Under the pieces are notes generated by a model. The model was not told the DNA's origin and did not search any database. It was given only the letters and a program-made list of their open reading frames with translations. A DNA stretch of 64,000 nucleotides from NCBI GenBank assembly GCA_951406725.2, contig OX597832.1, positions 52,824,001 to 52,888,000 of the forward strand, in the 5' to 3' direction. Below, one piece after another: positions 1-64,000 of the stretch (its first letter is position 1; the number at the start of each line of letters is the position of its first letter). Made by a program: the position numbers and the translations under genes. The stretch is from Octopus vulgaris. Taxonomy: Eukaryota.

Positions 1-280
1 GCTAAGTTACGGGGATGTAAACACACCAGCATTGGTTATCAAGCAACATTGGGGGAACAAACACAGACACACAAGCATATACACACATACATACATATAT
101 ATCTATACATACATACAACGGGCTTCTTTCAGTTTCTGCCTACCAAATCAAACTCACAAGGCTTTGGTCGGCCCAAGGCTATAGTAGAAGACAGTTGCCC
201 AAGGTGCCACGCAGTGGGACTGAACCCGGAACCATGTGGTTCGTAAGCAAGCTACTTACCACACAGCCACTCCTACACCT
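1..280 (-). mobile_element. tRNA-derived SINE family A (head ggagtggctgtgtgg), partial copy
   Basis: Reverse complement of the ~430-bp family seen many times in the window: A box TGGCTGTGTGG, B-box-like GGTTCAGTCCC, internal TA/TG microsatellite, 3' gtaaaaga repeats. Confidence 0.85.
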
Positions 281-299
281 GTTCATATTTGTTTTGTGA

Positions 300-735
300 C
301 ATCATCATCATCATCATGAACATTTAACATCCATTTTCCAGGCTGGCATGGGTTGAATGGCTGGACAGGAGGAACTGGCCAGTCTGAGAGCTGCACCAGG
401 CTCCTATTTTCTGTTGTGACATAGGTTTCTATAACTGGATGCCCTTCCTAACGTCAATCACTTTCCAGAGTGTGCTGGGTGCTTTTTACGTGACACCAGC
501 ACAAGTACTTTACACATGGCACCAGCACAGGTACTTTACACATGGCACCAGCACAGGTACTTTACACATGGCACCAGCACAAGTGTTCTACAGGTGACAC
601 AGGCATGAGTGCTTCACAGTTAGCACTGGCACAGGTGTTCTATAAGTGACACAGGAATGGGTGCTTTATAGGTGGCACTGGCACAGGTGTTCTATAAGTG
701 ACACAGGAATGGGTGCTTTATAGGTGGCACCAACC
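300..735 (-). mobile_element. SINE or LINE-tail element with (GAT)n tail and internal minisatellite (~485-730)
   Basis: Shares ctggatgcccttcctaacgccaaccact and ttccatgctagcatgggttggac with copies at ~2085-2430, 3118-3355, 15045-15280, 22040-22300 and 62740-62940; tandem tggcaccagcacaggt-containing units. Confidence 0.7.
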
Positions 736-1041
736 CTCTAGCATTATAATTACTGTCAAATGTAGTGCTTATTATTCACATTGCTTTGAATTAATCATAT
801 ATTATCTCATTATTTTGAGGCCTCTATGATGTAATTGCTTATTTTTAGAATGACATTGCAGAGTAGGCGCAAGAAGCTGGATCTGGTTGGTTTGAACAGA
901 AAACAGATAGAACACTGGGGCCGGTTTAAGTGCTAAAAGATTAAATGAAATGTTTTTAGGAGTACTAGATTTTTATACAATAACACACCTTCGTTAAAGT
1001 AATGACACAACAGATTATCATAAAATTATTTTAAATTCTTA

Positions 1042-1239
<198 letters not shown>

Positions 1240-1311
1240 TTAGATACTGTCAAAGACACGTTCAAGATAAAAATTCTCAAAATTCCAATCTATTTAGGGA
1301 ACTGCACATAC

Positions 1312-1387
1312 CTTTACACTATTATCTGGCCAATTGCATAGGATATCATATACATGGCCTTTATCTTTAATGGAGATGAATAAACCT
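1312..1387 (-). CDS. ME: Malic enzyme internal coding exon (76 nt, phase 2/0), not in the ORF track
   Basis: Minus strand ttttgaatttcag|A GGT TTA TTC ATC TCC...AGT GTA AAG|gtatgt gives (R)GLFISIKDKGHVYDILCNWPDNSVK, which exactly bridges the neighbouring exons in frame. Confidence 0.96.
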
Positions 1388-3589
1388 CTGAAATTCAAAA
1401 AAAAAAATGTTTCAAAATTTCTTGAAATAAAATAAGTCAAAACTTTTTCAAAAATATACTTGAAAATCTCAATATAATATTGCCAAAAAATTATGTATCA
1501 AAATAGTATAGCATTTATAATTTTTATATTTGAAAATCAATATATTCCACGCTGTTACTGTTTATCTCTTGCTCAGGGATTTAATATAACTTATCTCTCT
1601 TTATGAGATCAGCGACAATGAGTTGCTAGAAAAAGGATTTAATATTTTGAGAGTGGAATGAGTTCTTCATCACTAGCCAGTGATTAACACACACTGAAGA
1701 TGGGTAACCACCTAGAAACCCGGGTCTGTGTGTATCATGTAAAGCTAGAGATGGGAGCAATGATCTCCCTTGCAAATACTAATCGGACACAGACTGAGTG
1801 TCTTCGGCCAGCTGGAGGAGATATCTTCCTGGAGCTAAAAACAACAGTAACACTGTCCTCCATAGGACTGCCACGTTTAGTTGGCAAATATATTTTACGA
1901 TTCCGTACTGTTACTGTTTATCTCTTGTGTAGAGATTTAATATAAAATCAATATAATTAAAATTGTTATGTATTGAATTATTATAACAACAGTAACTTCT
2001 TTAACTTTAATAATGATTTCTTAATTGTAACTTTAGAATCTCAATATAACATTACTAAAATTATTGTATGTGCTGGTACCACATAAAAAGCTCCCATGCT
2101 GGTGCCATGTTAAAAGCACTCATGCCAGTGTCACGTAAGAAGCACCTGTGCTGGCGCCATATAAAAAGCACCCGCAAAGGTAACAAGTAAAATGCACCTG
2201 TGACAGTGCCGCATAAAAAAAACACCCATGCCAGGTTAGGTAAAGAGAGCATATGTTGGTGCCATGTAAAAAGGACCCAGTTGCATTCAGTATAGTGGTT
2301 AGCATTCAGCCATAGAAACCAAGTCAAAACATACAGCTGGAACTAGGTGCAGCTCCTCAGCTTGCCAGCTCTAACCAAAGTGTCCAATCCATGCCAGCAT
2401 GGAAAACAGATGCTAAATGATGACGATGAAGAATTAGTATGGCAAATGTAATTTCAATATTAATATTACAAAAAAAAAAAATGATGTGATGAGAAGCAGG
2501 TAACATTGTATTACTGGTATTCAGAATAGCAACAAAGAAATCACCTTGGACAGCATCAATGTTTCAATTTTATTTTTTTGTAGATTAGTTAGTTAGGCAT
2601 AATTCGTTCCTGCCTTTCAATCTCAGTATTAAAGCTACACATAGTACTGCTGTAGCACACATGCTGCATACATTCCTACAACAATGTTTTCTTTATGCAC
2701 AATAAAGGCAGAAGTAAATCTGCCTTCAACTCAGCCGTGCACCTGTGTTTTGCTTATTTTTTGGTGCATTTTACTACAACTGCCTACCCTGAGTAATTAC
2801 TGACAGCACATGCCTGCACTTAAAGTATCATTAAAGTAAACTTATGAAACAAAATTATTTTCCGGTTTCACTTTGGTGAAGACCAATTGTAGGTCAAATA
2901 GTGTCCTTAATAGTTATAAAAGTGACTGAAGTCCATCATGTGTAATATGTACATGTATATGTGTGAATATATATTGTCTGAATTTTATAGTGTTAATTAT
3001 CCATCACGGCTGGTCTTACCAATTGGCTTTGCATGAAATTATATAATGGAGTGTTAGGCAACAAACCAGTTATATAATATCTGCTCATCAGAGATAGCCG
3101 ACATGGAAGGGGAAATATCATCATCATCATCATCATCATTTAACGTCTGCTTTCCATGCTAGCATGGGTTGGACGATTTGACTGAGGACTGGTGAATCAG
3201 ATGGCTGCACCAGGCTCCAATCTGATCTGACAGAGTTTCTACAGCTTGATGCTCTTGCTAACGCCAACCACTCCGAGAGTGTAGTAGGTGCTTTTACGTG
3301 CCACCGGCACGAGGGCCAGTCAGGCGGTACTGGCAAAGGCTACGCTCAAATGGTGCTGATACAGCTTGGCACCAGTGATGTTGCAACTCATTTCTACAGC
3401 TGAGTGAAATGGAGCAACATGAAATAAAATGTCTTGCTCAAGAACACAACACACAGGCTAGTCCTAGAACTGAACTCACTACCTCATGATTGTGAGCCCG
3501 ACACTCTAACCACTGAGTCATGCACCTTCACATGACCTATGACTACATAACAAACAATCAAACAATATAAACATCCTTCTGAAAGTTAC

Positions 3590-3873
3590 CTTGGTCTCCT
3601 GAACAAAAGCCCATACTGCTGGCAGGCCAGTCCAACAGTTGGGGTGTATACTATTGGCATCATTTCTTCTACATGTTCTGTGAGGACTTTATAAAATAAA
3701 CGCTCATTTCTATCGAGTAAGGCTGTCAAATAAATATATTTGTCTAAATCAGTGGGACGGCGTCGGAAGTTTTCCATCACTCGGTAAGCTTGCTGATCTT
3801 GAGTGATGATGCAGGGAGGCAGCAAGCCATGAATACCCATTATCTGACGTTCCCTTAATGTGAAAGCCAGGCT
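3590..3873 (-). CDS. ME: Malic enzyme internal coding exon (284 nt, phase 0/2)
   Basis: SLAFTLRERQIMGIHGLLPP...DRNERLFYKVL...MPIVYTPTVGLACQQYGLLFRRPR, including the catalytic Tyr of IVYTPTVG. Acceptor ttacttgcag| and donor CCA AG|gtaac. Confidence 0.97.
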
Positions 3874-3894
3874 CTGCAAGTAAATTCAACGAAT

Positions 3895-4420
3895 TAATAA
3901 TAATAATAATAATGAAATTATTGTATACAGTGCTCAGGTAATCCATCATGAATCAGCAATATTAAGTATCATCATTATTGTTTATCTATCGGACAAACTG
4001 CAACTCATAGGACTTTCTGAATATCATGCCTAAACGAAAAATTACCTTGATTGTATTTTAGTTGTGTGGCCCCACCTAATGATGAGTCACGTCTCATGAG
4101 GCCCATATCTCAAAAAATGTTGCCTTTGCCTGGTTTATCTTATCAGTCATTATTCAAAATTTAAGTGGGGATAAATAGAAAGTGCATATAAAGTCAGAAA
4201 GTGCATATAAAGTACATGCAGTAGTGTAGAAATGTCTGGGTGTATGGAGGGGAGAAAATCAAGTGTAGTGTTGGCGAATCTCAGGAAGCATGGAAGTCTT
4301 GAAGGAAGCAGTGCTCCGACAACTAACAACCGATGTCGGCAGTTTGTTCCACGCTTCAGCAACTCTCAGTGTGAAAAAATGTTTCCTGAAGTCATGGGAG
4401 CTGTGCTGCTTTCTTACTCA
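3895..4420 (-). mobile_element. 3' end of a CR1-like LINE, interrupted by an inverted copy of nearby DNA
   Basis: Minus-strand translation HDFRKHFFTLRVAEAWNKLPTSVVSCRSTASFKTSM resembles CR1/L2-type ORF2 C-termini; (ATT)n tail at ~3895-3912. Confidence 0.65.
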
Positions 4421-4521
4421 GTATATATAATAACTCAGTATACAAGGAGTTAGGAAAATCGAAAAAAATCATAAACAACTAATGTGGACCCTTAAGATAT
4501 CTTTACAGATTAGAACATTTA

Positions 4522-4750
4522 TTTAACCCTTTAGTGTTTGCATTATTCTGCCAAAATTAATGCTTTCTCATCCAAATTGTTTTGAATTAATCATGATTAT
4601 CTTGTAGTTATGAGATTTTGATGAGGTAGCTGTTAATTTTTAAAACGATATTGTAGGGTTGGTGTGAGAGACCAGATCTGGCCAGTTTGAACATAAAACA
4701 GGCAGAATACTTTTGGCCGGATATGGTCGGTTTAAATGCTAAAGGGTTAA
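4522..4750. mobile_element. piggyBac-type MITE (TTAA-CCC...GGG-TTAA), family also at ~733-945, ~32164 and ~37262-37488
   Basis: ttaaccctttag...ctaaagggttaa termini with TTAA target duplication. Confidence 0.8.
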
Positions 4751-5029
4751 TCATGTAACAGAGGCAGTAGAAATGTGGAACCTATAGTCACTCCAGAGCA
4801 ATGGAAACTTCTAAAAAATACATTTTAGAGACAGATACAGTATTAATACCAAGGTATTATTTATTCCCCTTTGAAGGTTGGCTTTCCGTTAGAATAAACT
4901 GTAATGCGGTAGAGACCATGAAAGAAACTCATATTGTTTTTGGTGCAAAATGCATTCTTATTCATATAAGAGTGCATTTTGTTTATATAAATAAGAGTGC
5001 ATTTTGCACCAAAAAGCCAATATGAGTGT

Positions 5030-5839
5030 TTCTTATTTCCATATTGCCCACAAGGGGCTAAACATAGAGGGGACAAATAAGGACAGACATAGGTATTAAG
5101 TCGATTACATCGACCCCAGTGCGTAACTGGTACTTAATTTATCGACCCCGAAAGGATGAAAGGCAAAGTCAACCTCGGCGGAATTTGAACTCAGAATGTA
5201 ATGGCAGACGAAATACCGCTAAGCATTTTGCCTGGCGTGCTAATGTTTCTTATTTCTTTATTGCCCACAAGGGGCTAAACATAGAGGGGTCAACAAGGAC
5301 AGACAAAGGGATTAATTGATTACATCAATCCCAGTGCATAACTGGTACTTAATTTATCAACCCCGAAAGGATGAAAGGCAAAGTCGACCTCGGCGGAATT
5401 TGAACTCAGAATGTAACGGCAGATGACATATCTATTTCTTTATTACCCACACGGGGCTAAACACAGAGGGGACAAACAAGGACAGACAAACGGATTAAGT
5501 CGATTATATCGACCCCAGTGCGTAACTGGTACTTAATTTATCAACCCCGAAAAGATGACAGGCAAAGTCGACCTCGGCGGAATTTGAACTCAGAACGTAA
5601 CGGCAGATGAAATACCTGTTTCTTTATTACCCGCAAGGGGCTACACACAGAGGGGACAAACAAACGAATTAAATCGATTACATCAACCCCAGTGCGTAAC
5701 TGGTACTCAATTTATCGACCCCGAAAGGATGACAGGCAAAGTCAACCTCGGCAGAATTTGAACTCAGAACATAACGGCAGACGAAATACTGCTAAGCATT
5801 TTGCCTGGCATGCAAACAATTCTGCCAGTTCGCCACCTT
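5030..5839 (-). mobile_element. Tandem multimer (~5 units) of tRNA-derived SINE family B
   Basis: Repeated ~150-200-bp units containing gaaaggatgaaaggcaaagtcgacctcggcggaatttgaactcagaac; the complete head (ggtggcgaactggcaga on the minus strand) occurs only at the 5839 end. Confidence 0.88.
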
Positions 5840-7559
5840 CATAAAAGTTGAGATAAATATGAGAGTTTCTCGGATGGTATCTACCACAGTTTAGCTTATT
5901 CTAACAGAACATCCACATTTAAGTGGGGAAATATAGAAAATTTTGAGTAATGACTGATAAGATAAACCAGGGATAGGCAACCTTTTTTGAGAAATAGGCT
6001 ACATGAGACATGACTCATCATTAGGTGGGGCCACACCACTAAAATACAATCAAGGTAATCTTTCGTTTAGGCATGGTATTCAGAAAGTCCTATGAGTTGC
6101 AGTTTGTCCCTGATAGATAAATGATAATGATGATACTTAATATTGCTGATTCATGATGGATTACCTAAACTGTAGTCTATCAAATTCTCTAAGTTAATCT
6201 CATTTAACTCTTTAGCACTTAAATCTGCCATACCTGGCAGAAACACACCTTTAATTACAAGTGATTTTACCAGTCTGTATAGTTTGAACATTTAGTTCAC
6301 CTTGCACTTTACTTCAATAGAGAAATCTACTTCCAAGCCTTTAAACATTTTTTCAACCAATATATCCCTCTTTATTTGTTCTCTACTTATTATTTCTTTA
6401 CCCCTTCTCTTCCTAGGGTCTGCCTTTGACATTGGATCTACTAACGGTTTTTTTTGAAAATACTTAATAACATTCTGTTTATCATTTATGCTGTCATCAA
6501 AATTGTTATAATGTCTTGTTGTTGAGATAGGTTCTCTTTCTTTCCTGATTACATTATTTTACACCGTTTATTCCTTTGGAATAAAACCAATGTTGTCTTC
6601 GAAACATATGCTGAAAGTAAAAGAATTTGAATAACACCTGCGTTCAACTCCATTTATTTACTTATACTACACAAATTACTGCACATTAACCTGGAGTTTC
6701 TACCTTTGAATAGGTCGCTACACTCTTGTTACTTGCGTGAATCTTGCTACCCTGGTAACTGTTTATTGAATTTTCCATGTTAACAGTAAACAAAGGATAA
6801 TTCATTCATCTATTTACATATATATATATACACGCACATACACAACAGCCCAGAAAGGTAAGATCCTCCTACAAGGCAGTTAGTTGAGAGTTGTGTAGGT
6901 GCATGTTTGCATCTGTTGTAGTGTGCAATATTACAAGTGTCATCTAAGCAGGAGTAGCTCACCTTGACGTTATGTGGATTGAAGAGCTTGTAGTACTTGT
7001 GGCTTTGGGAAAATGTTGCTTAATCAATGACAGGAAGCACCTAATTACATTTGTGGAAACTTCTATACTGCATGGAGGTTTGAACCAAATTATCTTTTCC
7101 TTTCTGATTCTCTTGCAGTGTAGAGTGGGTGGGGGTGTCCTCCATATATGTTAACTTTGCAGTAAACCCAATCTTAGTAGGGGGGCTGTGGGTATGGAAT
7201 CCACTTCCTAACCATGTGATTTTAGGTTTTATCCCACTGTGTCAAATTAGGCAAATATCTTTTACTATAGTTTGAGCTGACTGATGGATCGTGAGTGTAA
7301 TCATTAGACAAAAACTGTAAAGAAACTTGTAGTGTGTATGTGAGGGGAGCTCACATGAATAAGCCTGTAGTTCTGCATTTTCAAAGACCAATTGAATAAA
7401 ATAAAACTCCCTTACTCAAAAACCAGGTATGAGTTGGTAACAGGAAAGAAAGTCTGACCATAAAATACTGCCTCAAATAAATAAGTAATCATCTAACTCA
7501 TGCTAGTATAGGAAAATAGACGTAAATTCAACAAATAAACAAAATCCATGTGTATATAC

Positions 7560-7710
7560 CTTGTTTATTCTTGGGTTGCGGATGATATCTATGCCTCGGG
7601 ATTTTGCTTGGCTCACATGTTTTGCTGAAGATTCTTTCCAGGTCAACCCAGCTGTCTTGAACATATCCATACTTTTGGTATGGATATTTCCAGTAGAGAC
7701 AGAAGTGGCT
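7560..7710 (-). CDS. ME: Malic enzyme first shared exon (151 nt, phase 2/0); in-frame internal ATGs at 7670 and 7664
   Basis: Acceptor ttttttcccctctgtttcag|A GCC ACT..., donor AAC AAG|gtatat. Translates ATSVSTGNIHTKSMDMFKTAGLTWKESSAKHVSQAKSRGIDIIRNPRINK, ending in the typical malic enzyme RGxxxxRNPxxNK motif. Confidence 0.92.
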
Positions 7711-7930
7711 CTGAAACAGAGGGGAAAAAAAAAGGACATGTCAATAAACAAACATGTTTGTCTAGATTCAGTAGAAATATTTTCACATATTGCATTTTCT
7801 AGCATACAATTCAAATTTTTCAGACCAAAATTTACAGTCAAAAAAAGTTAGGTTGACCTATACACCAAGATGATTTTGGAGGACCAAGAATTCCATGTGA
7901 AATGCAGGAGGAATTTAGAAGATAATGATT

Positions 7931-8320
7931 ATTATTTACATTTGACGGATATTTGTCCTCATCTTGCTTGTTGTTAACACAGTGCTTCGGCTGATATACC
8001 CTCCAGCCTTTATCAGGTGTCTTGGGGAAATTTTTGACCCTGGGTTCTCATTCTTAAGGTATTTTTTGATGTTATTATTATCATTATTATTATTATTCAG
8101 GTCACTGCCTGGAATTGAACTTGGAATTAGTAGCCTGCACTCTTCACCACAACGCCATATGCTTGTGGTTCGAAACCCAAGTTCGAAATTTTCCTAAGAC
8201 ACCTGATGATGGCTGGAGGGTATACCAGCTGAAATGCTATGTTAACAACAAACAAGATGAGGACAAATATGCATCAAATGTAAATAATGTACATAATTCC
8301 TCATCTCTTAAATATAGAAC
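7931..8320. mobile_element. Penelope-like non-autonomous element: inverted ~115-bp arms each with a degenerate hammerhead core, flanking a tRNA-like head
   Basis: Arms ~7931-8046 and ~8174-8288 are reverse complements. Plus arm gacac-CTGATGA-t-ggctg...cagct-GAAA-tgct-atgtt; minus-strand A and B boxes (tggcgttgtgg, gttcaattcc) at ~8105-8160. Confidence 0.6.
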
Positions 8321-8832
8321 TGGATAATGATGATGTTTGAATATTTGTTCTGGGTTCAAATTCCAGCAAGGTTGACTTCGCCTTTCATCCTTTTGGTGTT
8401 GATAAAATGAGTTGCAGTGGAGCACAGGTGTCAATGTAATCAACTTACCTCAACCCCATAAATTGCTGGCCTTGCGCAAAAATTTGGCACCGATATTTAC
8501 ACTACGTGTTTACACTATACATTACATCAACAACTTTTATGCTGAAAAAGATGAGATTGACATTTTTACATTTGTCAGGAAGTAAGAAAGTTTCGTGATA
8601 ATATTGTTCATAAACATACCCAAGAACAGGCTCAACTTGTAAGGTACAGTAATTATTAAAAAAAAAAAATGGAAAAAGCTCATAGAACAAGAAATTGATT
8701 TTTCGAGGGGTGGGGTGTCAGCTGTCCTGTGTTATTTAAAAACAAGTCTCAGAAATCAAGAAGTATTGTTTCCCTTCAAGATAATCACGATTAGTGGATG
8801 TGTTTAATCACTGACAATATACAAAAGGCTTA

Positions 8833-9155
8833 AGGAGGCAAGCTGGCAGAAACGTTAGTAAGCCAGGCGAAATGCTTTGTGGTATTTCGTCTGCTGTTAC
8901 GTTGCGAGTTCAAATTTCGCCGAGGTCGACTTTACCTTTCATCCTTTCGGGGTCAATAAATTAAGTACCAGTTACGCACTGGGGTCGATGTAATCGACTT
9001 AATACCTATGTCTGTCCTTGTTTGTCCCCTCTATGTTTAGCCCCTTGTGGGTAATAAAGAAATAGGTATTTCGTCTGTTTTTACGTTCTGAGTTCAAATT
9101 CCACCGAAGTCAACTTTGCCTTTCATCCTTTCAGGGTCAATAAATTAAGTACCAA
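8833..9155 (+). mobile_element. SINE family B dimer
   Basis: Head ggaggcaagctggcagaaacgttag, body, then junction aaagaaata|ggtatttcgtctg and a second partial body. Confidence 0.85.
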
Positions 9156-9484
9156 CTCCCTCCACCCTAAAAAAAAAAAAAAATTGGGGACCTTGTGCCT
9201 AGAGTAGAAAAGAATATACAACTGGCTCTGACAGTTTCAGAACAAAACCACCATATTTTATGGCCTACAAGTCAAATTCTTCAGCCTGATATTTACATCC
9301 AAGAAAGGTAAATCAACTTATATACCAAGATGACTCTGGAGGATGAAGAATTCCATATGAAAATGCAGTAGGATTAGGAAAGATAGTGTTTGAATGCTTA
9401 GACTACAAGCTTACACCATGTATTACATTGACTTGTATGCTGGAAAATATGGTATGGTCTAATATATATGTATATATACAATAT

Positions 9485-9780
9485 GTGGAGGTGCAATGGC
9501 CCAGTGGTTAGGGCAGCGGACTCGCGGTCGTAGGATCGCGGTTTCGATTCCCAGACCGGGCGTTGTGAGTGTTTATTGAGCGAAAACACCTAAAAGCTCC
9601 ACGAGGCTCCGGCAGAGGGTGGTGGTGATCCCTGCTGTACTCTTTCACCCCTCTTTCTTCTGTTGGCCTGCTCGCTTAGCCAGCAGGGTGGCGTCATTCG
9701 AAGGCTAAAACAATGCGAACGCATTGTGACCAGCGATGTGTAGCAACATCTGATGGTCTGGTCGGTCACATGATCACGTG
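9485..9780 (+). mobile_element. Young tRNA-derived SINE (separate family) with 11-bp target-site duplication
   Basis: A box tggcccagtgg, B-box-like gtttcgattcc, many intact CpGs; flanked on both sides by atatacaatat (9474-9484 and 9781-9791). Confidence 0.85.
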
Positions 9781-10007
9781 ATATACAATATATTTTACTT
9801 GTTTCAGTCATTAGACTGCGGCCATGCTTGGGCACCCCCTGGAAGAATTTTAGCCAAATGAATCGAGCCTAGTACTTATTTTATTTTAGAGACTGATACT
9901 TGTCCAGTTGGTTTCATTTGCTGAACTACTAAGTTGTGGAGATGTAAACACACCAACACTGGTTGTCAAGCGGTGAGGGTGGGATAAACACAGACACAAA
10001 CACACAC

Positions 10008-10278
10008 TGTTGTAATGTGTAACTGCTGTTGTACCATAGTTGCTGTTTTACGCTAGTTGCCATAGTAGTTACTAGTCACTGGATATTGCTGCATCTTCGT
10101 ACCGGAATAGTAATACATTAACTTCTTGTCTTACTATTGTTGATAGATCCATAAGACACTGACTAGAACTGTTGACTCAACTTTTCAACTCTTAACAACC
10201 GACTACCTTGACAACCGACTACTGGTCTATTTATAACCACTTTTTACCGGGAGTGGTATACAGTTTCACTATATAACA
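10008..10278 (-). mobile_element. Solo LTR (271 bp) inserted in the CA tract of a SINE
   Basis: Termini tgttgta...tataaca (TG..CA short inverted ends), 5-bp cacac on both flanks, TATA-like tataaataga on the minus strand. Confidence 0.65.
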
Positions 10279-11127
10279 CACACCTATGCCCACACAGTCA
10301 TGCCTATAAAGTTATTTAATCAATGATTTTCCTTTTATTGAACTCTGTCTGATGTACAAGCTGTATCTAATATGATCCATAATCATCGATTCTATAGTGA
10401 GCATTCATGTAAATATTTAAACAATATAATTTGCAATGATTTAGCTTTTCAATGAATAATTTATACTTTTGTATTATTCATCTGTTCTACTATTGTATGT
10501 GAAATGCAAGAAATGTATAACAAGCATTCTATCTATCTGAATGTCCCATCAAACATAAAAGTTTGTTTATCTATTATATAAAAATCCGTTCTGTCTGTGT
10601 GTGTGTGTGGCTTCTAGGATCTCGGGCATCTTTCATCCGATTGCACTCAAATTTGATATGTAGATACCGACGGTGTCAAAGCGTGTATAAGTCTTGAAAA
10701 AATTACAAAAATCGATTCCAGGTGAGAATGTGATCGATAAAGCCGTGGGAACATGCATTTGTATGAGCAAGTACATCAGCTGTTGTAATCGAGACTACAC
10801 ATACGCGAGAAAAATGCACATGCAGTTTGCGTAAAAAAAGCCGGCTGGCTTGAAATAATGACACAAAATGCAGTATATTTAAGAGACCAAAAATGTAAGA
10901 TGCAAAAGAGATATTTTCTTCAAACTTGGTATGAAGGAAGAAAAGACTATTTGGTTTCTCAAGAAGTTCTTTTTTTTGCTTTAACTTCGTTTAACAAAAT
11001 CAAAAATTTTATTGAGATAAAGGCATGCTTAATTATTTTTTAATGAAAAGAAAAACACTGATTGCTTTTTATTCAGCAGATATGATTCAGCACCGTCCAT
11101 TAGACGGGGAGGGGGAGGCGTTTTGCT

Positions 11128-11173
<46 letters not shown>

Positions 11174-11476
11174 CTTTTGACAGACTGGCAGGCGTGGCTG
11201 TGTGGTAAGAAGTTTGCTTCCCAACCACATGGTTCTGGGTTCAGTCCCACTGTGTGGCACCTGGGCAAATGTCTTCTACTATAGTTTAGAGGTGACCAAA
11301 GCCTTTTGAGTGGATTTGGTAGACAGAAACGGAAAGAAGCCCATTAACAACCAGTACTGATGTGTTTATGTCCCTGTAACTTAGTAGTAGTACTTGATTG
11401 GGCTTTTTTAATTATATCAGTCCCAGAAAGATAAAAGGCAAAACTGACCTAAACAAGGCTTGAACTCAGACCATAA

Positions 11477-11905
11477 GGTGCAGGTGTGGCTGTGTGGTAA
11501 AACGTTTGCTTCCCAAACCACATGGGCTCTGAATTCAGTCCCACTGCATGGAAACAAGGATAGGTGTCTTCTACTATAACCTTGGGCTGACCAAAGCCTT
11601 GTGAGTGAACTTGAGAGATGAAAACTGAAAGAAGCCCATCATATGTATGTATATGTGTGTGTGTGTAAGTATCTGTATGTGTATCTTTGCGTCAGTGTTT
11701 GTCCCCACCCTAACCATTTGACAACCAGTGCTGGTGTGTTTACATCCCTGTAACTTAGTGGTTCGTCAAAAGTGACCAATGGAATAAGTACCAAGCTTTA
11801 AAAAACATAAGTACTGGGGGTCAATTCATTCGACTAAAAATTCTTCAAGGCAGTGCTCCAGCATGGGCTGCAGTCTAATGACTGAAGCAAGAAAAAGACA
11901 AAAAG
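11477..11905 (+). mobile_element. SINE family A, diverged full-length copy (another partial copy at ~11187-11390)
   Basis: Head ggtgcaggtgtggctgtgtggt through tail gtgctccagcatgg...tgactgaagcaag. Confidence 0.8.
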
Positions 11906-12233
11906 ATCAAAATAAAAAGCTGGAAGCCATATTGTCCAACACTCAACTAACTCTACCAGTTCACCACTTTTGTCTTCCTTATATAATGCCAGGCCTGTGT
12001 TTAAATCAGTATTTGGGCTTGACCCAACTAGAATGTGTGACCCTTCTCTGATGAGACTGACCTTCGTTTCCAAAACCTTCACATACATAAAGGACTAAGG
12101 TACACAAGTCAAAAGAAAAACAGCACAGTTCTTTAGATTAGCGTTTAAGTGGAACCATAATTGTAAATACTTTTCTGTAGTTAGATTTTTAATTGCATTA
12201 AATCAGAGGCAATTAAACAACTAAATTAGTCGT

Positions 12234-12945
12234 TTAACCCTTTTGATACCAACTCACCTGAAACCACCTCTGGCTCTAGTACAAATGTCTTGTTTTCAAA
12301 AGTTCTGAATTACAATTTTCCACCAAACCTTAGACACAATTTATGTTCCTAACACTAGTTTAATGATAACTAAGTTATTTTACTAAATTCTTTGTTATAT
12401 TTAAAATTAATTGAAAGAAACACAGAGCATCTCAACAGAAATATGGTAACAAAAGGGTTAAAAAATATAATAGAGAAACAATTCTTAACCCTTTCGATAC
12501 CAACCTGGCTGAAACCACCACAGGCTCTGTAGTACAAATGTCTTGTTTTCAAAAGTTATGAATTAAAATCTTTCAGAAAACCTTTGTCACAATATATGTT
12601 CCTAACACTAGTTTAATGATAAAGTTCTTTTACTAAATTCTTTGTTATATTTAAAATTAATTGAAAGAAACACAGAGCATCTCAACAGAGATATGGTAAC
12701 AAAAGGGTTAAAAAATATAATAGAGAAACAATTCTTAACCCTTTTGATACCAACCCGGCTGAAACCACCACTGGCTCTAGTACAAATGTCTTGTTTTCAA
12801 AAGTTCTGAATTACAATCTTCCACCAAACCTTAGACACAATTTATGTTCCTAACACTACCTTAATGATAATTAAATTCTTTGTTATATCTAAAATTAATT
12901 CAAAGAAACACAGGGCATCTCAACAGAAATTTGGTAACAGTAAAG
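12234..12945. mobile_element. Three tandem copies of a piggyBac-type MITE with an identical spacer
   Basis: ttaacccttt(t)gataccaac...ggtaacaaaagggttaa units starting at ~12234, 12485 and 12735, separated twice by aaaatataatagagaaacaattc. Same family at ~16630-16855, ~30815-31025 and ~38953-39583. Confidence 0.85.
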
Positions 12946-13269
12946 CTTGTATTACAATCAAGCTTCCTAACAGGTGGTTTTCTGGTGGTTTAGGTAATCT
13001 ACACTATTACACTGTGTGGTATAGCTAAGCTGGCATCACCATCATTTTAATTCCCACTTTTTCATGCTTGCATAGGTTGGACAGAATTTGTCGAGGAAGG
13101 TTTTCTAAAGGGGGATGCCCATGCTATCTGCCAAGCCTCACCTGTTTTCAGGTAAGGTAATATTTCCACCTGACCAAACATATTTTCAAGGAAGTCTGGA
13201 AACAGAGAACACCACTTGCATGACAGTGACACTTGCTTACAACTATCACACCATATCAAAGCAAGGAGA

Positions 13270-13447
13270 CAGTGAGTGGCTTTGTGGTAAGAAGCTTGCT
13301 TCTCAATCACATGGTTCCAAGTTCAGTCCCAGCGCATGGCATCTTGGGCAAGTGTCTTCTTCTATAGCCTCAGGCTGACCAAAGCCTTGTGAGTGGATTT
13401 GGTAGATGAAAACTGAAAGAAGCCAGTCGTGTGTGTGTGTATGTATG

Positions 13448-13480
<33 letters not shown>

Positions 13481-13685
13481 TTGTTATTTGTGTCTGTCCC
13501 CCCCACCATCGCTTGACAACCGATGTTGGTGTATTTATGCCCCTGTCATTTAGTGGTTTGGTGAAAAAAAGACTGATAGAATAAGTACTAGGCTTACAAA
13601 GAATAAGTCCTGGGGTGGATTTGTTCGACTAAAGGTAGTGCTCCAGCATGGCTGCAGTCAAACGACTGAAACAATTAAAAGAATA
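13270..13685 (+). mobile_element. SINE family A copy, followed by fragments in both orientations to ~13966
   Basis: Matches the family A head, body and tail seen elsewhere in the window. Confidence 0.8.
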
Positions 13686-15574
13686 ATAGAATATATTTAT
13701 ATATTTAGCGGTTTGGCAAAAGAGACCGATAGAATAAGTACTGGGCTTACAAAAGAATAAGTCCCGGCCGCAGTCAAATGACTGAAACAAGTAAAAGAGT
13801 ATACATATACACACACAACTTCTTTCAGTTTCTGTCTACCAAATCCACTCACAAAGCTTTGGTTGGTCCAGGGCTTACAGTAGAAGACACTTGCCCATGG
13901 TGTCATGCAGTGGGATTGAACCCAAAACCATATGGTTGTGAAGGAAACGTCTTGCCACACAGCCATGTAATTAAAAATGAAACCAACAATAATGGTTGAA
14001 TGTAAAGAAAATAACTTGGCTTCTATGAATTAAGCAAACAAAACTCTAACATTTTCAAATTACTGAGCTATGATGAAATGAAATGACAGCCAAGAAACTG
14101 CATCTTTAATTTATCTTGACTGTTGTACATCATTATACGTTATAATATATATTTGATTGTTTTGATCTTGTTTAATTCTAGCTCTCTGACAGACATACAA
14201 GTCTATAAATTTCTCATCTGACAGTTTTTCAAATAAATAATTGCATTTTTGTTTACCATTCCAAATGAGTGTTCTTTAAGTCTTACTTGAAATGTCTAAT
14301 TAAAAAAAAAAAAAACGTTAACCAAATGGGTTGGTTTTAACAATAGGGTTAAAAACTATGTAATGGCATGTGACCAAGTGGTTGACAGGCTCATAACTGA
14401 AAGGTCATGGGATCAAATGGCAGATGAGTCAGCACATTATGTCCTTGAGCAAAGTACTTTATTTTTCAGCTCAGGTGATAATGAGAACCAACTGACTATT
14501 AATGCAGTTCTCTCACTATTACATATAAGTAGTGCTTATATGTAATATTAATACATAAGCACTATTTATGTATATTACTATTACAAAAGTATTATTAGAC
14601 CTTTCAATACTAATTAGGACTTTAGTATTTCCTATTATAACTTCAAATATATATTTTTTTAAATCAAACCTAATCTTCCCATTTTTGAAATTTTACAGCT
14701 CCTAAACATACTCTGTAATAATGGCTTCAAATTTTGGTACAAGGCCAGCAATTTCGGGGGATAGAGTCACAAAAGTCTGGTGCAGACTTCGGCCTGGCCA
14801 GCTATTTTGGTACCATCCTACTCATGCTAGCATGGAACATGGACATTAAATGATAATGATGATGATGAGTGTAAGCTGATTACATTGACTTCCAGTGCTC
14901 CATTGTACTTATTATATCAAACTCCAAAAGGATGGAAGGCACAGTCAACCTTGGCAGAATTTGAACTCAGAATGGAAAGACAGACAAAGTGTCACTAAGC
15001 ATTTTGCCCAGCACGCTAACGATTCTGCCAGCTTTCCGCCTTAAACATCATCATCATTGTTTAACGTCCGCTTTCCATGCTAGCATGGGTTGGACGGTTC
15101 AACTGGGGTCTGGGAAGCCAGAAGGCTGCACCAGGCCCAGTCTGATCAGGCAGTGTTTCTACGGCTGGATGCCCTTCCTAACGCCAACCACTCCGTGAAT
15201 GTAGTGGGTGCTTTTTATGTGCCACCGGCACGGAGGCCAGGCCAGGCTGGCAATAGCCACGATCAGATGGTGCTTTTTACATATTCTGTAATAATAACTA
15301 GATCATTGATACATCCATACATTGTGATGGATATCCAAAGATCAGTAGAATCACATCAAGTAATAAAAAGAAGAGTAGAGAGTTGGGTTAGATCCTTGGT
15401 GAACAAATTCATATCAACTAAGCATTAGTCTGATTGTAGCAATCTCAGGCCTAATCTGTTCAGTTTTCAGTCATTCATCAACATTTTGCATCCTCAATAC
15501 CCCTCAAAGTATGCAGCCTAGTCAAATGAAAAACAGAGCTGTCCTCAAAGCCTTTTCTTCATATTTGAAATATA

Positions 15575-16227
15575 TTGGGTTGGTGCATAATTATTGCGGC
15601 TTTTTTTCAACAAATTTTATAGGCATAGGAGTGGCTGTGTGGTAAGTAGCTTGCTTATCAACCACATGGTTCCAGGTTCAGTCCTACTGTGTGACACCTT
15701 GGGCAAGTGTCTTCTACTATAGCCTCTGGCCGACCAAAGCCTTGTGAGTGGATTTCGTAGACAGAAACTGAAAGAAGCTTGTTGTATATATGTATATATA
15801 TATATATGTATGTGTGTGTGTATTTGTTTGTGTGTCTGTGTTTGTCCCTCCCAACATTGACAACCGATGGTGTGTTTACGTCCCCGTAACTTAGCCACTC
15901 AGCAAAAGAGACCGATAGAATAAGTACTAGGCTTACAAAGAATAGGTCCTGGGGTCGATTTGCTTGACTAAAGGCAGTGCTCCAGCATGGCCACAGTGAG
16001 CTGACTGAAACAAGTAAAAGAGTAACAAAAACAGTAGCAATATTTAACAAAAACAACTTTAAACGATGGTCTCACCGTCTGCCAATCAAATGGGAAGCAG
16101 TAATTGAAGTAGATGGTGAATATGCTCCAGAATAATCATTTAAAGATGTTTTTGTTACATGCTGTTATTGTTTTGGTTGAATAAAATTTGTTGAAAAAAA
16201 GCCGCAAAAAATTATGCCCCAACCCAA
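15575..16227 (+). mobile_element. Mariner deletion derivative with TA target duplication, containing a nested SINE A (15621-16025)
   Basis: TIRs ttgggttggtgcataattattgcggcttttt / aaaaagccgcaaaaaattatgccccaacccaa, TA on both sides; remnant transposase C-terminus FKRWSHRLPIKWEAVIEVDGEYAPE* at ~16058-16135. Confidence 0.85.
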
Positions 16228-16889
16228 TAATTTATGCCATCTCATATGGATACAAATCTAAACTGTATCATCTGTCTGTTTCTTATTGAATATTTGCGGT
16301 GTCTTTGAGATGCTAATATTTTAAAGTGTTGAAGCTGATGAGCAGGTAGGATGTTAGCATGCCAGGCAAAATGCTTAGCGGCATTTCATCCGTCTTTATG
16401 TTCTAAGTTCAAATTCCACTGAGGCTGACTTTGGCTTTTATCCTTTCAAAGTTGATAAAATAAGTACCAGGTGAACACTGAGGGTCGATGTAATTGGTTT
16501 ACTCCCTCCAAAATTGCTGGCCTTGTGCCAAAATTTGAAATCAATATTTCATGGGTTTTGTGAGCTTGTACATGACTGGATCTATTTAAGAAGAAATAGT
16601 AAGCTTTTTCATTGAAAATTAGGGGCTTTTACCCTTTTGTTGCCATATTTCTGTTGAAAACTATTGCCTTTGTTTCAACTAATTTTGGAAACAAAGTTTG
16701 TAATTTTGTAAAAATCATCATCATTAAGCTGGTGTTTGGGAATAAATTAACATGATGTTTCGATGGCAGATTTAATTTGAAGTCACATTAAATCAGGAAG
16801 TTTGCATCATAAAACCAAAGGCAGCCTCAAGCAGTTTGGTATCAAAAGGGTTAAACATAACACTTTTTATGGTTCTTTCTTCCTTAAAC

Positions 16890-17135
16890 ATGGAAGCACA
16901 TGGCTTAGTGGTTAGGATGTAGGACTCATGATCATAACATTGTGGTTTCGATTCCTAGACTGGGTGATGCATTGTGTTCTTGAGCAAAACCCTTCGTTCC
17001 ATGCTGCTCCAGTCCACTCAGCTGGCAAAAATGAGTAATCCTGCAATGGACCAGTGTCCCATCGAGGTGGAGAATATAGACGCCACAGAAACCTGGAAAC
17101 TGACCCTGTGAGTCTATATGACTTGGGAAAGGTCT
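16890..17135 (+). mobile_element. CORE-type tRNA SINE (related copies ~3355-3530, 27692-27993, 46500-46750, 47290-47622, 54062-54295)
   Basis: tRNA-like head tggcttagtggttagg...gtttcgattcc followed by tgtgttcttgagcaaaac...ccactcagct...aaatgagta, resembling the CORE domain. Confidence 0.7.
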
Positions 17136-17467
17136 CATCCTTTATCATATTCTTCCTAAAAAGCTCTTCTACAGTGTCCATCTCTATACAAACCCCGATG
17201 AGAATATTATCAGAGCTTGGTGAATGTGCTGATTCAACCACCTTATCTTCCAGTTTCGTTTTCTATCTTTTATCTTGACTTTGTTCCACAAAACTTGGTC
17301 ACTTCTCTTTGTACTCCATCCCATAAATGATCAGCCATGCCTGATTTTTCTGTCTCCCAATAAATTATGGCTTTATGATATTCCGTTATCCTTACTTGGC
17401 GAGCTGGCAGAAACGTTTGCAGGCTGGGCGAAATGCTTAGCGGAATTTCGTCTGTCATTACGTCATA

Positions 17468-17880
17468 AGCGCAATAGTGACTGTGTGATAAGTAGCTTGC
17501 TTACCAACCACATGGTTCCGGGTACAGTCCCACTGCATGGCACCTTGGGCAAGTGTCTTCTACTATAGCCTCAGGCCGACCAAAGCCTTGTGAGTGGATT
17601 TGGTAGACGGAAACTGAGAGAAGCCTGTCGTATATATGTATATATATATATGTATGTGTGTATCTATGTTTGTGTGTCTGTGTTTGTCCCCACAACATTG
17701 CTTGACAACCGATGCTGGTGTGTTTACGTCCCTGTAACTTAGCGGCTCGGCAAAAAGAAACCGATAGAATAAGTACTAGGCTTACAAAGAATAAGTCCTG
17801 GGGTCAATTTGCTCGACTAAATGTGGTACTCCAGCATGGCCGCAGTCAAATGACTGAAATAAGTAAAAGAGTAAAAGAAT
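17468..17880 (+). mobile_element. SINE family A full-length copy
   Basis: Continuous match to the family from head to gtaaaagagtaaaaga tail. Confidence 0.88.
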
Positions 17881-17984
17881 CACATAGGCATCCCATAAAA
17901 TATCATTTTATGTTTATTTTCAACTTGAAAAGGTTTATTATTTTTATTAATTGACATTTTTATGTTTCAGGTTCCATATGTGAC

Positions 17985-18960
17985 TGTTTAATGGTGCCAT
18001 GTACAAAAGAAGCCTTGGAACAGTCTGAATTTCAAAGAGGCCGTATTATGAGTCATTCTGAAGGTGGACTTAGCGTAAAATCGCAGAAAACTTGAGATCC
18101 CACTTTCTTCAGTTGATAGAGTGATTATGCAATTCACCAGAGAGGAGAAGGAGTCCACATCATCTTGCCCAGGTCGATCAGGTCCCTCTGAGAGGACCCT
18201 TTGCTTTGTTAAGAGAAGTGTGAGGATAATCCTTGTTGCAAGACCTCTGACACGGCAGAACAAGATGATGTCAGTCTCAGAACATCTGTCAGGTATCCCC
18301 ACAAACTTGGCTACTATGGCAGAGCATGAAGGAAGCCACTTCTTCGACTAGTCAATATCAAGTGGAGAAAAGATTGGGCCAATGAGATGGTGGTGAGGCC
18401 ATTAGCATTTTGAGACACTATCATATTCTCTGACGAGTCCAGATTTGCTGTACTTTCTGACAGTGTTCGAGTGTGGGTCTGGAAACTCTGTGATCAAGAA
18501 TTTCATGTGAAACATTGTAGACCACAACGAAATACAGCAGTTATTCTGTGATGGTCTGGGGAGCAATTCGGAGCAATGGTTGATCAGATCTCGTGAATTG
18601 TGGGGGAAACATAAATGTAGTAAATATGTGTCCATATTTCAGAAAGGATTCCTAATCTTCTCTATTGGTGAAATAATTAAAGAAGACTCTCTATTTATGG
18701 CTAAAGACCCAAGAATGGTTGGAAGAGAATGGCTTTAAAAAGCTTCCATGGCTAAACCAGTCACCAGATATGAACCCTATTAAACACCTCTGGAGCATAA
18801 TGGACAGGACACTTTGTAAGAAGGACAAGAAAACATCCTCCAAGCCAGATCTTTTGAGATTACTGCATGAAACTTGGTAAGAAATTCCTCATCTGATCAG
18901 TAGTATGCCTAATAGGGCCCTTGCAGTGAAAAATGTAAAGAGTATGTCTGCTAGGTATTA
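17985..18960 (+). pseudogene. Degenerate Tc1-family transposase remnant
   Basis: Fragments IFSDESRF (~18423), VMVWGAI (~18548) and LPWLNQSPDMNPIKHLWS (~18743) are Tc1 DDE-domain motifs; broken by frameshifts and stops. Confidence 0.8.
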
Positions 18961-19304
18961 GATATTCACATCATAATAATTAATAATCTGAATGTATAAT
19001 TTTAGATTTAAATAAATTTTAATGATTATAAGGGTGTTTATTTCTTATTTCTTTATTGTCCACAAGGGGTTAAACATAGATGGGACAAACAAGGATAGAC
19101 AAAGGGATTAAGTTGATTACATCGACCCCAGTGCATAACTAGTACTTAATTTATCGACCCTGAAAGGATAAACGGCAAAGTCAACCTCGGCAGAATTTGA
19201 ACTCAGAACGTAATGGCAGGGGAAATACCGCTAAGCATTTCACCCGGCGTGCTAACGTTTCTGTCAGTTTATGGTCTATTTATTTCTGTCATGTCTGTGT
19301 ATAA

Positions 19305-19528
19305 ATATAGTAACCCCCTTGCCATATCACGGTTCACCTATCACAGTGTACTATTTAAGCTTACATTGATTCGTCTGTGGTGTCATTTTGCATTTATAAT
19401 AAAATAAATGTATACAAATTATAAAAGTAAAAAAAAATATATACAGTACAATGCTGTTTCTGCTTTGCAAATTTTCACACATCATAGGGGTTTTAGAATG
19501 TAACACCCACAATAAGTCAAGGGATTAC

Positions 19529-19530
<2 letters not shown>
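19305..19530. mobile_element. Tigger/pogo-like MITE
   Basis: Ends tagtaacccccttg...caagggattactgt are imperfect inverted repeats; ~225 bp and non-coding. Confidence 0.5.
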
Positions 19531-19604
<74 letters not shown>

Positions 19605-19606
<2 letters not shown>

Positions 19607-19805
19607 TTCAAAATGTGACCGCGTGTGTACCATTGGCAATTTTTTCCCTCTGTCTTCCCTTCTCTGGATCTTTCCTTCCCCTATTTTTCCGATGAAGAGC
19701 TCCGCTCGAAACGTTAAACCCTCCTTCTTTCCTGAGCATCCAATAATACTATATTTGTTCCACATCTTCGCGTTGTCGTGTTTTTTTGTGCTTTCTTGTT
19801 TGGAT

Positions 19806-19810
<5 letters not shown>
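19605..19810 (+). mobile_element. ~200-bp Penelope-like repeat with a minimal hammerhead core (19686-19718), embedded between (TA)n tracts
   Basis: ttt-CCGATGA-A-GAGC-tcc-GCTC-GAAAC-GT-T-aaa: stem I ttt/aaa, stem II GAGC/GCTC, palindromic ACGT in place of stem III. Confidence 0.6.
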
Positions 19811-19849
<39 letters not shown>

Positions 19850-20869
19850 CGTAGGAGTGGCTGTGTGGTAAGTAGCTTCCTTACTGACCATGTTTATCAC
19901 CCTTATTTTCTATATTAATCATCATCATTATCATTTAACATCCCTGTTCCATGATGGCGTGGGTTAGACGGATTGACAGGATCCAACAGGCCTAAGCACT
20001 GAAATTCTGCACCAATGTCTACTTCAGCATGATTTCACGGGTGGATTCCCTTCCTAATACAACCACTTTACACCATGTACTGTGTGCTTTATATTTTGTG
20101 CCACCAACACCAGTGAGGTTGCCATGCAGCTTGCAAAATGACAAACCCTAAGAGAAGTAACTTTATGCAAGGAGGTGAGAGAAGAGGCCAGAGCAGGACA
20201 GGTTCCTTGCTGTGGAGGGACCCAGATGGTTACTCACATTTTAGAAGACGATAGGGGTGGAGTGGAGAAAAGATTAAAAATAGCGATAATGAGGCATCTG
20301 TGGGACCTTCAAAGTTGGAAGTGAATAGAAGTGAATGGGGACAGAAGAGCAGAGAGTGTGAGTGGATAGAGGATGCAAGAATGTATGAGATTGAGAGATA
20401 GGGAATAGGTGAGGAGGTGAATATAAGAAAGGAGGAACAAGTGTTGGGTGATAAGTAGGGGGTGAGGAAGAGCAGGTGACAACTGTTGAGATTGAATAGG
20501 GTTGAATGGTGGATAAGAGGTGGGGGTGTAGAGTAACAGAATAGCAATAGTAGTACAGTAGACAGGGGAAAGGTGAGAGAGAGAGATGATGGTTGGGTAA
20601 TTTGCAGGGGGCGGGGCGGATTTATGGTGGGAGAGGTGAAATGATTTAGTGACTCAGGGGAAAAGAGCAGTGTAAAAATGTGGATGGTGAGAAAAGTATT
20701 GAGGAAGAGGAATGGATACCAAGTGAAATAGTTCTGAGTTGTGAGAAAGATTAATGGTATGAAAGAAAAACTGCAGTTAGAGAGATGATGGGTGATGGGG
20801 GTTTCTTGAGAAGGAATTTGGACAAAGGACCTAGTTGTGCATAAACACACACACACACAAATGCAGCAC

Positions 20870-21410
20870 TTCAAGAACTTAGTTTCAATGAGTTGGGCAG
20901 GTCTTCTCAAGAACCATGCATCACCAGTTATCCTGGTACCTTGTCATCTCCTCTAAGAGGCTCCAGGTCCTGAGAGCACCCATCATCACTTCAATTCCAG
21001 TCTTCTCAGGTCTCCCTCTTCTGCAAGCTCCATCTACATTAAATGATCAGCTCCTCTTTATGTAGCTGTCCTCATCCAAATGCATTACATGGTCTTAGCA
21101 GTGCAGTTTCCTTTCTTGCACACTACATTCGATTCCTCCTCGTGCATAATTTTCTCTCAGCACATTTGTATGATGTCGTTCATGCGTGCTTACTTTGCAC
21201 ATCCAACAGAGCATGCTTGCTTCATTTCCTTCAAGTCTTTGCAAGTCATCTGCAATCAGGGTCTGGGTCTCATTATCATGCAGCATCAGTGCTCCCACAC
21301 AAGCATCATACACTCTGCCCTTAGCTCCAAGGAAAGGGACCTTTGTTGTCAGCAGTGGTAGAAGCTCCCTGAAATTTTTCAAACCTGTTTTTATGCTGAC
21401 TACTATAAGT
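20870..21410 (-). pseudogene. RTE-clade LINE ORF C-terminal remnant
   Basis: FRELLPLLTTK...KGRVYDACV..LMLH..ET...DLQRLE.NEASML.WMCKVS is typical of RTE ORF C-termini; a shorter related fragment lies at ~63000-63130. Confidence 0.75.
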
Positions 21411-24400
21411 ATCACCCAACATACAATTGCTGAAAGAATGGTCACAAACGGTAAAATAAGTTTAAAAGTAAATGTTCTATTAATGCATATTTAACACATT
21501 AACCATCACAAGTACCACTGGTAGTTCATCACCAACTTCACACAACTACCACATGTACCACCAGTGGTACATTTTCATAATTTGAGAAAATATTTTATTC
21601 TGTATCTTTGACAAGCTTTTGAGGATATTTAAATAACTTGAGTGCCAAATATTGATGTTTAATTATGAAATACTGTGAAAAGGCCAAAAAATTACATTTC
21701 CTTGTAATTAAACAGTATGCAGTGTAAATGAACAAAATACGTGGTGTTACCAGTAAGTACTAGTAACAGGCTGTGGTGGTTAACATGTTAAGCAGTATGA
21801 TTTTGAGTTATGGAACAATTCCTCAGTTAGTCCAAAATTCTGAGTATATCTGTTTTGAGTTATCAGGACAAATATCATTCAGTAACAATGTCTTATAATA
21901 CAGCAGTCCAGTTTGGTATCAAGGCAGATGACATTATGAACTACAACAAACTAGATTTTAGATCTAAAGCAGGAAAAACAAATCTGTGATTCTTGAGGAC
22001 TAACAGAGTATATTATCTCATGTGGATCAAATAAACAATTGGCCAGCCTCGCCTGGCCTCCGTGCCGGTGGCACATAAAAAGCACCATCCAATCGTGGCC
22101 ATTTACCAGCCTCGTCTGGCACGTAAAAAGCACCCACTACACTCATGGAGTGGTTGGCATTAGGAAGGGCATCCAGCCGTAGAAACATTGCCAGATCAGA
22201 CTGGGCCTGGTGCAGCCTTCTGGCTTCCCAGACCCCAGTTGAACCGTCCAATCCATGCCAGCATAGAAAGCGGATGCTAAACGATGATGATGATGATGAT
22301 GATAGCAAACAAAATAACGAATCAATCCCTGATGCTATGAATATTTCAGACTCCGTAACAAACAGCCACAAAATAGCTGAGCTAGGATTTGAAACCAAAT
22401 TCACAATTTTCCATGGTCAACTGTTTTAACCTTTTTGCACTCAGAGATTAATGGGAATGTGTTGACCTTTTGATCTTTTGAGGTATTCATCAGTCAAGTC
22501 TGATTAAGGATGAAGAACTCTATCGCTTTAGCTGACCTAATTCAGTTATCAGCAAATTATAAAATTTTAAACCAAATAGTTTTCAGCCTCTTTGGTTGCT
22601 GTCTCTGATCAATGAGGCATTCCCAGTACCAATGGAGAGGAAAGGGACAAGATGCTGCATATACCCTCCACTTCACAATACAACCCTTTCTCTTTCCATC
22701 TCTCTGGTAGACACAGAGTTGAAACTAACAACTATCAAACACAACTGATCCAAAGACAGATATTTTACTGCATCTACAAACAACATGTATACAAACAACT
22801 CGATGAGGTTGTGCATTTTATATACTGTAACAACAATAATTATATAATAAATAAAAGGTAATTTTAATAAGAAATTAAATATTGTTCTTCAAGCATTTAC
22901 ACAAAAGATCTTTGTCAATATAACTGCAAAACTTCTCTGTTACAATTGGAAATCATTATAATCGTTATAACTATCTATAAAGATTATTGCAACTATTACT
23001 GGATACAGCTTTAAATAATGGAAGGAATTAAAGGAGATGTAATGCAATTCTATTGCATGAGCTTTGCGTTTGCAAGGGACTGCATCTATTAATGGAGTTG
23101 GAGAGTGTTGCAATGTATTGCCATATTTCTTCTAGCTTTCTGGACTCTGAATTCAGATCCCACTGAAGTCAACTTTGCTTTTCATCCTTTCGGGGTCAAT
23201 AATTAAAGAACCAATCCAATGGCAGTGGTTCAACAGAATTTGTAGAGCATCAGATAAGACACGTAATACTACCTGCTTCTGGTTCATTATCTTGATGACA
23301 ATTCCTGCAGTGACACTGGTGCCAAGCTGTACCAGTCCTTGTTTTTCATAATGAATCTTGTCCAATTTTGTACCATGGACAGGAACTTTTCTAGGTATAG
23401 ATCCCATGAACCGAGGAGGAATTTCTTCACGTGTTCGATAAAACAATTGACAAAACCTCATTTGGATAAATACTGTAGTTGGATAAACATTGTACAACAA
23501 GACAACATCAAATGATACTTTAAAATATTTAACAAGACATTTTCTTCCCTAATTCTTTTTGGAACATATTTCTCCCTGCATCCAGAAATCTCTTATGCAT
23601 TAAATATTAATATTAAACACTAACTGTTAAAGCCACCTCAATTTCTTTATCAGTCTTTATTTTTATGACCATACTCTTTTGGTGTAGATATTTCACAAGT
23701 ATTTTGTCTTATTTAATAAATATTCCAATGAGCTAGTTGTTATAAATAATCGTGGGAGGTTATAAAGATTGTTGAAAACCCAAATCAGTGTGTCATCGTT
23801 TTGAGTTCTAACTACGCCAGAGCTCAATCGGTTTTTCACTCCCTGAAGATCGTCCAAACACCTAAATACGCAACAGATAATACTTTATTTTTTTTTTACG
23901 ATGGCTACTTAATAAGTAGTCTTTCGTTGGCATAAATATAATCATTACACGTTGTACTTTTCCACTTCAAGGATAAGAAATTTGCTGCAGGGAGCATGCG
24001 GAAACTAAAACAGACAAGGAACAGATAGATATATTGATGAAATGGTGTGCTTAGCACCTCGAGAGTTAAAAAACGATACGTCTTTCTTTATCGGCCTCAA
24101 TTCAAGAATAGAGCAAAATATAAACCATTTGAATTTTGCGCCTTAAAATTTCACCTGATTATTTTTAAAGAGCTTTGTGATGAATTGTAAACAGCAGAAT
24201 GCCATAATTAAAATGTGTTGTAGCAAAGATATTTGAAATAAACATTAAACCTCTAGGTGAAGGCTACAGGGGAATAAGGAGAGAAGAAATACTATTTATA
24301 ATTAACCTCGTAGGATTTCCTCTAATGACGTAGAGGGAAGAAATATATCAGAGGTGATAATGAACGGTAGAAGCTAGAAACAGCAAGGACGACTGCGAGT

Positions 24401-25464
24401 CAGTGGTCATGTGTATTTATTTAGTTCAATAACCTGTTAGAGGATCATTAATTAAACTATCAATATAACAGAAAGAACAGATTTCTCACCACCACACTGA
24501 GTATGTATAGAGTCAATAATAATAATAATAATAATAATAAATAATAGTTTAAACGAAACTATGCCGTTTATTTGCTGTATTGCATCTCATCCCAATAAAA
24601 ATAGTGATTTGATGCGCATTTTAAAATTATGAATCATAAACTTCAATGCAATGCTATTATCTTTGTGATTTGTGTATGTACACTTCCAATGTTTTGACTT
24701 TCTCTCAATGTTACTTTAAAGTATATATATATTGCCTAACTGACCCCTATTGCACAATATATAGATCAAGGACCGTTATTGTGTAATTCTTGTTACATTA
24801 TATATTCTGTAGAGAACATTAACCTGCGTAGAAAAACAAAAGATAATTATTTGTATTTTAAGTATGAATATTTCCTAAGCTATATGTATTAATTAGACAT
24901 AGTTCTGTTATGTTGTGAAGCCTATGAATTCCCTCAAAATAATATTCTAACAAACAACGCAAATTCCTAAAGCCTTTGTTTAGATGGTTTGAGAAATAAA
25001 TAATGGAAAGATTTGGTGCCGACGCATTCATAATAATGAAAGGGTGTTCAGACAACTGTAATAATTAAATCCGTTTTTATCAATGACAACATTAAACAGG
25101 GGGGTGAACTGTAATAAAAAATTATTGATTGTACAAGAAAACTGCAGAAAAATAAAGAATATATCAGGAAGACCAGCGGTTCGAGTGAAGTTGTTATCGT
25201 TAATTTATCAGCATCAAAGGTAAATTTAGATAAAGAAGCATGATTTACATAAAAGCTATACATGGTTTAGATAAAAAAAAAAATACATGGTGTAGATAAA
25301 TAATGCATGACTGGGATAAAAAATAAATCGTTACGAGTCGGTTATCAGAGATTTGACAATTTGACTGTCATCTTCGTTTTGTCATTGACTGTCACAGACA
25401 TTGGAGACAACAAAAAGGTAATTTAATACGAGCGAAAAGTAAAGATTAGCAAGTAATTTTGTAC

Positions 25465-25514
25465 CTTAGAGTTCGCTGCGAAAGTGGCCATATCTTTGTT
25501 AGAAAGGAACTCAT
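25465..25514 (-). CDS. ME: Putative proximal first coding exon of malic enzyme, encoding the start of a mitochondrial targeting peptide (MSSFLTKIWPLSQRTLR)
   Basis: Minus strand gataccATG AGT TCC TTT CTA ACA AAG ATA TGG CCA CTT TCG CAG CGA ACT CTA AG|gtacaa. The phase-2 donor matches the 7710 acceptor; the peptide is Ser/Thr/Leu/Arg/Lys-rich with no acidic residue; it lies in unique, CpG-retaining sequence. Confidence 0.7.
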
Positions 25515-26911
25515 GGTATCAGCTGTAATAGATTTTTATATACCTGGAGCTGCCTGGCTGCGAAGAGAGAAGTCGAAAGCACGTTGGCCTTCCACACAAA
25601 ACACTATGCCACACTAATTCTCCTCCTCCTCCTCCTCCTCCTTCTTCCCTACATGCCACTCTAAATCTCTTCCTCTTTCTTCTCCCCACTTATGCCTGAC
25701 TAAGTCTTCTCTTCTTCCTTCATGTCACATGACTACTGCTGCCGTCACCACCACATTCATCATCACCACCACCATCATCATCACCAGTGGCAGTATCTTC
25801 TCTGTTTTTCTCCATCGTTTAATAATGTTTCATATTTCCCATGCATTATCTCCAACATTTTGTGTCCCCTAATTACATAACAATCATCTTACATAATATA
25901 TTCTCACAATGTATAATCTGTTAATGCGTTTTACTTGTTTGACTGGTCAAACGACATACCATCTCTACATGGTCAGTCAAATCTCAAATAATACATCGCA
26001 GTCTTAAAAAAAGAAACAAACAATAAGTTGGATAATGCAGTACTAGATAAAAAAATAAAAAGACGAGATGGTCATGCTTGGAATGTCTTTGGTCATGTGT
26101 CTGCTTAGTCCGCTTGTCTAGGACTCAACAGCAACAACTATACTCTCACAGTAGCAGCGAGAGAAAGTTTGGGCGTCCCTATACAATAGAGTCGGAAATT
26201 ATCTGAAGCAGAAAAAATATCAATTTCTTCAATGTTTTAAGGATTGTAGATTACGATTCTGCAAAATAAATAAATAAAATAAAAGTTTGGTGGGGAAGAT
26301 ATTTTTCAGTTTTGGCATTTTCAATTTTTTTTTTTTTTTCACTTGTTTCAGTTATTGAACTGGTACCATGCAGGTGCACTGACTTGAAGGGTTTTATTCG
26401 AACAAATCAACGCCAGTACTTATTTGTTTAAAGTCTGATAATTATTCTATCGGACTCTTTTTGTTGAACTGCTAAGTTACGTGGCAAAAACAAACCAATA
26501 CCAGTTGCCAGGGTAGACACACGTGTGTGTGTATGACGGTTTTTTTTTTTTTTTAGTTTCCGTCTACCAAATACACTCACAAGGCTTTGTTCGAACCGGG
26601 TCTATAGTAGAAGACACTTGCCGAAGGTTGGAAATCAATGATAAAGGGACTAAATCATAAAATGTGGTTGATCTATTTTACTTCAATGTTTTTTACCCCC
26701 TTTTAATTATTAAAATAAACTTTTTCATGGTAAGAGATTGGAAGAAGAAAAACAACAAATTTGGTCTTCAACACGAGTACACACACACATAGCTATACAT
26801 ACCTATACATACCATATGCAGGTAGACATGAACACAGTGACAGATAACGCCTGTCACTTTCAGTTTGCAGTTTGTTGCCCTTGAACTGCCAAAAAATAAT
26901 AATAATAATAT

Positions 26912-27463
26912 TGCCCTGGTGCAGTACTAGGCAGTGGCTCCCATGGCTTTTGATCTTAACTGATTGGAAGGGTTATCATGTACATGTTTTGTCTTAGTAT
27001 AAAAGAAGGGCTACAGCATATATTCTGCTCAATACCACAGATTTACTTGTCAGTTGCCTGACCTTAACCAGTTGAGCATGGCCCTTAGTGACTGACGATA
27101 TGTGCATCTCTGATCACGAGCTGAAGTAGTGGGGAGCATCATAGCCATGTGTTGAGAAGAATTCTTTGGGGTTTGGATAATTCATCATTGGAAACATGGG
27201 TGTTTCTTTCAACATCCTTAAACAAGCCTGATTCAGATCTTTTGAGTGGGATGGGCTACTCGACCTGAAGAAAATTCTAACTGGGCCCCACCTGCAAGGT
27301 CATGTGCTGTTTATCTTGATATGAGATCACCATGTCGTGCACATACGGTTGTGAAGCATGTGCCTAGTGCACCCTTATCAGACGGGTAGTGATGATAGGT
27401 ATAGTGGGCTTCGCATATTTGTACCCCAGTGTCACTTTGATGGTATGCACTGCTCTCTCACTC
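26912..27463 (-). mobile_element. ~550-bp non-coding element flanked on both sides by (AAT)n; truncated second copy at ~52500-52698
   Basis: aataataata-ttgccctggtgcagtactaggcagtggctcccatggc...ctctctcactc-aataataat; the two copies are collinear over ~200 bp. Confidence 0.65.
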
Positions 27464-28679
27464 AATAATAATAATCCTTTCTACAAAAAGCAGAGGGCTT
27501 GAAATTTGGGGAAAGGGGACTGGTTGATTATATTGATCCTCAGTATTTCTCTGGTACTTATTTTATCAACCCCAAAAGGATGAAAGGTAAAGTTGACCTT
27601 GGTGGAATTTGAACTCAGAACGTAGCAATAGGTAAAATACCACTAAACATTTCATCCAGCGTGCTAATGATTCTGCCGGCTCACCACTGCTGAGACTCCC
27701 TTCGGTCATGACTGACCATGGGATTACACCTAGAAAGTTACCCTCCCAGGAACAAGTCCGGGCAAGGTTGTTTATGGAAGACCAGCAGTCACTCATGAAT
27801 ACCAGCCTCCCCTCTCCAGGCCACCAGTGTTATCCAATGGATAACGTCGCAACTCATTTCTACAGCTGAGTGAACTGGAGCAACGTAAAATAAAGTGTCT
27901 TGCTCAAGACCACAACACGCAGCCTGGTCCGAGATTCAAACTCACAACCTCATGATTGTAAGCTCGACGCTCTAACCACTGAGCCATGCGCCTACTACTA
28001 CTACTAATAATAATATGTACAGAGATGAAGGCAGTGAACTAACAGAACTGTTAGCACACTGGGCAAAATCTTAGTGGTGTTTTTTCCATCTTTATGTTCT
28101 GAGTTCAAATTTTGCCTAAGTCAACTTTGCCTTTCATTCTTTCGGAGTCAATAAAATAAGTACCAGTTGAGCACTGGGGTCAATTAATCAATTTACCCCC
28201 TACTCCAAAATTGCTGGCCATGGGCCAAATTTTGAAACCAATATGTACAGAGATGAAAATGTTGGGGGAAAAAAATCTTGTCCAAGATACCACGGAACAA
28301 GATTGAACCCAAGACCTCATGATTATGAGGTAAATTTCATTACTCAGTCATAGTCACACCAACAAGCAAAAACATCTTGTCATAATGTCTACCAGAAATA
28401 TTGTGTGAATTGTGTTAACTTTATTTTCAATCTTACAAAGTGTTTCCTCGTCTCAAAAATGACACTCCTAGATTCCCAAATGCCTTGTCTTTTTTAATGA
28501 TTTGACAAAAATAGGAAAAAATCTAACACAGACATGGAATCATGATAATGATTCTACTAATATATATATATTGATATACATTGTTATATTCATTTGTGTT
28601 TTATTCCCGTTTTTTTTTTCTTTTCTTTTTTCACTCCACCACATCTTTATGACCCAGTCATTACACCTGTTTTAACATA

Positions 28680-29189
28680 TCTATATATATAAAACTCTAG
28701 TTGTGTGAGTGTCTGTCCCCTTCGATTTAGATTCCTAACTCCTCCCACATTTTGCGGTGCAGTTTAACCAAATTCGGGTATCTTATAGTCGTGATTAATA
28801 TCGAGCCCGTCTGGCTATTAGCGCGCGTCTACGATGAGTCTACGATTTTAAAAATAATTTAACATCATTTTTTATTCCATTTCAATGCATAATTTTTCGT
28901 GTGTCGATGGTGGCGGAGTTGGCGTCCACGCTCACAGCTGCACCTGTTTGCTTCTCCCCCTTCCCTCCCTCGTGAAGCTGTGGGGAAGGGAGTGTAAGGA
29001 AATCAATGTCGTAATGCGTTGTCAAGGAGACCAGCGTTCTTTTAGAACAACGACTTCATGGCTTGAAGACACCAAAACAGAAATGGCTAAGAAAGCCCGA
29101 ATTGGCATCTATAAAGGAAGTAACTCTCTAAAAATGCTTATATAGTTATTTCCCTTACAAACCCGAGCAACGCCGAGCGATACTGCTAG
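28680..29189 (+). mobile_element. Non-autonomous Helitron
   Basis: Begins a|TCtatatatataaaa, ends with a GC-rich subterminal motif cccgagcaacgccgagcg and CTAG|t; inserted between A and T with no TSD. Confidence 0.85.
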
Positions 29190-30236
29190 TTCACTATAAT
29201 ATTTTGATACAGAATGGTACTACTAATGTGCTTGAAAGTTTATAACTCCCTAAAACTTCTTTTTAGCTTTATAGAATGAGAATGTAAAAAGTTAATAAAG
29301 CATGTATAAAATTATAAATGATAAATAAATATAAGTGCTTATGTGTATTAAATGTCCAGCATGATTCTGTCATGAAACAACTGACAATATCAGATAAAAC
29401 CCTTGTCCAGTGGGTTTGTGATGATCATGTGTCCAAGTGTTATATTCTAAACTATATAAATGTTATGTTTACATTATCATAAGAGACAGTGTTGGTTAAA
29501 ACTCTAGTCCTGTTCTAGAGTAGAATATAAAAATAAAACATAACGCTATTGATAAACCAGTAATTTAATATTCCAACTAGCAGCCAAGAAAGTGTTAACT
29601 ATACAATATCAGTGAATTTCTAAGCAATGAGTTTTGTGGATAGTTATGGAAAGTGCTCAGTTGCTAACAAAAACTCCAAACAAAGTGGATATATATCAAC
29701 ATACAGCTCTTCCTTCTTTTTTGGTCTAAAAACGCATTGTAAATATAGATGTAATGTTTACATTTGTCAGAATATACAGTGTTGGCAAAAATCTATAGAT
29801 ATGTTCTGTAGAAGATTATAGCATCAAAACAATTCAGTAGTTTCATCTTAATTATGGCATGGAAGTGAAGACATATTTAGAACCTTTAACAAACAAATTC
29901 AAGTTGGGTCCTACTTTATAGTAGGACCCCAACTTTATAGCAAAATAAGTTGAAGTTAAAATTGAAAGAAACAAAACTGAAAAATAAGAAGTAATGAGAA
30001 TAAAATTGAAGAAAATAAAAGCAATAGAAAGGGAAAAAAAATTGTTCATGAAACTGGAAAAAATATATAATTCAATTGAAAATTTAAATTTCATTTATGC
30101 AACAAATTAAATTTGCAAACATATATGGTCACTTGCTGAGCTTTATCCTTTGCATTTGTTCATGGATAGGTGGAAACAAGATATCGTTTTGTCCCCACTC
30201 AACCTATTGCTAGGAATACTTCTATCAAGTGTTGTA

Positions 30237-30471
30237 GGATCTTTTCCTTTAGATAGACAGATGCAGCAAATGATTTGAGCTCAAATACTGGCGATTCATT
30301 GGTTAAAATTCGAAGAATTAAACTATGTTAAACTTACAAATTACAAATTTATCAAAAAAGTCAAGTGAAAATAATGTTTTTTTTTGACACATTCTACCAG
30401 TATACGAAGTTTCAAATTGTTTAGTTAACTAGAAATTGGGTTGAATTCTGTCTATCTAAAGGAAAAGATCC
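30237..30471. mobile_element. MITE with 25-bp perfect TIRs and 9-bp TSD (Mutator- or Merlin-like)
   Basis: agtgttgta-ggatcttttcctttagatagacaga...tctgtctatctaaaggaaaagatcc-agtgttgta. Confidence 0.9.
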
Positions 30472-31027
30472 AGTGTTGTATTACAGTTGTGTTATGTAAA
30501 ACTCAATCAGATCTCATTTGCAATTATTATAAGCATGACTGCATGAGGACATGGCATCTTTCACAAAGTTTATTCAATCTTTGTTTCCATTTTCTTTCTC
30601 TTTGACATTTATCTCTGTCTTCTCATTACCATTTTTCTAATTACAACTTGTTTTCACTTATTTTTATGAAGAGAGACATGTTGATGCAAACAAGGAAAAT
30701 AGAATTCAAAATATGAATATATGTATATTTTTATTAATATTTGGCAGAAGTAACAAAGTGATTCAAAGTCAGAGAATTTCAAACCTTGAGTCACTCTGTA
30801 GCTGCTGCTAAATATTAACACTTTTGTTACCATATTTAATTGAGATGCTCTGTTTCTTTCAATTAATTTTAAATATAACAAAGAATTTAGTAAAATAACT
30901 TAGTTACCATTAAGCTTGTGTTAAGAACATAAATCGAGTCTAAAGTTTGGTGGAAGATTTTAATTCAGAACTTATGAAAACAAAACATTTGTACTACAGA
31001 GCCGTGTTGGTATCGAAATGGTTAATA

Positions 31028-31390
31028 AAACAAGAGCACAAACCTCTGTCAAGGCAACACCAACGTCCTCTCAATGATTAGCCAGAGATGATTTATAAAA
31101 TGAGAATATCTGAAATAAACTCGACTGCTCTCACAAACGAGAATACTAAAAATGAACCTGACCACTCCCAAAAATTAAGTTAAAAAAAACAGGAAAAATA
31201 ATCCAGAATCCTTGTCCGGTACCTGATCAATCCCAAAATCTAATCAGTTTGTGCCAGTCACGAGGACAAACATCCCTGAAAGTTTCATCCGAATCCATCC
31301 AGCAGTTCTTGAGATATCTTGTCCATAGACAAGTAAACAAACGTGACTGAAAACAATACCACCGCCTTCACTAAAGCAGAAGTAATAAAA
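31028..31390 (-). mobile_element. Helentron-associated (HINE/DINE-like) non-autonomous element
   Basis: Minus strand ttattacttctgctttagtgaaggcggtggtattgttttc...gatatctcaagaactgctggatggattcggatgaaactttcaggg...ccttgacagaggtttgtgctcttgttt; subterminal inverted motifs and T-rich flanks. Confidence 0.5.
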
Positions 31391-32315
31391 GTGTGTATGC
31401 ACACACACACACACACATGTTGTGTATGTGTATAAATACATGCATTATGATTTCACTTATGTATAGTGATACTAACCGGTTGTTAGAGCTCAATATAATC
31501 AGAATTTATAGCAAAGCATCAGATGCACACGGAGTGTAATATCAATTACTGAATAACAAAATGAGTTTCTTTGCAGTTTTATTTACCAATTTCCTTTCTT
31601 TCCAATTTTCATCAATTCTGGTTTCATTTGATCAGTATTGCATTGTTTACTCAAGTCTGCTTGTGTATAGGGTTTAGCTGAATACAAGCATAACTGTGTA
31701 TAGGTTGGGTGGTGTAATAAAACAGGTTTGCACTAACTTCATCAGCACTGTCTATCTCTTTGGAGATATCACCAATTCATTTGTAATCTCTCTCCTAAAT
31801 TCAGTAGCTGTGTAGCTCCTCTACAATAACTTGACTTACCACAACCTCTTTTCTCATACTTTAACCCCCATCTAACATAAGGACCCAGCACCTTCACCCT
31901 CCTTGGGTTTGTAAACTTGTGAGTTACATAGTGACTTAGATAACCCCCTCGGTGGCACTAAAACAGCACCCAGCATAGTCTGTAAAGTGGTTGGCATTTG
32001 GAAGGGCCTCGAGCCATAGCAATCATGCCAAAGCAGACATTGGAGCATGATGCAGCCCCTGGACTCATTGGATCTTTGTGAAACAATCCAACCAATTCCA
32101 ACACAGAATATGAATGTTAAATGACGATGATGATGATGATCTAAGCCCTTTCCCCATCCTCATTTAACCCTTTGGCATTTAATGCAGCCATATCCAACCT
32201 AAATATTCTGTTTTATATTAAAACTGACGATATCCAACTTCTCGCACCTATCCTTCAATGTCATTCTAAAATAAACAGTCACATTATTGAAATCTTGCTT
32301 CACAGTAATTATTCC

Positions 32316-32351
<36 letters not shown>

Positions 32352-33526
32352 AATGGGCTTCTTTCAGATTTTATCTACCAAATCCACTCACAAAGCTTTG
32401 GTTGGCCTGAGGCTTCAGTAGAAGACACTTGCCTAAGATGCCACACAATGGGATTGAACCCTGAACCATGTGGTTGGGAAGCAAGCTTCTTATCACACAG
32501 CCATGCCTGAATTCCCTAGACAACTGACTAACAGTAGTAGTAGTAGTAACAGGAAATGTCTAGCAGTAGTAGTAGTAGTAGTAGTAGCAAGTGCAGTAGC
32601 AACCGGGATTGTCCAGTACAGGAGAATGCAATGAGGAAGTGAGACAGAGAGGAAAAAACAACTTTAAGCAGAAACAATAGAAAGTGTTTAAAGTTAGTTT
32701 CCTAGGAAATTGGCACAAAACACCTTGGAATGCAAACGCATGTGTGTAGGAGTGTGTATGTGTGTGTTTGTTGCTTGTACGGATGTGTGCCTGTGTGCAT
32801 GTGTAAGTCTATGTGTGTGCACGTGAATGTGTGTGCACGTGAATGTGTGTGCACGTGAATGTGTGTGTATTTACAAGTATGATTGTGTGTGTGTGTATGT
32901 ATGTATGTATATATGTATGTATGTGAGTGTATATATATATATATATATATCATCATCATCATCGTTTAACGTCCGTTTTCCGCGCTAGCACGGGTTGGAC
33001 GGTTCGACTGGGGTCTGGGGAGCCAGGGGCTGCCCCAGGCTCCAGTCTGATCATATATATATATATATATATATACATATGTGCTTGCATGCAAATGTGT
33101 GAATGTATATGTGTGTATGTGTGTGTCTAAACATACATATATATTATATCTTTGGTTTCTTTTTTTTTTTTAGACTTGCAAAGCCATTAATTGATATCAA
33201 AAAGTCGAACAGCCCAAAATTTTGATGTAAAAACTTGGATAAAAAATACCCAGTCATCTCACAGATAAATTATAGATAAACCTCACCATGTAAAGAGGCA
33301 CCCACTCAGCACCCTCTGTAAAATGGTTGGCATTATGAAGGGCATCCAGCCATAGAAACCATTATTAAGGCAGTGAGCTGGCAGAATCATTAGCACGTGG
33401 GGCAAAATGCTTAAATTAAGAACCAGTGAAACACTGGGGTCAATGTAACCAACCAGGCCCCTCTCCTATAAAATTTCAGGCTTGTGCCTTTAGTAGAAAG
33501 AATTATTATTATAATTGTTATCATCA

Positions 33527-33562
<36 letters not shown>

Positions 33563-34414
33563 AGGCAGTGAGCTGGCAGAATCATTAGCATGCCGGGCAA
33601 AATGCATACCAGTATTTCATCTGCCATTACATTCTGAGATCAAATTCTACTGAGGTCGACTTTGCCTTTCATCCATTTTTTTCTTTGGGCGGGGGGGAGG
33701 GGTTGATAAATTAAGTACCAGTCAAATAATGGGGTCGATGTGATCAACTTACTCCTTCTCCACAAATTTCAGGCCCTGTGCCTATAGTAGAAAGGATTAT
33801 TATTATCATTATTATTTGACAAAATTTTGCATAAAGGTGGTGCTCCAGCATGGCCACAGTCAAATGACCGAAACAAATAAAAGAATATATTTACAATTCA
33901 AAATGGCTTCCCTTTGCTTTCACTATAGCCTTTACCCTTATGTTTGGACAAGGGGTAAATTATCATGTTTAAAAATGGGCAAATGCATATGTGTAAGTCA
34001 CACCCCGTTTGTACATACAGACACGCATGTATGTAAGCAAGTTTTAGAAGCACATATATATGATTCTGCTTTGTAAATTCCTAGTAAATTATTTTTATCA
34101 ACAACTTAATTGTTATCATTGTCTAAAAGTCCGTTCACTGGCCAAAGTCTACTTTGGCTGATAATCAACATGAACATTAGCTGAGTAATTAAAGAACTGA
34201 TATAATTAGAGCAAGTTTGTTAATGGTACCGCCAATAGATAATGCATTCATTGTTTGCTTTGGCCATGCTGGAGCACTGCCGGCGAATGTGTGTTGTCAC
34301 ATAGCATTAAATTCCTGCGATCTCGTCTCATAGTCAAACAGTTTGTGACACTTCTATTATTTCAATGTATAACTGCAAATATTGTTTGATCAAATATAGT
34401 CCAAAGTTGATATT

Positions 34415-35060
34415 CATGTATGTATGTGCATACGTAGATGCATGTGTGTATGTGTATATGCACATGTGTATGTTAATGTGTACATACATATATGTATATA
34501 TTTGTATAAACATATGCATGTATGGGTGTGTGTATAAATATGCATGCGTGTGTATACATACAAATATGAGTGTGTGTATACAAATATGCATGTGTACATA
34601 CATATGTGTGTGTACATATAAATATGTGTGTGTGTGTGTTTATACACATATATATATATGCATGTGAGTATGTATATACATATATGCATGCATGCATGTG
34701 TGTACATACATATATGCATGTGTGTACATACATATATGCATGTGTGTACATACATATATGCATGTGTACATACATATATACATGCATGTGTGTACATACA
34801 TATATGCATGAGTGTGTGTACACACATATATGCATGTGTGTAGATACATATATGCATGCGTGTGTACAAACATATATGCATGCGTGTGTACAAACATATG
34901 CATGTGCATGTACATACGTGTGTGTGTGTGTGTATATACGTGTGTGTGTGTACATATGTGTGTACATACGTGTGTGTGTGTGTACATACATGTGTGTGTG
35001 TGTGTATGTGTACATACGTGTGTGTGTGTGTGTGTACATACGTGTGTGTGTGCATGTGTG
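34415..35060. repeat. Complex alternating purine-pyrimidine microsatellite (TG/TA/CA with tgca and tgtaca nodes)
   Basis: Read directly from the sequence; it is the source of the many H/T/Y/V/C-rich ORFs in the track. Confidence 0.95.
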
Positions 35061-35524
35061 TAAAAAAACAAGCAGTAAAAAAAAAATGAAAGAAATATGC
35101 CAAATCTTGATAAAAAAAAGAGGAATTTAATATCTAAAATGCTGTCATTTCACACCTTTTTACTGGAATGACAGCATCAAGTTATGGAGTGACATTTACA
35201 TATTCCAGAACTTCAATTTTCCTCTTCCCTAAATCTTTTATTTTCCTGTGAACTTTCGTCTTAGTTTCACTGGCAGATACTTAATAATTTGACGAGTGAC
35301 CTACAACTTCTTCCAGACAATTAGGGATTGGTGGTGTCTCTTCTAAACAACCCTACTCATATGTACAAACAAGTTACAAGGCATTAAAAAGAAATCTTTT
35401 CTGAGGTTTTTGAAATTATGTCTCAATACCTTCTCTTGTTTGTTCTGTTGCTGCTGTTTTTTTTTCTCTTTGGTCAACCTCAAGCAGGTTTTTTAGATTG
35501 CATGAAAGCTTGTTCATAAGCAGT

Positions 35525-36950
35525 CATGTTCATACATACATACATACATACATACATACATACATTATATGCATTACATTGTTTGTGTTACATACATACT
35601 TTACGTACCATACATAACATATATACTTACATACATACATATACACACATATTACATTACATACATTATGCATTACATACATTATGCATTATATTACATG
35701 TTACATACCGTACATTATACATATATACATACATAACACTACATTCATACATACATTACATTCATGCATACATTACATTCATGCATACATTACACTCATG
35801 CATACATTACACTCATACATTACATTCATACATACATACATGACACTCATGCATACATTACATTCATGCATACATGACACTCATGCATACATGACACTCA
35901 TGCATACATTACATTTATGCATACATGACACTCATGCATACATTACATTCATGCATACATGACATTCATGCATACATGACACTCATGCATACATGACACT
36001 CATGCATACATTACATTTATGCATACATGACACTCATGCATACATGACACTCATGCATACATTACATTTATGCATACATGATACTCATGCATACATTACA
36101 TTCATGCATACATTACACTCATGCATACATGACACTCATGCATACATGACACTCATGCATACGTTACATTCATACATACATGACATTCATACATACATGA
36201 CACTCATGCATACATTACATTCATGCATACATTACATTCATGCATACATTACATTCATGCATACATTACATTCATGCATACATTACATTCATGCATACAT
36301 TACATTCATGCATACATTACATTCATGCATACATTACATTCATGCATTCATGACATTCATACATACATAACACTCATGCATACATTACATTCATGCATAC
36401 ATTACATTCATGCATACATTACACTCATGCATACATTACATTCATACATACATGACAATCATGCATACAAGACATTCATGCATACATTCATGCATACATT
36501 ACATTCATGCATACATTACATTCATGCATACATTACATTCATACATACATGACACTCATGCATACATTACACTCATGCATACATTACATTCATGCATACA
36601 TTACATTCATGCATACATGACACTCATGCATACATTACACTCATGCATACACGACACTCATGCATACATTACACTCATGCATACATTACACTCATGCATA
36701 CATTGCACTCATGCATACATGACACTCATGCATACATGACATTCATACATACATAACATTACATTCATGCATACATTACATTAATGCATACATGACACTC
36801 ATGCATACATTACATTCACGCATACATTACATTCACGCATACATTACATTCATACATACATGACACTCATGTATACATAACATTCACGCATATATTACAT
36901 GACACTCATGCATACATTACATTACATACATAGATAACATTCATACATAA
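35525..36950. repeat. 17-bp minisatellite (CATTACATTCATGCATA, variant CATGACACTCATGCATA)
   Basis: Period of 17 nt visible from ~35740 to ~36930; ORFs repeat every 17 aa (3 units). Grades from (CATA)n at the left end. Confidence 0.95.
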
Positions 36951-37677
36951 GGCAGCAAGATGGCAGAATCAGAAGCACATTGGGCAAAATGTGGTATTTC
37001 ACCTGTCTTTCACATTCTAAGTTCAAATTCAGCTGAGGTCAACTGTGCCTTTTGTCCTTTCAGGATCAATAAAATAAGTACCAGTTGAATACTGAGGTTG
37101 ATGAAATTGACTCCCCATCCTGCCCCTAAGTTTGCTGGCTTTGTGCCAAAATTCAAAACCAATATTAATAACAAGAGTACCCATTGTCATGATTATGAGG
37201 TCAATATAGACAACTGAATGCTTTCCCTAAATTCTAACAGTAAATTCCCCTCAATAGACTTTGACCCTTTAGCATTCAGATCTCTCTGTCAAATGTAATG
37301 TTTATTTATTCACGTTGATTTGAATTAGTCAAGCCTTTACTTGTAGCTTTGAGATTTCAATGACGTGGTTGTCTATTTTTAGGGTAATATTGTAGGGTCA
37401 GTGTGAGAAGCTGGATATGGCCAGTTTGAAGATAAAACAGATGGCCTGTTATGGCTGGATGTGGCCAGTTTAAATGCTAAAAGGTTAGTAATCTTAAAAC
37501 AAGGAGTGGAAAACATACCATTTCAAGACCTAAATTTAGATTAATTTCCCTTTCAATAAATACAAAATGGCTACAGGCTCAAATGGTGATAAAATGTTTC
37601 CTTTGATAACATACACACGTTATGAGTCATATCAGACATGACTTAATAGAAACTTTTTTCTCCTTGCTTCAAAATTA

Positions 37678-39845
37678 TACACAATGTGATCAAAAGTATC
37701 TGGATACCCCATGAAATGTGTTTTTTCATAAAGGGTAACACAGTAGATCACAGAGGATGCTGCAGTACTACCGTTTACTGAAAGGCGGCGAGCATGCAGA
37801 ACCGTTAGCATGCCGGGCGAAATGTGTAGCCGTATTTCGTTTGTGCTTACGTTCTGAGTTCAAATTCCGCCGAGGTCGACTTTGCCTTTCATCCTTTCGG
37901 GGTCGATAAATTAAGTACCAGTTACACACTGGGGTCGATATAATCGACTTAATACGTTTGTCTGTCCTTGTTTGTCCCCTCTACGTTTAGCCCCTCGTGG
38001 GTAGTTAAGAAATAAGTACTACCGTTTACCATGCAGAATCAGTCAAAACCGTCCAACCCATGCTAGTATGGAAAACGGCCGTTAAATGATAATGATGATG
38101 ATTATGATGAATATATGGTCAGCGATCTCAGTAGCCAACAGACAGCACTAGGCAGCAGAAGAGGACATTCTACGGAACTAATGAACTTTCAACATGGTCA
38201 GGTGGTTGGGTGCCACTTATCTATAAGCCCGTGTGTGAGATTTCCACTCTCCTGAACATCCCTAAGTCCACTGTTTCCAATGTAATAGTGAAGTGGAAAC
38301 AGGAGGGGATGTGTACAACCCAAAAGTGTTCAGCTTGATCTCCCATGTTAACCCCTAGAGACCTTCGAATGTTGAAGAGGATTGTACAGCATAATTGTCT
38401 ATCATCAATCACCACCGTCACACAGGAATTCCAAACCTCAGCAAGATCTACTCCAAGCACCATAACTGTTCAGCACAAGGCGTTAAAACTTGGTTTCCAT
38501 GGAAGAGCAGTTGCCCATAAGCCAGACATCCTACAGACAAATGCCCAACGCTGCCTCATGTGGTGTAAAGAATGTGAAACCGGACTATAGAACAGTGAAA
38601 AACTGTTGTGACAATCCAATGGTAGGCTGTGGGTGTGGCAAATACCAAGTAAATGATATGCACCAGCCTGTATACTGCCGATTGTGAAATTCGGCAGTTG
38701 TGGGGTCATGGCGTGGTCAGGTTTCTCCCAGAGGGGACTTGGACTCCTTGTTGCTTTATGTGACACTGTCGTGGCACAAGCTTACACTGACATTTTAATC
38801 ACTTTCAGTTTACTAACCATCGCAGACCAGTTTCAGGATGACTATTGTCTTTCAACATAACCAAGCACCCATCCATGCTACACAGGTTGTAGGGGTGTGG
38901 TTTGACAACAACAATGTCCCACTAATGGACTGACCTGTACAGAGTCTTGATTTTAACCCTTTTGTTACTCTTTACTCTTTTACTTGTTTCAGTCATTTGA
39001 CTGAGGCCATGCTGGAGCACCACCTTTAATCGAGCAACTCGACCCCGGGACTTATTCTTTTGTAAGCCCAGTACTTATTCTATCAGTCTCTTTTGCCAAA
39101 CCGCTAAGTAACGGGGACATAAACACACCAGCATCGGTTGTCAAGCAATGCTAGGGGGCAAACACAGATACACAAACACACACACGCATATATATATACA
39201 TATATACGACGGGCTTCTTTCAGTTTCCGCCTACCAAATCCACTCACAAGGCTTTGGTTGGCCCGAGGCTATAGTAGAAGACACTTGCTCAAGGTGCCAT
39301 GCAGTGGGACTGAAACCGGAACCATGTGGTTGGTAAACAAGCTACTTACCACACAGCCACTCCTGTGCCTGTATTTATTTTGAGATGCTCTGTGTTTCTT
39401 TCAATTAATTTTAAATATAACAATGAATTTAGTAAAATCACCTAGTTATCATTCAGCTAGTGTTAGGAACATAAATTGTGACTAAGGTTTGGTGGAAGAT
39501 TTTAATTCAAAATTTATGAAAACAAAACATTTGTACTACAGAGCCAAAGCCGGTTTCAGACGGGTTGGTATCTAAAGGGTTAAATCCCATTGAACATATC
39601 TGGGATGTTTTGGAATGCTGACTTCATGCTAGGCCACACCAACATCAATACCCTTGCTCATTTTGGTGCTTTGTGAAGAATGGACTGCCATTTCCCAAGA
39701 AACCTTCCGCCGCCTATGAGAGAGAGGAGGCTGTTATCAAGGCTAAAGATGGGCCAACACCATATTGACTGCCAGTGTTCCTGATGGAGGGTGACCTAAA
39801 CTTGTATTTCATTATCAAGTGTGTGTCCAGATACTTTTGGTGGTG
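37678..39845 (+). mobile_element. Degenerate near-full-length Tc1 element with nested SINE B (37782-38015), piggyBac MITE (~38953-39583) and SINE A (~38965-39372)
   Basis: TIR cores caaaagtatctgga (37692) and tccagatacttttg (39826). Transposase remnants EISTLLNIPKSTVSNVIVKWK, LTPRDLRMLKRIV, LGFHGRAVAHKP, VMAWSGF, and PVQSLD/PIEHIWDVL split at a TTAA by the MITE. Confidence 0.85.
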
Positions 39846-39945
39846 GTGGTGGGTGGTGGTGGTGGTGGTGATGGTAGTAGTAGTAGTAGTGATGGTAGTG
39901 GTGGTGATGATGGTAGTAGTAGTAGTAGTGATGGTAGTGGTGCTG
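39838..39945. repeat. (GGT/AGT/GAT)n trinucleotide repeat
   Basis: Read directly; gives the poly-V/T/H ORFs. Confidence 0.9.
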
Positions 39946-41842
39946 CCATATATTAAATGGATGTGTAACATGGACCCTCACTCAATCCACTATCATATCA
40001 TCTCTTCGCAATTGCTTAACCATTCATCGATCCATCCATCATTTCCATCCACTATTCCTGGGAGAGTCATGGGGGGAAAAGCCCTTAGGTACCTCCTCCA
40101 TAGGGTTGTATCAAAAGCAACTGTCATTAGACATTCCAGCTAGACTCCCAAGCACGACCAACTAAGACAATGGATATCCAGCCATCTTACTCTTGGTATA
40201 CTGGCAGAAACGTTAGCACGCCGGACGAAATGCTCAGCGGTATTTCGTCTGCCGTTACGTTCTGAGTTCAAATTCCGCCAAGGTTGACTTTGTCTTTCAT
40301 CCTTTTGAGGTCGATTAAATAAGTACCAGTTATGCACTGAGGTCGATATAATCGACTTAATCCGTTTGTCTGTCCTTGTTTGTCCTCTCTGTGTTTAGCC
40401 CCTTGTGGGTAGTAAAGAAATAGGTATACCCCTAGGTCTCCTGCCATTTGGCTCAGCTTGAAGAATCTGCATATAAATAAAAGTCATGTGATTTTTATTC
40501 CTTTTACAGGTGGGGTGGCCTGAGCTGGAGCCCCACTATAAAAAGAAAAAAATCAATAGCCAAGTAGAGTTGTATTATATTTATAAACTGTTGCTATGGT
40601 ATTAGAGAAGTTGGATCAAATAACTTTATTTCCTTTATACAAACAGCTGCAATGAGAACAAAAACATATATATATATAAAAATAAAAAATAATTTGCTGT
40701 CCACTGGCAGATACTGTATTATTAGCTTAGTGAAGCAGTTAGTTTGGTAGATATTTTAAGCCGAGACCACAATTCCTATCAATTAGCACTTACTATTATT
40801 CAGAAGCTACTAAATTCACAATTGCCAATGTTGATTTTGTTGACTAAGATTACCAACCAAATGGGAGACAGGGTCAAAAACTAGTGAATGGTGGTGATTT
40901 ATCAAGTTTTGTAGGTCAACAACAAATTCTGGGTTTAGTCAGGACAGAACTGAAGCTTGTTTCATGACCATGTGGTCTTGGGTTCAGTCTCACTGTGTAG
41001 CACATTGAACAAGGGGCTTTTACTAAAACTCTGGATTAAATAAAGCTTTGTGAGTGGATCTGGTAGACAGAAACTGAAAGAAGCCTGCTGTATATGTGTG
41101 TAGGTTAATGTACCCTTGCCTGGACATCACATGATGGTTGTAAATGGTCATCATTCATTTCCAGTCTTCTGCAAAAAAACTTATCTGGCAATGGGAAAAT
41201 ATAATTTTACTTGGACACAGGTGAGGGCTGGTGAAAGGAAAAGCATCCAGCCACAGAAAATCTGCTTCACCAAACTCAATCTGACATGGAAAAGGGGACA
41301 TCAGTTGATGATGATGGTGTTGGAATTTGTAAGATATGGATTGCGTATGAATAATATTTAATGATTACTAGAAAATAGTTAACGATTCAGTATCTTAAAC
41401 GGTGTTTCAAGTATGGGTGAACAAAAAGGTGTTTGATTAGAAGGGAACAAGAACTTTAGGGGCACAAACAGTTCTGCTGATATACATTACTTACTTAATT
41501 CCACAATATTTTTTGCTTAGACTCCTTTATTAAAACGACAAACCTCTGTGTTCATGATCTTCCATCCACTTGATGGAATATACATTTGTTCCTCAACCAC
41601 TTCCAATCGAGAACTTCATTTTTAGGTTAGACATACTTTGACAGCATTTCATTTTCCTTAGCAAATTAAGTTTGGTCACAGAGGGACTGGAACCAAAGAA
41701 TTTTGTAGTGTCATTTGGAAATAGAATTTAACTTTTTTCAACTCCTCCCCTAATGTTGTTTATAGCAATTGGAATATTGTACAATCCAACTGTTTTGAAG
41801 TAACTCAGGAGAGCTAGTTATTTTCAGACCTTACAGATATAC

Positions 41843-42258
41843 CTTATTTCTTTATTGCCCACAAGGGGCTACACATAGAGGGGACAAACAAGGACAGACA
41901 AAGGGATTAAGTCGATTACATCGGCCCCAGTGCGTAACTGGTATTTAATTTATCAACCCCAAAAGGATGAAAGGCAAAGTCGACCTCGGCAAAATTTGAA
42001 CTCAGAACGTAACGGCAGACAAAATACCTATTTCTTTATTACCCACAAGGGGCTAAACACAGAGGGGACAAACAAGGACAAACATAGGTATTAAGTCGAT
42101 TACATCGACCCCAGTGTGTAACTGGTACTTAATTTATCGACCCTGAAAGGATGAAAGGCAAAGTCGACCTCGGCAGAATTTGAACTCAACGTAATGCAGA
42201 CAAAATACCGTTAGGCATTTCACCTGGCGTGCTAACGTTTCTGCCATCTCGCCACCTT
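41843..42258 (-). mobile_element. SINE family B dimer
   Basis: One head at ~42258 and two bodies joined at aaataccta|tttctttatt (~42022-42040). Confidence 0.88.
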
Positions 42259-42816
42259 AAGATATACCTCTCCATACCTCCTGGTTTTGTTTGTAGCCTT
42301 GATAAAACAACATCCTGAAATCACAGTTTAATCTACAATTGCTCCATTAATGGCAGTTAGTTCAGTTGAACACACTTTTTGATATTATTTGGTGGTATGT
42401 AAAAAATACCCAGTACACTTAAGTGGTTGGCATTAGGAAGGCATCCAGCCATAGAAACCATGTCATAACAGGCAATTGGAGACTGGACAGCTCCCAGCTG
42501 GTCAGCCCTATGTCAATCCGTCCAACCCATGCCAGCATGGAAAGTGGATGTTAAATGATGATGATGCTGTTATTGTTCTTGGGTTTAGTCCTGATCAAGC
42601 AACTTATGGCATGTAGGTGAATGATTATGTGTATGAGGGTGTAGTGTGGCAGTCTTGACAAACAAGTCATTGATTAAATGACCAGGTGTGTCCTACAGAT
42701 GTGTCATTGCAGGTAAACTATGCACTAATTAATTGCATGGAGGCCAGTGTGACAGTCTTGACATGTAGGTAGTTGATTAAATGACCAGATGAGTCCAATA
42801 GACATATCATTCCAGG

Positions 42817-43209
42817 TTACTCTTTACTCTTACTCTTTTCCTTGTTTCAGTCATGTGACTGTGGCCATGCTGGAGCACCGCCTTTAGTCAAGCAAATCGA
42901 CCCTCATGACTTATTCTTTGTAACCCTAGTACTTATTCTATCGATCTCTTTTGCCGAACCGCTAAGTTACGGGCACATAAACACACTAGCATCGGTTGTC
43001 AAGCGATGTTGGGTGGGGGAGGGCAAACACAGACACACAAACACACACATATATACAACGGGCTTCTTTCAGTTTCCGTCCACCAAATCCACTCATGAGG
43101 CTTTGGTCGGCCCGAGGCTATAGTAGAAGACAATTGCCCAAGGTGCCACGCAGTGGGACTGAACCCGGAACCATGTGGTTGGTAAGCAAGCTACTTACCA
43201 CACAGCCAC
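42817..43209 (-). mobile_element. SINE family A full-length copy
   Basis: Continuous match to the family in reverse orientation. Confidence 0.88.
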
Positions 43210-43661
43210 GAAAGCCAGTGTGACAATCTTAACAGGTCACCCGGCTATACAGTATACATTAGTACATCTGTTAATTCTAGTGGTAGTTACAATGGAAGAA
43301 GAGAATAGGGCAACGGTTATTGTCACTTCGCACTTATCATTTACGGTGTACATACAAGTATAATGTTTGGTGGTGGTGGTGGTGGGAGAGTTAATTAAAC
43401 TAATTATGCTAGTGGTATTTCTACTTGTAAGTGTTATATATATTTACCTTGACTGATTGGGAAACGTAGTATGTTTTTATAATAGTTTCTTTCTATTTTT
43501 TTCTTTTTCTTGGTGAGAGTGATTGAGCATAAAGTGTGTGGACTATGATGGCTGGAGATTGTCACAGTAACGACATGGACACACTGACATGTAACAGGTG
43601 GCAACTTTAATTTGTTATTATTGATATTTAGCCTCAGGTGGTCTATCAACGATATATATAT

Positions 43662-43724
<63 letters not shown>

Positions 43725-45019
43725 TGTATATATAATAAAATACGAAATGGGACAAGAACGCAAAACATCCGGACAACTAGGCGATACAAAAGGGACAACA
43801 GAACATCCGGATAGACGATAAAAAAAAACACAAGGACGGGTCATTCGAAGCCTTTTTATCTTCATTCAAGAATCGGATCATCCTCGCAATTTCGGCTGAT
43901 TAATCTTGAGATTGCTCCAATCTGGCCATAAGGCTGGTTAGCCGGTTTTTATGTCCTATAAGTGACCAAGGTTACAATACTCTCAATGAACAGGACACTG
44001 GCCCGTTGCCGGATTCAGAGGCCGGGTTTTTTTGTTTTTTTTTTGAGGGGAGGGTACAAGTCGACTACATCAACTCCAGTACTTCACTGGTACTTTATTC
44101 TATCGACTCCGATAGGATGAAAGGCTGTCTTTGAACTCAACATAAACATTTTAAAAAGCCGAAAGAAACGCCGCCAAGCAATTCGTCCGACGTCTTAAGG
44201 ATTCGGCCACCTCGCCGCTGAACGATAATAGCCGTCATCAAAAACAACCCAGGCTACGACTAACTAACTCATCCTTTGTTTTCAGTCATTGTGTATCTAA
44301 GACTACATTTATTCAGTTTCTAGACAGTAGGGAGTGACGTGAAGAAAATTTAATCTCTTGTTTGTCCGTTATTGTGCATCGATTTTCTTTCAGCTGCGCT
44401 ACATGACGTTTGTCAAACAGCGAACATTCTCACTGCAGTGGACTTTTTACTTAACAGTAAATACACATAACGCTGCTGCCAATTTGTCGCAACGAACTTT
44501 CCACTGTTACATAAATTATTAGGGGCGAGCTGTGAGAATTTAGCGGATTTGAGAATTTCACTAGAATCGTAATTTTTTTCCTTTTTTTTTTTTTGTATGT
44601 AAAAATAAATATTCAATTGTTTATACATGAAAAAAAAAACAAAATAAACAAACGCTCCTATAATTAGCGAAATTTAAATCTTTTAACAAATTTCAAGTCG
44701 AAACAGTTTGAAATGATAGATCTATAATTAAAATATATATATATATATATTTGTGTGTGTGTATAACGTAAAAGAAAACGTTATCTCAAATGACAAAATA
44801 GAATTTAAGAATGTAAATTATCTTCAATATTCCGATATAGCATAGAAATTACATAATTCTGGTCGTTAGCAAAATAATTTTCAATATATTGGGTCTCCGT
44901 CCACACCCACAGAATGTATAAAAACAATAAATATACACGCACGTATTATAAACATATACACCACCCACGTATTATATAAATGTAGACAGATTGAACTTAT
45001 GTCTAAATTATAAACTTAC

Positions 45020-45060
45020 TTCAGAACGTTTGGACTTGTCCGTTTTTTATCGTTCTCCAT
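45020..45060 (-). CDS. ME: Putative distal alternative first coding exon of malic enzyme (MENDKKRTSPNVLK)
   Basis: Minus strand attATG GAG AAC GAT AAA AAA CGG ACA AGT CCA AAC GTT CTG AA|gtaagt. Consensus donor, phase 2 matches the 7710 acceptor, A at -3 and G at +4. It sits in unique sequence near the point where CpG depletion ends. Confidence 0.65.
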
Positions 45061-45611
45061 AATTCCGGTGTAAAGAGGAACTACAACCAGTTGATGTTTG
45101 ATTAGTGAAACCAGCTGACTACTGACTGATAATGATAAACCTCCTTTTAAAAACCCGAGACCAGAAAAACAACAATACACAAAAACACTGATTACACAGC
45201 ACAAATAGTTTTTGCTATTCTTTTCTTTACTTCTTCTTCTTTTCTTTTCTCTTTTTTTTTTTTTTTTTTTTTTTGGTTTTTATAGCTTAAACTGATTTTT
45301 TAACCATTTATTTTGATTATACGTAACCTGAGTAGCGGTAGCCCGTGCCGAAAGGGCGACGAGCGGGCGAAATGCTAAACAGCATTTCGTCCTTCTTTAC
45401 GTCCTGAGTTCAAATGCCGCCGAGGTCCACTTTCGTTTTCGTCTCTTTCGGGGTCGTATAACCAGTTGAACACTAGTGCGGTGGAGGGTCGATGTAATCG
45501 TCTTAACCTCTTCGCCGATATTGCAGGCCTTGCGCCAAAATTTGAAACCAATATTAGGGACTACCAAAAAGGTTCAATTTAAAATCTATTTCAAAACACA
45601 GTTTCATTAAA

Positions 45612-46003
45612 ATAGGAGTGGCTGTGTGGTAAGTAGCTTGCTAACCAACCACATGGTTCCGGGTTCAGTCCCACTGCATGGCATCTTGGGCAAGTGTCTT
45701 CTGCTATATCCCCGGGCCGACCAATGCCTTGTGAGTGGATTTGGTAGACGGAAACTGAAAGAAGCCTGTCGTATATATGTATATGTATATATATGTGTGT
45801 GTTTGTCCCCCTAGCATTGCTTGACAGCCGATGCTGGTGTGTTTACGTCCCCATCACTTAGCGGTTCGGCAAAAGAGACCGATAGAATAAGTACTGGGCT
45901 TACAAAGAATAAGTCCCGGGGTCGATTTGCTCGACTAAAGGCGGTGCTCCAGCATGGCCGCAGTCAAATGACTGAAACAAGTAAAAGAGTAAAAGAGAAA
46001 GAG
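45612..46003 (+). mobile_element. SINE family A full-length copy with well-preserved CpGs
   Basis: ggagtggctgtgtggtaagtagc...gactgaaacaagtaaaagagtaaaagag. Confidence 0.9.
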
Positions 46004-47555
46004 TATAAAAATTATAAATCTGAAAACTTATTGTGCGAAGTGTCGTGTTGGGGAAGCAGAAGCACAAAATAAATCATTAAATTTGCACTAAGCTGACATT
46101 TTTATTGTGGGAATTAAATGTACAGTAAACGCTTATTGTTTAGAAAAGAACAGTTAAATTAAAATCATAGATGCAGGCATGGCTGTGTGGTTAAGAAGCT
46201 GGCTTTGTAATCATGTGGTCTGGGTTTCAGTCTCAATGCTGCTTTGCGAATGGATTTAGTAGACGGAAACTGCGTGGAAACCCGTCGCATATATTAGATA
46301 TAAGCGGGCTTGTCGCCAGACTCTGGTGCCCGGGGGTGCTTCGGAATATTCTGGGTGGGCACTAATTTGTAATAATGCTAAGTGCATCACTGTAAATCTG
46401 AGAGTGCACCATTGGGTACTGATGGGGGCAGTGCCGTCCAGTGCACACCCTTAACAACGGACATGTATATGCGTGTATGTATGTAGATTGCGGAGATCCC
46501 CACCTCTTCAGTCATGCACCTAGGAAGTTACCCTCCCAGGCACAAGTCCGGGCAAGGTTGTTTATGGAAGACCAGCAGTCGCCAATGCATATCAGCCTCC
46601 CTTCTCCACACCATCAGTGTTATCCAAGGGAAAGGCAAAGGGGCCGATACAGCTTGTCACCAGTGATGTCGCAACTCATTTCTACAGCTGAATAAACTGG
46701 TGCAACGTGAAATAAAGTGTCTTGCTCAAGAACACAACACGCAGCCCGGTGACTGAAATGACTGAAACAAGTAAAAGAGTAAAAGAGAAAGAGTATAAAA
46801 ATTATAAATCTGAAAACTTATTGTGCGAAGTGTCGTGTTGGGGAAGCAGAAGCGCAGAATTAATAATTAAATTTGCACTAAGCTGACATTTTTATTGTGG
46901 GAATTAAATGTACAGTAAACGCTTATTGTTTAGAAAAGAACAGTTAAATTAAAATCATAGATGCAGGCATGGCTGTGTGGTTAAGAAGCTGGCTTTGTAA
47001 TCATGTGGTCTGGGTTTCAGTCTCAGTGCTGCTTTGCGAATGGATTTAGTAGACGGAAACTGCGTGGAAACCCGTCGCATATATTAGATATAAGCGGGCT
47101 TGTCGCCAGACTCTGGTGCTTGGGGGTGCTTCAGAATATTCTGGGTGGGCACTAATTTGTAATAATGCTAAGTGCATCACTGTAAATCTGAGGGTGCACC
47201 ACTGGGTACTGATGGGGGCAATGCCGTCCAGTGCACACCCTTAACAACGGACATGTATATATGTGTGTATGTATGTATATTGCGGAGGCCCCACCCCTTC
47301 AGTCATGACTGACCATGGGATTGCACCTAGGAAGTTACTCTCCCGGGCACAGGTCCAGGAGGGTTGTTTATGGAAGACCAGCAGTCGCCAATGCATATCA
47401 GCCTCTTTTCTCCACACCATCAGTGTTATCCAAGGGAAAGGGATAAGGCCGATACAGCTTGGCACCTGTGACATCGCAGCTCTTTTATACAGCTGAGTAA
47501 ACTGGAGCAACGTGAAATAAAGTGTCTTGCTCAAGAATACAACACGCAGCCCGGT
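45966..47555 (+). repeat. Tandem duplication of a ~790-bp segment (45966-46750 and 46756-47555)
   Basis: aaatgactgaaacaagtaaaagagtaaaagagaaagagtataaaaattataaatctg... recurs 790 nt later and stays collinear to acaacacgcagcccggt. Confidence 0.92.
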
Positions 47556-47643
47556 CCAGGAATCGAACTCACAACCTCACAATCGTAAGCTCAACGCTCT
47601 AACCACTGAGCCATGCGCCTTCACATGTATGTATATATATATG

Positions 47644-47681
<38 letters not shown>

Positions 47682-48203
47682 CGCGCGTGTGTATGTATGT
47701 ATGTGATTCTGTGCTTGTATTTGTCCTCCACCCCTAATTTGCAACCGGTGAGGGTTTGTATACACCCCCATAATTTAGCGATCCGGCAAAAGGAGACCGA
47801 TAGACTAAGTGCCAGTCTTAATAAAACAGGCAAAAGGATGAAATGCAAAGTCGACCTCGGCAGAATTTGAACTCAGAACGTAAAGACGGGCGAAATGCCG
47901 CTAAGCATTCTCGCCTGGTATGCTAACGCTTCTGCCAGATCGTCGCCTTTTCGAATTAAAACATTGCTTTCAAGTTTTGACACAAGGAGTAGGATAGGTC
48001 GATTAGATCGTCGCCAGGGCTCAATTGGTACTTATTTTATCGACCCCGAAAGGATGATAGGCAAAGTCGATCTCGGTGGAATTTGAACTCAGAACGCAAA
48101 AACAGACGAAATGCTGCTGAGCATTTCGCACAGCGTGATAACGATTCTTTTCTTCTCTAGATACAAAGCCCAAAATTTTGAGGGAGGGGGCAGTCGATTA
48201 GGT

Positions 48204-48639
48204 TGTAGCGGACTCTCTCTCTCTCTCTCTGTTACATGTACATGAATACGGACGTAGTAGATAACAGCTAGCCTTCGGTCGCTTTTTTGGACCCTGCTGT
48301 GTCCACTACTCTGATTGGTTGGTATTGGCGCAGTTTGTCTCTTGCTCTATTGCGTGCCAATATGCAACCTAACCAACCGTAGCCTTCTGATAAGGTCCCG
48401 TGACACAGTCTCTTCTAAACCTCAGTTTGTGCCGATAGAATGGTATAAAATGTTGGCTTCAACACCGTCTTTCGTCTTTCGGTTCAAGACCTTCTAAGAT
48501 CTAACCACTGACCACAGAGCACACAACCCATTCCAGCGACAGCACAACACGCAGCCTCATGGAGAACGCATCAACACTCGGCCAACAGTGTACGGCAATC
48601 TCCTTGTTCGTCACCTCTCCTTCGCACGGTCGTTCTACA
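48204..48639 (+). mobile_element. Solo LTR (436 bp) inserted into a SINE B body
   Basis: Termini TGTAG...CTACA; flanks aggt / agat (4-bp TSD, one mismatch) split the SINE motif gtcgattagatcgacc. Confidence 0.75.
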
Positions 48640-49588
48640 AGATCGACCTCAATACGCAACTCGTACATTATTTATCGACCCCAAAAGGATGAAAGGCAAA
48701 GTCGACGTCGGCGGTATTTGAACTCAGAACATAACGACAGACGAAATACTTATTTCTTTACTACCCACAAAGGGCTAAACACAGAGAGGACAAACAAGGA
48801 CAGACAAACAGATTAAGTCGATTATATAAACCCCAGTGCGTAACTGGTACTTATTTAATCGATCCCCAAAGGATGAAAGGCAAAGTCGACCTCGGCGGAA
48901 TTTGAACTCAGAACGTAGCGGCAGACGAAATACCGCTGAGCATTTCACCCGGCGTGCTAACGTTTCTGCCAGCTTGTCGCCTTGGCAGATGTTATTGCTG
49001 GCTTTGAAGGTAACGCACCGATGATGTGCCAGATAAATTAACACGATGTAAGTGTGGCTGTATGCTTAAGAAGCTCACTTTGCAATACACGTGCTCTCGG
49101 GTTCAGTCCCACTGCACAGCACCTTGGACAAGTGTCTTCCACCATTGTCCTGGGCTGACCATCGCCTTGTGAATGGATCTGGTAAACGAAAACTGTGTGG
49201 AAGCCTGTTGTATACGTAAATATCCATGTCTCTTTGTATTTGTGTGTGTCTTTGTATTCATGTATGTCCCCGCATACACACAAGTGCTTGACAACCGATG
49301 CTGGTTTGTTTACGTCCTTGTAGCATAACGGTTCTGCAAAAAGAGACAGAATAAACATCACTTTTAAAATAAAAAATACATTAGTACTAGGGACGAATTG
49401 TTTGGCTAAATTCTTCAAAGAGATGCCCCAGTATAGCCACTTCAAGACATTTTCTGGGAAAGATTCAGTGTTTATGTTCGTTTGCAATTGTTTGTGAAAT
49501 GAGATATGGCCATTGATGATGCTTAAGGTGAAGGCCTACAAGACTTACCATTCTTGACAGAACAGAATGTATCGCTACGTCAACTTTA

Positions 49589-50380
49589 TGTAGCGGACTC
49601 TTAGTGAAATTTGCTCTCACTCTGTTATATATAACATAAATACGGACGCAGCAGATAACAGCTAACCTTCGGCCGCTTGGGCCCTGTTGTGTCCACTACT
49701 CTGATTGCTTGGTATTGGCGCAATTTGTCTCTTGCTCTATTACACGCCAATATGCAACCCAATCAATTGCAACCTTCTGATAAGGTCCCATGACACAGTC
49801 TTCTAAATTCTCTGTTGGAGCCTCCTAATCTCTATAAAAGCTAATCACAACAAACCTATTTTGTCTTTGGTCCTAGACCTCCTAAGGTCTCTCCACTGAC
49901 CATAGAGCACTCAGCCAGTTCCAGCGACAGACACCACTAGCAGTATTCAGGACCTCCATCTCCGTCGCCTTCATCTAAACGTCGCCTTCAATCTTAACAT
50001 CGCCTCCACCACCGTCGCCTTCATCTTATCGACGCCAACAACATCTCTACGTACACAGCCACTTTACTCTGGTTTAACCTCACGCTGTTTGTGAATATTT
50101 CACCATGGTTAACAGCAAGGACTACCTACGAGAACCTTCTGTACCAAGTAACCCGGCAACAGCATTGTAGCCACAACCTCTTACACGACACGTGCAGTAA
50201 CCGGCTCTGACTTTTTCGCCTCAACTTCTTCTTACAGAACTTCAGCTAATGAGTACCTGACTACGAACTGGTATTTATCTTCATTGTGTCTGAACTTCTT
50301 CTAGCGTCCTATTGTAAACTCTTTCCATGCTCTATATTTTATCTCACACGCATACATCCTTGTTTGTACAAACATACACA
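49589..50380 (+). mobile_element. Longer related solo LTR (~790 bp)
   Basis: Starts tgtagcggactc and shares ~330 bp with the 48204 LTR; probable end at ...catacaca (50380), TSD not clean. Confidence 0.6.
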
Positions 50381-50410
50381 TTATATATGCATGACGGCCT
50401 GTCTATTGCC

Positions 50411-50467
<57 letters not shown>

Positions 50468-50807
50468 GTACTTATGTCGCACACACAGACATACACTCTG
50501 CTGCCACATAAATAAAACTAATCAGAAAACAGGATTTAGAAGCTGGCATTTTCTGCATGATAACTTCGATTAAACAAAATGAAAGCAATATATTACGACT
50601 ACGTTGTAAGAAGTTTTGATGTTTTAATAAATTTAAATGAATGAAGTCAAGTGAAACATTGGCACGGGCAATATAAAAAGGAAAAATTATCAATGACTTT
50701 TTTTTTCTTTTTGAGAAAAATTACGAAAACAAGATTGTACGTTAAACTACGTTCAGTTCATGTAAACAATTAATAGCGGAAATTTAAAAAACGGAAGTTT
50801 GAGCTAC

Positions 50808-50992
50808 ATTGGGGTTGGGGTTAGAGTTAGGATTAAGGGTTGCGGTTTAGGGTTACAGTTAGCGTTTAGAGATAGAATCAGGGTTTACGTTAAAGAGTTA
50901 GGGATGGGGTTTAGGTTAGAATTAAGGTTCAGGGTTCGAATTAGGGTTGAGGTTTAAGGTTAGAATTAGGGTTCAGGGATGGCGTTAGGGTC
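50808..50992 (+). repeat. Degenerate interstitial (TTAGGG)n-like array
   Basis: Hexamer-periodic ttaggg/ttagag/tcaggg variants; a short (CCCTAA)4 also occurs at ~59884-59907. Confidence 0.75.
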
Positions 50993-51299
50993 AGTCCGAC
51001 CAGTGGATAACCTGGAGTTAATCAATTAGTAACATAATTTTTAGTGAACATTTTTCTAAAAAGTTTCCGGAACAAGTGAATAAAAAAATAAGATTCAGCC
51101 TGAAAAGTTACATCAAAATACCAAATTTGAAAAAACAATACATTTTTTGTAACGAAAATTTAAAAACGAAAGTTCGGAATACAAGTGCAGTGGCTTTAAA
51201 CAGACGGCAGCTTGACTTGTTACTATAGAAACAGGCACCAATGTGTCTGTGGCTTACAATTGGCTAAAATTACCCAACATTTTCAAACTTTAAAAGCTT

Positions 51300-51728
51300 T
51301 GTTCTCTTATTCTTTTACTTGTTTCAGTCATTTGATTGCAGCCATGCTGGAGCACCACCCTGACGGATTTTAGTCGAACAAATCGACCCCAGGAATTATT
51401 TTAAAACTTAATACTTATTCTATCGGCATTTTTGCCGAACCGCTAAGTTACGGGGATGTAAACACAGCAACAGCGGTTGTCAAGCGGTGATGCGGGGACA
51501 AACACAAACACAAAGACACACACAGAGAAATATCTAAACACACACACACATATCTATATATACACTTTGAGCTTCATTCAGTTTCCGTGTATCAAGTTCA
51601 CTCACAAGGCTTTGGTCGGCCCGAGGCTATAGTGGGAGACACTTGCCCGAGGTGTCACGCAGTGGGACTGAACACAGAACCATGTAGTTGAGAAGCAATC
51701 TTCTTACTGCACAGCCACGCCTGCGCCT
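51300..51728 (-). mobile_element. SINE family A-related full-length copy
   Basis: Head ggcgcaggcgtggctgtg (minus strand) to tail gactgaaacaagtaaaaga. Confidence 0.85.
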
Positions 51729-52174
51729 ATTAACTTTTTACTTATAAATATATGGCAAAAATGAATTTCCTTTTCGTAATTAGCATGCAAAACTACATAA
51801 ATACACTAAATTTGAAACGAATTGGAACAAAAAAGAATTGAAAAGTGACAGCCAAGGAGAAAAGATCCCAAAATTTCTCTTGATGTTCCTTAGCAGCAGT
51901 GTTGACCTAGATGTTTCGTAATTGATAAACACTGAAATACAATTTTATTGTGAAGAGGAAAACAAATCTTGTGGGATGGGTGAGGAATGTAGCTGTCATA
52001 CGTATGGTATGTACGTCACGTTTTCAGTTATGTCATGTGCATTATAATCCCCTATTAATCACCGGGTCTATCAGTAAACGTTATTATCACTATTTTATTT
52101 CATTTATATTATAGTGTTCCGTTATCAGATACTTCACTTTTATAAATGAATTTTGGTCAATGACCGCCTGAATA

Positions 52175-52236
<62 letters not shown>

Positions 52237-52426
52237 CAAACATAATTTTCGTTTAAAAAAAAACTTTTTTTTTTTAGACATTCATTAGTACAACACCAAA
52301 AACTCTCCCCAAATATATGGCACACTAGGCATAACAACAACATGAACTTCCAACCTGTTGTCTCTTGAGGTCTCTAGGTGAGACTTGGAGCCAACTTATA
52401 CAAATATAAAGCAAAAGTCAAACATA

Positions 52427-52483
<57 letters not shown>

Positions 52484-52699
52484 TGATGATGATGATAATA
52501 AATGCCCTGATGCAGTACCAGGCAGTGGTTCTCATGGCTTCTGATCTTAACTGATTGGAAGTGTCATTATGTACATTGTTTTGTCTTGGTATAAAAGATG
52601 GGCTACAGCAAATAATTCTGCTCAATACCACAGATGTGCTTGTGTGTTGCTTAACCATAACCAGTTGAGCATGTCCCTTAGTGGCTGATGATATGTGCT

Positions 52700-53810
52700 G
52701 TCCAGGTAGGTGAAAGTGCCTGGTGTTCGATACTATGATGGTGACATCGTCTGCTTATGCCGACACGGTTCTCCTACGTCCCAGTTCACTCGGAATGCCT
52801 TTCAACGCCTCCAATTTCCGCACTAGTAGCTCTAGAGCCAGCACATACAAAAGACACGAGAGGGGACACCTTGGCGGACCGCGCACATGATGCTGGATGG
52901 TTCCAATACGTAACCATTCACCCGTACTACTGAGCAGATATCGCTGTACATTGTCGCTATACATCCAGCCATGGAAAATGAGGCCGAAACCGGCTGCCCT
53001 AAGAACAGTTGCTAAGTATTGGTTGTCAGCCTCATCGAAGGCTTTGGATTGATCCAAACTGATCAGGGACCCACCCATGCCAGCTTCTTTACTCAACCTA
53101 TCAGTGATGTATTGCATGAGATGGAATTGGTCGTAGATTGATCTGCTTGGGATAGCACATTTTGAGCATCACTAATAAACTCCTCTAGGACAAGCGCCAA
53201 CCTTTTCATTGACGCCTTGGCTAAATTTCTTAAATCTGCTTTCAGCAGCGTTATGGGCCCAAAATTTTCTATTTGATTCCCCTTGTTTGGGTCCTTTCTC
53301 AGTAGTGCCACCGCTCTTCGACTCACCGAGCTAGGAATTCTCCCATCCTGCTGCCTGTTGCGGTAGATATCTACTAAGAGGCTGTCAAACAAGTTGAGCA
53401 TATAAAAGTAAATTTCACAGGGCAGACCATCCAAACCAAGTGATTTGATTCCCATGGTGCCCGTCATCGCATCCCGTACTTCCGTGGCTGTTATCAACAT
53501 TTCGCAACGCTCCACTCCCCTTGCTTTCCGGCTTGCCATTCGTCCCAAACAGCTGGGCGAAATACTGCTGAAATGTTATACACATCTACTCCGGATTGAG
53601 TACCACCAAAGACCAAATTGTGGCTTTATTGCCACGTTGCACCTCTTCCACTCGGGGTCATCGAGCGGCTTTCGTTCCCTAGTTTCATAGACCGCGCGTC
53701 TTAGCTCTGACAATGCATCCTTCGTGTGTAGTGTTGAAGTTTTGGCCCAGGGCCAATCTCGTTGTCATCACAACGGTTGTGATGCCTCTCTTAAGTGCTT
53801 CTTCTAAACA
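52700..53810 (-). pseudogene. Tx1/L1-clade LINE reverse transcriptase remnant
   Basis: KSLGLDGLPCEIY, VALLRKDPNKG..IENFGPITLL, ISLDQSKAFD, CPLSCLLYVLALE and VSA*ADDVTII (YADD mutated to a stop) appear in the canonical RT order, with frameshifts. Confidence 0.88.
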
Positions 53811-54623
53811 AGAAAACAATAACAATTTGCAAAAAAAAAAAAAATTAAAATCTTAACGAATAAAATCTCCAACAAGGGGTGAGAAACCACCCAAGTGCAA
53901 CAAAGGAACCCCGAAGATCTCGAGCCACTCTACTCACCAAAGCAAGTGCTCATCTCTTCTTCGTATTCCTCAACCTACAAACGCCAGCATAGGTTAGGCC
54001 CACTCACTCGGAGCATCTTCGCCCCATTCACCCATCTTTTAACAAATTTACTGGGAAACAGTGAAGGCGCGTGGCCAAGTGGTTAGGGTGTCGGGCTCGT
54101 TATCGTAAGACTGTGGTTTCGATCCCTGGACTGAGCAATGCGTTGTGTTCTTGAGCAAAATACTTCATTTCATGTTACACCAGTCCAAACAGCTTGTAAA
54201 AATGAATATTCCTGCTATGGACAGGCGTCTCGTTCAGTGAAGAATAATATACATCACAGAAATCGGGAAACTGACGCCGAGTCTATATGATACGGGATTG
54301 AGCTGCTGGAAGACATTATATCCTTTTCAGCTCTCACCTTACTTTTCCAATGGAAATTTTAAATCAATGAGGCCTTGATCGAAGAGGAAAGTGTCTTTCT
54401 TTTGTCGTTTCCGCCCCGTCCACCACACAACCCCTTTCGCCAAGCCACAGACAGAGAAAAAATGCCTGCCCTTTCCGACAAAAGGAAGACGGCAGTACGA
54501 TCTTCATGATGGATTCTGTCGACTGCCGGATTCTCTTACATGTGACAATAGCTGTTCGGCATATCGCCACAAGTCAGCAGCAATGCTTCGAGCGCTGTAT
54601 GAGCAGTAATAATGTCGCAATAA

Positions 54624-55532
54624 TCTATATATATAAAACTGTAGTTGTGTGAGTGTCTGTCCCCTTCGATTTAGATTCCTAACTACTCCCACATTTTGCG
54701 GTGCAGTTTAACCAAATTCGGGTATCTTATAGTCGTGATTCATATCGAGCCCTTCTGGGTATTAGCGCGCGTCTACGATGAGTCTACGATTTTTAAAATA
54801 ATTTACCATCATTTTTTATTCCATTTTAACGCATATGTTTTAAATTGGCGGCGGAGTTGGCGTCCATGCTCACACCTGCACCTGTGTTGCTTCTCCCCCT
54901 TCTTCCCCCCCCTCGTGAAGCTGTGGGGAAGGGAGTGTAAGGAAATCAACGTCGTAAAGCGTTGTCAAGGAGACCAGCGTTCTTTTAGAACAACGACTTC
55001 ATGGCTTGAAGTCACCAAAACAGAAATCGCTAAAAAAGCTGAAACAGATCCACAAAAACGGCAAAAACCGCCACACAGGGCAGGTTTCCTGTGCAAACAG
55101 TTTGCACAACCGAATGTTTTAGTTGTTGCACAAATCTTTATATATAAAAGTGAAGTTGTGTGTCTGTCTCTTACGATTTAGATTCCTAACTACTCCCACA
55201 TTTTGCGGTGCAGTTTAACCAAAACCGGGTATCTTATAGTCGTGATTCATATCGAGCCCTTCTGGGTATTAGCGCGCGTCTACGATGAGTCTATGATTTA
55301 AAAAAAAATTACCATCATTTTTTCCATTTTAATGCATTTTTTCGCTATTATATAAGGGAAGTAACTCTCTAAAAATGTCTACGATGAGTCAACGATTTAA
55401 AAAAAAAATTACCATCATTTTTTATTCCATTTTTAATGCATTTTTTTTGCTATCTTTTTGCTATAACTCACTAAAAATGCTCATATAGTTATTTCCCTTA
55501 CAAACCCGAGCAACGCCGGGCGATACTGTTAG
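54624..55532 (+). mobile_element. Composite non-autonomous Helitron (second 5' end at ~55135)
   Basis: Same family as 28680-29189: TCtatatatataaaa start, cccgagcaacgccggg hairpin and ttag|t end. Confidence 0.85.
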
Positions 55533-55733
55533 TAAATAATAAAGGTCAGATATTAAGATTTAAGTGTCTTCTGGGTTCTTTTTTATTTTTGTTTTCCGGC
55601 AATTTGACAAACAATAAGAAAAATGTCTGTTTTGAGTGCAAACCGGAAATAAAAAGTCGGTTGGAAACAATTTATAACATTCATAGGTTAGGAGCGACAC
55701 AAGACGATGACATCATTACGCTAATCAAACCCA

Positions 55734-55778
<45 letters not shown>

Positions 55779-55896
55779 CACACACACATGATGAGTCATA
55801 ACATCTGGCCATTTTCTAAGAAGACAATATACTAAGGCATCCTTACTTTGTAACATTGATTTCTTATGGGGGATTATTACGATCACCTGATCGGAG

Positions 55897-56433
<537 letters not shown>

Positions 56434-56535
56434 TTTCATTGCGTGGCACCTTGGACAAGTATCTTCTACCATAGCCTCCAGCCGACCAAACCCTTGTGGG
56501 CGGATCTGGTAAACGGAAACTGAAAGAAGTCCGCC

Positions 56536-56570
<35 letters not shown>

Positions 56571-57773
56571 TGTTCGCGTGTGCGTGCGTGCGCGTGTGTG
56601 TATGTGTGCCTGCGATTGTGTGTGTATGTGTACCTACGCGCGTATTGGATTGGATTGCTTGTGTTCAGTCCACTGCAGAATGAAGGCCTCGGTATGTTCT
56701 CTCCACGGGTTAATGTGGGGCCGTGAGTTTGAGCTTGAGATCATACTGGTATATACATACATACACATACGCACACACACACACATATACGTACGTACAT
56801 ACATGCATACATACATACATACATACATACATACATACATACATACATACATACATACATACATACATACATACATACATTAAAAGTTAGCTTGAATCTT
56901 GTTTGCTTGCAATGTTACCCAGCCAAACTGGCGCATAAGGGGAAAATTCTATGAATTAAGTTTTTCCTTGAAATGTAAATACGAACGGAATAAAACAAAT
57001 TTTGAGTAAATTGGACAAGTGGTTGTGGAGATATTAGGAGTTTTCGGGGGTATAACTACCCAAAATAGTGCATAATGAGAAAAATTCCGAAATTAAACTT
57101 AACTCTGGAAGGGAAGAAACTCTTACCTTTCGATTAGACGCAGTGACTTGACAACGAAAAAATACGATTTGTTTTTTTACAGTAAATCTTTCTATTTTCA
57201 CTTTTGTTAAACACAAAATTTTAATCATTTATAAATATTTTTAACTGAAGATGATTTCAAAAATGTAAGTTGTTTGTACAGTAAGTATCTTTTATTTTAG
57301 CTGTCTTTAAACAGACAATATTTTAATGTTTTTAAAATTATTTTCAAATGAATAACTATGACAAAAATTCTTTTTGGTATAGTTTTAAAATATTTTAAAG
57401 TGAAAATAACTTTAAAAATACAGTAAATATTTCGTAAAAGACCTGTTCGTAACCTCGGTGTGAAATAATTTTTTCTATAGTTTTTTTTCAAGTGCATTCA
57501 ACGTATCTCACCTCCAAAGATTTGGCCGCTATTTCTAACATGCCCTACTACCATATAACGGCTATTTGCGATAAAGGACCTGAAATACTTGTTACATCGT
57601 AACAGGGCGTGCAAGAAATAGAAGCCAAATCTTTCCTTTTCTAAGGAAAGGAGCCGTTTATGTGTGATTTCGATGTCATATTCGTTGAAAGCATGCAAAA
57701 TAACCTGGAAAAAAACCCTGCGAAACAAAATTCCGTTGGTGGGAAACTCAGATTTTAACCGGTAGTTAGTATG

Positions 57774-57810
<37 letters not shown>

Positions 57811-57930
57811 TTAATTAGAGGATGTGTTAACCTCATGAAGGGATGGTTGCATCCAAGGAAATACTGGTTCAATACCTAGTATTGTTGGGGAATGAAATTC
57901 CCTTAAAACAATAGGTATATATTAAGCGTA

Positions 57931-58349
57931 TAGTTTATATCCAGTTAAAAGAAGAAAAGAAAATGGAGATAAGGAAGTTAGCAATTATTTATTATTAACA
58001 AATCGGTCATCTTCGCTTCTCACAGCCGTTTCAATTAACACTCAATAATTTATTTACAAATTTGTACATTAAATTCGCATTTATGTGACATGAGCATAAT
58101 TTCAGCAGAATTATCTACTGAAATGAATTGATAGGTCCACAGATAACATCCCAAAGTACATCTCTTTTTTTCTCTCTGATGAAATTATGCTCATATCACA
58201 TAAATGCAAATTTAATGTACAAATTTGTTATTAAATTATTGGGTGTTAATTGAAACGGCTGTAAGAAGCGAAGATGATCAATTTGTTAATAATAAATAAT
58301 TGTTAACTTCCTTAACTCCATTTTTCTTCTTTGAATTGGATATAATCTA
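57931..58349. repeat. Fold-back element: ~175-bp inverted arms with a ~70-bp spacer, each arm carrying a hammerhead-like core
   Basis: 57931-58108 is the near reverse complement of 58176-58349. Plus arm tct-CTGATGA-AATTA...TAATT-GAAAC-ggct-GT-A-aga. Confidence 0.85.
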
Positions 58350-58359
58350 CACACACACA

Positions 58360-58454
<95 letters not shown>

Positions 58455-58457
<3 letters not shown>

Positions 58458-58652
58458 TAATTTTTTTAAAAACTGAGAAAAAAGACAATAAAAAAGCAAC
58501 AACGCGAGGACGTGGTACATGCAAAGAATTAATAAGACGTTCAGGGAAAGAGAGAAAGGGTATTTTATGTTTCGAGCAAAAGCTCTTCTTCAGAAACAGG
58601 AGACAGAGGAAAGTCCAAAAGAAAAGGAAAACGGAGGAAAAAATCGCCACTA
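58455..58652 (-). mobile_element. ~200-bp Penelope-like repeat with a near-intact minimal hammerhead core (58562-58597)
   Basis: Minus strand gttt-CTGAAGA-A-GAGC-tttt-GCTC-GAAAC-AT-A-aaat; layout resembles 19605-19810; abuts (CA)n. Confidence 0.62.
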
Positions 58653-60611
58653 TTTTCTACACATGATGAGATTGACAGCATAACGTTCCCCTCCCCATCC
58701 TCTCTCTCTCTCTCCCTCTCTCCTCCCCCCTTACTTCAGCATCCTGTTAAAAGTTAATATTAAAAAAATAGTGATAATTATCAGTTGGTTCGCACGAACT
58801 GGTCCAGCTCACTTATTTATATTCTTTTATTCGCGTACTTGTTTCAGTCATTGAACTGCGACCAAGCTGTAATACCACCTTCAAAGGTTTAGTCAAATAA
58901 AGCAACCTCAGTATTGTAAGTCCACTACTTAATCAATAGATCTTTCTTTGCCGAACCGCTAAGTTATGGATACACAAACACAATCGTACTCACACAAACG
59001 CACAATGGGCTTCCACACAGTTTTCCGTCTACCAAATTCGCTCACAGGACCATCTTTCTGTGAAAGTGGAATAACTGAAGACTTCAAGAAGGCTATTGGT
59101 TCGTTTCCTTTATAGGTTTCGTTACAGAAATCAAACAGCTCTTTGTGGAAGAGTGGCTGGCCTTTTGTTGTTTCATAACCTTTTAAAAAGCATTTTAAAG
59201 CTTCATATGCTTAAAACTACTGAGAAATAAAAAAAGATAGACTGACTTTGGTGCGAGAGGGACAGAGGGGCGTCAAATCTGGGACAAAACAAACTGACTG
59301 ATCTTCGCATGAATTTAATTAATCCATTTTTTTTATTTTGGTAACAATGTTATTTTTTATCATTTCAAGTAAGGGAGACAATTCTCCGCATGGTTTAGTC
59401 ATATTAGACCTCATTAGTAAAACATAACTGCAATGTACTTAGCGAGATAGAGATAGGGGAAATTATCAAATGAAATTACAGTACTGTAAAGCAAAACGTC
59501 ATGGACAGTTTATATTACTAAACTGGGTATTTTCTTAAATCTGTTAATTTTCTTGCCTATCAGGGTTACATTACTACAATCCTTCTTACAGATTCGGTTT
59601 GAACGGCAGTTTTTAACATAATTTCTAGGTAGCTAAAACATGTTAAACTTCGTATACTAGTAGAATGTGTTTATTAAACATCTTTTTCTCTTGGCTTTAT
59701 TGAAAAAATTCTATTGTTTGTAAGATATTTGTTGTTATTTTTTCATCAATTTCTGCAATTTCAACCAATCAATGACTATATTGAAGTAAAAAATATTCTG
59801 TGCCGTATGAATATGTCCCTCGTTTAAGAAACAGTTTGGGTTTATTTACATTTGTGAAGAAAAAAATATACCCTTCCCCCCATCCCTAACCCTAACCCTA
59901 ACCCTAAATGCAATAGATCGATAGTAGGGTCAGAGTTGTCTCCCGTACCTACCGAAATAATGATCAAAATAATATCGATCAGCTCCTCTCGTCACCACAT
60001 TAGTATTTCTAATTACTTTCTAGATATCTATCTACCTTAAGTAAGTTCACCCCCATTTGACTGTCGATGTTCAAACCGATAGCGCCTCGGTGTAATTTTT
60101 GTTTCATAAGTAATCGAGCGATGGTTCAAAACATATTCGTTACACTCTTGACAGGATGAGCATTATAACCTGGAATACAGAAAAAAAAAGAAATATAAAT
60201 TATACCTTGATGAAATATAAGCAGAAAGGTGTATAAAATGCATGCAAACAGGCGTGAAAGAGTCTCACTGCCTTTTGTATCATTAGATGGGTGAACGTGA
60301 TACTTCCAACAGGTAAATAATATGAAAAACAAGAAATTTGATATGAAAGATTAGTGAGAAACAAACGTTTATTGCATATACTATATACATTTATAAATAA
60401 ATAGCAGGCGTATTGCACACATTTATTGTCATAAAGTGGCTGGCCCAGTTGACATGACCAAGAGTCGAAATAATCACCTTTTGTTTATCAATATTGAATT
60501 CCTAACGAATATGAAACCACATAAAGCGTTAAAACATTTAGCCTCTATACCACTGAATGTTTTTAAAAAAATTCAAAATATATTGAGAAGTATTAGAATA
60601 TTTAAAATAAC

Positions 60612-61050
60612 GGCAATCTTTCGTCTCTAGTAGACCTTTCCGTCGATTTCCGTAAAAAATTTTTTTTTTTTACATATGGGCTTGCGGGAACTTTTGAAGT
60701 AATGAGAGCGAAAGAGACTAAGAGAAAGCGATTGTATGACGAGGGAAGTTCTTTTGAAGTTACCGTGCATGGGAGCATTGATGGACATGTGTGTGTGTGT
60801 GCGTGTGTGTGTGTGTGTGTTTGATGGGGATGTGGGAGACAGACAGTATGTTGTGTAAGTGAAGTGCTTCTGTTAGTGTGTGTGAAGAGACAGAGTAATG
60901 TGTGAAAGAAAGAGATAACTGAAATTTTTTACTCGGTGTATGTGTATATGTATGTATATTACTTCAAAAGTTCCCGCAAGCCCATATGTAAAAAAAAAAA
61001 AAAATTTTACGGAAATCGACGGAAAGGTCTACTACAGACGAAAGATCGCC
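60612..61050. mobile_element. MITE with ~92-bp TIRs and 8-bp TSD (Merlin-like)
   Basis: aaaataac-GGcaatctttcgtctctagtagacctttccg...cggaaaggtctactacagacgaaagatcgCC-aaaataac; TIRs 60612-60703 and 60958-61050 are nearly identical. Confidence 0.9.
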
Positions 61051-61144
61051 AAAATAACAACAATATATTAATTTGAAAAATATTGTTTTGGAGCTAAATA
61101 ACCCGCGTCAATAAATAATAACAAAAATTAAAACAGTTTATAAT

Positions 61145-61157
61145 GTTACTTAGCAAC
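61145..61157 (+). promoter_or_regulatory. RFX-binding X-box-like motif
   Basis: GTTACTTAGCAAC closely fits the X-box pattern GTNRCY-N(0-3)-RGYAAC and ends 7 nt before the putative ATG. Confidence 0.5.
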
Positions 61158-61164
61158 TAGAAAT

Positions 61165-61192
61165 ATGGCGGAAGACTCGGCAATAGAAGTCT
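61165..61192 (+). CDS. Putative first coding exon of an unidentified divergently transcribed gene (MAEDSAIEV...)
   Basis: aaatATGGCG start context, 28 coding nt, then consensus donor T|gtgagt at 61193. Preceded by an X-box; CpG depletion appears to resume downstream. No further exon identified in the window. Confidence 0.5.
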
Positions 61193-61494
61193 GTGAGTAA
61201 AGGTGTTTTGTTTAGATAAACGCAGTTTAATGAATGTAACAGAACACATGTAGCTTTGTCGGTGTTTTAGTGCAATAATTCTTTTCTTTTTTCATTTCTG
61301 TATTTCTTTAAAATACTGGAAAACATTAAAACACGATTACATACATACATAGACACATGCACGGGGATACATAGACATGTTTGTGTGTTTGTATTGTATG
61401 TGTTCTCTTGAAATTTATTTAGTCTTCTAAATTGTATACAAGCGAGAGAGTAACAAAGTATCAATACTTTTTTGTTTGATTCAATGCGTTAGAG

Positions 61495-61769
61495 CAGTGG
61501 TTCTCAACAAGGGTCCATATGGCTGTCGGGGTGAGGTGATGGGGTCCACATGAGATCTTTGTTGCTGAAATTTATGTGCAATAAACTGGTTATCTTTCTA
61601 CAATGCACAAAATATTTTAAAAGTTTTTTTTAACAATTTCATTCTAAAAATTTTACAAATTTTTTTAAAACATCGAATGGCCTTGGTACCGTGGCCAAGA
61701 GGGTCCACCCATTTAAAAGTGGAATCAAAAGGGTTCACAGGTAGAAAAAAAAATGGTCGAGGAACTCTG
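61495..61769. mobile_element. hAT (Charlie-like) MITE
   Basis: Ends cagtggttctcaac...gtcgaggaactctg with ttagag on both flanks. Confidence 0.6.
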
Positions 61770-62261
61770 TTAGAGAATTTCCAGACGATGGGTTACTGTT
61801 GCTAGTCAGCTCTGATCCACAAGTTTTATTGCGCACAGGTTAGCTCTGATGGAGCGAGTCCTATGGATGACACACAGCTGGTTCTCTGAACTATGAATAA
61901 CAACCCACCACGGATCTCTTTTAAGTTATACTACATCTTTGCTTAGCATAGGGCCATACAGCACACCACGACACACTGTGATGAATTGTATGGGATACAG
62001 ACATTGTGGTGATCATATTACCCTCTCCGCTGACCTTACTATTTTTACATGTCCATAGATTCTGATGGTGTTGAAAGCAGAGGCAGACAAGGTTAACTCA
62101 ATCTGCATTGTTCCTCTACGCTTAGATTTGTGGGCGTGTCACCCAGCACAGTATTTGGGCCCAGTGTCGTGGATGTTTCTGTAGCTATGTGTCCTTTGTG
62201 TTTGCCCACCATGAGTGTTTTTAGCTTGCTGTTGTAATAGTATTACAAGTTGTTGTATACA

Positions 62262-62478
62262 TACTCTTTACTCTTTTACTTGTTTCAGTCATTTGACTGT
62301 GGCCATGCTGGAGCACCGCCTTTAGTCGAGCAAATCGAACCCAGGACTTATTCTTTGGAAGCCTAGTACTTATTCTATCGGTCTCTCTTTGCCAAACCGC
62401 TAAGTTACGGGGACGTAAACACACCAGCATCGGTTGTCAAGCAATGCTAAGGGGACAAACACAGACACACAAACACAT

Positions 62479-62565
<87 letters not shown>

Positions 62566-62732
62566 TATGACAGGCTTCTTTCAGTTTCCGTCTACCAAAT
62601 CCACTCACAAGGCTTTGGTCAGCCCGAGGCTATAGTAGAAGACACTTGCCCAAGGTGCCACACAGTGGGACTGAACCTGGAACCATGTAGTTGGTAAGCA
62701 AGCTACTTACCACACAGCCACTCCTGTGCCTG
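62262..62732 (-). mobile_element. SINE family A full-length copy with an expanded (TA)n tract
   Basis: Continuous match to the family in reverse orientation. Confidence 0.9.
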
Positions 62733-63221
62733 TAGCTGTTTCATCACCATCATCACCATCATATGTCGGTTTTCCATGCTGGCATAGGTTGGAGGGTTTG
62801 ACTGGAGCTGGTAACACCAGGGACCTCACCAGGCTCCATTATCTGTTCTGGCATGGTTTCTATGGCTGGATGCCCTTCCCAATGCCAACCACTCCACAGA
62901 GTGTACTGGGTTCTTTTTATGTGGCACCAGCACCAGTGCTTTTAATGCCGTACTAGCACTAGTATCAATTCTGCTGTGGCAGACAGATCTTGAGTACAAC
63001 AAGGCACCAGATATTTTGATCCTCAGTCATCTCCTTCAGAAGGCTCAGTATCTTGAGATTGACCTTTATTACTTCATCCCATGTCTTCCTAGGTTTCCTT
63101 CTTCCACAAGATCCATCCACTATAAGCATTTAGAGATGGTTATTCACATAGACAAAGACTGTGACATTTGAAGCTTACTGCGGCAACAAACTATGCTTCT
63201 CACATGTCTAGCTCTCTTTCA

Positions 63222-63602
63222 TCTCTCTCTATATAAACGGCAGTTTGTCTGTCTGCGTGTCTGTGTGTCTGTTAGGTTGTACCCTCACCCTGACCACGGC
63301 TTTCAACCGATTCTGATGAAACTTGACACACACATAGCCCAATGTCATAATTCAAAACTAACGCAGCGAAAATTTTGAAAAGTTCCCCCAGTTCTGAAAA
63401 AAATCGATAAATTCGACATGGGGTGAGAATCAGAAACACAAACCACAGACTGTCTAGGGGACGCAACTCGACCTTTTTAACTCAAAAAAATTTGCCATAA
63501 TTTTTTTTTCCATTTTTTTGCTATTTTTTGGCTATAACTCTCTAAAAATGCTTTATAGTTATTTCCCTTACAAACCCGAGCAACGCCGGGCGATACTGCT
63601 AG
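63222..63602 (+). mobile_element. Non-autonomous Helitron with a different 5' half but the same 3' end as the 28680/54624 family
   Basis: a|TCtctctctatataaacgg start; ...gttatttcccttacaaacccgagcaacgccgggcgatactgCTAG|t end. Confidence 0.82.
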
Positions 63603-63755
63603 TTTTTAATATTTTTGCTTCGTTGTGTAGGTGGTCTGTTGATGGAATCTGTACTCCATCTGGTTTGACCAGTAAGTGTGTCTTTTATAGCTTGTTATGG
63701 TTTATTGTGAAGACGCCTGGATGGTTCCAACTGATTTGGAGGAACACATCATAAG

Positions 63756-63803
63756 ATGAGAGACCATTTGAGATGATCATGATCATCTCAAATGGTCTCT
63801 CAT
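63756..63803. repeat. Perfect 48-bp spacerless palindrome
   Basis: atgagagaccatttgagatgatca|tgatcatctcaaatggtctctcat. Confidence 0.95.
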
Positions 63804-64000
63804 TTTATGTGGTGTACCACCATATTAATGCAAGCCCCTGGCCATTAATTGGAAGGCATGGAGGTCCAAATTTTTTGCTGGAGTGATGTGATACACTTTG
63901 TGATGTGATACACTTTGAAACTGAATGCAAAGGATTTCATGAAGAGAGGAGGAGACGTCATCAAACCGCTGTAGCTGTTGTTTGGAGGTCACTTTTAGTG

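Follow-up and report, generated by a model that had tools for sequence, protein, structure and literature searches.

How a single malic enzyme gene might serve two cell compartments is the question raised by the stretch of Octopus vulgaris DNA analysed here (64,000 nucleotides of contig OX597832.1; the window), which holds on its minus strand the 5′ half of an NADP-malic enzyme gene, matching O. vulgaris records. A preliminary description had proposed two alternative first exons, with promoter choice switching between a mitochondrial and a cytosolic isoform. The reading preferred here, to which a probability of about two in three is assigned, is that alternative upstream exons (A, B and C) are spliced to a shared exon 2 and that the choice among them likely sets the compartment, the exon B form being predicted to be mitochondrial and the exon A and C forms cytosolic.

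Both isoforms score far above the Pfam cut-off for the malic (PF00390) and Malic_M (PF03949) domains, and none of eight other open frames tested has a Pfam match. The core motifs common to ME1 and ME3, i.e. YTPTVG, GKLSLY, FEDF, FNDDIQGT and GAGEA, which we take to have catalytic roles, are all present, and among solved structures the best match is ME3 (8e76, 791 bits), followed by ME1-type enzymes (766–777) and ME2 (about 710). It is also the orthologue of this gene that appears in the accessible part of the O. bimaculoides Trinotate table, which has at least one malic enzyme row (PMC9476566). The cofactor determinants of NADP-type malic enzymes are given as Ser346, Lys347 and Lys362 (PMC3183043); at the ME3-aligned positions (numbering transferred by eye) the octopus enzyme has Ser, Arg (conservative for Lys) and Lys, i.e. 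the NADP-type residues are kept. NADP dependence is predicted.

The two ATG-bearing mini-exons first described are confirmed in the sequence: both have phase-2 donors, both restore the frame at 7710, behind a common TTTCAG acceptor, and the encoded peptides (with MEND and MSSF starts) are as reported. The sequence alone does not single them out, since 618 mini-exons running from ATG to a phase-2 GT, of 5–40 codons, lie upstream on the minus strand; a crude donor score, with approximate weights, ranks exon A 3rd and exon B 70th among these. It is outside evidence that does so. Each of the two N-termini has a protein record of its own in O. vulgaris (CAI9737010.1, 600 aa; CAI9737011.1, 603 aa), O. 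sinensis (XP_029648078.1, XP_029648079.1) and O. bimaculoides (XP_014767925.1, XP_014767933.1). The paper on the O. vulgaris genome describes alternative forms obtained from Iso-Seq/RNA-seq via PASA (PMC10700109), and the two O. vulgaris records presumably come from that annotation.

Transcript evidence came from four of 23 listed runs, presumed to be RNA, the contigs of which skip the flanking introns; contigs were compared with positions 7200–8100, their loose ends serving, up to 30 letters of each, to identify upstream exons. The exon 2–exon 3 junction is present in all four runs. The 25465→7710 junction, proposed earlier as a check on exon B, is present in two of the four, with an identical contig end in two runs from two studies; both of the complete 5′ ends observed are exon B, and this end lies at 25568 if the 102 loose letters, 30 of which were read, are collinear. 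Among the loose ends listed, the 45020→7710 junction of exon A was found in none of the four runs. A third upstream exon, C, is seen in one contig as 17 nt of exact match followed by GT, the donor being weak. In one run of four a contig starts exactly at 7710, which fits a branch between upstream partners with differing last bases.

Chance mini-exons are ruled out for A and B by the three-species annotation together with the junction contigs, and A, B and C are mutually exclusive upstream exons on a shared exon, B and C by contigs and A by annotation. Two other arrangements were rejected: a coding transcript containing both A and B, in which a splice from A to the acceptor-like site at 25557 meets a stop before the B ATG, and exon C as a 17-nt coding micro-exon, the length of which is not a multiple of three and before which a pyrimidine tract is absent. 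Use of both exons, as first claimed, is borne out by the B junction and by annotation in three Octopus species, the A junction being seen in none of the four runs; the count of two first exons holds for A and B and was incomplete, in that the third upstream exon and the Met codons of exon 2 had been missed.

Table 1. Features of the malic enzyme gene in the window, ordered from the outer exon inwards.
Feature	Positions	Strand	Remarks
CpG-rich zone surrounding exon A and bordering on the CpG-depleted gene body	44001..46000	.	likely outer unmethylated promoter
Exon A, coding part, acidic MEND start, 13 codons + 2 nt	45020..45060	-	ATG 45060; last base 45020, donor GAA/GTAAGT, phase 2; annotated isoform, three Octopus species
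Exon C, 3′ end, 17 nt	33895..33911	-	donor ATT/GTAAAT; contig joins to 7710, 1/4 runs
Exon B, 16 codons + 2 nt, first half of predicted presequence	25465..25568	-	ATG 25514; last base 25465, donor AAG/GTACAA, phase 2; contigs
Shared exon 2, 151 nt: rest of presequence-like stretch (IHTKS), internal Mets, enzyme start	7560..7710	-	exact cover 4/4 runs
Pair of in-frame Met codons within exon 2, at 7670 (context AAAAGTATGG) and 7664	7662..7670	-	predicted 573/571-aa start
Exon 3 (malic enzyme N-terminal domain)	3590..3873	-	in contigs, joined to exon 2
Exon 4	1312..1387	-	boundaries set by splice signals and protein match
Exon 5	1054..1215	-	gene runs on past window start

Dual targeting by alternative first exons calls for presequence features (PMC4585086) in one N-terminus and their lack in the other; such features were scored here as simple counts (charge, first acidic residue, hydrophobic moment and motif) on related sequences. 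The MSSF start has a charge of +3, no acidic residue before position 32, a hydrophobic moment of 0.68 and a Tom20-type motif. By contrast, the MEND start has acidic residues from position 2, a moment of 0.41–0.50 and no Tom20-type motif; the earlier characterisation of MSSF as basic and acid-free and of MEND as acidic agrees with these counts. The first 25 residues are acid-free in all three B forms and none of the three A forms, in 18/21 orthologues from outside the cephalopods, and in 6/6 vertebrate 'mitochondrial' ME3 versus 0/11 vertebrate ME1 sequences, while the Tom20-type motif is a weak discriminator, occurring in 11/21 orthologues and 2/11 ME1. The MSSF start is predicted, from these features, to be a mitochondrial presequence, which would run from exon B into the first part of exon 2, leaving the MEND form with its second half.

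In the mechanism proposed, the exon B peptide and the 13 residues that open exon 2 would together make up an amphipathic presequence free of acids, and the B form would be imported and cleaved near the IHTKS stretch. Exon A would exchange the Tom20-binding half for a short acidic peptide, so abolishing import. This peptide is fast-evolving and weakly constrained: between O. vulgaris and O. bimaculoides exon A is identical at 9/14 positions, compared with 521/536 in the body (p=6e-5) and 16/17 in exon B (p=0.067, not significant alone), its ATG and frame being retained. Reading back from exon C to the nearest stop, the frame contains no ATG; the exon C transcript, known from the one contig, would start at the exon-2 Met to give 573 aa, an outcome that leaky scanning may also achieve, and forms started at Met 7670 or 7664 are predicted to skip the presequence.

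The proposed promoters are inferred from the CpG landscape and the contig ends. The CpG observed/expected ratio is 1.55 at 44540–45540, rank 1 of 126 windows scanned, the background being 0.42 over 1–43500 and 0.78 over 45501–64000; the MEND start thus sits on the CpG peak of the stretch, as expected of a main promoter. The O. bimaculoides orthologue is reported to have methylation pattern 2, i.e. a methylated body and an unmethylated start (PMC9476566), and the exon A zone is likely the outer constitutive promoter. The exon B-centred window has a ratio of 0.67 (rank 43 of 126), with a weaker peak just inside the following intron (0.93, top of 86 overlapping gene-body windows), and there is no peak at exon C (rank 78 of 126). 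The CpG pattern and the contig ends fit two promoters. Together with the predicted presequence contrast they lend partial support to the proposal that promoter choice sets the compartment, which has to be widened from two starts to at least three exons and an internal start.

The preliminary description had presented the division of malic enzymes between cytosolic and mitochondrial paralogues as a vertebrate feature. It is not peculiar to vertebrates, as trees show that bivalves and gastropods have a split of their own. Trees were built on the catalytic body with N-termini trimmed (two FastTree runs, 59 and 307 rows, support 99). In other molluscs the two malic enzyme types are two genes in two clades (support 99), and the octopus gene falls into the mollusc clade that bears presequences (76 rows, support 99; 89 in a quick IQ-TREE run), with chiton, bivalve and gastropod proteins of 600–612 aa. 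Sister-type proteins are acidic at the start, the first acid falling by residue 12 in 8/8 named rows with intact starts (two truncated models excluded), and the mollusc cytosolic-type clade has lengths of 572–586 aa. The vertebrate ME1/ME3 pair branches separately from the mollusc genes, in a clade of its own, so that the octopus gene corresponds specifically to neither of the two. Among the best 120 hits per search, the acidic-start clade (52 rows) contains no named cephalopod protein, a weak indication of absence, and no published description of the two-clade mollusc system was found.

A tentative scenario, which we regard as rather doubtful at present, is that coleoids lost the ancestral cytosolic gene and rebuilt a cytosolic enzyme from the mitochondrial paralogue, by way of a new Met behind the presequence and then, in Octopus, an outer promoter with an acidic exon replacing the Tom20-binding half. 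Loss followed by rebuilding would, if true, reverse the usual course, in which functions are divided after duplication.

Alternatively, the extra exons may represent minor transcripts or promoter variants with a regulatory role, and the protein may in practice be mitochondrial, the A form being imported or barely made and the cytosolic enzyme coming from another paralogue. The A form does keep the IHTKS half and four basic residues in its first 25, its junction is seen in none of the four runs, both complete 5′ ends observed are exon B, and other molluscs have a dedicated cytosolic-type gene; in jumbo squid skin proteomics a second malic enzyme match is to a scallop record, by one peptide (PMC7024357). 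We consider this account unlikely, given that the exon A ATG (45060) is flanked by A at −3 and by G at +4, that this ATG and its frame are conserved across three species, that the A-form acids (positions 2 and 4, or 2 and 8) follow the ME1 and not the ME3 pattern, and that the CpG peak sits at exon A.

A less probable possibility is that the switch is real and the MEND peptide incidental, exon A being in effect 5′ UTR and all coleoids starting the cytosolic enzyme at the conserved Met of exon 2. Consistent with this, the A peptide diverges quickly (9/14 identical). Octopus and cuttlefish-cluster proteins share an exon-2 Met (the second one in the latter), one 572-aa record (P0132, possibly a truncated contig) begins at the exon-2 Met, and 573 aa falls within the length range of the cytosolic-type clade. 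Against it, no in-frame start precedes the A ATG, which stands in strong context and has no stop between it and exon 2 in three species. That the A peptide directs the protein elsewhere by a positive signal, e.g. a weak nuclear one formed by its basic cluster, is highly improbable, since the three-residue basic run kept in the A peptides of both species would be a minimal signal, and the remainder is poorly conserved.

Both exons are annotated in three Octopus species; against the preferred reading of a compartment set by exon choice, a MEND-like start is found in none of nine full or near-full cuttlefish-cluster proteins. A homologue search with the exon A N-terminus returned the Octopus cluster only (one of four candidates), and is little informative, as it also missed the cuttlefish protein. 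Exon B (MSSF) is the ancestral start.

Alternative first exons are a textbook mechanism, and the databases already list both isoforms. Human GLRX2 has Ia and Ib as alternative first exons on a shared core, giving a mitochondrial targeting sequence or cytosolic/nuclear forms (PMC7503856); the likeness is that of one gene in which one alternative first exon carries mitochondrial targeting, and the differences are the enzyme, an octopus presequence split over an alternative and a shared exon, and a localisation predicted from sequence. Human fumarase and yeast cysteinyl-tRNA synthetase are described as dually localised through longer and shorter transcripts (PMC11653698), where transcript choice includes or omits the presequence start and the non-mitochondrial form starts at an in-frame Met downstream, the outcome predicted for exon C; the octopus exons, however, are separate, 18, 26 and 37 kb upstream, and one adds an acidic peptide of its own. 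Vertebrate cytosolic ME1 and mitochondrial ME3, and Drosophila Men and Men-b (PMC6471790), belong to the same family but are separate genes. The two-gene system of bivalves and gastropods (a presequence type of about 605 aa and an acidic-start type of about 575 aa) includes the octopus gene in its presequence-type clade, but the octopus gene carries alternative acidic starts. A search by title and start of abstract, with thin coverage of subscription journals and older biochemistry, returned no literature in which an animal malic enzyme has alternative first exons or is dually targeted. What is new here is the possible gene loss with compensation only.

If the preferred reading is right, one octopus gene would supply both cytosolic NADPH and mitochondrial malate-to-pyruvate flux; the balance between compartments would be readable from first-exon usage in existing RNA-seq, and gene-level expression counts and knock-downs would mix both compartments. 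The added value is evolutionary: with two genes in use in other molluscs, cephalopods may offer a clean example in which dual targeting offsets the loss of a paralogue.

On its minus strand the DNA carries the 5' portion of a malic enzyme gene. The exons agree with CAI9737010.1 and CAI9737011.1 of O. vulgaris, also at sites where O. sinensis and O. bimaculoides are different. The preliminary description had proposed one such gene with two alternative first exons, exon A (acidic MEND start) and exon B (MSSF start), at which promoter choice switches between cytosolic and mitochondrial products; the exon pair is real and was correctly read, and the finding is modest. We consider it probable, at roughly two chances in three, that the exon B promoter would give a mitochondrial precursor and exon A a cytosolic enzyme, with exon C, a third upstream exon, or leaky scanning providing a second route to the latter. 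The exons, their frames, two of the splice junctions and the clade placement are observed, and promoters, localisation and regulation are inferred. Frame reading into exon 2 bears out the donors and peptides assigned to exons A and B; judged by sequence only, the pair does not stand out, there being 618 such mini-exons upstream of exon 2, among which a crude donor score ranks exon A 3rd and exon B 70th.

Exons and neighbouring sequence features (window positions)
Feature	Position	Strand	Remarks
Exon A	ATG 45060, last base 45020	minus	phase-2 GT donor, open into exon 2
Exon B	ATG 25514, last base 25465	minus	phase-2 GT donor, open into exon 2
Exon C	last base 33895		
Exon 2	7710-7560	minus	common to exon A and exon B splices
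Exon 3	3873-3590	minus	follows exon 2
Exon 4	1387-1312	minus	follows exon 3
Exon 5	1215-1054	minus	follows exon 4
17-mer tandem array	35531-36950		1.4 kb, 76 copies; just upstream of exon C
AT/GT array	34500-35060		neighbours the 17-mer array
Highly repeated element	7931-8036		adjoins exon 2; attracts hundreds of contigs
Intronic tandem arrays	5027-5789; 12234-12939; 41839-42209		units of 184-250 nt
Interrupted frame	52377-53575	minus	presumably akin to decayed LINE retrotransposon sequence
Interrupted frame	4262-4417		presumably as preceding row

A Pfam search of the frames tested in the two interrupted regions gave no match.

Both exons recur in related species, the A and B N-termini being annotated as separate proteins in three Octopus species (six of the seven members of that cluster). 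The O. vulgaris genome paper, in the parts available, attributes alternative forms to PASA updating on Iso-Seq and RNA-seq data (PMC10700109), and we infer that the two records belong to that annotation. Contigs of 4 out of 23 listed sequencing runs were compared over 7200-8100; in all four, exon 2 is covered to its exact ends and spliced to exon 3. Of the two predicted upstream splices, that from exon B (25465 to 7710) was found in two of the four runs, from two studies, with 102 further letters in each; that from exon A (45020 to 7710) appeared in none of the four among the loose ends listed. One run has a contig beginning exactly at 7710, as is expected in de Bruijn assembly if the last bases of the upstream partners differ, so at least one partner is likely not exon B. 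In one run exon C is joined to 7710 (17 exact bases, with a single match in the window and GT next), the basis being one contig and a weak donor. Reading back from exon C in frame meets a stop before any ATG, which would leave the exon 2 Met (7670, with A at -3 and G at +4) as the start codon and yield a protein of 573 residues.

Presequences are described, in the portion of the source available, as basic and amphipathic, with a Tom20 motif of the form hydrophobic-x-x-hydrophobic-hydrophobic (PMC4585086). The 603-residue B form has a charge of +3, no acids in 25 residues (the first at 32), a moment of 0.68 and a Tom20 motif; the motif is absent from the A forms (+4/-2, first acid at 2, moment 0.41-0.50) and from the internal-Met form (+5/-2). 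Acid-free starts occur in 6/6 vertebrate mitochondrial ME3, 18/21 non-cephalopod orthologues and 0/11 ME1, these control rows being related sequences rather than independent tests. Cuttlefish-cluster proteins begin B-like, with LTK or LTN in common, so exon B is the ancestral start.

The CpG observed/expected ratio is 0.42 over 1-43500 versus 0.78 over 45501-64000 (p=5e-7; 43 versus 18 one-kb bins, which are not independent) and peaks at exon A (1.55, rank 1/126 windows). In octopus, in the parts of the study available, methylation marks the bodies of genes with broad expression and is sparse at promoters (PMC9476566); its supplement gives the O. bimaculoides orthologue, matched by gene id and modelled as the 603-residue form, pattern 2, a methylated body with an unmethylated start. 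Given the CpG peak and methylation pattern, exon A seems to mark the outer boundary and the main promoter. A weaker peak lies just downstream of exon B (0.93, top of 86 gene-body windows); the window centred on exon B is unremarkable (0.67, rank 43/126), and the scan gave no peak at exon C. If the 102 letters are collinear, the exon B contigs of both studies have their start at 25568, within a run of pyrimidines; this shared end lies within TTCTCTCTT (25560-25575, minus strand), which we take to resemble a TCT/5'TOP-type start. Downstream of this is a TATA-like stretch (about 25533-25542), and 25558 is the last base of an acceptor-like CAG.

Both isoforms carry PF00390 and PF03949 and keep NADP-type residues, their closest solved structures being ME3 and ME1. 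A second molluscan type was retrieved with a ribbon-worm query, and trees (59 and 307 rows) split the mollusc proteins into two clades (support 99 each), one with presequence-like starts (about 605 residues; 76 rows, the 15 cephalopod rows all among them) and one with acidic starts (about 575 residues; 52 rows). Both types are present in Patella, Gigantopelta, Lottia, two oysters, Physella and Mytilus. The acidic-start clade contains no named cephalopod protein, which is weak evidence, as the listing covers the top 120 of the 8000 candidates scored, members of this clade fall close to its cut-off, and three of the clade's rows have no assignable taxon. Cephalopods may have lost the cytosolic paralogue. 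In the cluster of protein record P0015, a Bulinus record of 1012 residues places malic enzyme and CCR4-NOT subunit 2 proteins together; it is probably a fused model of neighbouring genes.

It is unlikely that all the protein is mitochondrial in practice, with the cytosol served by a hidden paralogue. Exon 2 encodes the HT[KS]S stretch that is frequent in these N-termini, so the A form would retain the second half of a presequence. Still more doubtful is a true cytosolic start at the internal Met, with an incidental MEND peptide. Cephalopod rows retain a Met located after the HTS stretch and before the catalytic start; of the non-cephalopod rows shown only 3/17 have one, at varying places. O. 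vulgaris and O. bimaculoides agree at 9/14 positions of the A peptide, 16/17 of B and 521/536 of the body; the divergence of the A peptide fits a peptide that serves by not being a presequence, and also a near-neutral one. A nuclear signal is highly improbable.

A promoter-set switch of compartment would be of a known kind, judging from the available parts of reports on GLRX2 (PMC7503856) and fumarase (PMC11653698); a literature search aimed at the mechanism in animal malic enzyme, with most subscription literature out of reach, found no report. Amphioxus rows (P0037, P0038, P0043, P0168, P0169, P0173) have three basic N-termini at the same body junction, NK/YK|GMAF, which, on these protein records, suggests three alternative first exons. 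Several N-termini, long basic and short internal-Met forms with early acids, are annotated for arthropods (bees P0293-P0295, P0298, P0303-P0311, P0314, P0318; Daphnia P0263, P0264; also P0247, P0250), in which the pattern may be common. In the P0034 cluster (P0192-P0205) two N-termini, neither presequence-like, precede identical bodies at NK|GMAF. Three acidic-start mollusc rows (P0239, P0251, P0356) have a basic extension ahead of their usual Met; these may be the converse, a gene of cytosolic type with an acquired presequence. With alternative malic enzyme N-termini also in amphioxus, bee and Daphnia records, the arrangement is not confined to octopus.
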